From Nemertoderma westbladi (lineage: Eukaryota > Animalia > Xenacoelomorpha), in assembly GCA_032718475.1 (NCBI GenBank), contig JAUCBJ010006873.1, positions 1 to 64,000 of the forward strand: DNA of 64,000 bases. The letters are read 5' to 3'. A program made the translations under genes and the position numbers. Positions 1 through 64,000 of the stretch are shown in pieces (position 1 is the first letter of the stretch; every line of letters begins with the position of its first letter). The notes under the pieces are model-generated. The model searched no databases. It saw only the letters and a program-made list of their open reading frames with translations, and was not told where the DNA came from.

Positions 1-666
1 TAAGGCCGACATAAAGTATTTAAGGTGAGACTTACAGATAAGGCCGAACTAAAGTATTTAAGGTGGGACTTACAGATAAGGCCTAACTAAAGTATTTAAG
101 GTGAGACTTACAGATAAGGCCGAACTAAAGTATTTAAGGTGGGACTTACAGATAAGGCCTAACTAAAGTATTTAAGGTGAGACTTACAGATAAGGCCGAA
201 CTAAAGTATTTAAGGTGAGACTTACAGATAAGGCTGAACTAAAGTATTTAAGGTGAGACTTACAGATAAGGCCTAACTAAAGTTTTTAAGGTGAGACTTA
301 CAGATAACGCCGAACTAAAGTATTTAAGGTGAGACTTACAGATAAGGCCGATCTAAAGTATTTAAGGTGAGACTAACATATAAGGCCGACCTAAAGTATT
401 TAAGGTGAGACTTAAAGATAAGGCCGAACTAAAGTATTTAAGGTGAGACTTACATATAAGGCCGAACTAAAGTATTTAAGGTGAGACTTACAGATAAGGC
501 CGAACAAAAGTATTTAAGGTGAGACTACAGATAAGGCCTAACTAAAGTTTTTAAGGTGAGACTTACAGATAAGGCCGAACTAAAGTATTAAGGTGAGACT
601 TACAGATAAGGCCGAACTAAAGTATTTAAGGTGAGACTTACATATAAGGCCGACCTAAAGTATTTA
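1..666. repeat. 38-bp tandem repeat (~17.5 copies; runs off the window start)
   Basis: Unit TAAGGCCGAACTAAAGTATTTAAGGTGAGACTTACAGA, made of two 19-bp halves that each start TAAGG. Confidence 0.95.
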
Positions 667-965
667 AAGCCCACTTTGAAAAGCTCCTCAATAATGACAG
701 GGTATTGCCTGATAACTTCATAGAAGTAAAAGTGTCTGAGTCTGTACTCCCAGATATTCCCATCGGCAATATCTCCTTTGCAGAAGTGAAGGCTGCTGCA
801 AAGAGCATTAAGACCAATCGTGCCAGTGGAGTAGATGGTGTTCCCCCTGAGGTCTTTAAAATACCTGAGTGTTTAAAGCTCATCTATCCCATCATAGTAG
901 ACATGTACCGAACAACAAGAGTCCCACAAGAAATGAAAACAAATAAGTTGGTGCCAGTTCCCAAG
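667..965 (+). mobile_element. Internal fragment of the RTE LINE (RT N-terminal region)
   Basis: Near-identical to ~13038-13333; encodes ISFAEVKAAAKSIKTNRASGVDGVPPEVFK. Confidence 0.9.
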
Positions 966-1156
966 TAAGTTGTCCGTTGAATAATTTGGGATTCCAAAAT
1001 GGATTCCCGACATAATGGGCACTTAGGGTCGCCTTCGGAAAGGATTGGTGTAATGCACTTCTGATGGTAAATGTGCCGACATGGACCCAACTTGATTAAG
1101 GAATGACGCGACATTGTGAACTGGCAAACAGCACAGTTATCCTTATATTTCTGCAT
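966..1156 (-). pseudogene. RING-H2 finger coding fragment, cut off by the LINE fragment
   Basis: CAVC-x14-CRHIYHQKC-x11-CPLC fits C3H2C3 RING-H2; the frame then runs into antisense LINE sequence at 965. Confidence 0.7.
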
Positions 1157-1254
1157 ATCGTTTTGTTTTTTTAGTATAATATATATGTGTACATAAGAAT
1201 ACAATTTTTATTTATAGTAATAACTGCTTTGAGCGTCTATGGTGGAGAAGCGCT

Positions 1255-1469
1255 GATGGCATAACGAAACGAATCGAAAGAAATTATAAGAACAAAATGT
1301 AGCCACGGGCGGAACTATATGAGCAATTTTTATATAATGATTTTGGATATTTTTTAAATGTAGCCACGGCCGGAACCCCAACCGAAATTTAAATTTCGAT
1401 TCGTTTTCGTTACGCGTTTAACAATCCGATCAAATATTCGCTTCGTTTCGTTTCGTTATGCCATCCCTA
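1255..1469. mobile_element. MITE with ~20-bp terminal inverted repeats (hAT-like end)
   Basis: GATGGCATAACGAAACGAA at 1255 vs TTCGTTTCGTTATGCCATC ending 1465, followed by CCTA; internal direct repeat AAATGTAGCCACGG. Confidence 0.65.
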
Positions 1470-2956
1470 TGGAAAAGTACCTATTTCGAGCCTACTATTT
1501 TCGAATGTCGGATGGTGTGTTATTAGTTTTAATACCGTCCATAAAAACATGCCATGTCCAGTTTCCATGTGTTATTAATATTATATGACATTATATTCAC
1601 ACCTCCACCCCCCCCCCCCCCCCACCCCTTTGTCCACCTCCTCGCGCGCATATCCCCCCCCCCCCCCCTAATTTTTTATATTAGCTATTTTTTTTATGTT
1701 CTAGAACATATTATCTATTCATTTAATATAAAATATAAAACTTTTGTTCTAGAAAAAATATATAATTTGTTAATCTTTTTAATTTTTGATTGTATGTTAT
1801 CGGTACTGGTATAGCCTGGGTGACCATTTTTGACCAATTTTAATTAATCAATTAGATACTTCCACGGCATTTTTTTGAAAACTTTTTTCTTAAATATGGT
1901 TTGCTAACTTCGATTTAGTGGTAGCTTGTAAATTTTTTTTGGTAGCTAGTGTTTCTTTAAGGTAGCTAGTGTTTTTAAAAATACCAAAAAAAAATTATTT
2001 TTCTGCCTTTATTTAAAACTATAGACACCATTTTTCAATAATTTCTAGAATATATTTTTTACTATAGTATAAAAAATACTAGCTAATAAAAAAAACACTA
2101 GCTACCATAAAAATATATACTAAGGTTCTAGAACATTCACCATTATAAAAAAAAACACTCAACTGGGGGTGTTGACAGGGCGAAGTACCGGTAGTACTTA
2201 TTAAAAAATACCTCATTATCCATTTTGCCCAGTTCCATTTAGATGTTCTATATTTTCAAATAGCTAAACATTGTAGAATAATGAATTCATAATCGGAGGA
2301 AGCGTTGGGTTTAGCACATCATCCTACAGTCGTCTATTAGCTTGCAAAACTTTAGGACGCATTGATGTAAAGTAAACTGCACAAAATCCTACAGAGAATA
2401 ATCAAATGCGATAATATTAGTTCTAGAACATTATTTCCATGGTACAAATAGGCAATTCTTCGTTACGATTATAATTGATATATTTATTCGTCTCGACGGA
2501 ATTCACGGTACCCGTGTATCTCAGAAAAGTGAAAAAAGTTTTGTCTGTGTTTATGTAGGCATGGCGGGATCCATTCCACTTCACGTGTACGATAGTTCGT
2601 TAGTAATAAACGTTAACAGTTCTCTTTAAGGGTAATGTTTTTTACTTTAGTTTAGATTGAAAGACGTTAGTACGTGTGGGACATTTATTATAGATTGGGG
2701 GGACCTGCAACCGCACGTGAGATTAGAAGTAACACTCGAAGTAAGAACCAACAAACAACGTGATTTATAAATATTAATAGGCGTTTATGATTAAGGAAAC
2801 GCATTGCACTAACATTCCTTTAGAATTAACAGATTGCCAAGTAACTACCAATTCTATTATCATAAACACAAATAAAATAGCAGAAAGCTTCTGGAACATT
2901 TGGTTTCCAAGAGATACCAAGAGATAGGTACTGTTAAAGACATGATTCCTATATAA

Positions 2957-3197
2957 GTTTCTGAATTACATATTACGGTTTCTGAATTACATATTACGCT
3001 TTCTGAATTACATATTACGCTTTCTGATTTACATATTACGGTTCTGAATTACATATTACACTTTCTGAATTACATATTACGGTTCTGAATTACATATTAC
3101 GCTTTCTGATTTACATATTACGGTTCTGAATTACATATTACACTTTCTGAATTACATATTACGGTTCTGAATTACATATTACGCTTTCTGAATTACA
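2957..3197. repeat. 20-21-bp minisatellite (~11 copies)
   Basis: Unit TTTCTGAATTACATATTACGC/G. Confidence 0.95.
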
Positions 3198-3307
3198 TCT
3201 TGAAAAGGTGTAGTAGACAACTAGTCCATTAGACAACTGTTCAATATGTAATACAAAACTCACAAATATCTATTAAATATATATTAATTAAAATTTGACG
3301 GACATGT

Positions 3308-3500
3308 TGACAGACAGACAGACATACAAACAGACAGACAAACTGAGAGACAGACTGAGATACAGACATAGTGATTAGATAATTCAAAATATTAAAACAG
3401 ACATCGACATTAAGAAAAATCCTAACAGTAAACATTTCAGATTGCTTATTTTATTACCTTTTTAATATTTCGATGGACAGACAGACAGACATACAGACGG
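3308..3500. repeat. Two imperfect (GACA)n microsatellite patches
   Basis: gacagacagacagacatacaaacagacagac at ~3309-3365 and ~3476-3498. Confidence 0.7.
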
Positions 3501-3690
3501 AAAACCAGCCATTACTCGAGAAGTAAAAGAGATCTCGCTAAGCCGTTTCCAGATTTGAAATCCGCATTAAATTCTACTCTAGATGAAATAAAAAAACAAA
3601 AAACGAAAATTTTGACCTGAGGGGGGGTGTACCCCCCCCTTAAGTTAACATGTGCTAATTATATGAAAAGCCATACTCAATATATGAGTA

Positions 3691-4137
3691 TGTTGCAGAA
3701 ACTTGTTGCTGCAACTTGTTTCTGCAACTTATTTCCGAAACTTGTTTCAGCAACTTGTTGCTGGCCCCCCCTCACACACAGAAACTTGTTGCTCAAGAAA
3801 ATAACAATTATTTCAAAACAAATAGCTAACATGTCCAGTCATATATAAATAATATCAAATCGCTGCATTTATCGAATATTACTGTAGCTATAATATAAAA
3901 ATTGGATGTAAAAAAGTTTTTTAAAAAAGTTGCTGGACCCCCTCACACACAGAAATAAGTTTCTGAAACAAGTTGCAGCAACTTGTTGCTGGACTCCTCA
4001 CACACAGAAACAAGTTGCAGCAACAAGTTTCTGTGTGTGAGGGGGTCCAGCAACAAGTTTCTGTGTGTGAGGGGGTCCAGCAACAAGTTTCAGAAACAAG
4101 TTGCAGAAACAAGTTGCTCCGTGTGAGGAGGGCCTAA
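3691..4137. mobile_element. Foldback MITE with repetitive inverted arms (PIF/Harbinger-like right end)
   Basis: Left arm AACTTGTTGCTG/AACTTGTTTCTG units are mirrored by CAGCAACAAGTT units; ends ...GTGTGAGGAGGGCC TAA; left terminus truncated. Confidence 0.6.
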
Positions 4138-4141
4138 AAGT

Positions 4142-4318
4142 TGTGTTTGCTTCCCCTGCAAGCCTTTTATTATATTTAATAAATTCACAATATTCTGGAA
4201 CATTTTGTTTATCTCATAAGTAACTGGGAAACAATGCAATACCTATATAAAATACTACTGTAGCATGTGGATATTCATACTTAAGCAAAAAGTATGGTCT
4301 GCAGGGGAAGCAAATACA
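4142..4318. repeat. Inverted repeat pair, probable MITE remnant
   Basis: TGTGTTTGCTTCCCCTGCA vs TGCAGGGGAAGCAAATACA. Confidence 0.55.
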
Positions 4319-5147
4319 TGCAACATTCGAATGCTCATATCTCAGCTATTTCCCAACCAAATTCAAATATTTTTACATAATATTTGGAATCCTCGCGCGA
4401 CCAGCTTTCTATTGTACCAACTATTGATACGCTATAAGGTTGAAGAATAACCGCAGTACGACTGACGCAATATCGATGCAGACTCCTTTTTTAAACACTT
4501 GTAGCTAAACAATGAAAGCAAAAATAAAAATTAAGACTCACACACTAAGGAGAAGGGATCTGAAACTATTTATGTTACATTCAAATGCCATGAATCTAAT
4601 AAAGATTTGTAGAAAAAGTTGGGGGGGGGGGGGGGGGGGGCAGGTGCCTAAAATGTACAGTAAACAACGTCTAAAAAAAGACTTGGTGAGTTGGTGAGCA
4701 TTTTCTCGACGTACACCCTGGGCAACATAGTATCGCACAGCCATTCACAATTCGTATAGTTCGCACATGCAAAGACTGGGCAGATAGGAAAATAAGTGAG
4801 AAACATTTCATCCAGCAATTACACCCCACACTCAATACACAGTACGTGCAACCACATAACACTGGCTGGTAGGTAATGCCGGTAAATATAACACTTTTCT
4901 GATTTGCACGTAATTTAATAATTTTTTCGGACGCAAAATTTGTAATATTTAAATTTCTTCGGCTCTAAATTACATTATATCCCGTTTTGTCATACTGTAT
5001 GTTTGCGTTATACTTTAGTTCAGTGCTCTTCGTTCATTGTACATACAGTAGTGGTGCAGTCAGACAGTAGCAGTAGTATTGTAGTAAGTAGTACCGGTAG
5101 CTGGTTGACAGTAGTCTAGTTTTTTACATTTGTGAGTAATCTCCGTA

Positions 5148-5220
5148 TGCCCTGATGAAGGCCTGTATTTATATTATTGTTTGTTTTGCAATCTATAATA
5201 TAGTGGCTGAAATATTGGCA
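5148..5220 (+). ncRNA. Minimal type I hammerhead ribozyme motif (Penelope pLTR-like)
   Basis: TGCC-CTGATGA-A-GGCC...GGCT-GAAA-TATT-GGCA: stem I TGCC/GGCA, stem II GGCC/GGCT extended by TATATTAT/ATAATATA, palindromic ATAT in place of stem III. Confidence 0.6.
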
Positions 5221-5221
5221 A

Positions 5222-6283
5222 CTAAATTTTCTCTCGGTCATTCGATAATAGATCAGTCTCAACCTCCCCCCATTGATATGAATCCGCTTTTGCAAATTCT
5301 ATTCGAACCTGATTCAGTAATGCTATATGATCAATAGCAGACTTACTTATTGAAGTTGCATTGTCTAATGCACTTATATTATCAGTAAGTATATTTCCTA
5401 TATTTGGCCCTCTGCCAAACATTATTTGATGTGGTGAAAATCCATTATTAGCAGGCCAGGCATTTTTAACAAAGGAAGCCATTTGCAAAATCTTATAATC
5501 TTTATAAGTTGGATTTTCCATCTTTATCCTTTGATATATTTCCTTGATGAGGCCATTATGACGCTCGGTCATACCATTGCTAAATGGTGAGTATGGGGCA
5601 GTTACCTCGTGAAAGACATTGAGTTTGTTGCAGAATTCTGTGAAACTAAGGGCACTGAATTCTCCACCATTATCACTCCTCATTACTCTGTTTGGAGGTC
5701 CAAATATAAGGCACCATTTATCAAGAATTGCAATTTGGACGGATTCTGAGAGTTTATTAGGTAATAAGACAGTCATGCTAAATCTTGAAAATAAATCAAT
5801 TATGTGTAACACAGGTTTAGTGATTGACAGAAAGAAAAGGTCAAGTCCGATTACATCATTAGTAGTATTGGCTACAGGTAACCCCACAATAGGATTACTA
5901 GGCTTTCTGCCAATACATTTGCATGTTTCGCAACTGTTGGTGACTTGTTGCACAATGTCATTGTAATTGTTGCCACAGTTGGCTATAGAATCTTGAATTA
6001 ATTTTATTAATATTTCCTTTCGAGGGTGGGCAAACTGTTTATGTAACTTTGATACATCTGCATAGGAAAGCTGTATTTTATCAGGTTTAGAATTATAAGT
6101 TAGTAATTCATTTGCTTCAGATTGATCTTTTGTGTGTATGGTTGTAGAATAACTAGAAGAAGGTGGTGAGATATTAATAGCACTATGACCTGATGATAAT
6201 TCAATAAGGTGAATTTGTTTGCCATTAACAAAAGCCATGTTTTCTTTAACATGTAATATCATATCTAGCTTTGCCAGTGTTGC
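5222..6283 (-). mobile_element. Copia-like (GalEa-like) pol fragment: protease C-terminal end plus integrase, in frame with GPCR exon 2
   Basis: KLHKQFAHP...CETC (HHCC), IGLDLFF, RSDNGGEF-x-SNGMTERHN (D-35-E); the order protease tail (IELSSGH) then integrase is Copia-type; junction position approximate. Confidence 0.85.
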
Positions 6284-7130
6284 AGCGGCGTTTATGGATG
6301 GACTCGGTTGCTGAGACAACTGCGCAGTTTCCACAGGAATGACTTGGAGTTCATGATCCTCCCAGTTATCCACAGAAACACCTTCATCCTCCTCTTCTTC
6401 TACAGTAGATGGGGATCTTTCTTTTATCCTGAACGACGGCCATGTTATTCTAGATCTTTTGATTGAACTTTTGAGGCCAGATGCATTTTCGTCTGCTACA
6501 GATTTATCAAAATTATATTCTACAGCGTGAATGTCAACATCCGCTTCATGATTCTTCACTGTTTCCTCTGTGTCATTGTCAGGGTTTCGGCTCTTCAAGT
6601 TGTTATGCTTCTCTTCGAATCCGCTACTGGATGTGTTTATTGTGATAGACGGTAATACCGCTTCAACGATGTTTGGCTCTCGCGATACCTGCGTTGTAAT
6701 TGTACCGGGTGGCGATGAACTTGTGTCAGATATTCCACGACGAATCAACGCAACCTCTGCATATTGACCCCCAATACCACCGATCTGTGTAGTGCATTGA
6801 TGTAGAGCTGCTATCGTAGATTTTTTACCCCTGACTTTGCGTTTTATTCTTCTAGCGATGGCGAATATCTTGTAGTAGATCACTAGTATTATCGGTAGCG
6901 GTATCCAGTACACAAATACCGCTACTGCTGTTGTCACATAAGGGTTGTCGTTGTACTGGGTGTAGCAATCAGTCTCACTTACGGTTCTCATACCCACGAA
7001 ATATGGCCACCCTATGATTACAACAGAGAAGGTCACCAATGCCGTTATCCATGTTCCTATTATTGTGATAACCGCTATGGTTTTGTTCATGTTGTTTCGG
7101 TAGGAAACCGTGTTGCTAACACTCCAATAC
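5222..7130 (-). CDS. GPCR exon 2 (end of DRY, TM4, ECL2, TM5, ICL3), open through the integrase to the stop at 5222
   Basis: Acceptor tttgtttcag|G at 7131/7130; YWSVSNTVSYR, TM4 GTWITALVTFSVVIIGWPYF, ECL2 Cys (DCYTQY), TM5 VYWIPLPIILVIYYKIF. Confidence 0.85.
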
Positions 7131-8239
7131 CTGAAACAAAGTTGAGTAGTAATTACACATTGTGAAACATGGACAAAATTATGATTATTAGTAAATAATA
7201 ATTTATTTGATATATATTGGACTTACACCAACTCTTCCGTTATTTCGTATTTTTATCTAAATAAAGAGTTTTGATCACCTTTGAAGTGTTTAAAGAATGA
7301 TAAATCAATTTTCACTTGCAGTTAATATAAAGTTAAAATTATACAGATTGTATATATTTGATAGATGACAAAATAGGGGATGGGGCATTTTGTTATTATA
7401 GATCAATATCCTGACATCAGAACTGTAATCGGATCTATTTTTGTTTAATTTCCACTAATGAAATTTACTTTCTCTTATCTTTAATTATCCCATGGCTTCG
7501 TAATTTCCAATAATAGGAATTGACGTTAAGTAATATAAGTAACCAACTCTTTGGTAATAAATACTCTTGCAAATAATTCCAGTGGAAGAAGTAAAGGGAA
7601 AATGGGTAAATTACTTCTCTGTAGGAAAGTAGTGGGATGTACCTGTTTGTTGGCCAAACTGCAGCCTAGTTGGTGAACTAATCAACGGCCAAGCAGATAA
7701 TCAGTTTTTAATCCTTTGGCTGCTGTTCCTGGGCTCGGGGCAGCGCCTTGTTCCCCGGGTTCCAGGACATTTCTTTTACAATCAGTTGTAATTTAACTAA
7801 TTTGCGAAACCTAATTTAGTTTCTGTTCAAAGAGAATAGCTAATTTTCGAGTATGTTTTTATTCTCTCACACTAATCAACTATTGTCTGGTTCTCTTTCA
7901 CCAAATGGATGTGAGAAGAGATGACAGAGAGGTCCGCATATACACCACTCCGAATTTTGTATTTCTCAATTCCTAAAACGAGCTAAGGGTTTAACATGGC
8001 GAGAATTCCATTTTGGCGAATCAATAATATGACGTTTCTGCGTTTTATGATCAAATAAGTGAAAGGAGCAGTTTACAGTGACACATATACCAACCAACAT
8101 ACTAAAATAATTATTTTGATTATAGTCGAAATTGACTTTGCTTTCACTTTCGATGTTAGATAAAGTTAATATCAAAATGTATCAATAATGATGTATTATC
8201 GTAGTTTTATATTATTTTATAAGTTGGTTGTATGCCATA

Positions 8240-8474
8240 AGAAGGCGGGGTAGCTCAGTTGGTTGAGCGCCGGGCCTGCAATCTAATGGTTGTAGGTTCA
8301 GCCCCGCCAGGGTCCACTCAGCCTTTCATCCACTGGGGTCGATAAAATGAGTACCAGTTAAATAACTGGGAGCAAATCTTGGGATAGGAGTAGCGCCCAC
8401 CCCTACCCTCGGGTAGCAGCTATCGAAAGAGGAGCCTTCGGGTCGCCTCCGGCTTCGGCCGACTGTTTGCTTGC
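8240..8474 (+). mobile_element. tRNA-derived SINE with conserved central domain and 12-bp TSD
   Basis: A box TAGCTCAGTTGG, B box GGTTCAAGCCC, central CCACTCAGCCTTTCATCC...GTCGATAAAATGAGTACCAG, (TTGC)n tail; TSD TTGTATGCCATA at 8228-8239 and 8475-8486. Confidence 0.9.
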
Positions 8475-8689
8475 TTGTATGCCATAGTCTTGGATCTATT
8501 AATTTTCGATACCTTATATGTAAATACACCAATATACCGGTAGTAAATATAATTATCGGAATAAAATAAATACCATTAAAATATCAAACATTTGTCTGAA
8601 ACTCGTTTCTTATTAGTTAGTATATAAGACGATGTGGGGGTCTGCTAATTCTTCCAGTTCTAGTTATCATAGGGTCGGAAGTAGGAAGG

Positions 8690-11047
8690 TTACGAGCTGC
8701 AGTTCCATTATTATTACATGAGTTGACTGTGTGACAGTATTATCTGTTAGAAATCCTTTGGGTAATAATTCGGGTTGAATTGGTCTAATGAAGATTCTAT
8801 TTCGCCAGAGTACACCTGTGGAGTGGAGGTAAACTCTAGTCTGTACAGGCAATGATTATTGGAACCAACTACTGTGGCTAATTTATCCCATCTCCGAGAT
8901 AATGGATTTTGAACAATGACTGTTGAACGGTCATGAAGAATGGTCATAATAATACTTTCGTTTTTCAGCAGTTTGTAAACGGTTCTGATCAGCTATATTT
9001 GTATCCATCTGCCAATCTGCATCATAGGACCGCCAATGAGTAGGTATTAAAGATCTGAATGGGTGATCGAAAACGATTGGGCTGGTGATAAACCATCTTG
9101 ATAAGGCGTATTGCGTAATTCTAGAAGGCCTGTTAAGAATTCCTGTGAATGGATATCACCGCCTGTTTTGGCTAATAAATAATTATTTTTTTTACATTAC
9201 TTTCGGCATGTCCGTTTCCTCTTGGATAATATGTGGAAGACAGCTCCCATTTTACTCCCAATTCACTTAGGAAACGCTGCATTTCCTCTGCTTTAAATTG
9301 TTGGCCATGATCTGATGTTAAAATGTTGGGTACTCCAAACATTGCAAAATATGATCTAAACCCTGACATAGTGTTGGAAGCAGACAGACAATTATTCAAT
9401 GAATGTACCAAAACATATCCAAAAGTGCGATCGGCATAAATAAGATAATGTTTGTCACTATATTGAAAAAAATCAGTTGAAACTGATTGGAAAACTCTGG
9501 AAGGAACTTCATGGTGTAGCATTGGGTCATTTGGTAGAAGTGGGCGGATTTTTTGGCATTGTAAACAAGATTATACCATGTTTGTAATATCTAATGTGTA
9601 TCCTGTCCAATAAACTGATTGGCATGCGCGTCTTTTCGTTCTACCGATTCCTTGGTGACTAGCATGCAATAGTTTAAGCACATCTCGAATAGGTGATGGT
9701 GGTTTGACAATCTGCGCACCTCGTAAAATAAGCCCATCATCAACTGACAGATCATTGGAGATTTTCTTAAATTGCTGAATGTATTGAATGGAGTGTTTGA
9801 TATTGCAAGAGTTATTTTCTATGGCATCTATTAGGAGTTTGTATTTTTCATCTCATTCGGCCCGATCTTTTAAATTGTTAAGGATAATATCAGGAATTTC
9901 GGCCAATGAAAGATAATTTTCAATAGCATTCATGTATAAGGCTGAACATTCACCAATATTCTCATTATCTACATTGTGGATATGTATATTATGGATTCTG
10001 GATAGGGCATCAGAGACAATGTTTTCTTTGCCTTTCACCCATTTTACAACAAAATTATAACTAGTCAACTTTGAACGACAGTTCAAAACTCGAGTATTTT
10101 CGATATTAACAATGCCATAACTATAAATTTGATTCCAGAGGTTTATTATCTGTTATAATGGTAAACAATTGTAGTCCAGCAAGATAAACATGGCATTTTT
10201 GTATTGACCAATAAATAGCTAGTGATTCTAGTTCGACCATTGCGTATCTCGTCTCAGGTTCTTTTTGGAATCTGCTCCCATATTGTATTAATCGCCACTT
10301 TCCAGCTTTTCAGATTTTGTAATAATACAAATCCAATACCTTGTAACCCTGATACATCAGTTCGTAGAAATGTTTCTGAATTAGGATCGAACATACCTAA
10401 TATAGGAGATGAAGTCAATAATTTGTTCACATTATTGAAGGCCTGTGTATGTTCAGGTATCCACAAAAATTCATTTTTCACCAGCAGAAGAGATAGTTGA
10501 ACTGAATGATCCTAGTTGGTTAATAAGACCTAAAAAAAACTATGGAGGTCTGTACGAGTGGCTGGAGATGGAAATTCTGTAACAGCAATTAACCTTTTGT
10601 TGGTTGTTGGTTGTTGTAACAACTGCTATGTTACCATGGGAGACAGTAAATCCAACAAAGTCGATTTTTTCTGAACAAAGTATTGATTTCGTTTTATTTA
10701 CTGTGAGGTTATAATGTCCACATCTTTCTAAAACTTCACATAGATACTAAAGCTCATATGCTAGGTGATCCAATTCCAATATCATATATTCCTTTCTGAA
10801 TGTTCAAACTAATAAAAGCCTGGTCTCCACGGTAAGAAAACTATCTCCAGTTGATATAAAACCCATTGGAGATCGTAAAAATGTATACTCACCAAATGGT
10901 GTAATAAAGACAGTTAGATCAGGGCTTTGCTGTCTAACGGCATTTGCCAATAACCCTTTATGAGGTTCAACCAGTAAATAATTTATCAGTTGTGGAAAAT
11001 CCAGAAATATACTCTTTTGGGGTTTTTGTATGGTATGAAGTTCGCAT
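8690..11047 (-). mobile_element. Decayed Ty3/Gypsy pol, 3' part (RT, RNase H, integrase)
   Basis: TPFGEYTFLRSPMG (RT); RTDVSGLQGIGFVLLQ and VKGKENIVSDALSR (RNase H); HASHQGI..CLQC, STDFF, SDHGQQF, GNGHAESNVK (integrase); many stops and frameshifts. Confidence 0.85.
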
Positions 11048-11058
11048 GACCTGTTTAT

Positions 11059-14000
11059 ACCTGTTTTCAGGTCAGGTCAGGTATTCTAGGTCATTGATCA
11101 AGAAAACTTGCCACCTCCCCTCCATGCAGCATAAAGGAGGTGCCACCTGTAGCTGCATAGACCATCTTACTAGGGTAAATCTGGTCCTGTAACTAGGTCT
11201 TGGTCCTGGATTAAGGACCCATATACTTGGCTGCAGGGATATATGGCATGGCCAGGCAGATGGTGATCTACCAATGGCTGGTCAGGAGTAGAGTGTTCTC
11301 GTGTCTACTCTGAGTGCACTTCACTGCGACCTGCACCTGGCAGCAGGGGTGCAGGTCATGACCCAGCAGATGAGCTGCACAGCCAATGGTGGGTCATGTG
11401 CGGCGCCAGAGTAGATATGGGTGATGGGCTTCATATCTGACTCCACTGCGACACCCACCCTGTGGAATGTCAAACCAGGTTGTGGTATTTGCCCCGAGAG
11501 CTGACTCGGCAAAAAAAAGACCCCCCAACCCCCACTATGGATTACATTAGTAATGCGGAGGTCCGGCCACTTTTCGGCCAGTGGAATTACTGGACACAAT
11601 CGGCCTCACAGGCGTCAGTTATCTCCTGACCGGCTGCCTGTCTCATCCCCTACTGGAGAGAGAGCAGCCAACAAAAGTCCCTTTCCTGATGACCTTTCTG
11701 GCCCAAACCCTGGGTCACCAGGGAGGCCACATTGTGAGGGGGAGATGGATTCTGGAGTTGGAGGCTACTCTCATGTTCCACCCCGAACAAAGCCATTGGT
11801 GAATCTGAGGCAAGTCACTAGACTAGCCTCAGTAAACACCCTAACACTCGGGACCCCAATACGACAAGGTGAGCTGACTGCTTTGGCAGATAAGCTTTCT
11901 CTTAGCGCAGTGGGTGTTCAAGAGCACTGAATGCAGACTGGACAGACTGATGAGGTTCTGATTAAGGACATGGGGGCAGTTGGCGACTCGCCCTCGCATC
12001 AGCAGATGATAGTGGCAATGTTGGAATTGGTCTATTGATGAATCCAACTGCACATGCAGCATTGGACAAAATAGACCCAAATCTCTAACCGCATCATCTG
12101 TTGCCACTTCTAATGTTCTGGAAGACTGGCTAAGAAGTTTCTTCAGGTGGTTCTGATCGTGTGCTACTCTCCAACTAGTGTTGCCCCTGTAGAGGAGATG
12201 GAACATTTCTACCACAATCTATAAGCAGCTACTGATGGAGTGGATCGGCATGCATTCTTAACATTCCTGGGAGACTTTAATGCAAGTCTGCATCAATCAC
12301 CTACATCGCCCTGGGTTTATAGTGTTAACCTAAATTCCGTCCATCTTCAGGATTTTATCTCTGGAAATGGATCGTTTTCGGCTGATACCCAGTTCAAGAA
12401 GCGAACTGGAAAGCTATGGAAGCATAGTGGACCCAGTGGTCACAAGTCCCAGATAGACCATATTCTGTTTCGTAGGAAATATAGGAGCTCTATATAAGAC
12501 TGTAATGCATTTACACGTCGACCCTTCTCCAGTGATCACCACCTTATTGTAGCCAAGGTATGACTTAGTCTGCGTGCTAGCAGAACAACGAAATCTGCCT
12601 TGCCGCGGCATGACTGGTCCTCTCTGTTGCAACAGCCAAGTGTGAGATCCAGCTTCACACTACAGCTGAGCAACAGGCATGAGGTTTTTGCCTTTGAGGC
12701 GGCAGATCACTGTGAGGGCTGTACTGCCTTCACAGAAGCAGTTAAGTTAGCAGCTCCAGAAACAGTTCATGTATACCCTCGAAACAGGAAAAGGACCCCC
12801 TGGACTGACAGCAAAATTCAGTTATGCCGAAATGACCTCTATAAGGCGCACAAAGAGTCCCATCTCAAATAGACTACAGCGGCAAGAATGCAGTTAAATC
12901 TGCATCTAGGTCCTGAACAGGCAGTAGTCTGTTAATCTACAGGAGTTAATAAACAGGAGTTGCTTACTGGGCGGAAAAGCCAACCAACCACCAAGGTTAA
13001 GGCTGAATCACCAGCCGATCGCCTCAATGGTTGGAAGGCCCACTTTGAAAAGCTCCTCAATAATGACCCGTATTGCCTGATAACTTTATAAAAGTAAAAG
13101 TGTCTCAGTCTGTACTCCCAGATATTCCAATTGGCCATATCTCCTTTGCAGAAGTAAAGGCTGCTGCAAAGAGCATTAAGACCAATAGTGCCAGTGGAGT
13201 AGATGGTGTTCCCCGTGAGGTCTTTAAAATATCTGAGTGTTTAAAGCTCATCTATCCCATCATAGTAGACATGTACCGAACAACAAGAGTCCCACAAGAA
13301 ATGAAAACAAATAAGTTGGTGCCAGTTCCTAAGAAAGGCAACCTAACACTCTATGCTTCTTTTCGGGGAATCTCCTTGATCTCGATTGCTGCAAAGCTAT
13401 ACAATAGATCTATGATTCAATTAAATCGCATCAGGGATCCCATTAAGAGACTGCTCCATGGAAATCAGAATGGGTTCTGTAAAGGTCGTGGGACCATGGA
13501 GCCAATTTTGGCACTTAGAAGGATAATTGAAGAGTTATCAAACAAGAAAGACAGGCATCTGGCTGTTATCTTTGTTGACTTCTTCAACGCCATTGATTCA
13601 GTCTCTCGCTCACGTATGTTCAGCATACTTTCATTATATGGGATTCCTGATGAAATTTTTGCAGCAATAAGATCAGTATACGATGGTTCGACAACATTTG
13701 CGTCTACTGTTGACGGTGACACAGAAGCAATTGTAGTGTTATGGGGCGTCCTCCAGGGAGACACACTTGCACCATTCTTGTTCATAATTGTGGTTGACTA
13801 TGTTCTATGCATGTCCTTAGATCATCATAATGATGGTGGGGTGATGATAACTCCACCTACTGGCTCCAGAAGTCGAGGAAAGCCTGCCAAGTACCTAGCT
13901 GATCTAGACTTCTAGGCTGATGAGTTAGGAGTACTCTCAGAATCACTAGAGAGAGCCCAACGGCTCCTCAGCTCATTAGAACATGCTGTTTCTAGTGTTG

Positions 14001-14734
14001 GTCTTTCTATTAACTCCAGAAAGACCAAAATTTGGACAGTTAGCTTTGAAAGTCCTCAGCAAGTCTCTGATCGGATGAGCATAAGCTCAAAGGATGGTAT
14101 GCTTGAGCATGTGGACGACTTCTGTTACCTAGGATCATGGATCCAGAAGTCAGTTTTTTCCGTTTCTTCGAATACGTGAGGGAGAGGAATGGGCAGCCAT
14201 GAATAGGCTTTCCAGGATTTGGAAGTCACCGAGAATTAATCGGAAACTTAAGGTCCGATTATTTAGAGCAGCAGTAGTTCCAGTACTCCTCTATGGGAGT
14301 CCATGTTGGGCTCTAACTGCTGAGGACACCAAATCTCTGGATGGCACATTCACAAGAATGCTATGCCGGGTTCATTGTGTGAAGTACAATGCAAACATCT
14401 CCCACCAGACACTATATAACATTGGAGGTGTCTCATTGGTTCCCCCAAGCTTGACACTAGAACAAAATCGCCTCCGCTTTGCAGGACATTGTTTTTGCCA
14501 TGAGGACCAGCCAGTGCATAATCTTGTACTTTGGCAGCCTCATGGAGTGAATAAGCATGGTGGACAGCCCATGACTTTCTTGAGACGCATCTTAAAGGAT
14601 ACTGGCCTTGAAGATGCGGATGATCTAGCAAATGTCATGGGTGATAGGGAGTTGTGGCGGCGCAATTTTGTCGACAAGCTGGCACAGCATTCTTAAAAAT
14701 GTAGCTGCAATGCAGCATGCCGATCCTAGTAGTA
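11059..14734 (+). mobile_element. Apparently full-length, mutated RTE-clade LINE (APE endonuclease + RT) inserted in the Gypsy pol
   Basis: VGVQEH, LGDFNA, SQIDHIL, SDH (APE); FRGISLIS, QNGF, GVLQGDTLAPFLF, DLDF*ADE (RT); RLRFAGHC; short (TAG)n tail; TSD GACCTGTTTAT at 11048-11058 and 14735-14745. Confidence 0.92.
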
Positions 14735-14745
14735 GACCTGTTTAT

Positions 14746-17230
14746 TCAATTTCGTCAAGTCCACACAGAGTCGAATATCTCCAGTTGGTTTTAGGGCAAC
14801 TACTATCTAGGGATATCACCAACTGGTTCTATAATGTTCCGTTTGATCATTTATTCCAGATTCTTACATTATACAACCTGCGAGGGGATCCCCCCAAACA
14901 CCACATCGATATGGGAAGCAATATTTTTAATGACCCTGGAACTCTAATACTTTTAATAATAATATGTAATGATATAATAACTTATTTATTTTAATTATTT
15001 TAAACTATCTACTTTTTGCGCTACTAATCTTACTTTTTGCGTTACTAATCTTACTTGTGATTCCATTTTAATTATCCGAATGTTTGGATGATAATTAAAT
15101 AATTCATATTCCAGCTTCTCCATTACTTTATTGCGCAAAGCATATGGAACTTGTCGAGCAGTATGTACATCAAAGGGCAGCATCTGGTTTTAAAGTTATT
15201 GAGATTGGGCTTCCTACAATCCCACTGCACATTGGCCGAAGCTCTTCAGAATCATCAAAAACAGGTTGCATATATTGAGTGTAATTTTTGGTCAATTTCA
15301 GTTTTCAATTCAGGATTCAATGAACTACATTCCGGTAATTTCTTTATCCAAATTGATCGATTTGGCCATATTTCACTCTCTGTTATAGGAATATTTCTCA
15401 AAAGGTATGGGCTACATACAGGTTCTGGGGATTCAGACCTTATTGAACAAATTTGCAATGTTCCATTTTCAACAGAATTATAATGTCGTAGTGATGTTTA
15501 TTGTCAAACTCCATTGGTTGTGGAAAAGTACGGCTCACTATTGTCAATTTTTTGCATGTTTCTAATGACAGAAAGTTCGCACAGATACAGTTGTAATGAA
15601 TGTTCCAATTTGTTCTAATAATGTATGTCCCACTGTAAATATAAGGTAATTAAATTTTGGACCAAGGACTAATTGATTTGCTAACCCACTAGTATTAAAT
15701 GTTTCATCACCCATAACAGTTGCGCTTGCACCAGTATTTGCCCAGGCTACAATATCACATTTAAAAGGGGAATCATCAGGAATTAGACTATCGGAAATTA
15801 ATGGTTGTTTAATAGTCATTAATGAACAATTTGAAGTATTTAAAAATAAGTTCTTATTTATCATCATAAGTAGTATCCGTTATACCAACAGGTTTGACTA
15901 CTAAACTCGAATTTTCATTACCAATGTCATCTTTCTCTGCAGACTCATATGGACTAGGAATCGTGTGGGATATAGCAGCTAATTTTCGTGAAGGACAAAC
16001 TGTGGCGAAATGACCAGTGCCATCGCAACAAACGCCAAACACCGGATGTAGTTGCTGGGCATTTATTGAGTTGATGTGTACGTTGACCACAACGTGTACA
16101 TCGCCCAGGTTGTGCTGGATGGATAGATTTTATGTTTGTCGTCAATATTCCTATTTCGTTGGTTTTCCAGGTTGCGTGGTTTCTAATTAGTTGATTTTAA
16201 ACTCAATTTCTTTTTATTGTATTCTGTTCGATTAGCATTGATAAGCTGGTCACTCACTGGATGATGCTTTTGTCTTTCCTAAACTTCTTGAAGCCTGATT
16301 CTAGAGAAACAATAAATTTCCGAGAAGAATTAAAATTCAAAGGTGGATCTTCTGCTATCAACTTTTCTCGATCATCTTCTTCAGTGATAACTAATATTAA
16401 CAATGCTGTATGGAGTCTATCTGCATTAACGACTGAAGTCTTGGCATATTCTCCAAGTTCTAGTATTTCATTACACAGGGAGGTGTAACTTTGAGCGTCT
16501 TTCTTACGTACAGAGAGTAAAGGCACGCCAATCTAAATTTGAATTACGTAGAGATCGAAGATAATCTTGGATAATATCCAATACTTATTCTACATCTATT
16601 GGTGTATCCGCACGAATTGAGAGGGTGTGGTTGATTATTGTCAAAAATCCAGGAGAACAACAGTCCCATAAACAAGCAATGTGTACTGGCTGACTGCGAG
16701 CACCCAGGTCCACTAAGTTATAATAATTGATCCAAAGTCTGCGCCACTCTTTCAATCTTCTGAAATCTGTGTCGGATTCCAGTATTGGAGGCCGACGTGG
16801 TGATATTTTTGGAAGATCCGGCCTATTATTATTCAATCGACCTGTTTCCCCAGTTCTATTTGGAGTTATAACTCCCACACCGGTATTCACTACTGAAACA
16901 GCCACCTCATGGTCATGTTGTGCCTTTGTAAACGCTTCAAACTCAGCTAGCTTTTCCTGAGCCTTGAGGAGTTCTTCCTCGAATTTATCTAAGTCGTTGT
17001 CTCCGTCATTGGCGTCACCCTCGGGATGTGACATAACAGTATTGTCACTTCCTTGAAAACGTTCGTACTTTCTTATCCAATCTGCAATACGGATCTGTAT
17101 TTGCGTTGGAAACAAACGTTCTGTTGGGGCCATATTTTTTTCGTAATTAGCGATAGCGGCTTGACCCGCTCATTTTGTTTTTGTAACTGCAGATTTATAA
17201 CCCCAGCAGGAATTTTTACAGTCTTGTAAA
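14746..17230 (-). mobile_element. Decayed Ty3/Gypsy gag-protease, 5' part of the same element
   Basis: Zinc knuckle CTRCGQRTHQLNKC plus GHFATVC; protease ANTGASATVMG (DTG to NTG); ARQVPYALRNKVMEKL upstream of RT; LTRs not recognised. Confidence 0.75.
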
Positions 17231-17479
17231 CTTGGCTTAATATCCATTTTTACCTATTAAAGTCCTGTATTCACAAGGACTAGTTCAGTAGTCAGGTAGT
17301 TGAAGTCAACGGTTAGCTGATTTAGGTTAAATTTCTCCTGTTCAGGATTAATTTTTTCAAACACACTGCTCCAAATAATAAGCTGATAATTTATCTCAAT
17401 ATAAGCATCAGTTATTTATATAATATATAGTCATTATTTATATGTATAATTTTGATATATAGAATAACAACAGTTCATA

Positions 17480-17660
17480 CCACTCTGTTTCCTAAAGGAA
17501 TGCCTGTTCACCACAATGGGTGATACTGTTTCATAAAGGAATGTCTGTTCACCACCTTGGGTGATCTTCCACAGTAAACCCTTCCACTCTGTTTCTTAAA
17601 GGAATGCCTGTTCACTACAATGGGTGATATTCCACATGAAATCCCTCCACTCTGTTTCCC
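17480..17660. repeat. Short imperfect tandem duplication (3-4 units)
   Basis: CTGTTTCYTAAAGGAATGYCTGTTCACYAC..TGGGTGAT repeated. Confidence 0.75.
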
Positions 17661-18859
17661 ATATTAATTTCATTCCCATTTATCGAACCTGAACCTCCAA
17701 ATTGGAACCCCAGGAATGTCAACAAGCTGCTGCTACCTAGCTGTAGACCAAGCTGCTACTTTTTGTATTACGAAATCAAAAACTATTGCATTTTGTATCA
17801 AATTAACAGAAATAGTAAAAATAAAAACAATGACATTTAGTCAAATTAGTCGATCGAACATACAATGCTTCTATATTGTGTAAAGAGTCTGAGGCCTTTA
17901 ATTATATCTGCAATAAAAATGCGATAAAATTAATATCTTTATTTGATACAATTATTGCCGTCAAAAAGTGTTTAATCTCCTAAAAGCTATTAAACGTAAA
18001 CTAACTCATCAAAGGTTCAATACAATAATTATTGGGAAGTTATTAAACGTCTTAATTGGTTCTAAACCTTGAAAATCTCCTTGCATGTATGGATTTCGAC
18101 CTTGGTGGAATGCAGATGTGTCGAACTTTCTGTTAATGAGCAATTCGTAGTAGCTAGATCGATTTGGGTGTTTGAACATAAATTTTGTTGGTGGATTTTC
18201 GAGTGCTCATCAAACAATCAGTTAATGACCCGGCGTTCACAAATCGATTGAAGTATGAGTGTAGGATACACAGAGAGGTCCCAACCACAAATAAAGTGGT
18301 AGGTTCATAACCTATCTACTACAGTTAACTTAGCCGACAGCAGAAATGTTGACACAACACATTGCAACAGTACTGTATGTGTAGGCTTATGTAATATCGA
18401 GGATGGTAATAAGTTATGCGTGGTGCATTGAAACAGTGTATTGCCCGGTGTTTAATAAAATACGCCAGGCAATATAAATGAAATCCAATAAAATTGTGGT
18501 AATTGGCTATGAATAATAATAGTTTGTTTTCATAAAGTACGTGAGTTAGTTGCTAATGCAACTAGCATAATCATTAACTGTGAGAATAATAATAATTAAG
18601 GGAATAATTCTTTGAATAAGTTTATTAACACGAAATCATATTGTGTTGATAACTTTGAACTGTTTTCTCTCTACCTATGTTTATGAATAATATTTTGATG
18701 ACATATATTAATGGCTGAGTTCCATTTGCTTTTTTTATTTTCGCCATGTTTTTGCTATGCAGATAAATAAATAGTAAAAAAAAGTTAAGCAAAATTTTCT
18801 TCGGCCGTTAGGCCAGCGATACAGCACAAAGTCTGAAGACTTATTTCCAGTTTGGTCCC

Positions 18860-19060
18860 CGGAGAACTATACTCCCCAGAAAGAATTCCAGTACTCATTT
18901 AGCTACTATTTAAAAAACAAGGCACATATCCGCCATGGCTTGTAAGTCCCTTTAAAGCATTAGTGCAGTAACTACAACTTCGCTGGCCACCACCTGGGAT
19001 CGAACCTACGACCTTCGGAGAAAAGGGATTACATACAACGGATACTACGCCAAGCCGAGG
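18860..19060 (-). mobile_element. Degenerate tRNA-derived SINE; related 3' fragment at ~29685-29745
   Basis: Minus-strand B box GGTTCGATCCC and A-box-like TGGCGTAGTAT; AGAACTATACTCCCC...CTCATTTA.CTACTATTTAA shared with 29685-29745. Confidence 0.55.
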
Positions 19061-19671
19061 TAGGACATAGGTATTAATTATATATTACTAAGGTAATATT
19101 ACTTTGTCAATGACAAACTTGGGGATACCTTATGTTAATCCTAACTATATTACTAATTAGAATATGAATTTTAATTATATGAAGAAATATAAGTTTTCAC
19201 TCTAGATAAAACAACGACCTAATTAAAAGCAAACATCGTTCAATGTTAATCAAATCTTATTGTATTTGTATATATTATTTCAGAAATCCTAAACCTCATA
19301 TCGTAAATTGGAAAAAATCGAATTAATATCGAAACTTTCTTCTAACTTCCAAACTTCTAACCTACAATTTTAAATTTTTATGCAGATTGTAAATTTAATT
19401 GTCTTTATTTATGACCTAATTCATTGTGTTCAGTGCGTTAATATTATATTTATATTGCAATGAAATACTTCAGGGGAAAATATAGAAATTATTGAGCACA
19501 AAAAATAAGCAAACATGGATGTTTTATTAAATATAAAACAGACTAATAGCTATAAAAGTAACTGTAACAAGTTAGGAAGACTAAATTGCTAGTTAGGAAC
19601 GACCTTATTTATTTTCCAATTTTCCTTGCGGCCATTGTTTGTTAGGTAAGTATAATTGGGGGGTAATTGTC

Positions 19672-20209
19672 TGTTAGCGAATCAATCCCGCCAATACTCC
19701 ACAAAGTTAAGCCAATAAGCAATATTGGGGGACACGAGATTAGGTCCCAAACCAACTCGTGTCTCCCCAACAGAATGGGAAGGAGAAGCACACAATAAGG
19801 GTCAGGGGTTAGTATCCTGACAAGGGAGAGAATAGCTGGGGTGAACGGGAACACCTCAAAGGGCGCCAACAAGGGTAGCAACCAATCAGAGGGGGGCTGG
19901 CACCGATTGAGTAGCAATAAGGCCACCGTGCGATATAACCAGTAAGCAGTAATCATATTACCTCAGTTATCTCAGTGTTACTGGTGGTACAGTAAGTTAC
20001 AATTAGGGAAGTACCGGGATTTTAGTTACCGTCATCCCGTCAACCTGTGAACGTCAGTGTATAACATCAATCTATATCTATATCTATATCACGTCTCAAG
20101 ATCACAATATAACGAACAACAGTAACCTCAACTTACACTCTTTCACACGGCGGGGACGCGTGAACTAAAACAGGATAAATCGGGTTCATCTCCGGATGAT
20201 CCCGTCACA
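19672..20209 (+). repeat. 5' LTR
   Basis: TGTTAGCGA...CCCGTCACA; TATATAA at ~19933. Confidence 0.95.
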
Positions 20210-20277
20210 GTAACTAAATAACAACTGCTGCCCTAGCCTAATAGACTCAGATACCACCAGCCACCAACAGACAAAAG

Positions 20278-22863
20278 ATGAGCGAGTCGGGTGAAGTGAC
20301 ACCCACGCGGACCCCGGACGACGACGATCTAACGATCCGCGAGGCCGCGACCAGGCGATATACGCCCACGACACCGGAGCCATCCGTACCGGGCGAACCG
20401 GGGATTCGAGTAGAGGGGGACCGCCTGGAACCAGAGATCGAGCCGGAGGATAGAGAGATCGGGCTCGAGGAAGAGAGAGACGAGTCGACACACAGCGGGG
20501 ATGTCGATACCGACGTCGCGGGCCAGCCACAGGCCGAGGGCGACGAACGGCCCACCGAGACGGCGACGGTGGGGCCGACGGTACGACGCCGGACCCGGAG
20601 AGACGACGGGGATGTCGACACCGATGTCGCCGGCCAACCGCAGGCCGAGGGCGACGCACGGCCCACCGGAACGGCGACGGTGGGGCCGCCGGTACGACGT
20701 CGAACCCGGAGAGACGGACGAGGGGTCGGCGACGAGGACGTCGGGGTTTCCGAGCGACTTCGACGGGCCTACAACGCGACCCGGAGACTGATAAAGGAGG
20801 CCAGAGAAGGGAAGAGGATAGACGAGGTAAAACTGAACCTAGGACTAGGTGAGTCGAATAGACATTTATATTATCTAGTGCGCTTCGGGCAGAGAGGATT
20901 GGCCGAGGAGAGAGCGACTTGGGTCGCCGAGGAACTGTATGACTCATGGCGGTATGGGAGTATAGAACCTAGGGTAGTGTACTTAGGGCCATACTTAATC
21001 GATGCCCGGGGTATAAAGACAGTAGGTTGGAACAGACCAGAGGAGGGCGAACCCGAGGTTGACCCCGCGGGTTCGGTCTCGTCGGTCGGAGGGAGTTCCG
21101 GAAAGGGGGGGAGAGCCAGCGGGTCGGGAAGGCGGAGGGAATCCGTCGCAACCGATAAGTCTGTTACATCCTCCGAAAAAGAAAGACGGGTGAGAGAGAT
21201 AGAGGCTAGACACCGTTTCAATGTAGTGGTAGAGGCGAATAGAGAACTAGGTAGACGGCTAGAGGAGGGGAGAGTGATGCTAGAGAGGGAAACGGTGTCG
21301 ATTAAAGAGTTGAGGGAGAGGGGCGAAAGGGCCGCGAGGAACCTTAGGGAGTGTGAGGAGATAGAGTTGAGGGAAGAGAGGGAACGCGAGAGAGAACGCG
21401 AGGCAGAACGCGAGAAACGCGAAGCAGAACGCGAGAAACGCGAGGCGGAACGCGAGAGAGAACGCGAGGAACGCGAGGCGAGAGAGAGAAGGGAACGAAG
21501 GGAACGCGAGGAGAAACGCGAGGCGGAACGCGAGAAACGAGAGGCGAGAGAGGAAAGTGAACGCGAGAAACGTGAGGCGAGAGAGGAAAGTGAACGCAAA
21601 GAGCGTAAGGCGAGAAGAAGAGAGGGGATTAGGAGAGAGCTGGAATTGATCGAGCAGGAAAAACGAGAGTCAAAGGAGAAAGTAACAAGAGTGGAGAGTG
21701 GCCAAATAGAGTTAGAGAAACAGCGAGACAAATTCGTAGAGTATACGGCTGTACACGCGCGCGAGGTGGAACGGGCGCGGGCAGGAGTGTCTGAGAGAGG
21801 GGCAGGCTCGAACATTTCAGAGGAGCCGGGGGCCGTGGATACGTTTATTAATACTCCACTGACAGGGACCACACTACGGACACGAAACTGGTGTGATCGT
21901 ACGAGCGGGGGGGGTAATAACACTAATACAGTAGATAACGCTAATATTAATAATACTGTATTGGACGACTCTAACCAAATTTTTATTGCAGGAAATACGT
22001 TACCTAATAGTAATAATATTATTTTAAATCAGAACGATTCTAATATTGACGTACAGAGTAATTCTAGTGATGTAGTTATACAGAATAGTCCAAATAATTT
22101 AAGTAATAATCCGAATTCGATTTCACAAAATGATCCAAATAATTTAAATAATAACCCGAATTCGATTTTACAAAATAATCCGAATACTGTTATAACGCAA
22201 CATATTGTTTCTAGCTTTGGTGCGCAGGATAATCACAGTGGTATTATTAATGTAGACGTGTCCAACGCACATAGCCCGGCGGGTGAGGGCCTGGTAGGCC
22301 ACGTAGTAAGTAGGCCGGAGACGGCGGGGTTGAGTCAACCCGGGGTGAGCCTGGTAGGCCACGCAGTGGGTAGACCGGAGACGGCGGGGTTGAGCCAACC
22401 CGAGGTGGGCCTGGTAGGCCACGTAGTCAGTAGGGTGGAAGTAGCGGGGTTGGGCCAACCCGAGGTAGGCCTGGTAGGCCTCGTAGTTAGTAGGCCGGAA
22501 TCGGCGGGGTTGAGACAACCCGAAGTAGGCCTGGTAGGCCAGGTAGTAGTGGAGAGAGGGGCGGGGGTAAGCGGACCCAGCCCCAATGTAAATGTTGTGT
22601 CGACGGGAGAAAAGTGTAGAGACGAGGTAGGAAATAGTGAAGTTAGATGTGGCGAGTGGGGGGGGGCTCCGAGCGCCCCACCACGTGAGATTAGCGGCGA
22701 GAAGGGGGGGGCGGAGAGCGCCCCACAAGAAGGGTACAGGAGTGTAGTAAGAGGTACCGAAGTTAGAAGTGGCGGGTGGGGGGGGGCTACGAGCACCCCA
22801 CCGCGAGAAGTTAGTGACGAGAGGGGGGGGGGCGGAGAGTGTCCCACAGGCGTCGGCGGATAA
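20278..22863 (+). CDS. BEL element ORF1: low-complexity/coiled-coil N-terminal Gag extension (861 aa)
   Basis: ER-rich coiled coil, Asn-rich tract, 60-bp repeats (GLVGHVVSRPETAGLSQPEV); joins ORF2 if one G is removed from the poly-G at ~22823-22832. Confidence 0.75.
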   Translation: MSESGEVTPTRTPDDDDLTIREAATRRYTPTTPEPSVPGEPGIRVEGDRLEPEIEPEDREIGLEEERDESTHSGDVDTDVAGQPQAEGDERPTETATVGPTVRRRTRRDDGDVDTDVAGQPQAEGDARPTGTATVGPPVRRRTRRDGRGVGDEDVGVSERLRRAYNATRRLIKEAREGKRIDEVKLNLGLGESNRHLYYLVRFGQRGLAEERATWVAEELYDSWRYGSIEPRVVYLGPYLIDARGIKTVGWNRPEEGEPEVDPAGSVSSVGGSSGKGGRASGSGRRRESVATDKSVTSSEKERRVREIEARHRFNVVVEANRELGRRLEEGRVMLERETVSIKELRERGERAARNLRECEEIELREEREREREREAEREKREAEREKREAEREREREEREARERRERREREEKREAEREKREAREESEREKREAREESERKERKARRREGIRRELELIEQEKRESKEKVTRVESGQIELEKQRDKFVEYTAVHAREVERARAGVSERGAGSNISEEPGAVDTFINTPLTGTTLRTRNWCDRTSGGGNNTNTVDNANINNTVLDDSNQIFIAGNTLPNSNNIILNQNDSNIDVQSNSSDVVIQNSPNNLSNNPNSISQNDPNNLNNNPNSILQNNPNTVITQHIVSSFGAQDNHSGIINVDVSNAHSPAGEGLVGHVVSRPETAGLSQPGVSLVGHAVGRPETAGLSQPEVGLVGHVVSRVEVAGLGQPEVGLVGLVVSRPESAGLRQPEVGLVGQVVVERGAGVSGPSPNVNVVSTGEKCRDEVGNSEVRCGEWGGAPSAPPREISGEKGGAESAPQEGYRSVVRGTEVRSGGWGGATSTPPREVSDERGGGGECPTGVGG

Positions 22864-25800
22864 TGCGCGGGCCGAAGTAGGTAAACCGCAACACACGGCG
22901 ACGGAAAGTAATAGGGGGACCGCGAGTGTCCCCAGCGGCGGGCGATCGAGCAGAGAGATGCAGGTTGACGCCGCGAGAGGGCGGACGGAGTGTCAAGCCC
23001 GATCAGAAGAGAGAAGAAGAACAGCGGAGTTTAACCGGGAGGTCAACGAGAGATCTCACGAGCGGGAATACTGCACTGAGGGAAGAAGAGGAGAAGATGA
23101 TAGGAGAAGCATCGCCGCGAACGATAGAAGAGTGAGGACGGATAGTGAGCCGTCGGTGATTGAGATGGAAGAAGAGAGTCGGTGGGGTCGAACTACGGGA
23201 GATTGCCGTCGTCCCGGAGAGACGCGACCCGACGAGGCGCACTACGCGCCGAGAGAGAGGTACGTGACGTACCGACGCGAAGAAGAGAGCAGCAGAGGGG
23301 GTCGAAGGGAAACTTTCCGTCGGGATGTACCTACCGATCGAGAATACGGTAGCCGCGGGGAGGACTATTCGAGAAGAATAAACTTCGATTCCGAGCACAT
23401 ACAGACTGTAGGACATACTGCAGGCCTTACTGCACATACCGTAGGCCATGCTGACAGGAGCACCGTAGGCGATAGGATAGCGCGGACAACGGGATTAGAC
23501 CCGGAAGTCGCGGAATACATTCCGGTAGGTAGGCCAGAAGCTGATAGGCCTATACCGGTACCAGTGCAGCAGTATGACTACAGCACCAAAGGTTATAACA
23601 TATACCCAGGGGAGGGGGGAATTATTGCGGATAAATGCATGGGCCCCAATATATTAACATCAACCCCAGTACCAAACATATTGGTGGGGGGGGGACAGGG
23701 TGACATTCCCCCATCGCAATATCAACAATATACCCCGATAGAAGCGAGAACGAATCCCTTGGACGAAAACAAATCGTGTGACACAGAAATATGGAGGGGG
23801 CCGCTACCCCCAATGATATACCCAAGTCAGAGGAGAGCAGAGAATAGAACGGGTGGACCGCACCAAGCAAGGGAAACCATGCAACACCCATCGAACCCAT
23901 TAGAGGCGCAAGCAGTGGGGATGGCCACGTTAATCGATGCGTTAAAAACAAGGATCGAGTTACCACCCGTGGAACCATTCAAATTCGATGGGAGTAGGCC
24001 GGAAGAATATCTTCAGTTTCGGCGCATGTATAGCAACGAGATACTAACAAAAAATTTGACGCAGGCGGAGTGCCTAAAGTATCTGCAAGTATACACGGGA
24101 GGCCCAGCATACGATATCGTGAGGCAATACCAGGGTATAGAAGGGGGCTTCACGACAGCATGGCGGGCACTGGACAGGGAATACGGGCACCCAGCCAAGA
24201 TCATCAGGCAAACCCTGAGAGGCATAACAACGGGTGGCCTACAGGATAATCCCGTTAGCATTAAGACGTTTGCTAACAAAGTTGAAAAGGCGCTGATCGT
24301 GTTAAAGACGTTGGACGCACCATACGAACTCAACGCGTCTAACAACATCACCACGATAGCGCAGGCACTGCCGATCTGGTTACGAAGGAAGTGGAGGAAA
24401 ATCGCTTTCTCCACACGGGAAGAGAAGGGTGTGGAACCGGGCCTAGAAGAGATGTCGAGCTTCTTGAACTATGAAGCCGAATTAATAACAGACCCAGTCT
24501 ATAGCGAGGATAGTTTGGGGACAAGCCATAAACCCGAACACGATCCTGCAGATCCATTCTCGAGAGTAGGACAATCACTACCACATGCGGCCACACAGGG
24601 GACTGCTAGTCCACAGTTAGCTGGTAGCAGGGCCACACCGTGGCGGGGACAGATTGAAAATAACACCATAAATAAACATAATCCCAATGTACCCAGTAGG
24701 CCGAATACAGACAACCAAAACACTAAATCGGTACATATAAACCTAGACGCGATACGTGAGGGACTATACAGGGAACGCTATAATCCAGGATTCGAATGTC
24801 AATTACATCGGGACGGAACACATAAGACCAGGAGTTGTAAGCACTGGCAAGCGTTGCCCAAACAAGATCGTATAGCCTACACAGACGCAAACGGACTATG
24901 TCATCGATGTGTGGTAGAAGGACACAGGTCCGGAGAATGTAGAGAAACAGCAGTCAGAGAGTCCGAGACTGGAGGCCAGGCAATGGCCACAAGCACGACA
25001 GAAGAGGAGAAGAAGAGAAAAGTACTACTCGGGGTAGTACCAGTAAAGATATCAGGAGAGGGCGGTCGATCAGTAACGACATTAATGCTGGTCGACAGCG
25101 GAGCAGCCTTCACGCTGGTGGAGAACTGGGTGGCCGAAGAGATAGGGCTAAAGACAAGGCCGAATAGAATGGCGGTGACTACCGTCTCGAGTAAAGATGA
25201 GGTCCTGGAGACGAGGGCGGGGCGGTGCAGGATAGCAGCGATTGCACCGGGATGCGACTATGGGGCGACGATCGACCCCATCCACATCATCGAATCGATA
25301 AACATCAACGCCAGGCGACCAACCAACATTGAGGTCGAGCAGTATAGATTCCTGGACGGTATCGATTTCTCAATACCAAAGGTGGACGTTAGGAAGGTGT
25401 CCATTATAGTAGGGATGGACTGCCCGACGGCCCACGAGAGAACGAAGACGGTCTTCGGCGAAGACAGGCAGCGGGACCCGACGGCGATCCTCACGCCGTT
25501 CGGATGGACGCTTAGCGGCCCAGTTAAAACTAAGATCCCATGCAGTGTGACAGAGACATCAGGGTGCATGTTACCAGGCACCGCAGGCGCAGAGGATGAA
25601 GAGGAGAAACAGGAGATAGTAGATCCAGATAGGGAGGTGACAGTAAGAAAGTGGGCAGAGGAGAGTAGGTTTCCCAGCAAGCATCGGTATGGAGATGGAG
25701 CGGAGCGGATGGCGAGGTGTCCGGAGGACAACACTCCGGGGGAGTGTCCAGAGGAGTGTCCGGAAGAGACGCAGGTCCGGTTTGGAGGCATACCGACAAG

Positions 25801-26101
25801 GGGGAAGTCGAGAAGGAAGGCAGGATGGAAAGGGATAGGACTATTATTCTACCTTCTGTTTTGCCTGTTCTTTCACTTTCTATTCATTCTGCCGGCGGGA
25901 GACAACAAGGAGGGAGGTGGCATTTTGACGCCAGAGGGCGAGATAGTTAAGAAGGGGGCGGAGAGACCCGATTTCAGAGTGGCAGAAGAGGGAGAACCAA
26001 TTCCTGGTGAGATGGAATTGGCGAAGAGAGTGCGGCGAATTCTACAGGACCTACAAGATCAGCAGTGGGAGAGTGCCTGTTGGAAGAATCGCCCTAGTTA
26101 A
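22769..26101 (+). CDS. BEL/Pao Gag (DUF1759-like) + zinc knuckles + aspartic protease, with a C-terminal hydrophobic segment
   Basis: LPPVEPFKFDG, LKYLQVYTGGPA, CQLH..H...SC, CHRCVVEGHRSGEC, LVDSGAAFT, ILTPFGWTLSGP; no YxDD, RNase H or DDE after it. Confidence 0.85.
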   Translation: MAGGGGLRAPHREKLVTRGGGAESVPQASADNARAEVGKPQHTATESNRGTASVPSGGRSSREMQVDAARGRTECQARSEERRRTAEFNREVNERSHEREYCTEGRRGEDDRRSIAANDRRVRTDSEPSVIEMEEESRWGRTTGDCRRPGETRPDEAHYAPRERYVTYRREEESSRGGRRETFRRDVPTDREYGSRGEDYSRRINFDSEHIQTVGHTAGLTAHTVGHADRSTVGDRIARTTGLDPEVAEYIPVGRPEADRPIPVPVQQYDYSTKGYNIYPGEGGIIADKCMGPNILTSTPVPNILVGGGQGDIPPSQYQQYTPIEARTNPLDENKSCDTEIWRGPLPPMIYPSQRRAENRTGGPHQARETMQHPSNPLEAQAVGMATLIDALKTRIELPPVEPFKFDGSRPEEYLQFRRMYSNEILTKNLTQAECLKYLQVYTGGPAYDIVRQYQGIEGGFTTAWRALDREYGHPAKIIRQTLRGITTGGLQDNPVSIKTFANKVEKALIVLKTLDAPYELNASNNITTIAQALPIWLRRKWRKIAFSTREEKGVEPGLEEMSSFLNYEAELITDPVYSEDSLGTSHKPEHDPADPFSRVGQSLPHAATQGTASPQLAGSRATPWRGQIENNTINKHNPNVPSRPNTDNQNTKSVHINLDAIREGLYRERYNPGFECQLHRDGTHKTRSCKHWQALPKQDRIAYTDANGLCHRCVVEGHRSGECRETAVRESETGGQAMATSTTEEEKKRKVLLGVVPVKISGEGGRSVTTLMLVDSGAAFTLVENWVAEEIGLKTRPNRMAVTTVSSKDEVLETRAGRCRIAAIAPGCDYGATIDPIHIIESININARRPTNIEVEQYRFLDGIDFSIPKVDVRKVSIIVGMDCPTAHERTKTVFGEDRQRDPTAILTPFGWTLSGPVKTKIPCSVTETSGCMLPGTAGAEDEEEKQEIVDPDREVTVRKWAEESRFPSKHRYGDGAERMARCPEDNTPGECPEECPEETQVRFGGIPTRGKSRRKAGWKGIGLLFYLLFCLFFHFLFILPAGDNKEGGGILTPEGEIVKKGAERPDFRVAEEGEPIPGEMELAKRVRRILQDLQDQQWESACWKNRPS

Positions 26102-26294
26102 GAGGTTTAGTCGTCCAATATTTTGGACTGAGGGGGGTGGGAATGAGGGCGAGACGCCCTTCCCACAAGAAATTAATTATTTAATTAAAAATAAATAATA
26201 ATAAATAATTAAATAATTAAAAATAATAGTTAGTAGAAGTAAGAAGTAGTTCGAAGATAGGAGAGTAGAGTTAGAAGGCGGCGGGGTAAGGGAG

Positions 26295-26660
26295 TGTGGC
26301 ATATTGTCATGCCACGAGTAGTAGTAGGGGGGTCGTGGGCACCGGAAGCGCCACGTAGAAAGTAGCAGTGGTAGAGTGGTTGTGGGCACCGGAAGCGCCA
26401 CGTAGAAAGTAGTAGCAGAGATTGGTTGTGGGCACCACGAGCGCCACGTAGATAGAGGGTTTTAGTTAGAGTTAGTAGTAGAGTGGTTGTGGGCACCGTT
26501 AGCGCCACGTAGATGGAGGTAGAGTTAGTAAGAGGGTACGTAGTACCGGTTGTGGTTGTGGGCACCGTTAGCGCCACGTAGATGGAGATAGAGTTAGTAA
26601 GAGGGTACGTAGTACCGGTTGTGGTTGTGGGCACCGTTAGCGCCACGTAGATAGAGATAG
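26295..26660 (+). repeat. Array of six conserved hairpin-forming units with variable spacers in the BEL 3' region
   Basis: GGTYGTGGGCACC-NNN-AGCGCCACGTAGA x6, preceded by hairpin GTGGCAT-ATTGTC-ATGCCAC. Confidence 0.85.
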
Positions 26661-27232
26661 AGTTAGTTGGAGGATTTTAGTCAGAGTTAGAAAAGAGTTA
26701 GTAGACTTAGCAGAAGGTTAGAGAGTTCTAGTTAGAGTTAGTAGAAAGTTAGAGGCTTTTAGTTAGAGCTAAAAGTAGTAAGAGTTAGCAGAGAGTAGAG
26801 TTAGTAGTTAGTAGAGTTAGATAGTTAGGGTTAGTAAGTTAGATAAGGTAGATAGTATGATAGCACAGGGGTAGCATTAGAGGTCAGGGCCTTAGAGAGT
26901 GGCAGAGATTAGAGAGGAAATAGTGAGAAGAGCTGTTGGCGAGAAGTTAAGAGTGCGATTCAGGCGTGGGGAGAGAGCGAGTTGAGTTAGAGAGCGAAGT
27001 TAGAATGGTGAGAGTGTTGGGGAAACAAAAATTGTGTGAGAGAAGCGCACGATCGGCCCGACACGAGACGCCGGAGGGTAGTGACATCATACCCATAGGG
27101 AGCGGCCTGGAAAGCCGACTCCAAAAGAAAAGATTTCCACCCCACACCCGATGCTAGATCGGGATCCAGCGGGATTGTAACGCACTTTATGGTTTGATGC
27201 TATCTTCACCAGGAAGATAGCATGGGGGGGAG

Positions 27233-27770
27233 TGTTAGCGAATCAATCCCGCCAATACTCCACAAAGTTAAGCCAATAAGCAATATTGGGGGACACGAGA
27301 TTAGGTCCCAAACCAACTCGTGTCTCCCCAACAGAATGGGAAGGAGAAGCACACAATAAGGGTCAGGGGTTAGTATCCTGACAAGGGAGAGAATAGCTGG
27401 GGTGAACGGGAACACCTCAAAGGGCGCCAACAAGGGTAGCAACCAATCAGAGGGGGGCTGGCACCGATTGAGTAGCAATAAGGCCACCGTGCGATATAAC
27501 CAGTAAGCAGTAATCATATTACCTCAGTTATCTCAGTGTTACTGGTGGTACAGTAAGTTACAATTAGGGAAGTACCGGGATTTTAGTTACCGTCATCCCG
27601 TCAACCTGTGAACGTCAGTGTATAACATCAATCTATATCTATATCTATATCACGTCTCAAGATCACAATATAACGAACAACAGTAACCTCAACTTACACT
27701 CTTTCACACGGCGGGGACGCGTGAACTAAAACAGGATAAATCGGGTTCATCTCCGGATGATCCCGTCACA
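27233..27770 (+). repeat. 3' LTR
   Basis: Copy of 19672-20209 directly after the PPT. Confidence 0.95.
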
Positions 27771-28012
27771 TTGTCCGTGGGGCAATAATCTGGGTGCTAA
27801 TAGTCCGGGAGGAATTGTCCGGGGGGCAATTGTCCTCGGGGGAAATTGTCCGTGGGCACTAGAACGGGGCGAAATTGTCCTCGGGGGGCAATTGTCTGGG
27901 GGGCACTTGTCCTCGAGGGGCAATTGCCCGGGGGCAATTGTCCTCGGATTAATTGTCCGCGGGGCAATAAGTCCGTGAAGGAATTGTCCTCGTGGGGCAG
28001 TTGTCCAGTCAC
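27771..28012. repeat. GGGGCAATTGTCC subterminal-type repeat array (MITE arm) that the BEL element inserted into
   Basis: ~14 imperfect 15-16-bp units; one more unit (GGGGGGTAATTGTC) lies left of the 5' LTR at 19658-19671. Confidence 0.7.
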
Positions 28013-29927
28013 GCGTAAATTGACAAGTTATATTTAACTAGCACAATTAAAATATTGGACTCTTAAAATTTCCTTTTGTCCAAGTGTAGTTAATATAATA
28101 TGTTTCTTGTTCTAAGATAAGGTAGGTTCTGTTTCATGAATTTGGAATTATCTCTACACAAGTAGGAATCACTAATTCTCTGACGTATTCAAAATGGGCG
28201 CGACTTTTCTATAAGTACCCAAATAAATGTCAGGAAATTGCGTCAATAGGATTTGATAAATGGTTTATTAAGTAGAATGTGCGTAATATTTTGTTAAAAC
28301 CATAAATAATGAAGTATTCATTAGGGCCTATAGATGCTGAATGGTTGGCCGTCATATTATATTTCCAGTAAGTTTGTGGTGAATGTTTCGTAAAGGTTAA
28401 TATTACCGAGATAGTAAGCCTTATGCTAATCCACTAGCTAACCTACTTAAAATGTTTAGATGCATTAGATTCACCTGTTATTAATAGCCATAAGAGTCAC
28501 TTCACCCCCATCATGGCTTCTCGTTTACCTCTATAGCTACTAGTTCAGGGCAATCCATTTAGTTTAGCGAAGATAATTTATTAGCTTGAAGGTAAAAGGC
28601 ATCAACTAGTATTAATGTTGATGGCCGAACCAGCTGGGGACATAAAATCTGGTTAAACAAAACCAATATATCGTATGACAATGTTCTTCGTTGTGGTATA
28701 ATAATCTCATAGTTTTATAAATAATTAATGTAATTTACTGCGCGTAAACTAGAAAATGTCAGGCAAATGCAATAAATTGAATGTTTGTTGATCAAGGTAA
28801 TTTGCAGCGTTTTCAGCTTAGCCTTAATTAATTACAAATAAACTTTTTCCAAACCCACCGTTGTTTTTACGAGATATGATATTATGTGGAAACATTAATG
28901 GGACTTGTACGTAAATGTTCCACAAAAGATGGTGTAGGGCCCGAGTACTATTTCATTGTGTAAAGTAATCGTTCATTGCGGTCGAGTTTGGGCGTCACAG
29001 TGTTTGCAGTATTGGAATATATTTTTTGCATATATCGTATCTCCCAATATTCATTAGAGATTTTCGTTGGCGAAATATTGTTAAATTAAATTGTATGCGA
29101 TTAATCAATATTTGATTGAAAATCAAATTTCTTGGGTTAATCGTATATTTCGATGAATTCCGGATGAAATGTAGAAGTTCTAGGTGTGATAACACCAGTA
29201 CTAAGCTATAACAATAACAGATAGCAGATCATAACAATATGATATTGATTAACAATAATGGGTAGCGCTCAACCTTACAATTACGAGTTTAATTAGGATG
29301 GCACGGAGGTTTAGGTGTACATTCTACCTACAACAATTAATAATGTAATATAATACAATATTGTGGAGAAGGCAGTGGAGAAGCTTTCGTTTGTTATTTA
29401 GCGAACTGTTCCATTTCATATAAATTATTAATTTTTTGCTTACAGAGGCTGATGAACACCTTCTCCAGCCGGCTAGAACATGGTAAACGGCCATATTGAA
29501 TGCTCGATTCGACATTCTGCCGGGAATTAATACCAAAATTGTTATCATGTCGTACAACACCAATAATGATTAATAAATATATTACCAAAAGGGATATTGT
29601 GAACTTATTTAAAATGTGACTTTACTTAATTCTTGAGGTAAAATAAAATTGCGCAATGTGCCACCCCCCCCCCCCCCCCCCCCAGAACTATACTCCCCAA
29701 AGGCAACTGGTGCTCATTTACCTACTATTTAATGAACAAGGCATGACACCTATTCGTGTGGCATTACAGGAGAGGTTAAAAAGCCTATCCTGTGTGAAAA
29801 TGTTTGAAAATAATACGGAATTTCGGAATTTCGTAACCTAGATACTGTTCTCTAAACAATTTCTTTAAATAATAATTGATTTATATATTTATTATTGATA
29901 AATTTTACATGAATGAATGAAACTTAC

Positions 29928-30304
29928 CTGTCAATACTGATGACGAGGATGTTAATGATGCTGGCATGGCAACAAGTATAATCCATAGTTAGCCAGGCAT
30001 CGCAAACAATACTGCCGAAGGGCCACCAGTTGAGAATCAAATAGATGGTGAAGAACGGTATTGAGAATAAACCCACGAGACAGTCGGCCAGAGCCAAACT
30101 GAGGAGGAAGAGGTTACTGGTTCGTTGCAACCTGCGGTCTGTACGGTAGGCTACCATTACTAGGATGTTACCGCCGAATGTTAGAACGCTGAATATCAGA
30201 GCTATCAGACTCCCGAAGAAGACGGCTGGAATGTTCCAGTTGCCGTTTGTAGTTGTTTGTGTCGTCGTCTCTGTTGTCAACAACTCAGTTGCGTTATCGG
30301 CCAT
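29928..30304 (-). CDS. GPCR first coding exon (N-terminus, TM1-TM3), muscarinic/histamine-type amine receptor
   Basis: MADNAT (N-glycosylation site), GNILV, SNLFLLSLALADCLVG, WPFGSIVCDAWLTMDYTCCHASIINILVISIDR (Asp3.32 present); donor AG|gtaagt at 29928/29927; acceptor at 30385/30384 and in-frame upstream TAG support ATG 30304. Confidence 0.92.
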
Positions 30305-30621
30305 CTCGAACTCGGTAGTGTTCGCTATTGTCGGTAGGCACAATGCCTAAACTTCCTCTTTCGAGTTGATTGACAGTTAATTATCTGCATAAAAATTTAT
30401 TTCATTGACTTAATGTGGATTTTATCAAAGAAATGAAATGCATAACATCTAATTAAATTATATATCCTTTATTATCATCTCATCACTGCGTTTCTATGTT
30501 GTATTGCCTTCATATTTCCTTTGGAATTATTCTTAGTTTGTTTTGTTCAATTTATAAAAAATCATTATGTTTGAAAAATAACAATTATTATCCAGCAACA
30601 TATGTTTTTTAACAGTTGTTT

Positions 30622-30920
30622 ATTATAATCAGTATATAATATTAATTATAATCAGTATATAATATTAATTATAATCAGTATATAATATTAATTATAATCA
30701 GTATATAATATTAATTATAATCAGTATATAATATTAATTATAATCAGTATATAATATTAATTATAATCAGTATATAATATTAATTATAATCAGTATATAA
30801 TATTAATTATAATCAGTATATAATATTAATTATAATCAGTATATAATATTAATTATAATCAGTATATAATATTAATTATAATCAGTATATAATATTAATT
30901 ATAATCAGTATATAATATTA
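30622..30920. repeat. Perfect 23-bp minisatellite (13 copies)
   Basis: Unit ATTATAATCAGTATATAATATTA. Confidence 0.95.
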
Positions 30921-33900
30921 CAATTACAACTTAGCAGAATTTTACATAAAACTTTAGCACCAAAAGAAGCATAATAACGAAAAGTTATGATATATAAGTT
31001 ATGATAAATTATAATATATTTATTTATATATTTGTTATAGATAATATAATGTTAATGTTAAATAATAATTCATAATGTTAAATATATAATGTTTTGTAAG
31101 GTCCCAATATTCACTACATTACATCGCAATTAAACCAGGCATTAATGTCAATTCCTTTAATTAACTTGCAAATTTAAACATCATCACCTTGTTTGTAGAA
31201 GTCGCTTTGATATTATTTTCTAATTTCACTTTTAATTAATTTTCATTTTAATGAGCGACATTTGATGCGTGTTCAATGTAAATCGATGATGAATTTTGAA
31301 ATTTTTTCATTGTTATGGAATTATGAAATTGTATACGTAAAACAACATATCATTCATTCATATTATAATATACCTCATTTTATATACCATGCTAAGTATG
31401 ACTACCCGCAGAATTGTGTGTTTTAGAATTTACTGAAAATTTGTTACAATTTTATGAAAAGACAAAAGTTGAAAGTTAGGCAGATCACACGACCATGAAC
31501 AGTATAGTTCATAGAATTGAGTGTCCAGTAGTAATGTGCTGATTGTGCCACATTGCATCGCTTAACCAGAAAGACATTGGTAGATTGGTTCAAAGTAAAT
31601 TGGCAGGCATCATAAATAACAGTTATTTTCGTTTCTATTTGGCCTGTATACTAGTAGGAAGTTGTGTTGGGAATACATGGGAATTGGGAGGCAATAGGAA
31701 ATATCAATAGATTGCAATCAATTGATACCATGTAATTTGGGGATTGAATAGCAATGGATCCATACCAAATTAATCACTGTCATATGAATCACTATTAAAT
31801 AAAAGCCATCAATTATATTACCATCCGTTGGTAAATGTCATAAGTAATTCCATGGGGAATGCAGTTGATGGTGATTCAATTGGCCCAAATGTGGGTGAAT
31901 CTTTGAAACTTTGCATTCATACAACTTCAACCAGATCGCGGGGACCATAGGACCTCCACAGAGATGTAAAATCCCTCACCAAGGGGGAACTTTCTAGGGC
32001 TGCATCCCCAAGCCTTTGTATCCACGCACACACCACGTGGTATGTTATGCTATGATACATGATCTGTAGATCTGCTATGATACATTGGTTCAAAGTATTA
32101 TCTCTCTTATGTTAGAAACAACCACAAATTCACCCCCACCCCTCACTACAATAATATTAATATTAAATTTATCTTTTATCTTTTATGTAATAGTACTTAT
32201 TTTTTGAACATTTGTGCTATGGTTCTACCATACAATACTATTGTACTGGTGTACCTTATTGTGTAAGTTTAATAATAATAAAAGTATATTATGTAAGAGC
32301 GTAATAAATGTGTATTTGTTTTTTTTATTTTCTAGGTAGTCGTTGGCGGGTTTTGTATTATAGAAAATCTATTTTTGTATTTGATTACATTATCATAGTA
32401 AATATAAGACGGAGGTCTAATTAAAAATATTTAATATATTCTACAGATAATATCATATTATATTATTATTAATTAGTCATAAGTAAACTATCATAAATTC
32501 TATAATGGGTACAAAATTTCACAGCGGGAATATAGTAAATAAGTATTCATTCAGCAATATTCCACAGGCTCACACTGAGAGAAAGGGAATCCATTATGGT
32601 ATAATGTTGTTATCCCATGCAATACAGCCCAATGGTTGGTGATTCAGTATTCTGATACCTGTGTACCGTATTTATTTCTATTAATTAACTATTTGTACAG
32701 TATTTATTCCTATTAATGTAGATTGTAACAGAGTTATAGGAAGGGAAGTCATGTTGTTACCAGTACCGGCAGCCCTGTACTCTATGTACAGTCTAAACAT
32801 AATAATTATGATAATATAATATAAAGGATATCTTATATTTCATTTTTAATATTTTAATATGCGGATCACGATCATTTATTATTTACAGTAATATTTCCTC
32901 TAGAGTTAACAATTGTTGCTTTGTTGATAAAATCGAATTTATAGTTATTATTATTATCTATTACACCGAAGCAACCCTGAATAAAAGTGTCTGTGTAGTG
33001 CCAATCACTGTCAATGTAATCGCATAAAACACAAGATTTCAGTGGTCGACTTATGTTCCATCTCCAGTAATTGGTCTCCAGTTGCAGAGGCATGGTGGGA
33101 CACAAGTTATCTTTGTAAATCTAATTTGACACTCTGGTGACGTTCATGTCGAAATATTATTTTGATATTAAATAACATAATCACTATAGAGGAAATGCTT
33201 GTAATGGGTTTATGGAAGCAGGTGTCATATGTAAGGTGTCTGCCAGTGATTGGCAGTTAGCGCTAGATTATCCATCTTGGGTACTATGGATTATATGGTT
33301 GTGTTATTATTTTTTTTCTCATGAGTGACATTTCTAGTAGAAATTATTATAGATTTCTTTCATTTGTATAATTGACTGTTTTATTATTTTTTTTCTGGAA
33401 TTACAACCCAAATAATTTTTTACCTGGTTTTTATTCTAGGATAATATAAAAAAACTAAATAAATTTCTTGGATATTTCAAAGCATTGTAAAGTTCAAGTT
33501 TTCAAGTTTCAAAGCATGTATCCATTGCAGAAACACGCACTGAATCCAATATTAATCCACTGATCATTACACTGATACACAGATTTTAATCAATATACAG
33601 AGACAGCCAAACAATATCAGAGTTGAAGAACACTGATAATTTTCTTACAATATGAATGTCTAAAAAAATCATTATTAACCCACCTGATATGTCTATGTTC
33701 AGTCTGGAGGTTATCGATTTCTGAAAATTTCATAATGGATTGAATTCTACCTGAATTGCGAATTTGGTATGAGAAGAGATTATAATATAAGACGTGCGCG
33801 TTTTGTTACACATCAGCGTTGGAAAACACTGACCTACAGCTGTAGGCTATATGGTACGGTACCGGTAGATTACTGACAAACTCCCAGTATTATATTTAGA

Positions 33901-34124
33901 TTATTTGTTTACCGGTTTAAATTTAATTAATATAAAATGCCATCACTATGATATCTCCGTTATTTCGTTGGGATAATATGCAGAGATTTATTTACCCCAA
34001 CTTGATAATTTGTGGGCCCGTTGAGGCCAAAATGAAAGCCTTTATCGAAACCAATAATTAAAACAGTAGCTAAGCCGATGAAAAATTATCAAATCTTTTC
34101 AGTTGTAAAATCCAATAAATCTGG

Positions 34125-35135
34125 AGAAAGCAATGAAACATGAGGTAACTTGGTCAGCATGTAAAAAAGCAATGAAACCTGATGTAACTTGGTCAGAATC
34201 TAAAAAAGCAATGAAACATGATTTAACTTGGTGAATATGTAAAAAAGCAATGAAACATGAGGTAACTTGCTCAACATGTAAAATAGTAATGAAACATGAG
34301 GTAACTTGGTCAGCATGTATAAAAGCAATGAAACATGAGGTAACATGGTCAACATGTAAAAAAGCAATGAAACTTGAGGTAACTTGGTCAGCATGTAAAC
34401 AAGTAATGAAACATGAGGTAACTTGGTCAACATGTAAAAAGCAATGAAACATGAGGTAACATGGTCAACATGTAAAAAAGCAATGAAACTTGAGGTAACT
34501 TGGTCAGCATGTAAAAAAGCAATGAAATCTGAGGTAACTTGGTCAGAATGTAAAAAAGCAATGAAACATGATTTAACTTGGTGAATATGTAAAAAAGCAA
34601 TGAAACTTGAGGTAACTTGGTCAGCATGTAAACAAGTAATGAAACATGAGGTAACTTGGTCAACATGTAAAAAGCAATGAAACATGAGGTAACATGGTCA
34701 ACATGTAAAAAAGCAATGAAACTTGAGGTAACTTGGTCAGCATGTAAAAAAGCAATGAAATCTGAGGTAACTTGGTCAGAATGTAAAAAAGCAATGAAAC
34801 ATGATTTAACTTGGTGAATATGTAAAAAAGCAATGAAACATGAGGTAACTTGCTCAACATGTAAAATAGTAATGAAACATGAGGTAACTTGGTCAGCATG
34901 TATAAAAGCAATGAAACATGAGGTAACATGGTCAACATGTAAAAAAGCAATGAAACTTGAGGTAACTTGGTCAGCATGTAAACAAGTAATGAAACATGAG
35001 GTAACTTGGTCAACATGTAAAAAGCAATGAAACATGAGGTAACATGGTCAACATGTAAAAAAGCAATGAAACTTGAGGTAACTTGGTCAGCATGTAAAAA
35101 AGCAATGAAACTTGAGGTAACTTGGTCAGCATGTA
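34125..35135. repeat. 39-bp minisatellite (~26 copies) with multi-unit block duplications
   Basis: Unit AAAAGCAATGAAACATGAGGTAACTTGGTCAGCATGTAA; variant order recurs (34200-34550 vs 34783-35133). Confidence 0.95.
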
Positions 35136-35147
35136 GATATCCGTTAA

Positions 35148-36677
35148 CCCTATTAGTACCGGGCTATAAAATGTTGTACAAATACCGGGAGGGGGTCATA
35201 TTGACCCCCCCCCCTCTAAAATCTACAAATATTTACGAAAACGTCTGATTTTTTGTTTGTAAGTACGTATCACTTGTCTGGATCCGACCGAAAAAAAAAA
35301 TTTTCGAAAAAATGTACTGGGGTGGTTATATTGCAGCACCAAAATTACAAGTAGTGCACAATTTTCACCAAATTTGAAAGTTACATTTTCGGCTAATTAT
35401 TTTTCAATACAGGTTTTCTGGGGTGTAAAATACATTGGTAAATATTAAAAAATGATATGATTACTATAAATGGCTGTTTAGTCCTCTCTGCGTAGGAAAA
35501 AAATGAAAAAAACAAGTAACCAGCACTTTTCAGTTAGAACACAAAATTTTTAATTCACTTATACGATGCTATAAATTCACATTTTCAGGTTTTCGAGGGC
35601 GCTAATATGCTAGATCATTGCTACTTGTATTTTTCGGCGTAATTTGGCAAATTTTGGTGCTAGCACCAAATTTCGTACCCATCACCAAAAAGTACAAGTT
35701 TGCAATGTCCAGTGCAGTTTTTATTGATTCCATCGGATTCAGGACCCTCATAAACCTGTATAACGCAAGAAACAAGGTGATACTATCTACTTATCAATTT
35801 GCATATTTTCCAAAATTTGGTGCTGGCACAACAATTTTCACCCACCGGCGAAAAATACAAGTTTGACAACTCTTATGAAATTTTTACTGATTCCATTGAA
35901 TTCAGAACCATCACAAACCTGTATAACGCAAGAAACAAGGTGACACAATCAATTGATATATTTGATGGTTTTCAAAATTTGGTGCTATCACCACATTTTG
36001 CACCCACATCCGAAAAATACAAGTTTGAGATGTCTAGTTCGATAATTATATTTTCCATTGAATTCAGAACAGCCATAAACCTCTAAAACGCAAGAAATAA
36101 ATTCTCACAAGCAATTTTATCTATTGAATGGATTTTCAAAATTTCGTGCTAGCACCAAAATTTGCACACAGCACCGAAAAATACAAGTTTGATACGCTTG
36201 GTGCAACTCGTATATATTTCTTCGAATCCAGAAACCCAAAAAACCCCAATTGCGTAAAAAACAAGTTTCAAACGATCAATTTACAAAATTGACTTATTTC
36301 AAAATTTGGTGCTGGCACCAAAATTTGGCACCCACCGAAAAAAACAAGTTTAAAATTTCTAAATCAATTTATATGAATTCCATCAAATTTCTAACACCAA
36401 AATACCCGTGTAAATAAAAAATAGAGATGTTACAATTCATATTTAATGAAATGTAATTTTCAAAAAACGTCTCAAAAAAAGTGCCAAAAGTAGGGTTAAA
36501 AAATGGTGCTATAACTCGAAAAGTACCCAATATTTTTGAAAACGGTTTTCACTACTAGGAAGACAATAGATTTTTAGGAAAAGTCATAAAATTTCAGATT
36601 CCCAACTGCGTTTGTTTCAGAATTATAATAAAAAAACCACGGGAGGGGTCATATTGACCCCCCCCCCCGGGTTTAAT
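35148..36677. mobile_element. piggyBac-like non-autonomous element, copy 1 (right TIR cut off)
   Basis: TTAA|CCCTATTAGTACCGGG start; near-identical to 39353-40906; ends CCCGGGTTTAAT where the Sola-like TIR begins. Confidence 0.85.
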
Positions 36678-37659
36678 CGTGGGGCGGGTGGTAAAACGTC
36701 CTAAGTCTAAAAAAGTTGTTCTGAGAAAACACGTTTTTTGTTTACTATTTTAACAAAAATGCACATTTACACTGTTTTATTTCTCTTTCTAACTTTAAAA
36801 GGGTGTTGAATCGTTTTCTGATACCAGAAATACAGATAAACAGCCTCCTTGTAGGGCTTTTTGACAAATTTGCAACATAGGACGTTTTACCAATTTATAT
36901 TTTAATGCGACATAGGACATTATATAACCAATCTTTTTTATGTTTATAACATAGGACGTTTTACCAACTTAAATATTTATGCGACATAGGACATTTTACA
37001 AACTTTTTTCCAAGAAGTTTCGCAAAGCCCCCCCCCCCCCCCCCCCCCTCCCCTCCGAATTATTAGGAGTAATATACAATTATACAAAGAAATGTTTTGT
37101 TGTTGTTTAATATTTATTGTTATTTTTCAATAGTTGTATTGTTTATAACAAAATTATCTAAAGATAAACCAACATAAAGTTTAATCACTTTCAATTTCGT
37201 CATTTCCCGCAACTATGATATCATCATTCACGAATTGAGATTCCGACAGTGTTTCGTAATATGCCCCGTTTGTTTTTTATATAAGACCTTGTTGGCAAAT
37301 ATCAAGTAAATCTTTTTTTTTTCTTTAGACTAATCTTACGGGGACCAGTGAAAGCTAGAGACAGAGATGGGAGATTCTTACCTGCTGCATAAACTTCTTT
37401 ACCTGTAGCTTTTCCTTTAAAATTTTGCTTTTTCCCCTTTCCTTTACTACGTAGATTGCATCTGTCTCCAACTTTAGTTTCAACTTTTGGTTTAATTTCA
37501 ACAACTTTAAATGGTTCATCCTCACTAAAGCTGTATTTAAACTGAATGATGTTAGTATTTGTTTTCTGAAACCTCATCCATTTGACCTTAAGCCAGTTAA
37601 CATACTGTTTTTTCTGTTTTTTACAGCTCCGTTTATTTGCCGTTCATTACCAATTTGGT

Positions 37660-38900
37660 CACCGAACTGTTCACCATTACATTCACCAATACGTCCACCC
37701 CTTTCTTCAACGACCTGTTCACCCTCCGTCCACCAATACATCAACCCCTTTGTTCAACGACCTGTTTACCACACCGTCCACCAATACATCCACCCATTTG
37801 TTCAACGACCTGTTCATCACTCCGTCCACCAATAAGTCCACCCCTTTCTTCACCGACCTGTTCAAAACTCCGATCCACCAATACATCCACCCCTTTCTTC
37901 AACGACCTGTTCACCACTCCGTCCACCAATACATCCACCCCTTTGTTCAACGTCCTGTTCCTGTTCATCACTCCATCCACCAATAAATCTACCCCTTTCT
38001 TCACCGACCTGTTCACCACTCCGTCCACCAATACATCCACCCCTTTGTTCAACGTCCTGTTCCTGTTCATCACTCCGTCCACCAATAAGTCTACCCCTTT
38101 CTTCACCGACCTGTTCAAAACTCCGTCCACCAATACATCCACCCCTTTGTTCAACGACCTGTTCACCACTCCGTCCACCAATACATCCACCCCTTTGTTC
38201 AACGACCTGTTGACCACTCCGTCCACCAATACATCTACCCCTTTGTTCAACGACCTGTTCACCACTCCGTCCACCAATAAGTCTACCCCTTTCATCACCG
38301 ACCTGATCAAAACTCCGTCCACCAATACATCCACCCTTTTCTTCAACGACCTGTTCACCACTCCATCCACCAATACATCCACCCCTTTGTTCAACGACCT
38401 GTTCACAACTCCGTACACCAATACATCCACCCCTTTGTTCAACGACCTGTTCACAACTCCGTCCACCATTAAGTCTACCCTTTTCTTCACCGACCTGTTC
38501 ACCACTCCGTCCACCAATACATCCACCCCTTTGTTCAACGACCTGTTCACAACTCCGTCCACCATTAAGTCTACCCTTTTCTTCACCGACCTGTTCACCA
38601 CTCCATCCACCAATACATCCACCCCTTTGTTCAACGACCTGTTGACCACTCCGTCCACCAATAAGTCTACCCCTTTCTTCACCGACCTGTTCACCACTCC
38701 GTCCACCAATACATCCACCCCTTTGTTCAACGACCTGTTCACAACTCCGTCCACCAATAAGTCTACCCCTTTCTTCACCGACCTGTTCAAAACTCCGTTC
38801 ACCAATACATCCACCCCTTTCTTCAATGACCTGTTCACCACTCCGTCCACCAATACATCCACCCCTTTCTTCAACGACCTGTTCACCACTACATTCACCT
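37660..38900. repeat. 48-bp minisatellite (~25 copies) inside the transposase coding region
   Basis: Unit CCACCAATACATCCACCCCTTTGTTCAACGACCTGTTCACCACTCCGT; reads EQVVEQRGGCIGGRSG in the transposase frame. Confidence 0.92.
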
Positions 38901-39352
38901 ATTCGTTCACACCTTCGCTCACCATTCACCTGTCCACCACTCCCTACACCAACCTCTACACTGATCTGTTTTTCGACTGTATCATTGACACTAATGTCAC
39001 TTATTACACGACGGTTAACAATAAGAACCTTACATAGTTTCTTGAAATCGTAGATATCACTTTGTTTTAACCAAGTGATCTTATATGGATTATTTCGCCT
39101 CGCTCCCAGAATTATATTTGTCCAATCATTAGGAACTTCTACTACCTGATTAGATTTAGCATACTCTATTGCGGAGTGCATGCTGTCCCCTTCCATATAG
39201 CTATGTCCACTTTCGATTTTTATCTTTGAATTAGTTCTGTCTAGAATACTAAACATTGCGACATTTTGGTCTTTCTGGAATCACTAAATGCCATTCAGCA
39301 ACAAATACTAACTATTAATAGTAATGGAACTCCTGTCTTGACTGACCTTTAA

Positions 39353-40906
39353 CCCTATTAGTACCGGGCTATAAAATGTTGTACAAATACCGGGAGGGGG
39401 TCATATTGACCCCCCCCTCTAAAATCTACAAATATTTACGAAAACGTCTGATTTTTTGTTTGTACGTAGGTATCACTTGTCTGGATCCGACCGAAAAAAA
39501 AAATTTTCGAAAAAATGTACTGGGGTGGTTATATTGCAGCACCAAAATTACAAGTAGTGCACAATTTTCACCAAATTTGAAAGTTACATTTTCGGCTAAT
39601 TATTTTTCAATACAGGTTTTCTGGGGTGTAAAATACATTGGAAAATATTAAAAAATGATATGATTACTATAAATGGCTGTTTAGTCCTCTCTGCGTAGGA
39701 AAAAAATGAAAAAAACAAGTAACCAGCACTTTTCAGTTAGAACACAAAATTTTTAATTCACTTATACGATGCTATAAATTCACATTTTCAGGTTTTCGAG
39801 GGCGCTGATTCTAATGGAATACATTTCTAATATGCTAGATCATTGCTACTTGTATTTTTCGGCGTAATTTGGCAAATTTTGGTGCTAGCACCAAATTTCG
39901 TACCCATCACCAAAAAGTACAAGTTTGCAATGTCCAGTGCAGTTTTTATTGATTCCATCGGATTCAGGACCCTCATAAACCCGTATAACGCAAGAAACAA
40001 GGTGATACTATCTACTTATCAATTTGCATATTTTCCAAAATTTGGTGCTGGCACAACAATTTTCACCCACCGGCGAAAAATACAAGTTTGACAACTCTTA
40101 TGAAATTTTTACTGATTCCATTGAATTCAGAACCATCAAAAACCTGTATAACGCAAGAAACAAGGTGACACAATCAATTGATATATTTGATGGTTTTTAA
40201 AATTTGGTGCTAGCACCACATTTTGCACCCACATCCGAAAAATACAAGTTTGAGATGTCTAGTTCGATAATTATATTTTCCATTGAATTCAGAACAGCCA
40301 TAAACCTCTAAAACGCAAGAAATAAATTCTCACAAGCAATTTTATCTATTGAATGGATTTTCAAAATTTCGTGCTAGCACCAAAATTTGCACACAGCACC
40401 GAAAAATACAAGTTTGATACGCTTGGTGCAACTCGTATATATTTCTTCGAATCCAGAAACCCAAAAAACCCAATTGCGTAAAAAACAAGTTTCAAACGAT
40501 CAATTTACAAAATTGACTTATTTCAAAATTTGGTGCTGGCACCAAAATTTGGCACCCACCGAAAAAAAACAAGTTTAAAATTTCTAAATCAATTTATATG
40601 AATTCCATCAAATTTCTAACACCAAAATACCCGTGTAAATAAAAAATAGAGATGTTACAATTCATATTTAATGAAATGTAATTTTCAAAAAACGTCTCAA
40701 AAAAAGTGCCAAAAGTAGGGTTAAAAAATGGCGCTATAACTCGAAAAGTACCCAATATTTTTGAAAACGGTTTTCACTACTAGGAAGACAATAGATTTTT
40801 AGGAAAAGTCATAAAATTTCAGATTCCCAACTGCGTTTGTTTCAGAATTATAATAAAAAAAACACGGGAAGGGTCATATTGACCCCCCCCCCCGGGTTTA
40901 ATAGGG
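39353..40906. mobile_element. piggyBac-like non-autonomous element, copy 2 (complete, TTAA TSD)
   Basis: TTAA|CCCTATTA...TAATAGGG|TTAA; GGGTCATATTGACCCC near both ends; internal ~120-bp diverged repeats (AAAATTTGGTGCTAGCACC). Confidence 0.9.
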
Positions 40907-41309
40907 TTAACGTGACAAAACGTCCTATGTTTCACTTTTAATTTGTTATTTGTAATCGTTTTTTCGACTTAGGACAACTTACCACCTTAAGTATAAAGTT
41001 AGGACGTTTTACCATCCGTAGCCTTAACTTAGGACAACTGAAAATTTGCAAATAACTCCGTTAAACTGTTATTTTATCACTAATCCTTTGGTAGAAAGGA
41101 GGAAAATTCAATTTTATACCCGATTCACTCAAAACATGAATTTTGAGAAAATTTGACTTAGGACGTTTTACCACCCGCCCCACGATATGGGAAAACTACT
41201 TACGCCAATTTCATATAAATTTAAATAAATATTGCCCAAGTAACTAAAATTAATTCCCGATATAAGAATTTTACAAAACAAAAATATTTTCTTAGAAAAA
41301 AACATAATA

Positions 41310-41375
41310 TAGGGGATTGAACCCGGTTTCTCGAATTCCAAGTCCAACGCTCTACCGAGAGAGTAAAAGCGCAAC
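41310..41375 (-). mobile_element. tRNA-like SINE head or pseudogene
   Basis: Minus strand CTCTCTCGGTAGAGCGTTGGACTTGGAA...GGGTTCAATCCCC; poor acceptor stem. Confidence 0.45.
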
Positions 41376-42234
41376 AATGTATCAAATGAGCAAAAGCAAA
41401 GTGGAGATCAACAACAACAATACCAACAACAAACGGAGTGGCTACTAGAGGTCTCGTCGCTAAGTGGACCTAAAAATAGAGGTCTATTTCAGTTTGCCCT
41501 TGGACGCATTAATTGCAATTAGTAAAGCTACTAACTAGTTCGCCCTCTAGCGGGAAACGTTACAGTGCAGATGGAATACCGTCGCACGATGAGGACAAGA
41601 TTCAGCTTAAATAGATTAAAATCACATAGATGGTAACTGGTTTACACTTTCAGACATTTTGCTCTCTAGCGGCAGACTGCAGAACTGCAGATGGATCTCT
41701 TCCTCGCAAAGACGCAGCGTGGTTTAGTAGATATGCAAACCATATTGACCAATGTCCCGCACGTGATAGTTGAGATTTGTCGAATTTTTAAATTAAGTTT
41801 GAGAATTCGCCATATTGATGATTAGAAAGAAAGATAATTTCTGCATGTGAAAGTGAATCCCGCCCTAAGTGCTCCAAAAATTTATTGACCGTTATTGAAA
41901 GAAGCATTCCAAAATGTAAAAATTGAGTATTAATTTATGTCACGAATGGGAAATTTATAAATTTATTTTCGTACTTATGACCATATTCTTGAAAATTTGA
42001 AGTATTAGTTGTAAATAAATCGTTCGAATAAGTCATTTAACTATCGTCATCCTCATAAGAGATTATTGAATACCACAAGTAATTGTCGCTGGCATTGGAT
42101 TGTTATATTGTGACACAGAAGCTCAGGTATTCTATTCTCACCAGATGGAGAAACTGAGTTTTTTAATTAATTGTAGTGTCAAAAGACGCGCAAGACTAAG
42201 CTCTTTCAGTTCAATCCGGATTGCATATAAATGC

Positions 42235-42662
42235 AACAAAGACCGAATTCATGACTTTGATGCGGATGGTAACTTGACAAATGACAACCATTGATAATAA
42301 TCAACTAAGGAAGGTCGATGACTTCCAGTACCTTGGATCACGGATAGAGAGAAGCAAAAAAGAAGTTAGGAAAGCAAAGGCTTGGGTAGCTCTATCAAAA
42401 ATGGATACCATCTGGAAATCAGATCTCTCCAGGCACCTGAAGACTAAGTTCTTTCAAGTCACAGTGAAAAGTGTATTTTTATACGGGGGTTAGACCTGGA
42501 CACTGACTAAATCACTTGAACACCGAATTGATGGTTTCTACACAAGACTACTAAGGGCAGCCCTAAACATCAGCTGGAGACAACACATGACAAACGCCGA
42601 GCTTTATGGTACACTACCACCTGTATCAACCACCCTCCGTGAACGCAGATTAAGACTTTGCC
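42235..42662 (+). mobile_element. 3' fragment of a second RTE LINE family
   Basis: VDDFQYLGS...KAWVALSKMDTIWKS...FLYGG*TWTLTK...LNISWRQHMTNAELYG...RERRLRL. Confidence 0.8.
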
Positions 42663-42752
42663 GTAAAAAGTTGTGTTAAATATATTTTTTCCTGATTAAC
42701 AATGTGATACATAAAACTGTTGCATATGGTAAACTGAGAAACGATATTTTAT

Positions 42753-42955
42753 ATCAAACAATTCATTTGAAAATTCAAATGGACAGTTTTGGATGTCATG
42801 TATGGGACATATTGATTAGGTATTGAAAGGAATTTACATGAAAATGATTATTTATAATAATCATTTTCATGTAAATTCCTTTCAATACCTAATCAATATG
42901 TCCCATACATGACATCCAAAACTGTCCATTTGAATTTTCAAATGAATTGTTTGAT
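42753..42955. repeat. Perfect palindrome: 100-bp arms, 3-nt spacer
   Basis: 42753-42852 is the exact reverse complement of 42856-42955; loop TAT. Confidence 0.95.
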
Positions 42956-43346
42956 TATCATTATATTTATTAACAATTATTGTTAGCAACATATATTTTT
43001 ATTTTAAAACAAATAAAAAAAATGCTTCAAACAACTCTTCCGTACGAGGATTAAAATCCAGCTAATCGTCCTCCCCACTCCCAAATCCCATCCCAATCCC
43101 AACTTCCTCCCACTCGCAACTACTACAGTACGGACCCAATCTCAAAAGCCCTTCCACAAATAGATAATTTGGTAATTAATTAATTTGGTCTATTCCTATT
43201 GTCAATTAAGGGGGAGGAGCAGGTTACAGTGCTGAGTATGTATGTTCTATAACAAAAATAATGAATTATTTTATTATGGTATGTGATGTGTATTGTGAAC
43301 TGTAGTGTGTGTGTGGGGCGAGCCACACAAGTCCATGAGACCCTTA

Positions 43347-43564
43347 GCGTAGTCGAACCATTAGTGAACCGCCCGTCGTCGTTGTTGTCGAAAATGTTTG
43401 ACCGCTAATTAAGTCGGTTAATCTTTGATAAAATGGCACCAAACTTCGTACCATGTAGTCAATCAAAAGTTCAGAACTTATACACACAGACAGACATATA
43501 TGGGTTCATCTGTCTACCGCTAGGGGTCGAATGACTAGACGGTTCACTAATTGTTCCTCTACGC
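43347..43564. mobile_element. Probable MITE (imperfect inverted repeats)
   Basis: GCGTAGTCGAACCATTAGTGAACCG vs CGGTTCACTAATTGTTCCTCTACGC. Confidence 0.5.
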
Positions 43565-43662
43565 AAAAGCTCACCTGGACTTAAAGTGCTGCGCGAAGTC
43601 CCCACGTACGTCTATAATCTAGAAAAATAAACTAAATTTGGATACAATGAATTATAGATTAC

Positions 43663-43770
43663 CTGTTGCGACTTTGAGTATGGCCTGTAGAGTGCTCACA
43701 TCCGTACTGTCCAACGTAGCAGCAGCCTGTTGAATCAGCATCAGTTGACCTTCTGTTATCCCTTCACAGT
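43663..43770 (-). CDS. Candidate 108-nt phase 1-1 exon
   Basis: ttggcag| and |gtaatc boundaries; open as (D)CEGITEGQLMLIQQAAATLDSTDVSTLQAILKVAT; phase fits the donor at 59993. Confidence 0.35.
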
Positions 43771-44115
43771 CTGCCAAATTGACAAAACAATCACTGAACT
43801 TCATTAAATATTGCACGATTTACAAACACTTAAACATGAATTAAAAACTTACCTGATTAAGTTAATGAAGTATAAATAACTCGAACTATTTGCCTACATG
43901 ACCTACCGCCAATATTAGTACGACAGATATTGCATTACACCTTGCATGGAGGTATATAGACAATGTTTTATATGATTCGGGTAGATAAAATCCTTGTCAT
44001 AAATAATCCGACTGATGGCCAACTGGCATCATTGAGGATTTTCCTATAACTTACTAAATACTTCAACACCGGATCTCGACTTTATATGCAAAAGCAATAC
44101 GATTTTCGGTCGCAC

Positions 44116-44331
44116 CGAAAATGGCAAAAATGGCAGCCTCATGGAGTGAATAAGCATGGTGGACAGCCCATGACTTTCTTGAGACGCATCTTAAAAGACA
44201 CTGGCCTTGAAGATGCGGATGATCTAGCAAATGTCATGGGTGATAGGGAGTTGTGGCGGTGCAATTTTGTCGATAAGCCGGCACAGCATTCTTAAAAATG
44301 CAGCTGCAATGCAGCATGCCGATCCTAGTAG
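44116..44331 (+). mobile_element. 5'-truncated copy of the RTE LINE at 11059-14734
   Basis: 44131-44331 matches ~14532-14733; TSD TCGGTCGCAC at 44106-44115 and 44332-44341. Confidence 0.9.
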
Positions 44332-44859
44332 TCGGTCGCACAAGGGTGTGTTCCAGAACGTTTTTACTCACTATTATTCCAATGGGAACAGCCCCTATTT
44401 AAGTGCTGCTATGTTATAGCTGCTATATTATATATATGTTATAGTGTGCTATATCGTAACCATGGTGAAATTGTGTAGTCAAATCAATTTTAAAAAATAA
44501 TTGAATAACCTAAACTTCAGTGCATTAACTTCAATCCCAAATTCCTGGCTATGTATCTTAATAATTTAAAAACCATTCCAAAATTGCAACGTGTATTACA
44601 TAATACTTTACTTTACTTTACATAATCGTTTACAGCAATAATATGTCCATCATGTGAGGTGTGACTGAAATAAAAATTGTCATAAAAGTGCGCCATAAGA
44701 TGGTGATTCCGGTGATGCTAGTTCAATTGTAATGGAAACCCGTACCTGTCCTGTTTGTTCAATTATAGAAAAATATGGAAGCAAGCGGATGAATTGTATT
44801 AACCGTCGTTAGGGATAATTTATTAAATTTATTGCTAATTGCGCAAAATAAGTCATCCC

Positions 44860-46040
44860 CTGATTCACATAGGGTCGTTACTTAGCTGTCTGTTTAAGGT
44901 GTACACTACGATTCTATTCAACTGCCTTTAATCATGGGCAGAAGACAGCGAACTGTCAATACGGGTTCCGTAAAGGCAGGTCAACTGTTATGGTGGTGCG
45001 ATGTCTACTTTCTTCCGTGTCATCTTCCTTGGTAGCACCCAGTGGTGACATGTATTATATTTGCATTGACTTCACCAAAGCTTTCGATTCAGTGGACCGA
45101 CGTCTTCTCTGTGTTAAACTACAAAATCTCGGAGTAAGTACGAAGTTTATAAAGGCCATAATGGGCGCTCATTGCTGTAAACTTTATTTGTATCTGTGTG
45201 GTTGTGGTCTTGTTGACTCTATTACCCAAATGGTTGGTATCATCATCATCCAATGATATAAATTGTCGCCTCTTTTACTCTGCTTGATGATTCCAGATCT
45301 CCCAGCAGCAGTCTTCACAGCGTGAGTCCTCCTTCTTCTTTATGCTGACGACCTAGCCATTTACGGAAATTATCTAAAAGACGTCCAAGCAGCACTAGAC
45401 AAACTATCTAAATACTGCGACGAAAATAAACTAACTGTAAACATGACGACAACAAAGGCCATTAAATTCAGAAGGGGAGGAGGGAGGCTCGCCCAGTCCG
45501 ATAATTTAACTTATAGGTGTCAACCGTTTTTCCTATCTCGGGGTGGTATTGTCAACAAAAAATTTGCCTAGCGCACACTTCGACCACCTAAATAGTAGAG
45601 GTATCGCCTCCTGCCTGAGAGTTCCATATAAAGTCAACTTAAAATCTGTTTCGCTTGAGAGTGCCAATAAACTTTGGTCTGCTGTAATTCTACCGGCTAC
45701 AGTTTTCAGTTGTGAAATTGATTGTGGAATTGCAATAGATGACATTATATGACCTTGCCTCATGTTCATAAAGTACGAGGTTACTTCTACAAAATATGGT
45801 GCGGCATTGCCAAGTATAGCTCCACTAGCAGAATCCTTGAGGTGGTCAACTCGCCTGACGACGCCCAGATAGACTTGCGATATTTGTCCCAACAAAGACG
45901 AGTAGCAGCACAGTTCCTCTCTAACTCCTACCACCATAAGCTGTGCAGCTCACGTAGCTGTTGGCGACCGACACCGTCGCGTATGTCGCCTCTGCGGAGG
46001 ATCAGCCGAAGAATTTTCACACTGTTCGTCTTGCCCCAAT
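44860..46040 (+). mobile_element. Decayed, 5'-truncated non-RTE LINE (RT plus C-terminal Cys/His region)
   Basis: QYGFRKGRST, IDFTKAFDSVDR, LLYADDLAI, LSKYCDENKLTVN, YLGV; Cys/His-rich end (HHKLC..C / CRLCG...H...CP). Confidence 0.8.
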
Positions 46041-49000
46041 GTCGCCTCGCATGGATCCGACCTAGACCTCGCGTTCCATCTGCAGCCAGTGTCCCCTCGC
46101 ATGGATCCAACCTGCACCTGGCGTTCCATCTGCAGCCAGTGTCCCCTTGCATGGATCCGACCTACACCTGGCGTTCCATCTGCAGCCAGTGTCCCCTCGC
46201 ATGGATCCAACCTACACCTGGCGTTCCATCTGCAGCCAGTGTCCCCTCGCATGGATCCAACCTGCACCTGGCGTTCCATCTGCAGCCAGTGTCCCCTCGC
46301 ATGGATCCAACCTGCACCTGGCGTTCCATCTGCAGCCAGTGTCCCCTCGCATGGATCCAACCTACACCTGGCGTTCCACCTGCAGCCAGTGTCCCCTCGC
46401 ATGGATCCAACCTGCACCTGGCGTTCCATCTGCAGCCAGTGTCCCCTCGCATGGATCCGACCTGCACCTGGCGTTCCATCTGCAGCCAGTGTCCCCTCGC
46501 ATGGATCCAACCTGCACCTGGCGTTCCATCTGCAGCCAGTGTCCCCTCGCATGGATCCAACCTGCACCTGGCGTTCCATCTGCAGCCAATGTCCCCTCGC
46601 ATGGATCCGACCTACACCTGGCGTTCCATCTGCAGCCAGTGTCCCCTCACATGGATCCAACCTGCACCTGGCGTTCCATCTGCAGCCAGTGTCCCCTCGC
46701 ATGGATCCGACCTGCACCTGGCGTTCCATCTGCAGCCAGTGTCCCCTCGCATGGATCCAACCTGCACCTGGTGTTCCATCTGCAGCCAGTGTCCCCTCGC
46801 ATGGATCCAACCTGCACCTGGCGTTCCATCTGCAGCCAGTGTCCCCTTGCATGGATCCAACCTACACCTGGCGTTCCATCTGCAGCCAGTGTCCCCTCGC
46901 ATGGATCCAACCTGCACCTGGCGTTCCATCTGCAGCCAGTGTCCCCTCGCATGGATCCGACCTGCACCTGGCGTTCCATCTGCAGCCAGTGTCCCCTCGC
47001 ATGGATCCAACCTGCACCTGGCGTTCCATCTGCAGCCAGTGTCCCCTCGCATGGATCCAACCTGCACCTGGCGTTCCATCTGCAGCCAGTGTCCCCTCGC
47101 ATGGATCCGACGTGCACCTGGCGTTCCATCTGCAGCCAGTGTCCCCTCGCATGGATCCAACCTACACCTGGCGTTCCATCTGAAGCCAGTGTCCCCTCGC
47201 ATGGATCCAACCTGCACCTGGCGTTCCATCTGCAGCCAGTGTCCCCTCGCATGGATCCAACCTGCACCTGGCGTTCCATCTGCAGCCAATGTCCCCTCGC
47301 ATGGATCCAACCTGCACCTGGCGTTCCATCTGCAGCCAGTGTCCCCTCGCATGGATCCAACCTGCACCTGGCGTTCCATCTGCAGCCAGTGTCCCCTCGC
47401 ATGGATCCGACCTGCACCTGGCGTTCCATCTGCAGCCAGTGTCCCCTCGCATGGATCCGCCCTGCACCTGGCGTTCCAACCACAGCCAGTGTCCCCTCGC
47501 ATGGATCCGACCTGCACCTGGCGTTCCATCTGAAACCAGTGTCCCCTCGCATGGATCCAACCTGCACCTGGCGTTCCATCTGAAACCAGTGTCCCCTCGC
47601 ATGGATCCAACCTGCACCTGGCGTTCCATCTGCAGCCAGTGTCCCCTCGCATGGATCCAACCTGCACCTGGCGTTCCATCTGCAGCCAGTGTCCCCTCGC
47701 ATGGATCCGACCTGCACCTAGCATTCCATCTGCAGCCAGTGTCCCCTCGCATGGATCCAACCTGCACCTGGCGTTCCATCTGCAGCCAGTGTCCCCTCGC
47801 ATGGATCCAACCTGCACCTGGCGTTCCATCTGCAGCCAGTGTCCCCTCGCATGGATCCAACCTGCACCTGGCGTTCCATCTGCAGCCAATGTCCCCTCGC
47901 ATGGATCCAACCTGCACCTGGCGTTCCATCTGCAGCCAGTATCCCCTCGCATGGATCCAACCTGCACCTGGCGTTCCATCTGCAGCCAGTGTCCCCTCGC
48001 ATGGATCCGACCTGCAACTGGCGTTCCATCTGCAGCCAGTGTCCCCTCGCATGGATCCGACCTGCACCTGGCGTTCCATCTGCAGCCAGTGTCCCCTTGC
48101 ATGGATCCAACCTGCACCTGGCGTTCCATCTGCAGCCAGTGTCCCCTCACATGGATCCAACCTGCACCTGGCGTTCCATCTGCAGCCAGTGTCCCCTCGC
48201 ATGGATCCAAACTGCACCTGGCGTTCCATCTGCAGCCAGTGTCCCCTCGCATGGATCCGACCTGCACCTGGCGTTCCATCTGCAGCCAGTGTCCCCATGC
48301 ATGGATCCAACCTGCACCTGGCGTTCCATCTGCAGCCAGTGTCCCCTCGCATGGATCCAACCTGCACCTGGCGTTCCATCTGCAGCCAGTGTCCCCTCGC
48401 ATGGATCCAACCTGCACCTGGCGTTCCATCTGCAGCCAATGTCCCCTCGCATGGATCCAACCTGCACCTGGCGTTCCATCTGCAGCCAGTGTCCCCTCGC
48501 ATGGATCCAACCTGCACCTGGCGTTCCATCTGCAGCCAGTGTCCCCTCGCATGGATCCGACCTGCACCTGGCGTTCCAACCACAGCCAGTGTCGCCTCGC
48601 ATGGATCCAACATGCACCTGGCGTTCCATCTGCAGCCAGTGTCCCCTCGCATGGATCCAACCTACACCTGGCGTTCCATCTGCAGCCAGTGTCCCCTCGC
48701 ATGGATCCAAACTGCACCTGGCGTTCCATCTGCAGCCAGTGTCCCCTCGCATGGATCCGACCTGCACCTGGCGTTCCATCTGCAGCCAGTGTCCCCTCGC
48801 ATGGATCCAACCTGCACCTGGCGTTCCATCTGCAGCCAGTGTCCCCTCGCATGGATCCAACCTGCACCTGGCGTTCCATCTGCAGCCAGTGTCCCCTCGC
48901 ATGGATCCGACCTGCACCTGGCGTTCCATCTGCAGCCAGTGTCCCCTCGCATGGATCCAACCTGCACCTGGCGTTCCATCTGCAGCCAGTGTCCCCTCGC

Positions 49001-52000
49001 ATGGATCCAACCTGCACCTGGCGTTCCATCGCAGCCAGTGTCCCCTCGCATGGATCCAACCTGCACCTGGCGTTCCATCTGCAGCCAATGTCCCCTCGCA
49101 TGGATCCAACCTGCACCTGGCGTTCCATCTGCAGCCAGTGTCCCCTCGCATGGATCCAACCTGCACCTGGCGTTCCATCTGCAGCCAGTGTCCCCTCGCA
49201 TGGATCCGACCTGCACCTGGCGTTCCATCTGCAGCCAGTGTCCCCTCGCATGGATCCGACCTGCACCTGGCGTTCCAACCACAGCCAGTGTCGCCTCGCA
49301 TGGATCCAACCTGCACCTGGCGTTCCATCTGCAGCCAGTGTCGCCTCGCATGGATCCAACCTGCACCTGGCGTTCCATCTGCAGCAAGTGTCCCCTCGCA
49401 TGGATCCAACCTGCACCTGGCGTTCCATCTGCAGCCAGTGTCCCCTCGCATGGATCCAACCTACACCTGGCGTTCCATCTGCAGCCAGTGTCCCCTCGCA
49501 TGGACCCAACCTGCACCTGGCGTTCCATCTGCACCCAATGTCCCCTCGCATTCCATCTGTAGCCAGTGTCCCCTCGCATGGATCCAACCTGCACCTGGCG
49601 TTCCATCTGCAGCCAATGTCCCCTCGCATGGATCCAACCTGCACCTGGCGTTCCATCTGCAGCCAATGTCCCCTCGCATGGATCCAACCTACACCTGGCG
49701 TTCCATCTGCAGCCAGTGTCCCCTCGCATGGATCCAACCTGCACCTGGCGTTCCATCTGCAGCAAGTGTCCCCTCGCATGGATCCAACCTGCACCTGGCG
49801 TTCCATCTGCAGCAGTGTCCCCTCGCATGGATCCGACCTGCACCTGGCGTTCCATCTGCAGCCAGTGTCCCCTCGCATGGATCCGACCTGCACCTGGCAT
49901 TCCATCTACTGCCAGTGCCGCCTCGCATGGATCCGACCTGCACCTGGCGTTCCATCTACTGCCAGTGTCGCCTCGCATGGATCCGACCTGCACCTGGCGT
50001 TCCATCTGCAGCCAATGTCCCCTCGCATGGATCCAACCTACACCTGGCGTTCCATCTGCAGCCAGTGTCGCCTCGCATGGATCCAACCTGCACCTGGCGT
50101 TCCATCTGCAGCCAGTGTCCCCTGCATGGATCCAACCTACACCTGGCATTCCATCTGCAGCCAATGTCACCTCGCATGGATCCAACCTACACCTGGCGTT
50201 CCATCTGCAGCCAGTGTCCCCTCGCATGGATCCGACCTGCACCTGGCGTTCCATCTGCAGCCAGTGTCCCCTCGCATGGATCCAACCTGCACCTGGCGTT
50301 CCATCTGCAGCCAGTGTCCCCTCGTATGGATCCAACCTGCACCTGGCGTTCCATCTGCAGCCAGTGTCCCCTCGCATGGATCCGACCTGCACCTGGCGTT
50401 CCATCTGCAGCCAGTGTCCCCTCGCATGGATCCAACCTGCACCTGGCGTTCCATCTGCAGCCAGTGTCCCCTCGCATGGATCCAACCTGCACCTGGCGTT
50501 CCATCGCAGCCAGTGTCCCCTCGCATGGATCCAACCTGCACCTGGCGTTCCATCTGCAGCCAATGTCCCCTCACATGGATCCAACCTGCACCTGGCGTTC
50601 CATCTGCAGCCAGTGTCCCCTCGCATGGATCCAACCTGCACCTGGCGTTCCATCTGCAGCCAGTGTCCCCTCGCATGGATCCGACCTGCACCTGGCGTTC
50701 CATCTGCAGCCAGTGTCCCCTCTCATGGATCCGACCTGCACCTGGCGTTCCAACCACAGCCAGTGTCGCCTCGCATGGATCCAACCTGCACCTGGCGTTC
50801 CATCTGCAGCCAGTGTCGCCTCGCATGGATCCAACCTGCACCTGGCGTTCCATCTGCAGCAAGTGTCCCCTCGCATGGATCCAACCTGCACCTGGCGTTC
50901 CATCTGCAGCCAGTGTCCCCTCGCATGGATCCAACCTACACCTGGTGTTCCATCTGCAGCCAGTGTCCCCTCGCATGGACCCAACCTGCACCTGGCGTTC
51001 CATCTGCATCCAATGTCCCCTCGCATTCCATCTGTAGCCAGTGTCCCCTCGCATGGATCCAACCTGCACCTGGCGTTCCATCTGCAGCCAATGTTCCCTC
51101 GCATGGATCCAACCTGCACCTGGCGTTCCATCTGCAGCCAATGTCCCCTCGCATGGATCCAACCTACACCTGGCGTTCCATCTGCAGCCAGTGTCCCCTC
51201 GCATGGATCCAACCTGCACCTGGCGTTCCATCTGCAGCAAGTGTCCCCTCGCATGGATCCAACCTGCACCTGGCGTTCCATCTGCAGCCAGTGTCCCCTC
51301 GCATGGATCCGACCTGCACCTGGCGTTCCATATGCAGCCAGTGTCCCCTCGCATGGATCCGACCTGCACCTGGCGTTCCATCTACTGCCAGTGTCGCCTC
51401 GCATGGATCCGACCTGCACCTGGCGTTCCATCTGCAGCCAATGTCCCCTCGCATGGATCCAACCTACACCTGGCGTTCCATCTGCAGCCAATGTCCCCTC
51501 GCATGGATCCAACCTGCACCTGGCGTTCCATCTGCAGCCAGTGTCCCCTCGCATGGATCCGACCTGCACCTGGCGTTCCATCTGCAGCCAGTGTCCCCTC
51601 GCATGGATCCAACCTGCACCTGGCGTTCCATCTGCAGCCAGTGTCCCCTCGCATGGATCCAACCTGCACCTGGCGTTCCATCGCAGCCAGTGTCCCCTCG
51701 CATGGATCCAACCTGCACCTGGCGTTCCATCTGCAGCCAATGTCCCCTCGCATGGATCCAACCTGCACCTGGCGTTCCATCTGCAGCCAGTGTCCCCTCG
51801 CATGGATCCAACCTGCACCTGGCGTTCCATCTGCAGCCAGTGTCCCCTCGCATGGATCCGACCTGCACCTGGCGTTCCATCTGCAGCCAGTGTCCCCTCG
51901 CATGGATCCGACCTGCACCTGGCGTTCCAACCACAGCCAGTGTCGCCTCGCATGGATCCAACCTGCACCTGGCGTTCCATCTGCAGCCAGTGTCGCCTCG

Positions 52001-55000
52001 CATGGATCCAACCTGCACCTGGCGTTCCATCTGCAGCAAGTGTCCCCTCGCATGGATCCAACCTGCACCTGGCGTTCCATCTGCAGCCAGTGTCCCCTCG
52101 CATGGATCCAACCTACACCTGGCGTTCCATCTGCAGCCAGTGTCCCCTCGCATGGACCCAACCTGCACCTGGCGTTCCATCTGCATCCAATGTCCCCTCG
52201 CATTCCATCTGTAGCCAGTGTCCCCTCGCATGGATCCAACCTGCACCTGGCGTTCCATCTGCAGCCAATGTCCCCTCGCATGGATCCAACCTGCACCTGG
52301 CGTTCCATCTGCAGGCAATGTCCCCTCGCATGGATCCAACCTACACCTGGCGTTCCATCTGCAGCCAGTGTCCCCTCGCATGGATCCAACCTGCACCTGG
52401 CGTTCCATCTGCAGCAAGTGTCCCCTCGCATGGATCCAACCTGCACCTGGCGTTCCATCTGCAGCAGTGTCCCCTCGCATGGATCCGACCTGCACCTGGC
52501 GTTCCATCTGCAGCCAGTGTCCCCTCGCATGGATCCGACCTGCACCTGGCATTCCATCTACTGCCAGTGCCGCCTCGCATGGATCCGACCTGCACCTGGC
52601 GTTCCATCTACTGCCAGTGTCGCCTCGCATGGATCCGACCTGCACCTGGCGTTCCATCTGCAGCCAATGTCCCCTCGCATGGATCCAACCTACACCTGGC
52701 GTTCCATCTGCAGCCAGTGTCGCCTCGCATGGATCCAACCTGCACCTGGCGTTCCATCTGCAGCCAGTGTCCCCTCGCATGGATCCAACCTACACCTGGC
52801 GTTCCATCTGCAGCCAATGTCACCTCGCATGGATCCAACCTACACCTGGCGTTCCATCTGCAGCCAGTGTCCCCTCGCATGGATCCGACCTGCACCTGGC
52901 GTTCCATCTGCAGCCAGTGTCCCCTCGCATGGATCCAACCTGCACCTGGCGTTCCATCTGCAGCCAGTGTCCCCTCGTATGGATCCAACCTGCACCTGGC
53001 GTTCCATCTGCAGCCAGTGTCCCCTCGCATGGATCCGACCTGCACCTGGCGTTCCATCTGCAGCCAGTGTCCCCTCGCATGGATCCAACCTGCACCTGGC
53101 GTTCCATCTGCAGCCAGTGTCCCCTCGCATGGATCCAACCTGCACCTGGCGTTCCATCGCAGCCAGTGTCCCCTCGCATGGATCCAACCTGCACCTGGCG
53201 TTCCATCTGCAGCCAATGTCCCCTCACATGGATCCAACCTGCACCTGGCGTTCCATCTGCAGCCAGTGTCCCCTCGCATGGATCCAACCTGCACCTGGCG
53301 TTCCATCTGCAGCCAGTGTCCCCTCGCATGGATCCGACCTGCACCTGGCGTTCCATCTGCAGCCAGTGTCCCCTCTCATGGATCCGACCTGCACCTGGCG
53401 TTCCAACCACAGCCAGTGTCGCCTCGCATGGATCCAACCTGCACCTGGCGTTCCATCTGCAGCCAGTGTCCCCTCGCATGGATCCGACCTGCACCTGGCG
53501 TTCCATCTACAGCCAGTGTCGCCTCGCATGGATCCAACCTGCACCTGGCGTTCCATCTGCAGTCAGTGTCCCCTCGCATGGATCCAACCTGCACCTGGCG
53601 TTCCATCTGCAGCCAGTGTCCCCTCGCATGGATCCAACCTACACCTGGCGTTCCATCTGCAGCCAGTGTCCCCTCGCATGGATCCAACCTACACCTGGCG
53701 TTCCATCTGCAGCCAGTGTCCCCTCGCATGGATACAACCTGCACCTGGCATTCCATCTGCAGCAAGTGTCCCCTCGCATGGATCCAACCTGCACCTGGCG
53801 TTCCATCTGCAGCCAGTGTCCCCTCGCATGGATCCGACCTGCACCTGGCGTTCCATCTACTGCCAGTGTCGCCTCGCATGGATCCGACCTGCACCTGGCG
53901 TTCCATCTACAGCCAGTGTCGCCTCGCATGGATCCAACCTGCACCTTGCGTTCCATCTGCAGCCAGTGTCCCCTCGCATGGATCAAACCTGCACCTGGCG
54001 TTCCATCTGCAGCCAGTGTCCCCTCGCATGGATCCAACCTGCACCTGGCGTTCCATCTGCAGCAAGTGTCCCCTCGCATGGATCCAACCTGCACCTGGCG
54101 TTCCATCTGCAGCCAGTGTCCCCTCGCATGGATCCGACCTGCACCTGGCGTTCCATCTACTGCCAGTGTCGCCTCGCATGGATCCGACCTGCACCTGGCG
54201 TTCCATCTACTGCCAGTGTCGCCTCGCATGGATCCAACCTGCACCTGGCGTTCCATCTGCAGCCAATGTCCCCTCGCATGGATCCAACCTACACCTGGCG
54301 TTCCATCTGCAGCCAGTGTCCCCTCGCATGGATCCGACCTGCACCTGGAGTTCCATCTACTGCCAGTGTCGCCTCGCATGGATCCGACCTGCACCTGGCG
54401 TTCCATCTGCAGCCAATGTCACCTCGCATGGATCCAACCTACACCTGGCGTTCCATCTGCAGCCAGTGTCCCCTCGCATGGATCCGACCTGCAGCTGGCG
54501 TTCCATCTGCAGCCAATGTCCCCTCGCATGGATCCAACCTACACCTGGCGTTCCATCTGCAGCCAGTGTCCCCTCGCATGGATCCGACCTGCACCTGGCA
54601 TTCCATCTACAGCCAGTGCCGCCTCGCATGGATCCAACCTGCACCTGGCGTTCCATCTGCAGTCAGTGTCCCCTCGCATGGATCCAACCTGCACCTGGCG
54701 TTCCATCTGCAGCCAGTGTCCCCTCGCATGGATCCAACCTACACCTGGCGTTCCATCTGCAGCCAGTGTCCCCTCGCATGGATCCAACCTACACCTGGCG
54801 TTCCATCTGCAGCCAGTGTCCCCTCGCATGGATACAACCTGCACCTGGCGTTCCATTGCAGCAAGTGTCCCCTCGCATGGATCCAACCTGCACCTGGCGT
54901 TCCATCTGCAGCCAGTGTCCCCTCGCATGGATCCGACCTGCACCTGGCGTTCCATCTACTGCCAGTGTTGCCTCGCATGGATCCGACCTGCACCTGGCGT

Positions 55001-58000
55001 TCCATCTACTGCCAGTGTCGCCTCGCATGGATCCGACCTGCACCTGGCGTTCCATCTGCAGCCAATGTCCCCTCGCATGGATCCAACCTACACCTGGCGT
55101 TCCATCTGCAGCCAGTGTCCCCTCGCATGGATCCGACCTGCACCTGGCGTTCCATCTACTGCCAGTGTCGCCTCGCATGGATCCGACCTGCACCTGGCGT
55201 TCCATCTGCAGCCAATGTCCCCTCGCATGGATCCAACCTACACCTGGCGTTCCATCTGCAGCCAGTGTCCCCTCGCATGGATCCGACCTGCACCTGGCGT
55301 TCCATCTGCAGCCAATGTCCCCTCGCATGGATCCAACCTACACCTGGCGTTCCATCTGCAGCCAGTGTCCCCTCGCATGGATCCGACCTGCACCTGGCGT
55401 TCCATCTACAGCCAGTGCCGCCTCGCATGGATCCAACCTACACCTTGCGTTCCATCTGCAGCCAGTGTCCCCTCGCATGGATCCAACCTGCACCTGGCGT
55501 TCCATCTGCAGCCAGTGTCCCCTCGCATGGATCCAACCTGCACCTGGCGTTCCATCTGCAGCAAGTGTCCCCTTGCATGGATCCAACCTGCACCTGGCGT
55601 TCCATCTGCAGCCAGTGTCCCCTCGCATGGATCCGACCTGCACCTGGCGTTCCATCTACTGCCAGTGTCGCCTCGCATGGATCCGACCTGCACCTGGCGT
55701 TCCATCTGCAGCCAATGTCCCCTCGCATGGATCCAACCTACACCTGGCGTTCCATCTGCAGCCAGTGTCCCCTCGCATGGATCCGACCTGCACCTGGCGT
55801 TCCATCTACTGCCAGTGTCGCCTCGCATGGATCCGACCTGCACCTGGCGTTCCATCTGCAGCCAATGTCACCTCGCATGGATCCAACCTACACCTGGAGT
55901 TCCATCTGCAGCCAGTGTCCCCTCGCATGGATCCGACCTGCACCTGGCGTTCCATCTGCAGCCAATGTCCCCTCGCATGGATCCAACCTACACCTGGCGT
56001 TCCATCTGCAGCCAGTGTCCCCTCGCATGGATCCGTCCTGCACCTGGCGTTCCATCTACAGCCAGTGTCGCCTCGCATGGATCCAACCTGCACCTGGCGT
56101 TCCATCTGCAGCCAGTGTCCCCTCGCATGGATCCAACCTGCACCTGGCGTTCCATCTGCAGCCAGTGTCCCCTCGCATGGATCCAACCTACACCTGGCGT
56201 TCCATCTGCAGCCAGTGTCCCCTCGCATGGATCCAACCTACACCTGGCGTTCCATCTGCAGCCAGTGTCCCCTCGCATGGATCCAACCTGCACCTGGCGT
56301 TCCATCTGCAGCAAGTGTCCCCTCGCATGGATCCAACCTGCACCTGGCGTTCCATCTGCAGCCAGTGTCCCCTCGCATGGATCCGACCTGCACCTGGCGT
56401 TCCATCTACTGCCAGTGTCGCCTCGCATGGATCCGACCTGCACCTGGCGTTCCATCTACTGCCAGTGTCGCCTCGCATGGATCCGACCTGCACCTGGCGT
56501 TCCATCTGCAGCCAATGTCCCCTCGCATGGATCCAACCTACACCTGGCGTTCCATCTGCAGCCAGTGTCCCCTCGCATGGATCCGACCTGCACCTGGCGT
56601 TCCATCTACTGCCAGTGTCGCCTCGCATGGATCCGACCTGCACCTGGCGTTCCATCTGCAGCCAATGTCCCCTCGCATGGATCCAACCTACACCTGGCGT
56701 TCCATCTGCAGCCAGTGTCCCCTCGCATGGATCCGACCTGCACCTGGCGTTCCATCTGCAGCCAATGTCCCCTCGCATGGATCCAACCTACACCTGGCGT
56801 TCCATCTGCAGCCAGTGTCCCCTCGCATGGATCCGACCTGCACCTGGCGTTCCATCTACAGCCAGTGTCGCCTCGCATGGATCCAACCTGCACCTTGCGT
56901 TCCATCTGCAGCCAGTGTCCCCTCGCATGGATCCAACCTGCACCTGGCGTTCCATCTGCAGCCAGTGTCCCCTCGCATGGATCCGACCTGCACCTGATGT
57001 TCCATCTGCAGCCAATGTCCCCTCGCATGGATCCGACCTGCACCTGGCGTTCCATCTGCAGCCAATGTCCCCTCGCATGGATCCAACCTGCACCTGGCGT
57101 TCCATTTGCAGCCAGTGTCCCCTCGCATGGATCCAACCTGCACCTGGCGTTCCATCTGCAGCCAATGTCACTTCGCATGGATCCGACTTGCACCTGGCGT
57201 TCCATCATCAGCCAGTGTCCCCTCGCATGGATCCGACCTGCACCTGGCGTTCCATCTGCAGCCAATGTCCCCTCGCATGTATCCGACCTGCACGTGGCGT
57301 TCCATCTGCAGCCAATGTCACCTCGCATGGATCCGACCTGCACCTGGCGTTCCATCTGCAGCCAATGTCACCTCGCATGGATCCGACTTGCACCTGGCGT
57401 TCCATCATCAGCCAGTGTCCCCTCGCATGGATGCGACCTGCACCTGGCGTTCCATCTGCAGCCAATGTCCCCTCGCATGGATCCAACCTACACCTGGCGT
57501 TCCATCTGCAGCCAATGTCCCCTCGCATGGATCCGACCTGCACCTGGCGTTCCATCTGCAGCCAATGTCACCTCGCATGGATCCGACTTGCACCTGGCGT
57601 TCCATCTGCAGCCAATGTCCCCTCGCATTGATCCGACCTGCACCTGGCGTTCCATCTATAGCCAGTGTCGCCTCGCATGGATCCGACCTGCACCTTGCGT
57701 TCCATCTGCAGCAAGTGTCCCCTCGCATGGATCCGACCTGCACCTGGCGTTCCATCTGCAGCCAATGTCCCCTCGCATGGATCCGACCTGCACCTGGCGT
57801 TTCATCTACAGCCAGTGTCGCCTCGCATGGATCCGACCTGCACCTGGCGCTCCATCTGCAGCCAATGTCCCCTCGCATGGATCCAACCTGCACCTGGCGT
57901 TCCATCTACAGCCAGTGTCCCCTCGCATGGATCCAACCTGCACCTGGCGTTCCATCTGCAGCCAGTGTCCCCTCGCATGGATCCGACCTGCACCTGGCGT

Positions 58001-58910
58001 TCCATCTGCATCCAATGTCCCCGCGCATGGATCCGTCTTGCACCTGGCGTTCCATCTGCAGCCAGTGTCCCCTCGCATGGATCCGACCTGCACCTGGCGT
58101 TCCATCTACAGCCAGTGTCCCCTCGCATGGATCCGACCTGCACCTGGCGTTCCATCTACAGCCAGTGTCCCCTCGCATGGATCCGACCTGCACCTGGCGT
58201 TCCATCTGGAGCCAATGTCACCTCGCATGGATCCAACCTGCACCTGGCGTTCCATCTACAGCCAGTGTCCCCTCGCATGGATCCGACCTGCACCTGGCGT
58301 TCCATCTACAGCCAGTGTCGCCTCGCATGGATCCAACCTGCACCTTGCGTTCCATCTGCAGCAAGTGTCCCCTCGCATGGATCCAACCTGCACCTGGCGT
58401 TCCATCTGCAGCAGTGTCCCCTCGCATGGATCCGACCTGCACCTGGCGTTCCATCTGCAGCCAGTGTCCCCTCGCATGGATCCGACCTGCACCTGGCATT
58501 CCATCTACAGCCAGTGTCCCCTCGCATGGATCCGACCTGCACCTGGCGTTCCATCTGGAGCCAATGTCACCTCACATGGATCCAACCTGCACCTGGCGTT
58601 CCATCTACAGCCAGTGTCCCCTCGCATGGATCCGACCTGCACCTGGCGTTCCATCTACAGCCAGTGTCCCCTCGCATGGATCCGACCTGCACCTGGCGTT
58701 CCATCTGCAGCCAGTGTCACCTCGCATGGATCCAACCTGCACCTGGCGTTCCATCTACAGCCAATGTCCCTTCGCATGGATCCGACCTGCACCTGGCGTT
58801 CCATCCTCAGCCAGTGTCCCTTCGCATGGATCCGACCTGCACCTGGCGTTCCATCCTCAGCCAGTGTCCCTTCGCATGGATCCGACCTGCACCTGGCGTT
58901 CCATCTGCAG
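46040..58910. repeat. 50-bp satellite array, ~257 copies
   Basis: Unit GCCAGTGTCCCCTCGCATGGATCCAACCTGCACCTGGCGTTCCATCTGCA (contains BamHI and PstI sites). Confidence 0.98.
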
Positions 58911-59993
58911 GCACTCCAATTGGACCCGTAGATCCATTTATTTATTTAATATTTTAATAATTGAATATAGGTCTGTTTACTTATTTATTTATTTTAAAAA
59001 TTATTGTGCTGTTTTACTATACATATCCGTTGGATATTATTAAAGTCTTCAATCATTACGCAAAATCCCCAATGATGTAAGCTGGGTACCAGTCGGATTA
59101 TTGATCACATTTTTACATTTTCTATATTATACTCCCAACTCCCATGCAAGGTTCTGTGAAAAACGGCATATCTGCCGGACTATAAACATAATATTCAATA
59201 AATAAACTTTTAGACATACACTTCATCTATAAATAAAGTATTTATTATGTTATTAATATGTTTATTAATTGTGGATTGCATTAAAACGCCTTCGGCGCAA
59301 TTAAATTATTATTATTATGAATTACCATAAGGACGATAATGCCAGTTATCGGCACAGTTGCTAAGCGAGGGAAGTATCAATCACATCATTATGTATGAAT
59401 GGTAGACCAGTCTTGATTGATGCCTCCGCGGTTTATACCTGCCCCGAGAGTATTGTTGTGAAGTCCGTAAGTGTAATATTACGCAAAATAATACTTTACT
59501 AACTAGGCTATGCTTTACTTAACTTTAAAAAACATTATACTAGAAAACTTAAAACTTACCATAATTCATTAGTGAATGATGTCTAGAGAACTCGAATTAT
59601 AAATGTTCAGTTATAAGTTGTAATACATTAAATTGTAATGAACTACACTGAAATGCAATAAACAGATATGCGACTGGGTGTGCGTGAAGGCACACTGTAC
59701 AATCTATTTTACATAAATTATTAATATATAAGAAAGATTGAACAGTTTAAAACTTTCCCTTTATATTGTAAAATGAAAGTGGAAACAAAGATCGTTATCT
59801 TGCGATGCAGCGCAGTCAGTACGACAATACAGTGTAATAAGTAATTTCAACCTAAATTTAAATAGAATACGAATTCGAACTTTATTGTAGTCCGGTAACC
59901 TATTCCTATCGGATTGATGATACCAGAGCTCATTAAAATAGCAGCCACAAGTTAAAAATAAATATTGTGAAACGAACCATGATAGCCACTTAC

Positions 59994-61192
59994 CTATTGC
60001 CGGCTTTGGATCCACAGGACTCATAACACCTCCATCGGTACGCAAAACAGCAGCAGTTGCTGTCGCAATCTGAGGGGGCGGAACATTGAACGACACATGT
60101 TCGTTATTAATCCGAGGGGGCGGGAGATTGAAGGGCAACTCCGCGGGCATCGGGGGAGGCATCCCGGGTATCGGGCCTAGCAGACCCGGTTTAACGCTGT
60201 TGGGGATATCGATGGGGGCAAACATCGCCGGGGGGATGGGCGGGGGCTGGAGGCCCACGAGGATGGGAGGGGCGATGGGGAGTGCGGCTGGGTTACGGGT
60301 TCCTTCCGGCGGTTCGGAATCCAGTCGTTCCGGGGAGATCCGCTCCAAACCGTCGTAGACGTCGCCGCGACTGGAAGGCCTAGGCGGCGGCGTGTCCGTC
60401 TCCAGACGAATCCGGTAGCGCTTCAACATCGGGTCCCAAACCCGATCGTTAATGTCGTAAGCCGAGTCGTCACGACTACGTCGCCGTTTCTCGAGCTTTT
60501 GGAGTCTTTCCACCTCTTCGATGACGAGTTTGCGATCCCGTTTGAGCATCTCGGCTTCGATTCGGTTTAATTCCCGGAGATGCTGCAACCTCGGGGGGGT
60601 TGGAGACCGCGAAGAGGAGCCAGGACGACGCCTGGAACGTCTGCGATGCCACCACGGGCTGCGGTCACGTGACCGCCGATTACGGGACCGAGGACTGCGG
60701 TCACGTGACCGCCGACTACGGGACCACGGGCTGCGCTCACGTGATCGTCGACTGTGGGAACTTCTCTCATTAGAATATCGCCTCTCCCTCCTAGTATGTT
60801 GCCCCTCTCTGATATAATTACCATGGCGGTCTCTAGCACGTCCTCTCCCCCTGTCCCTCTCACTTCCCCTACTAGGGCTTGGGGAATTTGTTTTGGTTGA
60901 GCTTTCGGTTTGATTTTTCGGGGGATCTATAGTTGCATTATCCTTAGATACATCTGTAGAGTTGCTGGATAATTTAGGATTCTTACCGGGAGAAGTTTCT
61001 TCGTTACTGGTTCCTCTAACTTTCGCGTTTTGTTTACGCTTTTTATTTTTACTCGCGTTCGTTCGTTTAAATCCACCCGGTTCTTCTATCTCCGTATCAT
61101 CATCTACTTTCTTTGACTCTTCTGCCTTTTTTGAATGAGTCATCTCTTGCAGATCGCCGTCTGGGATGCCTGCTTCGTCGTCCTTAGTTGCC
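59994..61192 (-). CDS. Exon of an RS-rich/Pro-rich nuclear-type protein
   Basis: Acceptor gttttcag|G at 61193/61192, donor G|gtaagt at 59994/59993; KNKKRK NLS-like motif, RSRDRSP repeats, PGLLGPIP; phase matches the upstream exon. Confidence 0.75.
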
Positions 61193-62028
61193 CTGAAAAC
61201 ACGTACGAGGTGTCAATCGACCCCCCCATAAAGCGAAACAAAACTAATAAACAACATATAAATCACCGGGTTTCGGAGTCTTGACAAAACGACTCCGACG
61301 TAAAAAGTAATTTAGACTCCGACTCAGACAAAACATTTTACCAAAAACATTCTTCAAAAATTGAAAAAATAGGCTCACGTAATAACCTGGTCAAATTGAA
61401 ACAATCGTGTTAAAGTTCATTGAAGAAACCATAATTTTTGGTTTATGAGGTAAAAATGTTTAATGACTGAAACAACAGTAAACTGACGATAAAATAATGG
61501 TAAATTTTGGAGTTAGTCCTCTGGAAATATTATGACTCCGACTCCGGAACTCCGTTATATGATACAAATATTTGATTCAGCGGATTGCCAAATTAAATAA
61601 CGGTATATAATTAAATATATATATTAGTTTTCAAATTAATTCATGATTTGTGAAGTTTAAGTTGAATTGATTAAGTTGAAAACATGTGAAAATATATTTG
61701 TGTTATCACAATAATTTATCATTGAATGAAAGAATAAACCAATTAACTTTCACTAAATGTATTTTTTTTTATTTACATTTTTATCCTAGATATATTTCAA
61801 ATATCGTGGGTCCCATCTATCAAACCGGATTAAATGTATACGGATTTGGCATAACATTGTCACTTTCAAATTATAACTTTAGTATTCTGCACTAAATGTA
61901 GTTACAATATAAAAAGGGACAAACAACTAAAATAACACAATATGAATATACCAAAGTTATCTGTACAAACAGAAGATGAAAGTGACGCATAAATAATAAT
62001 AAATATAAAGATATGATAACAGCCTCAC

Positions 62029-62948
62029 CTGGACTGATTTAATGATTGTATCTTTTTTGCCTCTCCAATATTCTTCGATTTTTCAGCTATCATACTATAA
62101 ACACGCACCATGCGCTCTTCTAAAGCCGCATCATTAACTGCGTTGATCTTTAGATATTCCTTGGGAGTTGCTGCAGTCACAGGATTACTATCTTGATCCC
62201 CGCTTTTACTTTCCTTGGTATTACCACTACCACCAGGCAATGTAACCTCAGCCAGATTCACTACTGAATCGAGGTTAACGGCGTCAATAATATTACCAGA
62301 ATCGCCCGTAACAATGTCACTATCTGCTATATTGGCCTCATTAGGTGGGACATTGTCCGTAACTTTATGTGCTTTAATATCTCCATCAGGCGTGGCTAAC
62401 ACCCCTTCATCAATGGTACCACCCCCTTCAGCAGTTGTACCACCCTCTTCAGCAGTTGTACCACCCCCTTCAGCAGTTGTACCACCCCCTTCAGCAGTGG
62501 TACCACCCCCTTCAGCAGTTGTACCACCCCCTTCAGCAGTGGTACCGCCCCCTTCAGCAGTTGTACAACCCCCTTCAGCAGTGGTACCACCCCCTTCAGC
62601 AGTGGTACCACCCTCTTCAGCAGTGATACCACCCCCGTCAGCAGTTGAACCACCCCCTACTGCAGTGCTACCATCCATAACTACAGTACTACCATCCCCT
62701 ACTGCAGTTGCACCATCACCCAAAAGTGATTTACTTTCAGTATTGGCCGCTGACTTTCTAATGTAGGTGGTTTCTGGCCCAGATGGATAGCCCAATGCTT
62801 TCAGTTCTACTTTGATGCGTTCTAGAACGACCAAATTAGTGTCTCTGCGCTCGGTTGTCGAAGCTTTCCAGGACTCCCAAACATTCTTGTATTTATTAAA
62901 TTCGTCCCTGTTGGGATGACCTTTATGCGATTCTCTCCAATCGGCAAA
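62029..62948 (-). CDS. Upstream exon of the same gene; YLPM1/ZAP3-like W-rich motif plus TTAEGGG repeat
   Basis: Acceptor at 62949/62948, donor AG|gtgagg at 62029/62028; FADWRESHKGHPNRDEFNKYKNVWESWK recalls YLPM1/ZAP3 helical motifs (from memory, unverified). Confidence 0.7.
62402..62715 (-). repeat. Coding 21-bp tandem repeat (TTAEGGG)
   Basis: CCACCCCCTTCAGCAGTTGTA units, ~14 copies including degenerate ones. Confidence 0.9.
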
Positions 62949-64000
62949 CTAATTGAGTAAATAAAAAAATATCATATATTACTTGATTATGATATTTACT
63001 ATTTTATTAACATTAACCCATCATTCTCTGTAAACAAAGTTTTAGTATTTTCCGATAATTGAATATAGTGGAAAAAAATATCTAAAACTAGAAGTAATTA
63101 TATCTACCAGTATACAACTGAAATACTAATAATAATTTTCTCAATAAAACAATATAAAGTTTACTGTTTTGATTAGTTATATTGAAATTTAATAGATGTG
63201 GCGTGCGTGAAACTTTTGAGATGTGATGCTCTGTAAATCGGGTATATACTTACGGGTTGGCGTTTTAGGAGAGATTTCCTGTCAGGTAAACTACCATTAA
63301 ACTCAACGAACACGGATGAACATTGGAGAGGTAAAAATTGCAACCCTCAACATGGTAGACTATTTATACTAAATAGAAGGATCAGGTTACCAAGGCCAAC
63401 TTAGTGCTTTTAAGGGAACTACACTAACTATGTCAGTATGAATTATAAATCTTCGATATTGTACACTTCAATGCAATATATACAACTACAACCTTAAAAA
63501 AATTGAGTTTGAAAACAAGTATGAAATAAAAAAAACCTGTAGGGTAGACATTAATTAATAGGGCGTAGATTATAAAAATATATAGAACCATACGATCGTA
63601 CAAGATAATGTGTAGGCCTATTTATATTCATGCAGAACTAATATTTGTTATTTAATTATATACTGCACGCAATAATATATATCACCACAAATTTATTCAC
63701 AATTAAACTAGGCCTACCTTATTGAAAATACTATATAATACAGGAAATTACACAAATTACGCAAAACTAGCGGTATGTTGGTAAGGCTTCCTTTGACTAG
63801 GGTTGATGCATGTCAGGTCAAGTTAGGTCAGATTGAATTATATTCAAAGAAGTAGGCTATTAAGTACCCCCCCCCCCCCCCCCCCCCGGTATGGTACAGG
63901 CTATGAAGGTGAACGAATTCAATTACATAATTCCGTACCTCAACTCTGCTGCTGGTAATAGGGGTGAAGGGGAGGGGGGGGGGGGGGGGGGGTGTTGGTT

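What the first reader, a model, noticed from the sequence alone, without database searches (positions are those of the whole stretch)
5222..30304. In-frame GPCR-integrase chimera: a 5-TM amine receptor whose ICL3 continues into an intact D,D35E integrase
Seen: canonical splicing 29928->7130 rebuilds DRY. Exon 2 stays open for 1909 nt, from TM4/TM5/ICL3 through ...SINAAA|TLAKLDMILH... into a protease tail, an HHCC zinc finger and a full D,D35E core, giving a predicted 761-aa protein. There is no LTR, stop or frameshift at the junction, and no TM6/TM7 (CWxP, NPxxY) ORF in the 5 kb downstream. Known: ICL3 is cytoplasmic, and integrases have been domesticated before (GIN1, NYNRIN). Inference: this is either a membrane-tethered domesticated integrase/receptor fusion, a deletion allele that fused by chance (1 in 3 in frame), or a misassembly. 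The ~340 stop-free integrase codons contrast with the decayed Gypsy element nearby.
Basis: partly seen in the sequence, partly recalled or inferred. Interest (0 to 1): 0.85.

Follow-up and report, generated by a model that had tools for sequence, protein, structure and literature searches.

The report
Broken receptor allele abutting retrotransposon scrap
In this assembly an animal amine-receptor gene breaks off after five membrane helices and reads on in frame into a 1-kb scrap of a multicopy jumping gene, but all three sequenced samples checked continue the receptor at that point with a different, likely intact sequence, so this is likely a recent broken copy or an assembly error rather than a new kind of protein.

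Summary
The sequence observation holds: GT-AG splicing 29928→7130 rebuilds DRY, and a 761-aa frame runs from TM1-5 and ICL3 into an HHCC/D,D35E integrase. The domestication reading does not. In 4 of 4 runs laid (3 samples, 3 studies) the receptor contig leaves the window at 6278 with the same other sequence; one of these contigs is spliced exon 1 to exon 2. In 3 of 4 runs, 5278-6282 lies inside a longer contig at 7-14 times the receptor's depth and about 99% identical: an internal piece of a young multicopy Copia element. It lacks the protease active site and the integrase's C-terminal part. No contig bridges the junction, a 5-bp microhomology; contigs can drop such links. The flanking haplotype is identical over 1523 bp to a sample that carries the other continuation, so the join is very recent or an artefact. 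The stop codon comes from an antisense Penelope-like repeat. Best reading: a recent microhomology-joined broken allele, in frame by chance (0.55); rival: chimeric read or misassembly (0.37); functional fusion about 0.03. The scan had no look-alike of this stretch. Interest low.

The parts
29928..30304 (-). Coding exon 1 of a class A amine receptor, likely muscarinic type: ATG, TM1-TM3 up to the DR of DRY, phase-2 GT donor
   Evidence: Pfam 7tm_1 E 3e-22; donor sequence; joined to exon 2 in the X4 contig
7131..29927 (-). 22.8-kb intron holding decayed retroelements (Gypsy-type, LINE-type RT, BEL/Pao-type gag-protease)
   Evidence: Splice seen in X4; Pfam pieces
6278..7130 (-). Receptor part of exon 2: end of TM3, TM4, TM5 and most of a long ICL3; single-copy depth
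   Evidence: Pfam 7tm_1 model 84-202; best solved relatives muscarinic M1-M5; depth 27-46, contigs leave the window at 6278 in 4 of 4 runs
6278..6282 (-). 5-bp microhomology (CAACA on the minus strand) shared by the receptor and the element: the breakpoint
   Evidence: Receptor contigs end their match at 6278, element contigs at 6282; chance of 5 or more shared bases about 0.007
5278..6282 (-). 1005-bp internal piece of a multicopy Ty1/Copia element: protease tail without active site, HHCC finger, D,D35E core; cut before the integrase C-terminal part
   Evidence: Depth 7.0, 14.2 and 8.2 times the receptor's; 10 differences in 1005 bp; contigs continue at both ends with other sequence; homolog alignments span residues about 277-617; 9 of 11 homologs scanned have rve then RVT_2
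4691..5280 (+). High-copy repeat, likely the 5'-truncated 3' end of a Penelope-like element; supplies the last 18 codons and the stop (5222-5224) in antisense; 3-bp overlap with the Copia piece at 5278-5280, 8-bp tandem duplication at its 5' end
   Evidence: Depth 160-2400 and loose ends at 4691 and 5280; 60-aa frame 4690-4872 whose nearest family-bearing Atlas cluster is GIY-YIG, 15% of members, score 0.90; no Pfam GIY-YIG hit; junction letters
5152..5212 (+). Hammerhead-like core (CUGAUGA, helix, GAAA) within the repeat
   Evidence: Motif positions; helix between them in the fold, but z only -1.0; no Rfam hit. A lead, not a test

Best explanation
The window joins the first five helices and ICL3 of an amine-receptor gene, through a 5-bp microhomology, in frame to a 1-kb internal piece of a multicopy Copia retrotransposon, and this is likely a very recent, private broken allele of a receptor that is likely intact in the samples checked. 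Likely mechanism (inferred): a DNA break was repaired by microhomology-mediated joining between CAACA in ICL3 and CAACA in the protease region of a Copia copy. The copy had itself been cut about 1 kb further on at a Penelope-like insertion. The event removed or displaced TM6-TM7 (deletion, or the end of a partial duplication or translocation). One in three such joins is in frame, and a young element has had no time to collect stops. If made, the protein would be a five-helix receptor without the TM6-7 half of its pocket, predicted to be non-signalling and possibly ER-retained, with a cytoplasmic integrase core that lacks its C-terminal part and its element ends. Shown: junction, splice, copy excess, the other continuation. 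Inferred: that the join exists in the animal, the repair route, and the fate of the protein.
For: 4 of 4 runs (3 samples, 3 studies) show the same other continuation at 6278, 421-1912 letters long. The X4 contig is spliced and goes on 1912 letters past 6278; its first 30 letters read by hand as ten open codons in the receptor frame, with a basic cluster. Element piece at 7-14 times depth, 10 differences in 1005 bp, continuing at both ends. Read-defined ends (residues 283 and 617) match the homology-defined ends (median 277 and 617). A 5-bp overlap is unlikely by chance (about 0.007) and far too short for an overlap assembler to join on (general knowledge). X1 and X2 match the window at 1523 of 1523 bp beside the junction while X3 differs by 13 substitutions and 6 gaps, so the join is younger than ordinary allelic variation here. 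The 13-kb 50-bp array is assembled with frames open over thousands of codons, which suggests accurate long reads (inference) and lowers the odds of a crude misjoin.
Against: No read or contig shows the junction (0 of 8 pieces), so its presence in a living animal is unshown. Sample S1 has the same flanking haplotype in two runs and only the other continuation is visible; if S1 is the assembled animal, an artefact is the simpler reading. Against 'no selection': 6 of the 9 listed differences in the element piece are synonymous (dN/dS about 0.13, binomial P 0.004). This is expected between lineages of an active element but would also fit selection on the fused copy. TM6-7 in the other continuation were not seen directly; only 30 letters of it are shown.
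Confidence: 0.55

Rival explanations
1. The join is an artefact: a chimeric molecule (template switch at a short microhomology during library amplification) or a misjoin glued the receptor locus to an unrelated Copia/Penelope-like locus, and no animal carries it.
For: 0 of 8 contig pieces bridge the junction. S1 is identical to the window over 1523 bp in two runs yet shows only the other continuation, as expected if S1 is the assembled animal and lacks the fusion. The continuation is nowhere in the window. Amplification chimeras form at short microhomologies (recalled, no call).
Against: Contig building drops rare links, above all a short low-depth link into a deep repeat, so the blank is not absence (tool text). 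The assembly looks base-accurate across long arrays. The element piece differs from the majority contig at the same positions in X1 and X3, like a real copy. Whether S1 is the assembled animal is unknown.
Confidence: 0.37
2. A partial duplicate of the receptor fused to the element segregates in the population beside the intact gene, is transcribed, and makes a five-helix receptor-integrase protein with some effect, such as dominant-negative dimerisation with the intact receptor.
For: Open 761-codon frame with canonical splice sites. Five-helix GPCR variants often act as dominant negatives (PMC3477067, passages read). Excess of synonymous differences.
Against: No branch at 6278 in the contigs of 3 of 3 samples; the spliced contig takes the other path. 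No divergence from the S1 haplotype over 1523 bp.
Confidence: 0.05
3. A fixed, domesticated receptor-integrase fusion gene with a membrane-tethered integrase.
For: Catalytic D,D35E and HHCC residues are kept and the frame is open; dN/dS about 0.13 against the family majority.
Against: Not fixed: 3 of 3 samples show the other continuation. The integrase is multicopy and 99% identical to its family, whereas domesticated genes are single-copy with orthologs (PMC3670739, passages read). 0 of 46 proteins hit by the whole exon-2 frame carry a 7tm_1 domain. The stop comes from an unrelated antisense repeat.
Confidence: 0.03

Closest known systems
Muscarinic acetylcholine receptors (class A GPCR; M1-M5 chains such as 9jea_A, 8e9z_A)
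   Same: Best solved relatives of the TM3-TM5 part (E 2.5e-12 to 8e-9, ahead of histamine H1 at 4e-6); TM3 aspartate in a WLTMDY motif; long ICL3.
   Different: The window copy lacks TM6-7. It has an intron inside DRY. The exon-1 search returned only 5-HT2-labelled and unnamed receptors at 41-51% identity (10 hits), so the subtype rests on exon 2 and was not tested by a tree.
Metazoan Ty1/Copia elements, GalEa-like (GalEa1, CoRex1, Zeco1)
   Same: Order protease-integrase-RT in homologs (9 of 11 with rve then RVT_2); zinc finger HX4HX31CX2C against HX4HX30CX2C given for CoRex1 (PMC3587641, passages read); named homologs come from fish and molluscs.
   Different: Only a 1005-bp internal piece is in the window: no LTR, gag, protease active site, RT or RNase H. 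Clade membership rests on RT/RH trees, not testable here.
Domesticated integrases GIN1/2, NYNRIN, KRBA2, SCAND3
   Same: Retroelement integrase domain in frame with, or acting as, a host gene.
   Different: Those are single-copy or small families with conserved orthologs (PMC3670739, passages read); this piece is multicopy, 99% identical to its family and not fixed at this locus.
Truncated 5TM GPCR variants (GHS-R1b, D3nf, CCR5-delta32)
   Same: Five helices and a foreign C-terminal tail; predicted non-signalling or dominant-negative (PMC3477067, passages read).
   Different: Here the tail is about 350 residues of retrotransposon, the cause is a genomic break and not splicing, and expression is unshown.
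Penelope-like elements
   Same: Likely source of 4691-5280: GIY-YIG-like tail, hammerhead-like core in the terminal repeat (PMC4209133, passages read); microhomology junctions and insertion into other retroelements are described (PMC3846280, passages read).
   Different: Only 590 bp; neither Pfam nor Rfam confirms it.

Membership tests
Domesticated integrase-derived gene | Single copy, diverged from active elements | tested here: not met
   Depth 7.0-14.2 times the receptor's in 3 of 4 runs; 10 differences in 1005 bp
Domesticated integrase-derived gene | Fixed in the species | tested here: not met
   3 of 3 samples carry another continuation at 6278
Domesticated integrase-derived gene | Orthologs in related species | tested here: inconclusive
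   0 of 46 hits carry both 7tm_1 and rve, no usable Atlas hit; no animal genomes of relatives could be searched
Domesticated integrase-derived gene | Expressed as the fused transcript | tested here: inconclusive
   The one spliced contig takes the other path; contigs cannot show absence of a rarer form
Domesticated integrase-derived gene | Purifying selection on the host-locus copy | tested here: inconclusive
   6 synonymous, 3 non-synonymous among 9 listed of 10 differences; cannot tell element-level from host-level selection
Ty1/Copia LTR retrotransposon | Integrase upstream of an RVT_2-type RT | tested here: met
   Met in homologs: 9 of 11 scanned; in the window the RT is absent, so the piece is filed by homology
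Ty1/Copia LTR retrotransposon | HHCC finger and D,D35E core | tested here: met
Ty1/Copia LTR retrotransposon | LTRs, gag, protease active site, RT-RNase H (complete element) | tested here: not met
   47 long homologs hit nothing of these in the window; no D[ST]G in the frame; no flanking repeat: a fragment
GalEa clade of Copia | Placement in an RT/RH tree with GalEa references | not testable with these tools
   No RT/RH in the window and no reference set fetched; only the zinc-finger spacing is close
Class A amine GPCR (functional) | TM1-5 with TM3 aspartate and DRY | tested here: met
Class A amine GPCR (functional) | TM6-7 with CWxP and NPxxY | tested here: not met
   Absent from the window; presence in the other continuation is inferred, not seen
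Muscarinic subtype | Grouping with muscarinic receptors in a tree | not tested
   Only similarity ranks: muscarinic first for exon 2, 5-HT2-labelled hits for exon 1
Penelope-like element | C-terminal GIY-YIG endonuclease | tested here: inconclusive
   Atlas lead, 15% of cluster members, score 0.90; no Pfam hit
Penelope-like element | Hammerhead motif in the terminal repeat | tested here: inconclusive
   Core motifs and helix present; z -1.0; no Rfam hit

The most novel reading that the evidence does not exclude
A real, newly arisen allele that is spliced and translated into a five-helix amine receptor carrying a catalytic-core retrotransposon integrase on its cytoplasmic side: a chimeric gene caught at birth, segregating beside the intact receptor and able to dampen it by dimerisation.
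Probability: 0.06. Interest if true: 0.6.

Novelty: new member of a known kind. Interest (0 to 1): 0.12.

Why it matters
As it most likely stands, it matters little: it is a transposon-associated breakpoint, or an assembly error, that would lead annotators to call a false receptor-integrase gene and miss the real receptor. It shows that an open frame across a junction with a young element is weak evidence of function. If the join proved real and expressed, it would be a rare snapshot of a host-transposon chimeric gene at birth; two full-text searches listed no paper whose title or abstract start describes a GPCR-integrase fusion.

Tried and rejected
No whole genome is held, so the intact locus, a second haplotype and full-length Copia copies could not be sought in the assembly. 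No RNA holder listed; this is no evidence on expression. X4 is labelled 'DNA?'; I read it as RNA-derived because its contig joins the two exons, but a processed copy in DNA is not excluded. X4 has no cover over the element piece or the intron; a part without cover proves nothing. Simple insertion of the Copia plus Penelope-like block into ICL3: rejected, since the receptor continuation is not in the window (0 matches); insertion with a large target-site deletion remains possible. Splicing out of ICL3 to later exons: not needed, since genomic contigs continue without a break; no GT[AG]AG donor lies on the minus strand between 6978 and 5346 (weaker donors were not scored). Word-indexed search with the integrase part alone: 0 of 817 candidates, a sensitivity limit, since one search found 19375. 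The species' intact receptor was not found in the protein collection. Receptor half against the 203 fetched proteins: 0 hits, but it also missed the 10 fetched receptors, so the test is weak; exon 1 hit those 10 and none of the other 193. Hydropathy at my threshold found 2 helices in exon 1 and missed TM3, which rests on Pfam. ESM Atlas for the whole frame: no usable hit. Rfam 4000-7500: one chance hit. No structure or complex prediction was run, as it could not separate the readings. Paper searches gave nothing used. Papers: passages read of PMC3587641, PMC4209133, PMC3846280, PMC3670739 and PMC3477067; no supplements opened; others seen as listings only.
Full report
Observation. The window holds a 666-codon stop-to-stop frame at 7222-5222 on the minus strand and a second frame at 30346-29924. 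An ATG at 30304, a GT donor after 29928 and an AG acceptor before 7130 give exons of 377 and 1909 nt, 762 codons with the stop. Pfam finds 7tm_1 on exon 1 (model 1-82 of 260) and on exon-2 residues 1-113 (model 84-202), and rve on residues 424-515. The integrase has HX4HX31CX2C and a D,D35E triad. Solved relatives of the receptor part are muscarinic M1-M5 first, histamine H1 next; the exon-1 search gave only 10 hits, 5-HT2-labelled or unnamed, so the subtype is likely, not shown. No TM6-7 is found in six frames of the window.

What the sequencing runs show. Six runs of one organism were listed, four holding the stretch; I laid those four twice. In 4 of 4 runs, from 3 samples and 3 studies, one contig covers the receptor down to 6278 at depth 27-46 and then goes on with the same other sequence, for 421 to 1912 letters. 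In 3 of 4 runs contigs cover 5278-6282 at depth 191-538, which is 7.0, 14.2 and 8.2 times the receptor's (contig depth is only a rough copy measure), differ from the window at 10 of 1005 places, and go on at both ends with other sequence. None of the 8 pieces bridges the junction. The two kinds of contig overlap by five bases, 6278-6282; five or more shared bases arise by chance about 0.7% of the time.

The spliced contig. The X4 contig (3252 nt) leaves the window at 7133 with letters that match 29931-29960, the end of exon 1, with one mismatch. It has room for all of exon 1 plus a 110-nt leader, and runs 1912 nt past 6278. So the predicted splice is real, and this transcript carries the other continuation, not the integrase. 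Its first 30 letters read by hand as ten open codons in the receptor frame with a basic cluster, as expected near the end of ICL3 (inference). TM6-7 themselves were not seen. That continuation is absent from the window.

What the inserted piece is. A search of 1.84 billion proteins gave 19375 hits. Of 11 homologs scanned, 9 have rve followed by RVT_2, the Copia order. I used the 47 hits of 1300 residues or more among the 147 new ids: their alignments span exon-2 residues 277 to 617 (medians), matching the read-defined ends at 283 and 617. A protease-type motif lies a median 75 residues upstream of the aligned start in 29 of 49 alignment rows, an RT xVDD motif a median 447 residues downstream in 39 of 49, and a WxGP motif a median 35 residues beyond residue 617 in 38 of 47 proteins; none is in the window. 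The piece is thus an internal fragment, cut inside the protease and before the integrase's C-terminal part. The finger spacing is close to that given for the GalEa-like CoRex1 (PMC3587641), but the clade was not tested. The last 18 codons and the stop come from a high-copy repeat at 4691-5280, likely the 3' end of a Penelope-like element on the opposite strand: a GIY-YIG lead from the Atlas, a hammerhead-like core, no Pfam or Rfam support.

Age of the join. X1 and X2 (one sample) match the window at all 1523 bases from 6278 to 7800, intron included, while X3 differs by 13 substitutions and 6 gaps. The fused haplotype has therefore not diverged from one that carries the other continuation; at the X3 rate, zero differences would have a probability near 5e-9 (illustrative only). 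The open frame needs no selection: 64% of simulations with 10 random substitutions leave the piece stop-free, and one join in three is in frame.

Result against my reading. Of the 9 listed differences between the window's piece and the run contigs, 6 are synonymous and 3 are not (dN/dS about 0.13, P 0.004; the tenth difference is not listed). This fits selection among active lineages of the element, but it does not exclude selection on the fused copy. Also, contigs drop rare links, so the missing bridge does not prove that no sample has the fusion.

Mechanism and rivals. Most likely (0.55) a break was repaired by microhomology joining between ICL3 and the protease region of a Copia copy that was already cut at a Penelope-like insertion, giving a recent private broken allele (or the end of a partial duplication). 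Microhomology junctions and insertion into other retroelements are described for Penelope elements (PMC3846280). A protein, if made, would be a five-helix receptor, predicted non-signalling and possibly dominant-negative like other 5TM variants (PMC3477067). The main rival (0.37) is a chimeric molecule or misjoin, favoured if sample S1 is the assembled animal. A segregating expressed fusion (0.05) and a fixed domesticated gene (0.03) are unlikely; domesticated integrase genes are single-copy with orthologs (PMC3670739), and 0 of 46 proteins hit by the whole frame carry a receptor domain.

Novelty. Two full-text searches listed nothing describing a GPCR-integrase fusion by title or abstract start, so a true expressed fusion would be new. 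The evidence points instead to an ordinary transposon-associated breakpoint or an artefact. The scan holds no look-alike of this stretch; one note on another genome reaches a similar by-product reading for a different in-frame join, which is not independent evidence. Interest 0.12.

Noticed in passing
window 46036-58910: 12.9-kb tandem array of a 50-bp unit (about 258 copies, 91-93% matches) with frames open over thousands of codons; it may be one of the splice-junction satellites that other notes report for this genome. Not checked against an exon.
   Followed up: no
window 20245-26101 (+): Two long overlapping frames (872 and 1116 aa) in the receptor intron; the second has DUF1759 and an aspartyl protease domain, like a BEL/Pao gag-protease (family label recalled), with no RT seen after it and a very long low-complexity N-terminal frame.
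   Followed up: partly
window 9172-17169 (-): Decayed Gypsy-type element (gag knuckle, RNase H, H2C2, rve in separate short frames), interrupted by a LINE-type RT on the plus strand at about 13067-14696.
   Followed up: partly
window 4691-5280 (+): High-copy Penelope-like repeat end with a hammerhead-like core at 5152-5212; parts of it are also covered in run X4.
   Followed up: partly
P0006, P0016: Database gene models that join this Copia-type integrase to host names or domains (acylglycerol kinase in Solemya velum; a 'CD166 antigen homolog' label in Trachinotus anak): likely annotation merges of the same sort.
   Followed up: no
window 59761-62948 (-): Two long low-complexity frames (483 and 307 aa; Arg/Ser-rich, Pro-rich and a 7-residue repeat) without Pfam hits; possibly exons of a neighbouring gene.
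   Followed up: partly
window 6548-6860: All 6 allelic differences in the receptor part of exon 2 (X3, X4) are synonymous, as expected of a working receptor gene in the population.
   Followed up: yes
window 1-667, 30622-30920, 34127-35135, 37659-38890: Further minisatellites (38, 23, 39 and 48 bp units); the 23-bp array of 13 perfect copies lies just upstream of the receptor's first coding exon.
   Followed up: no
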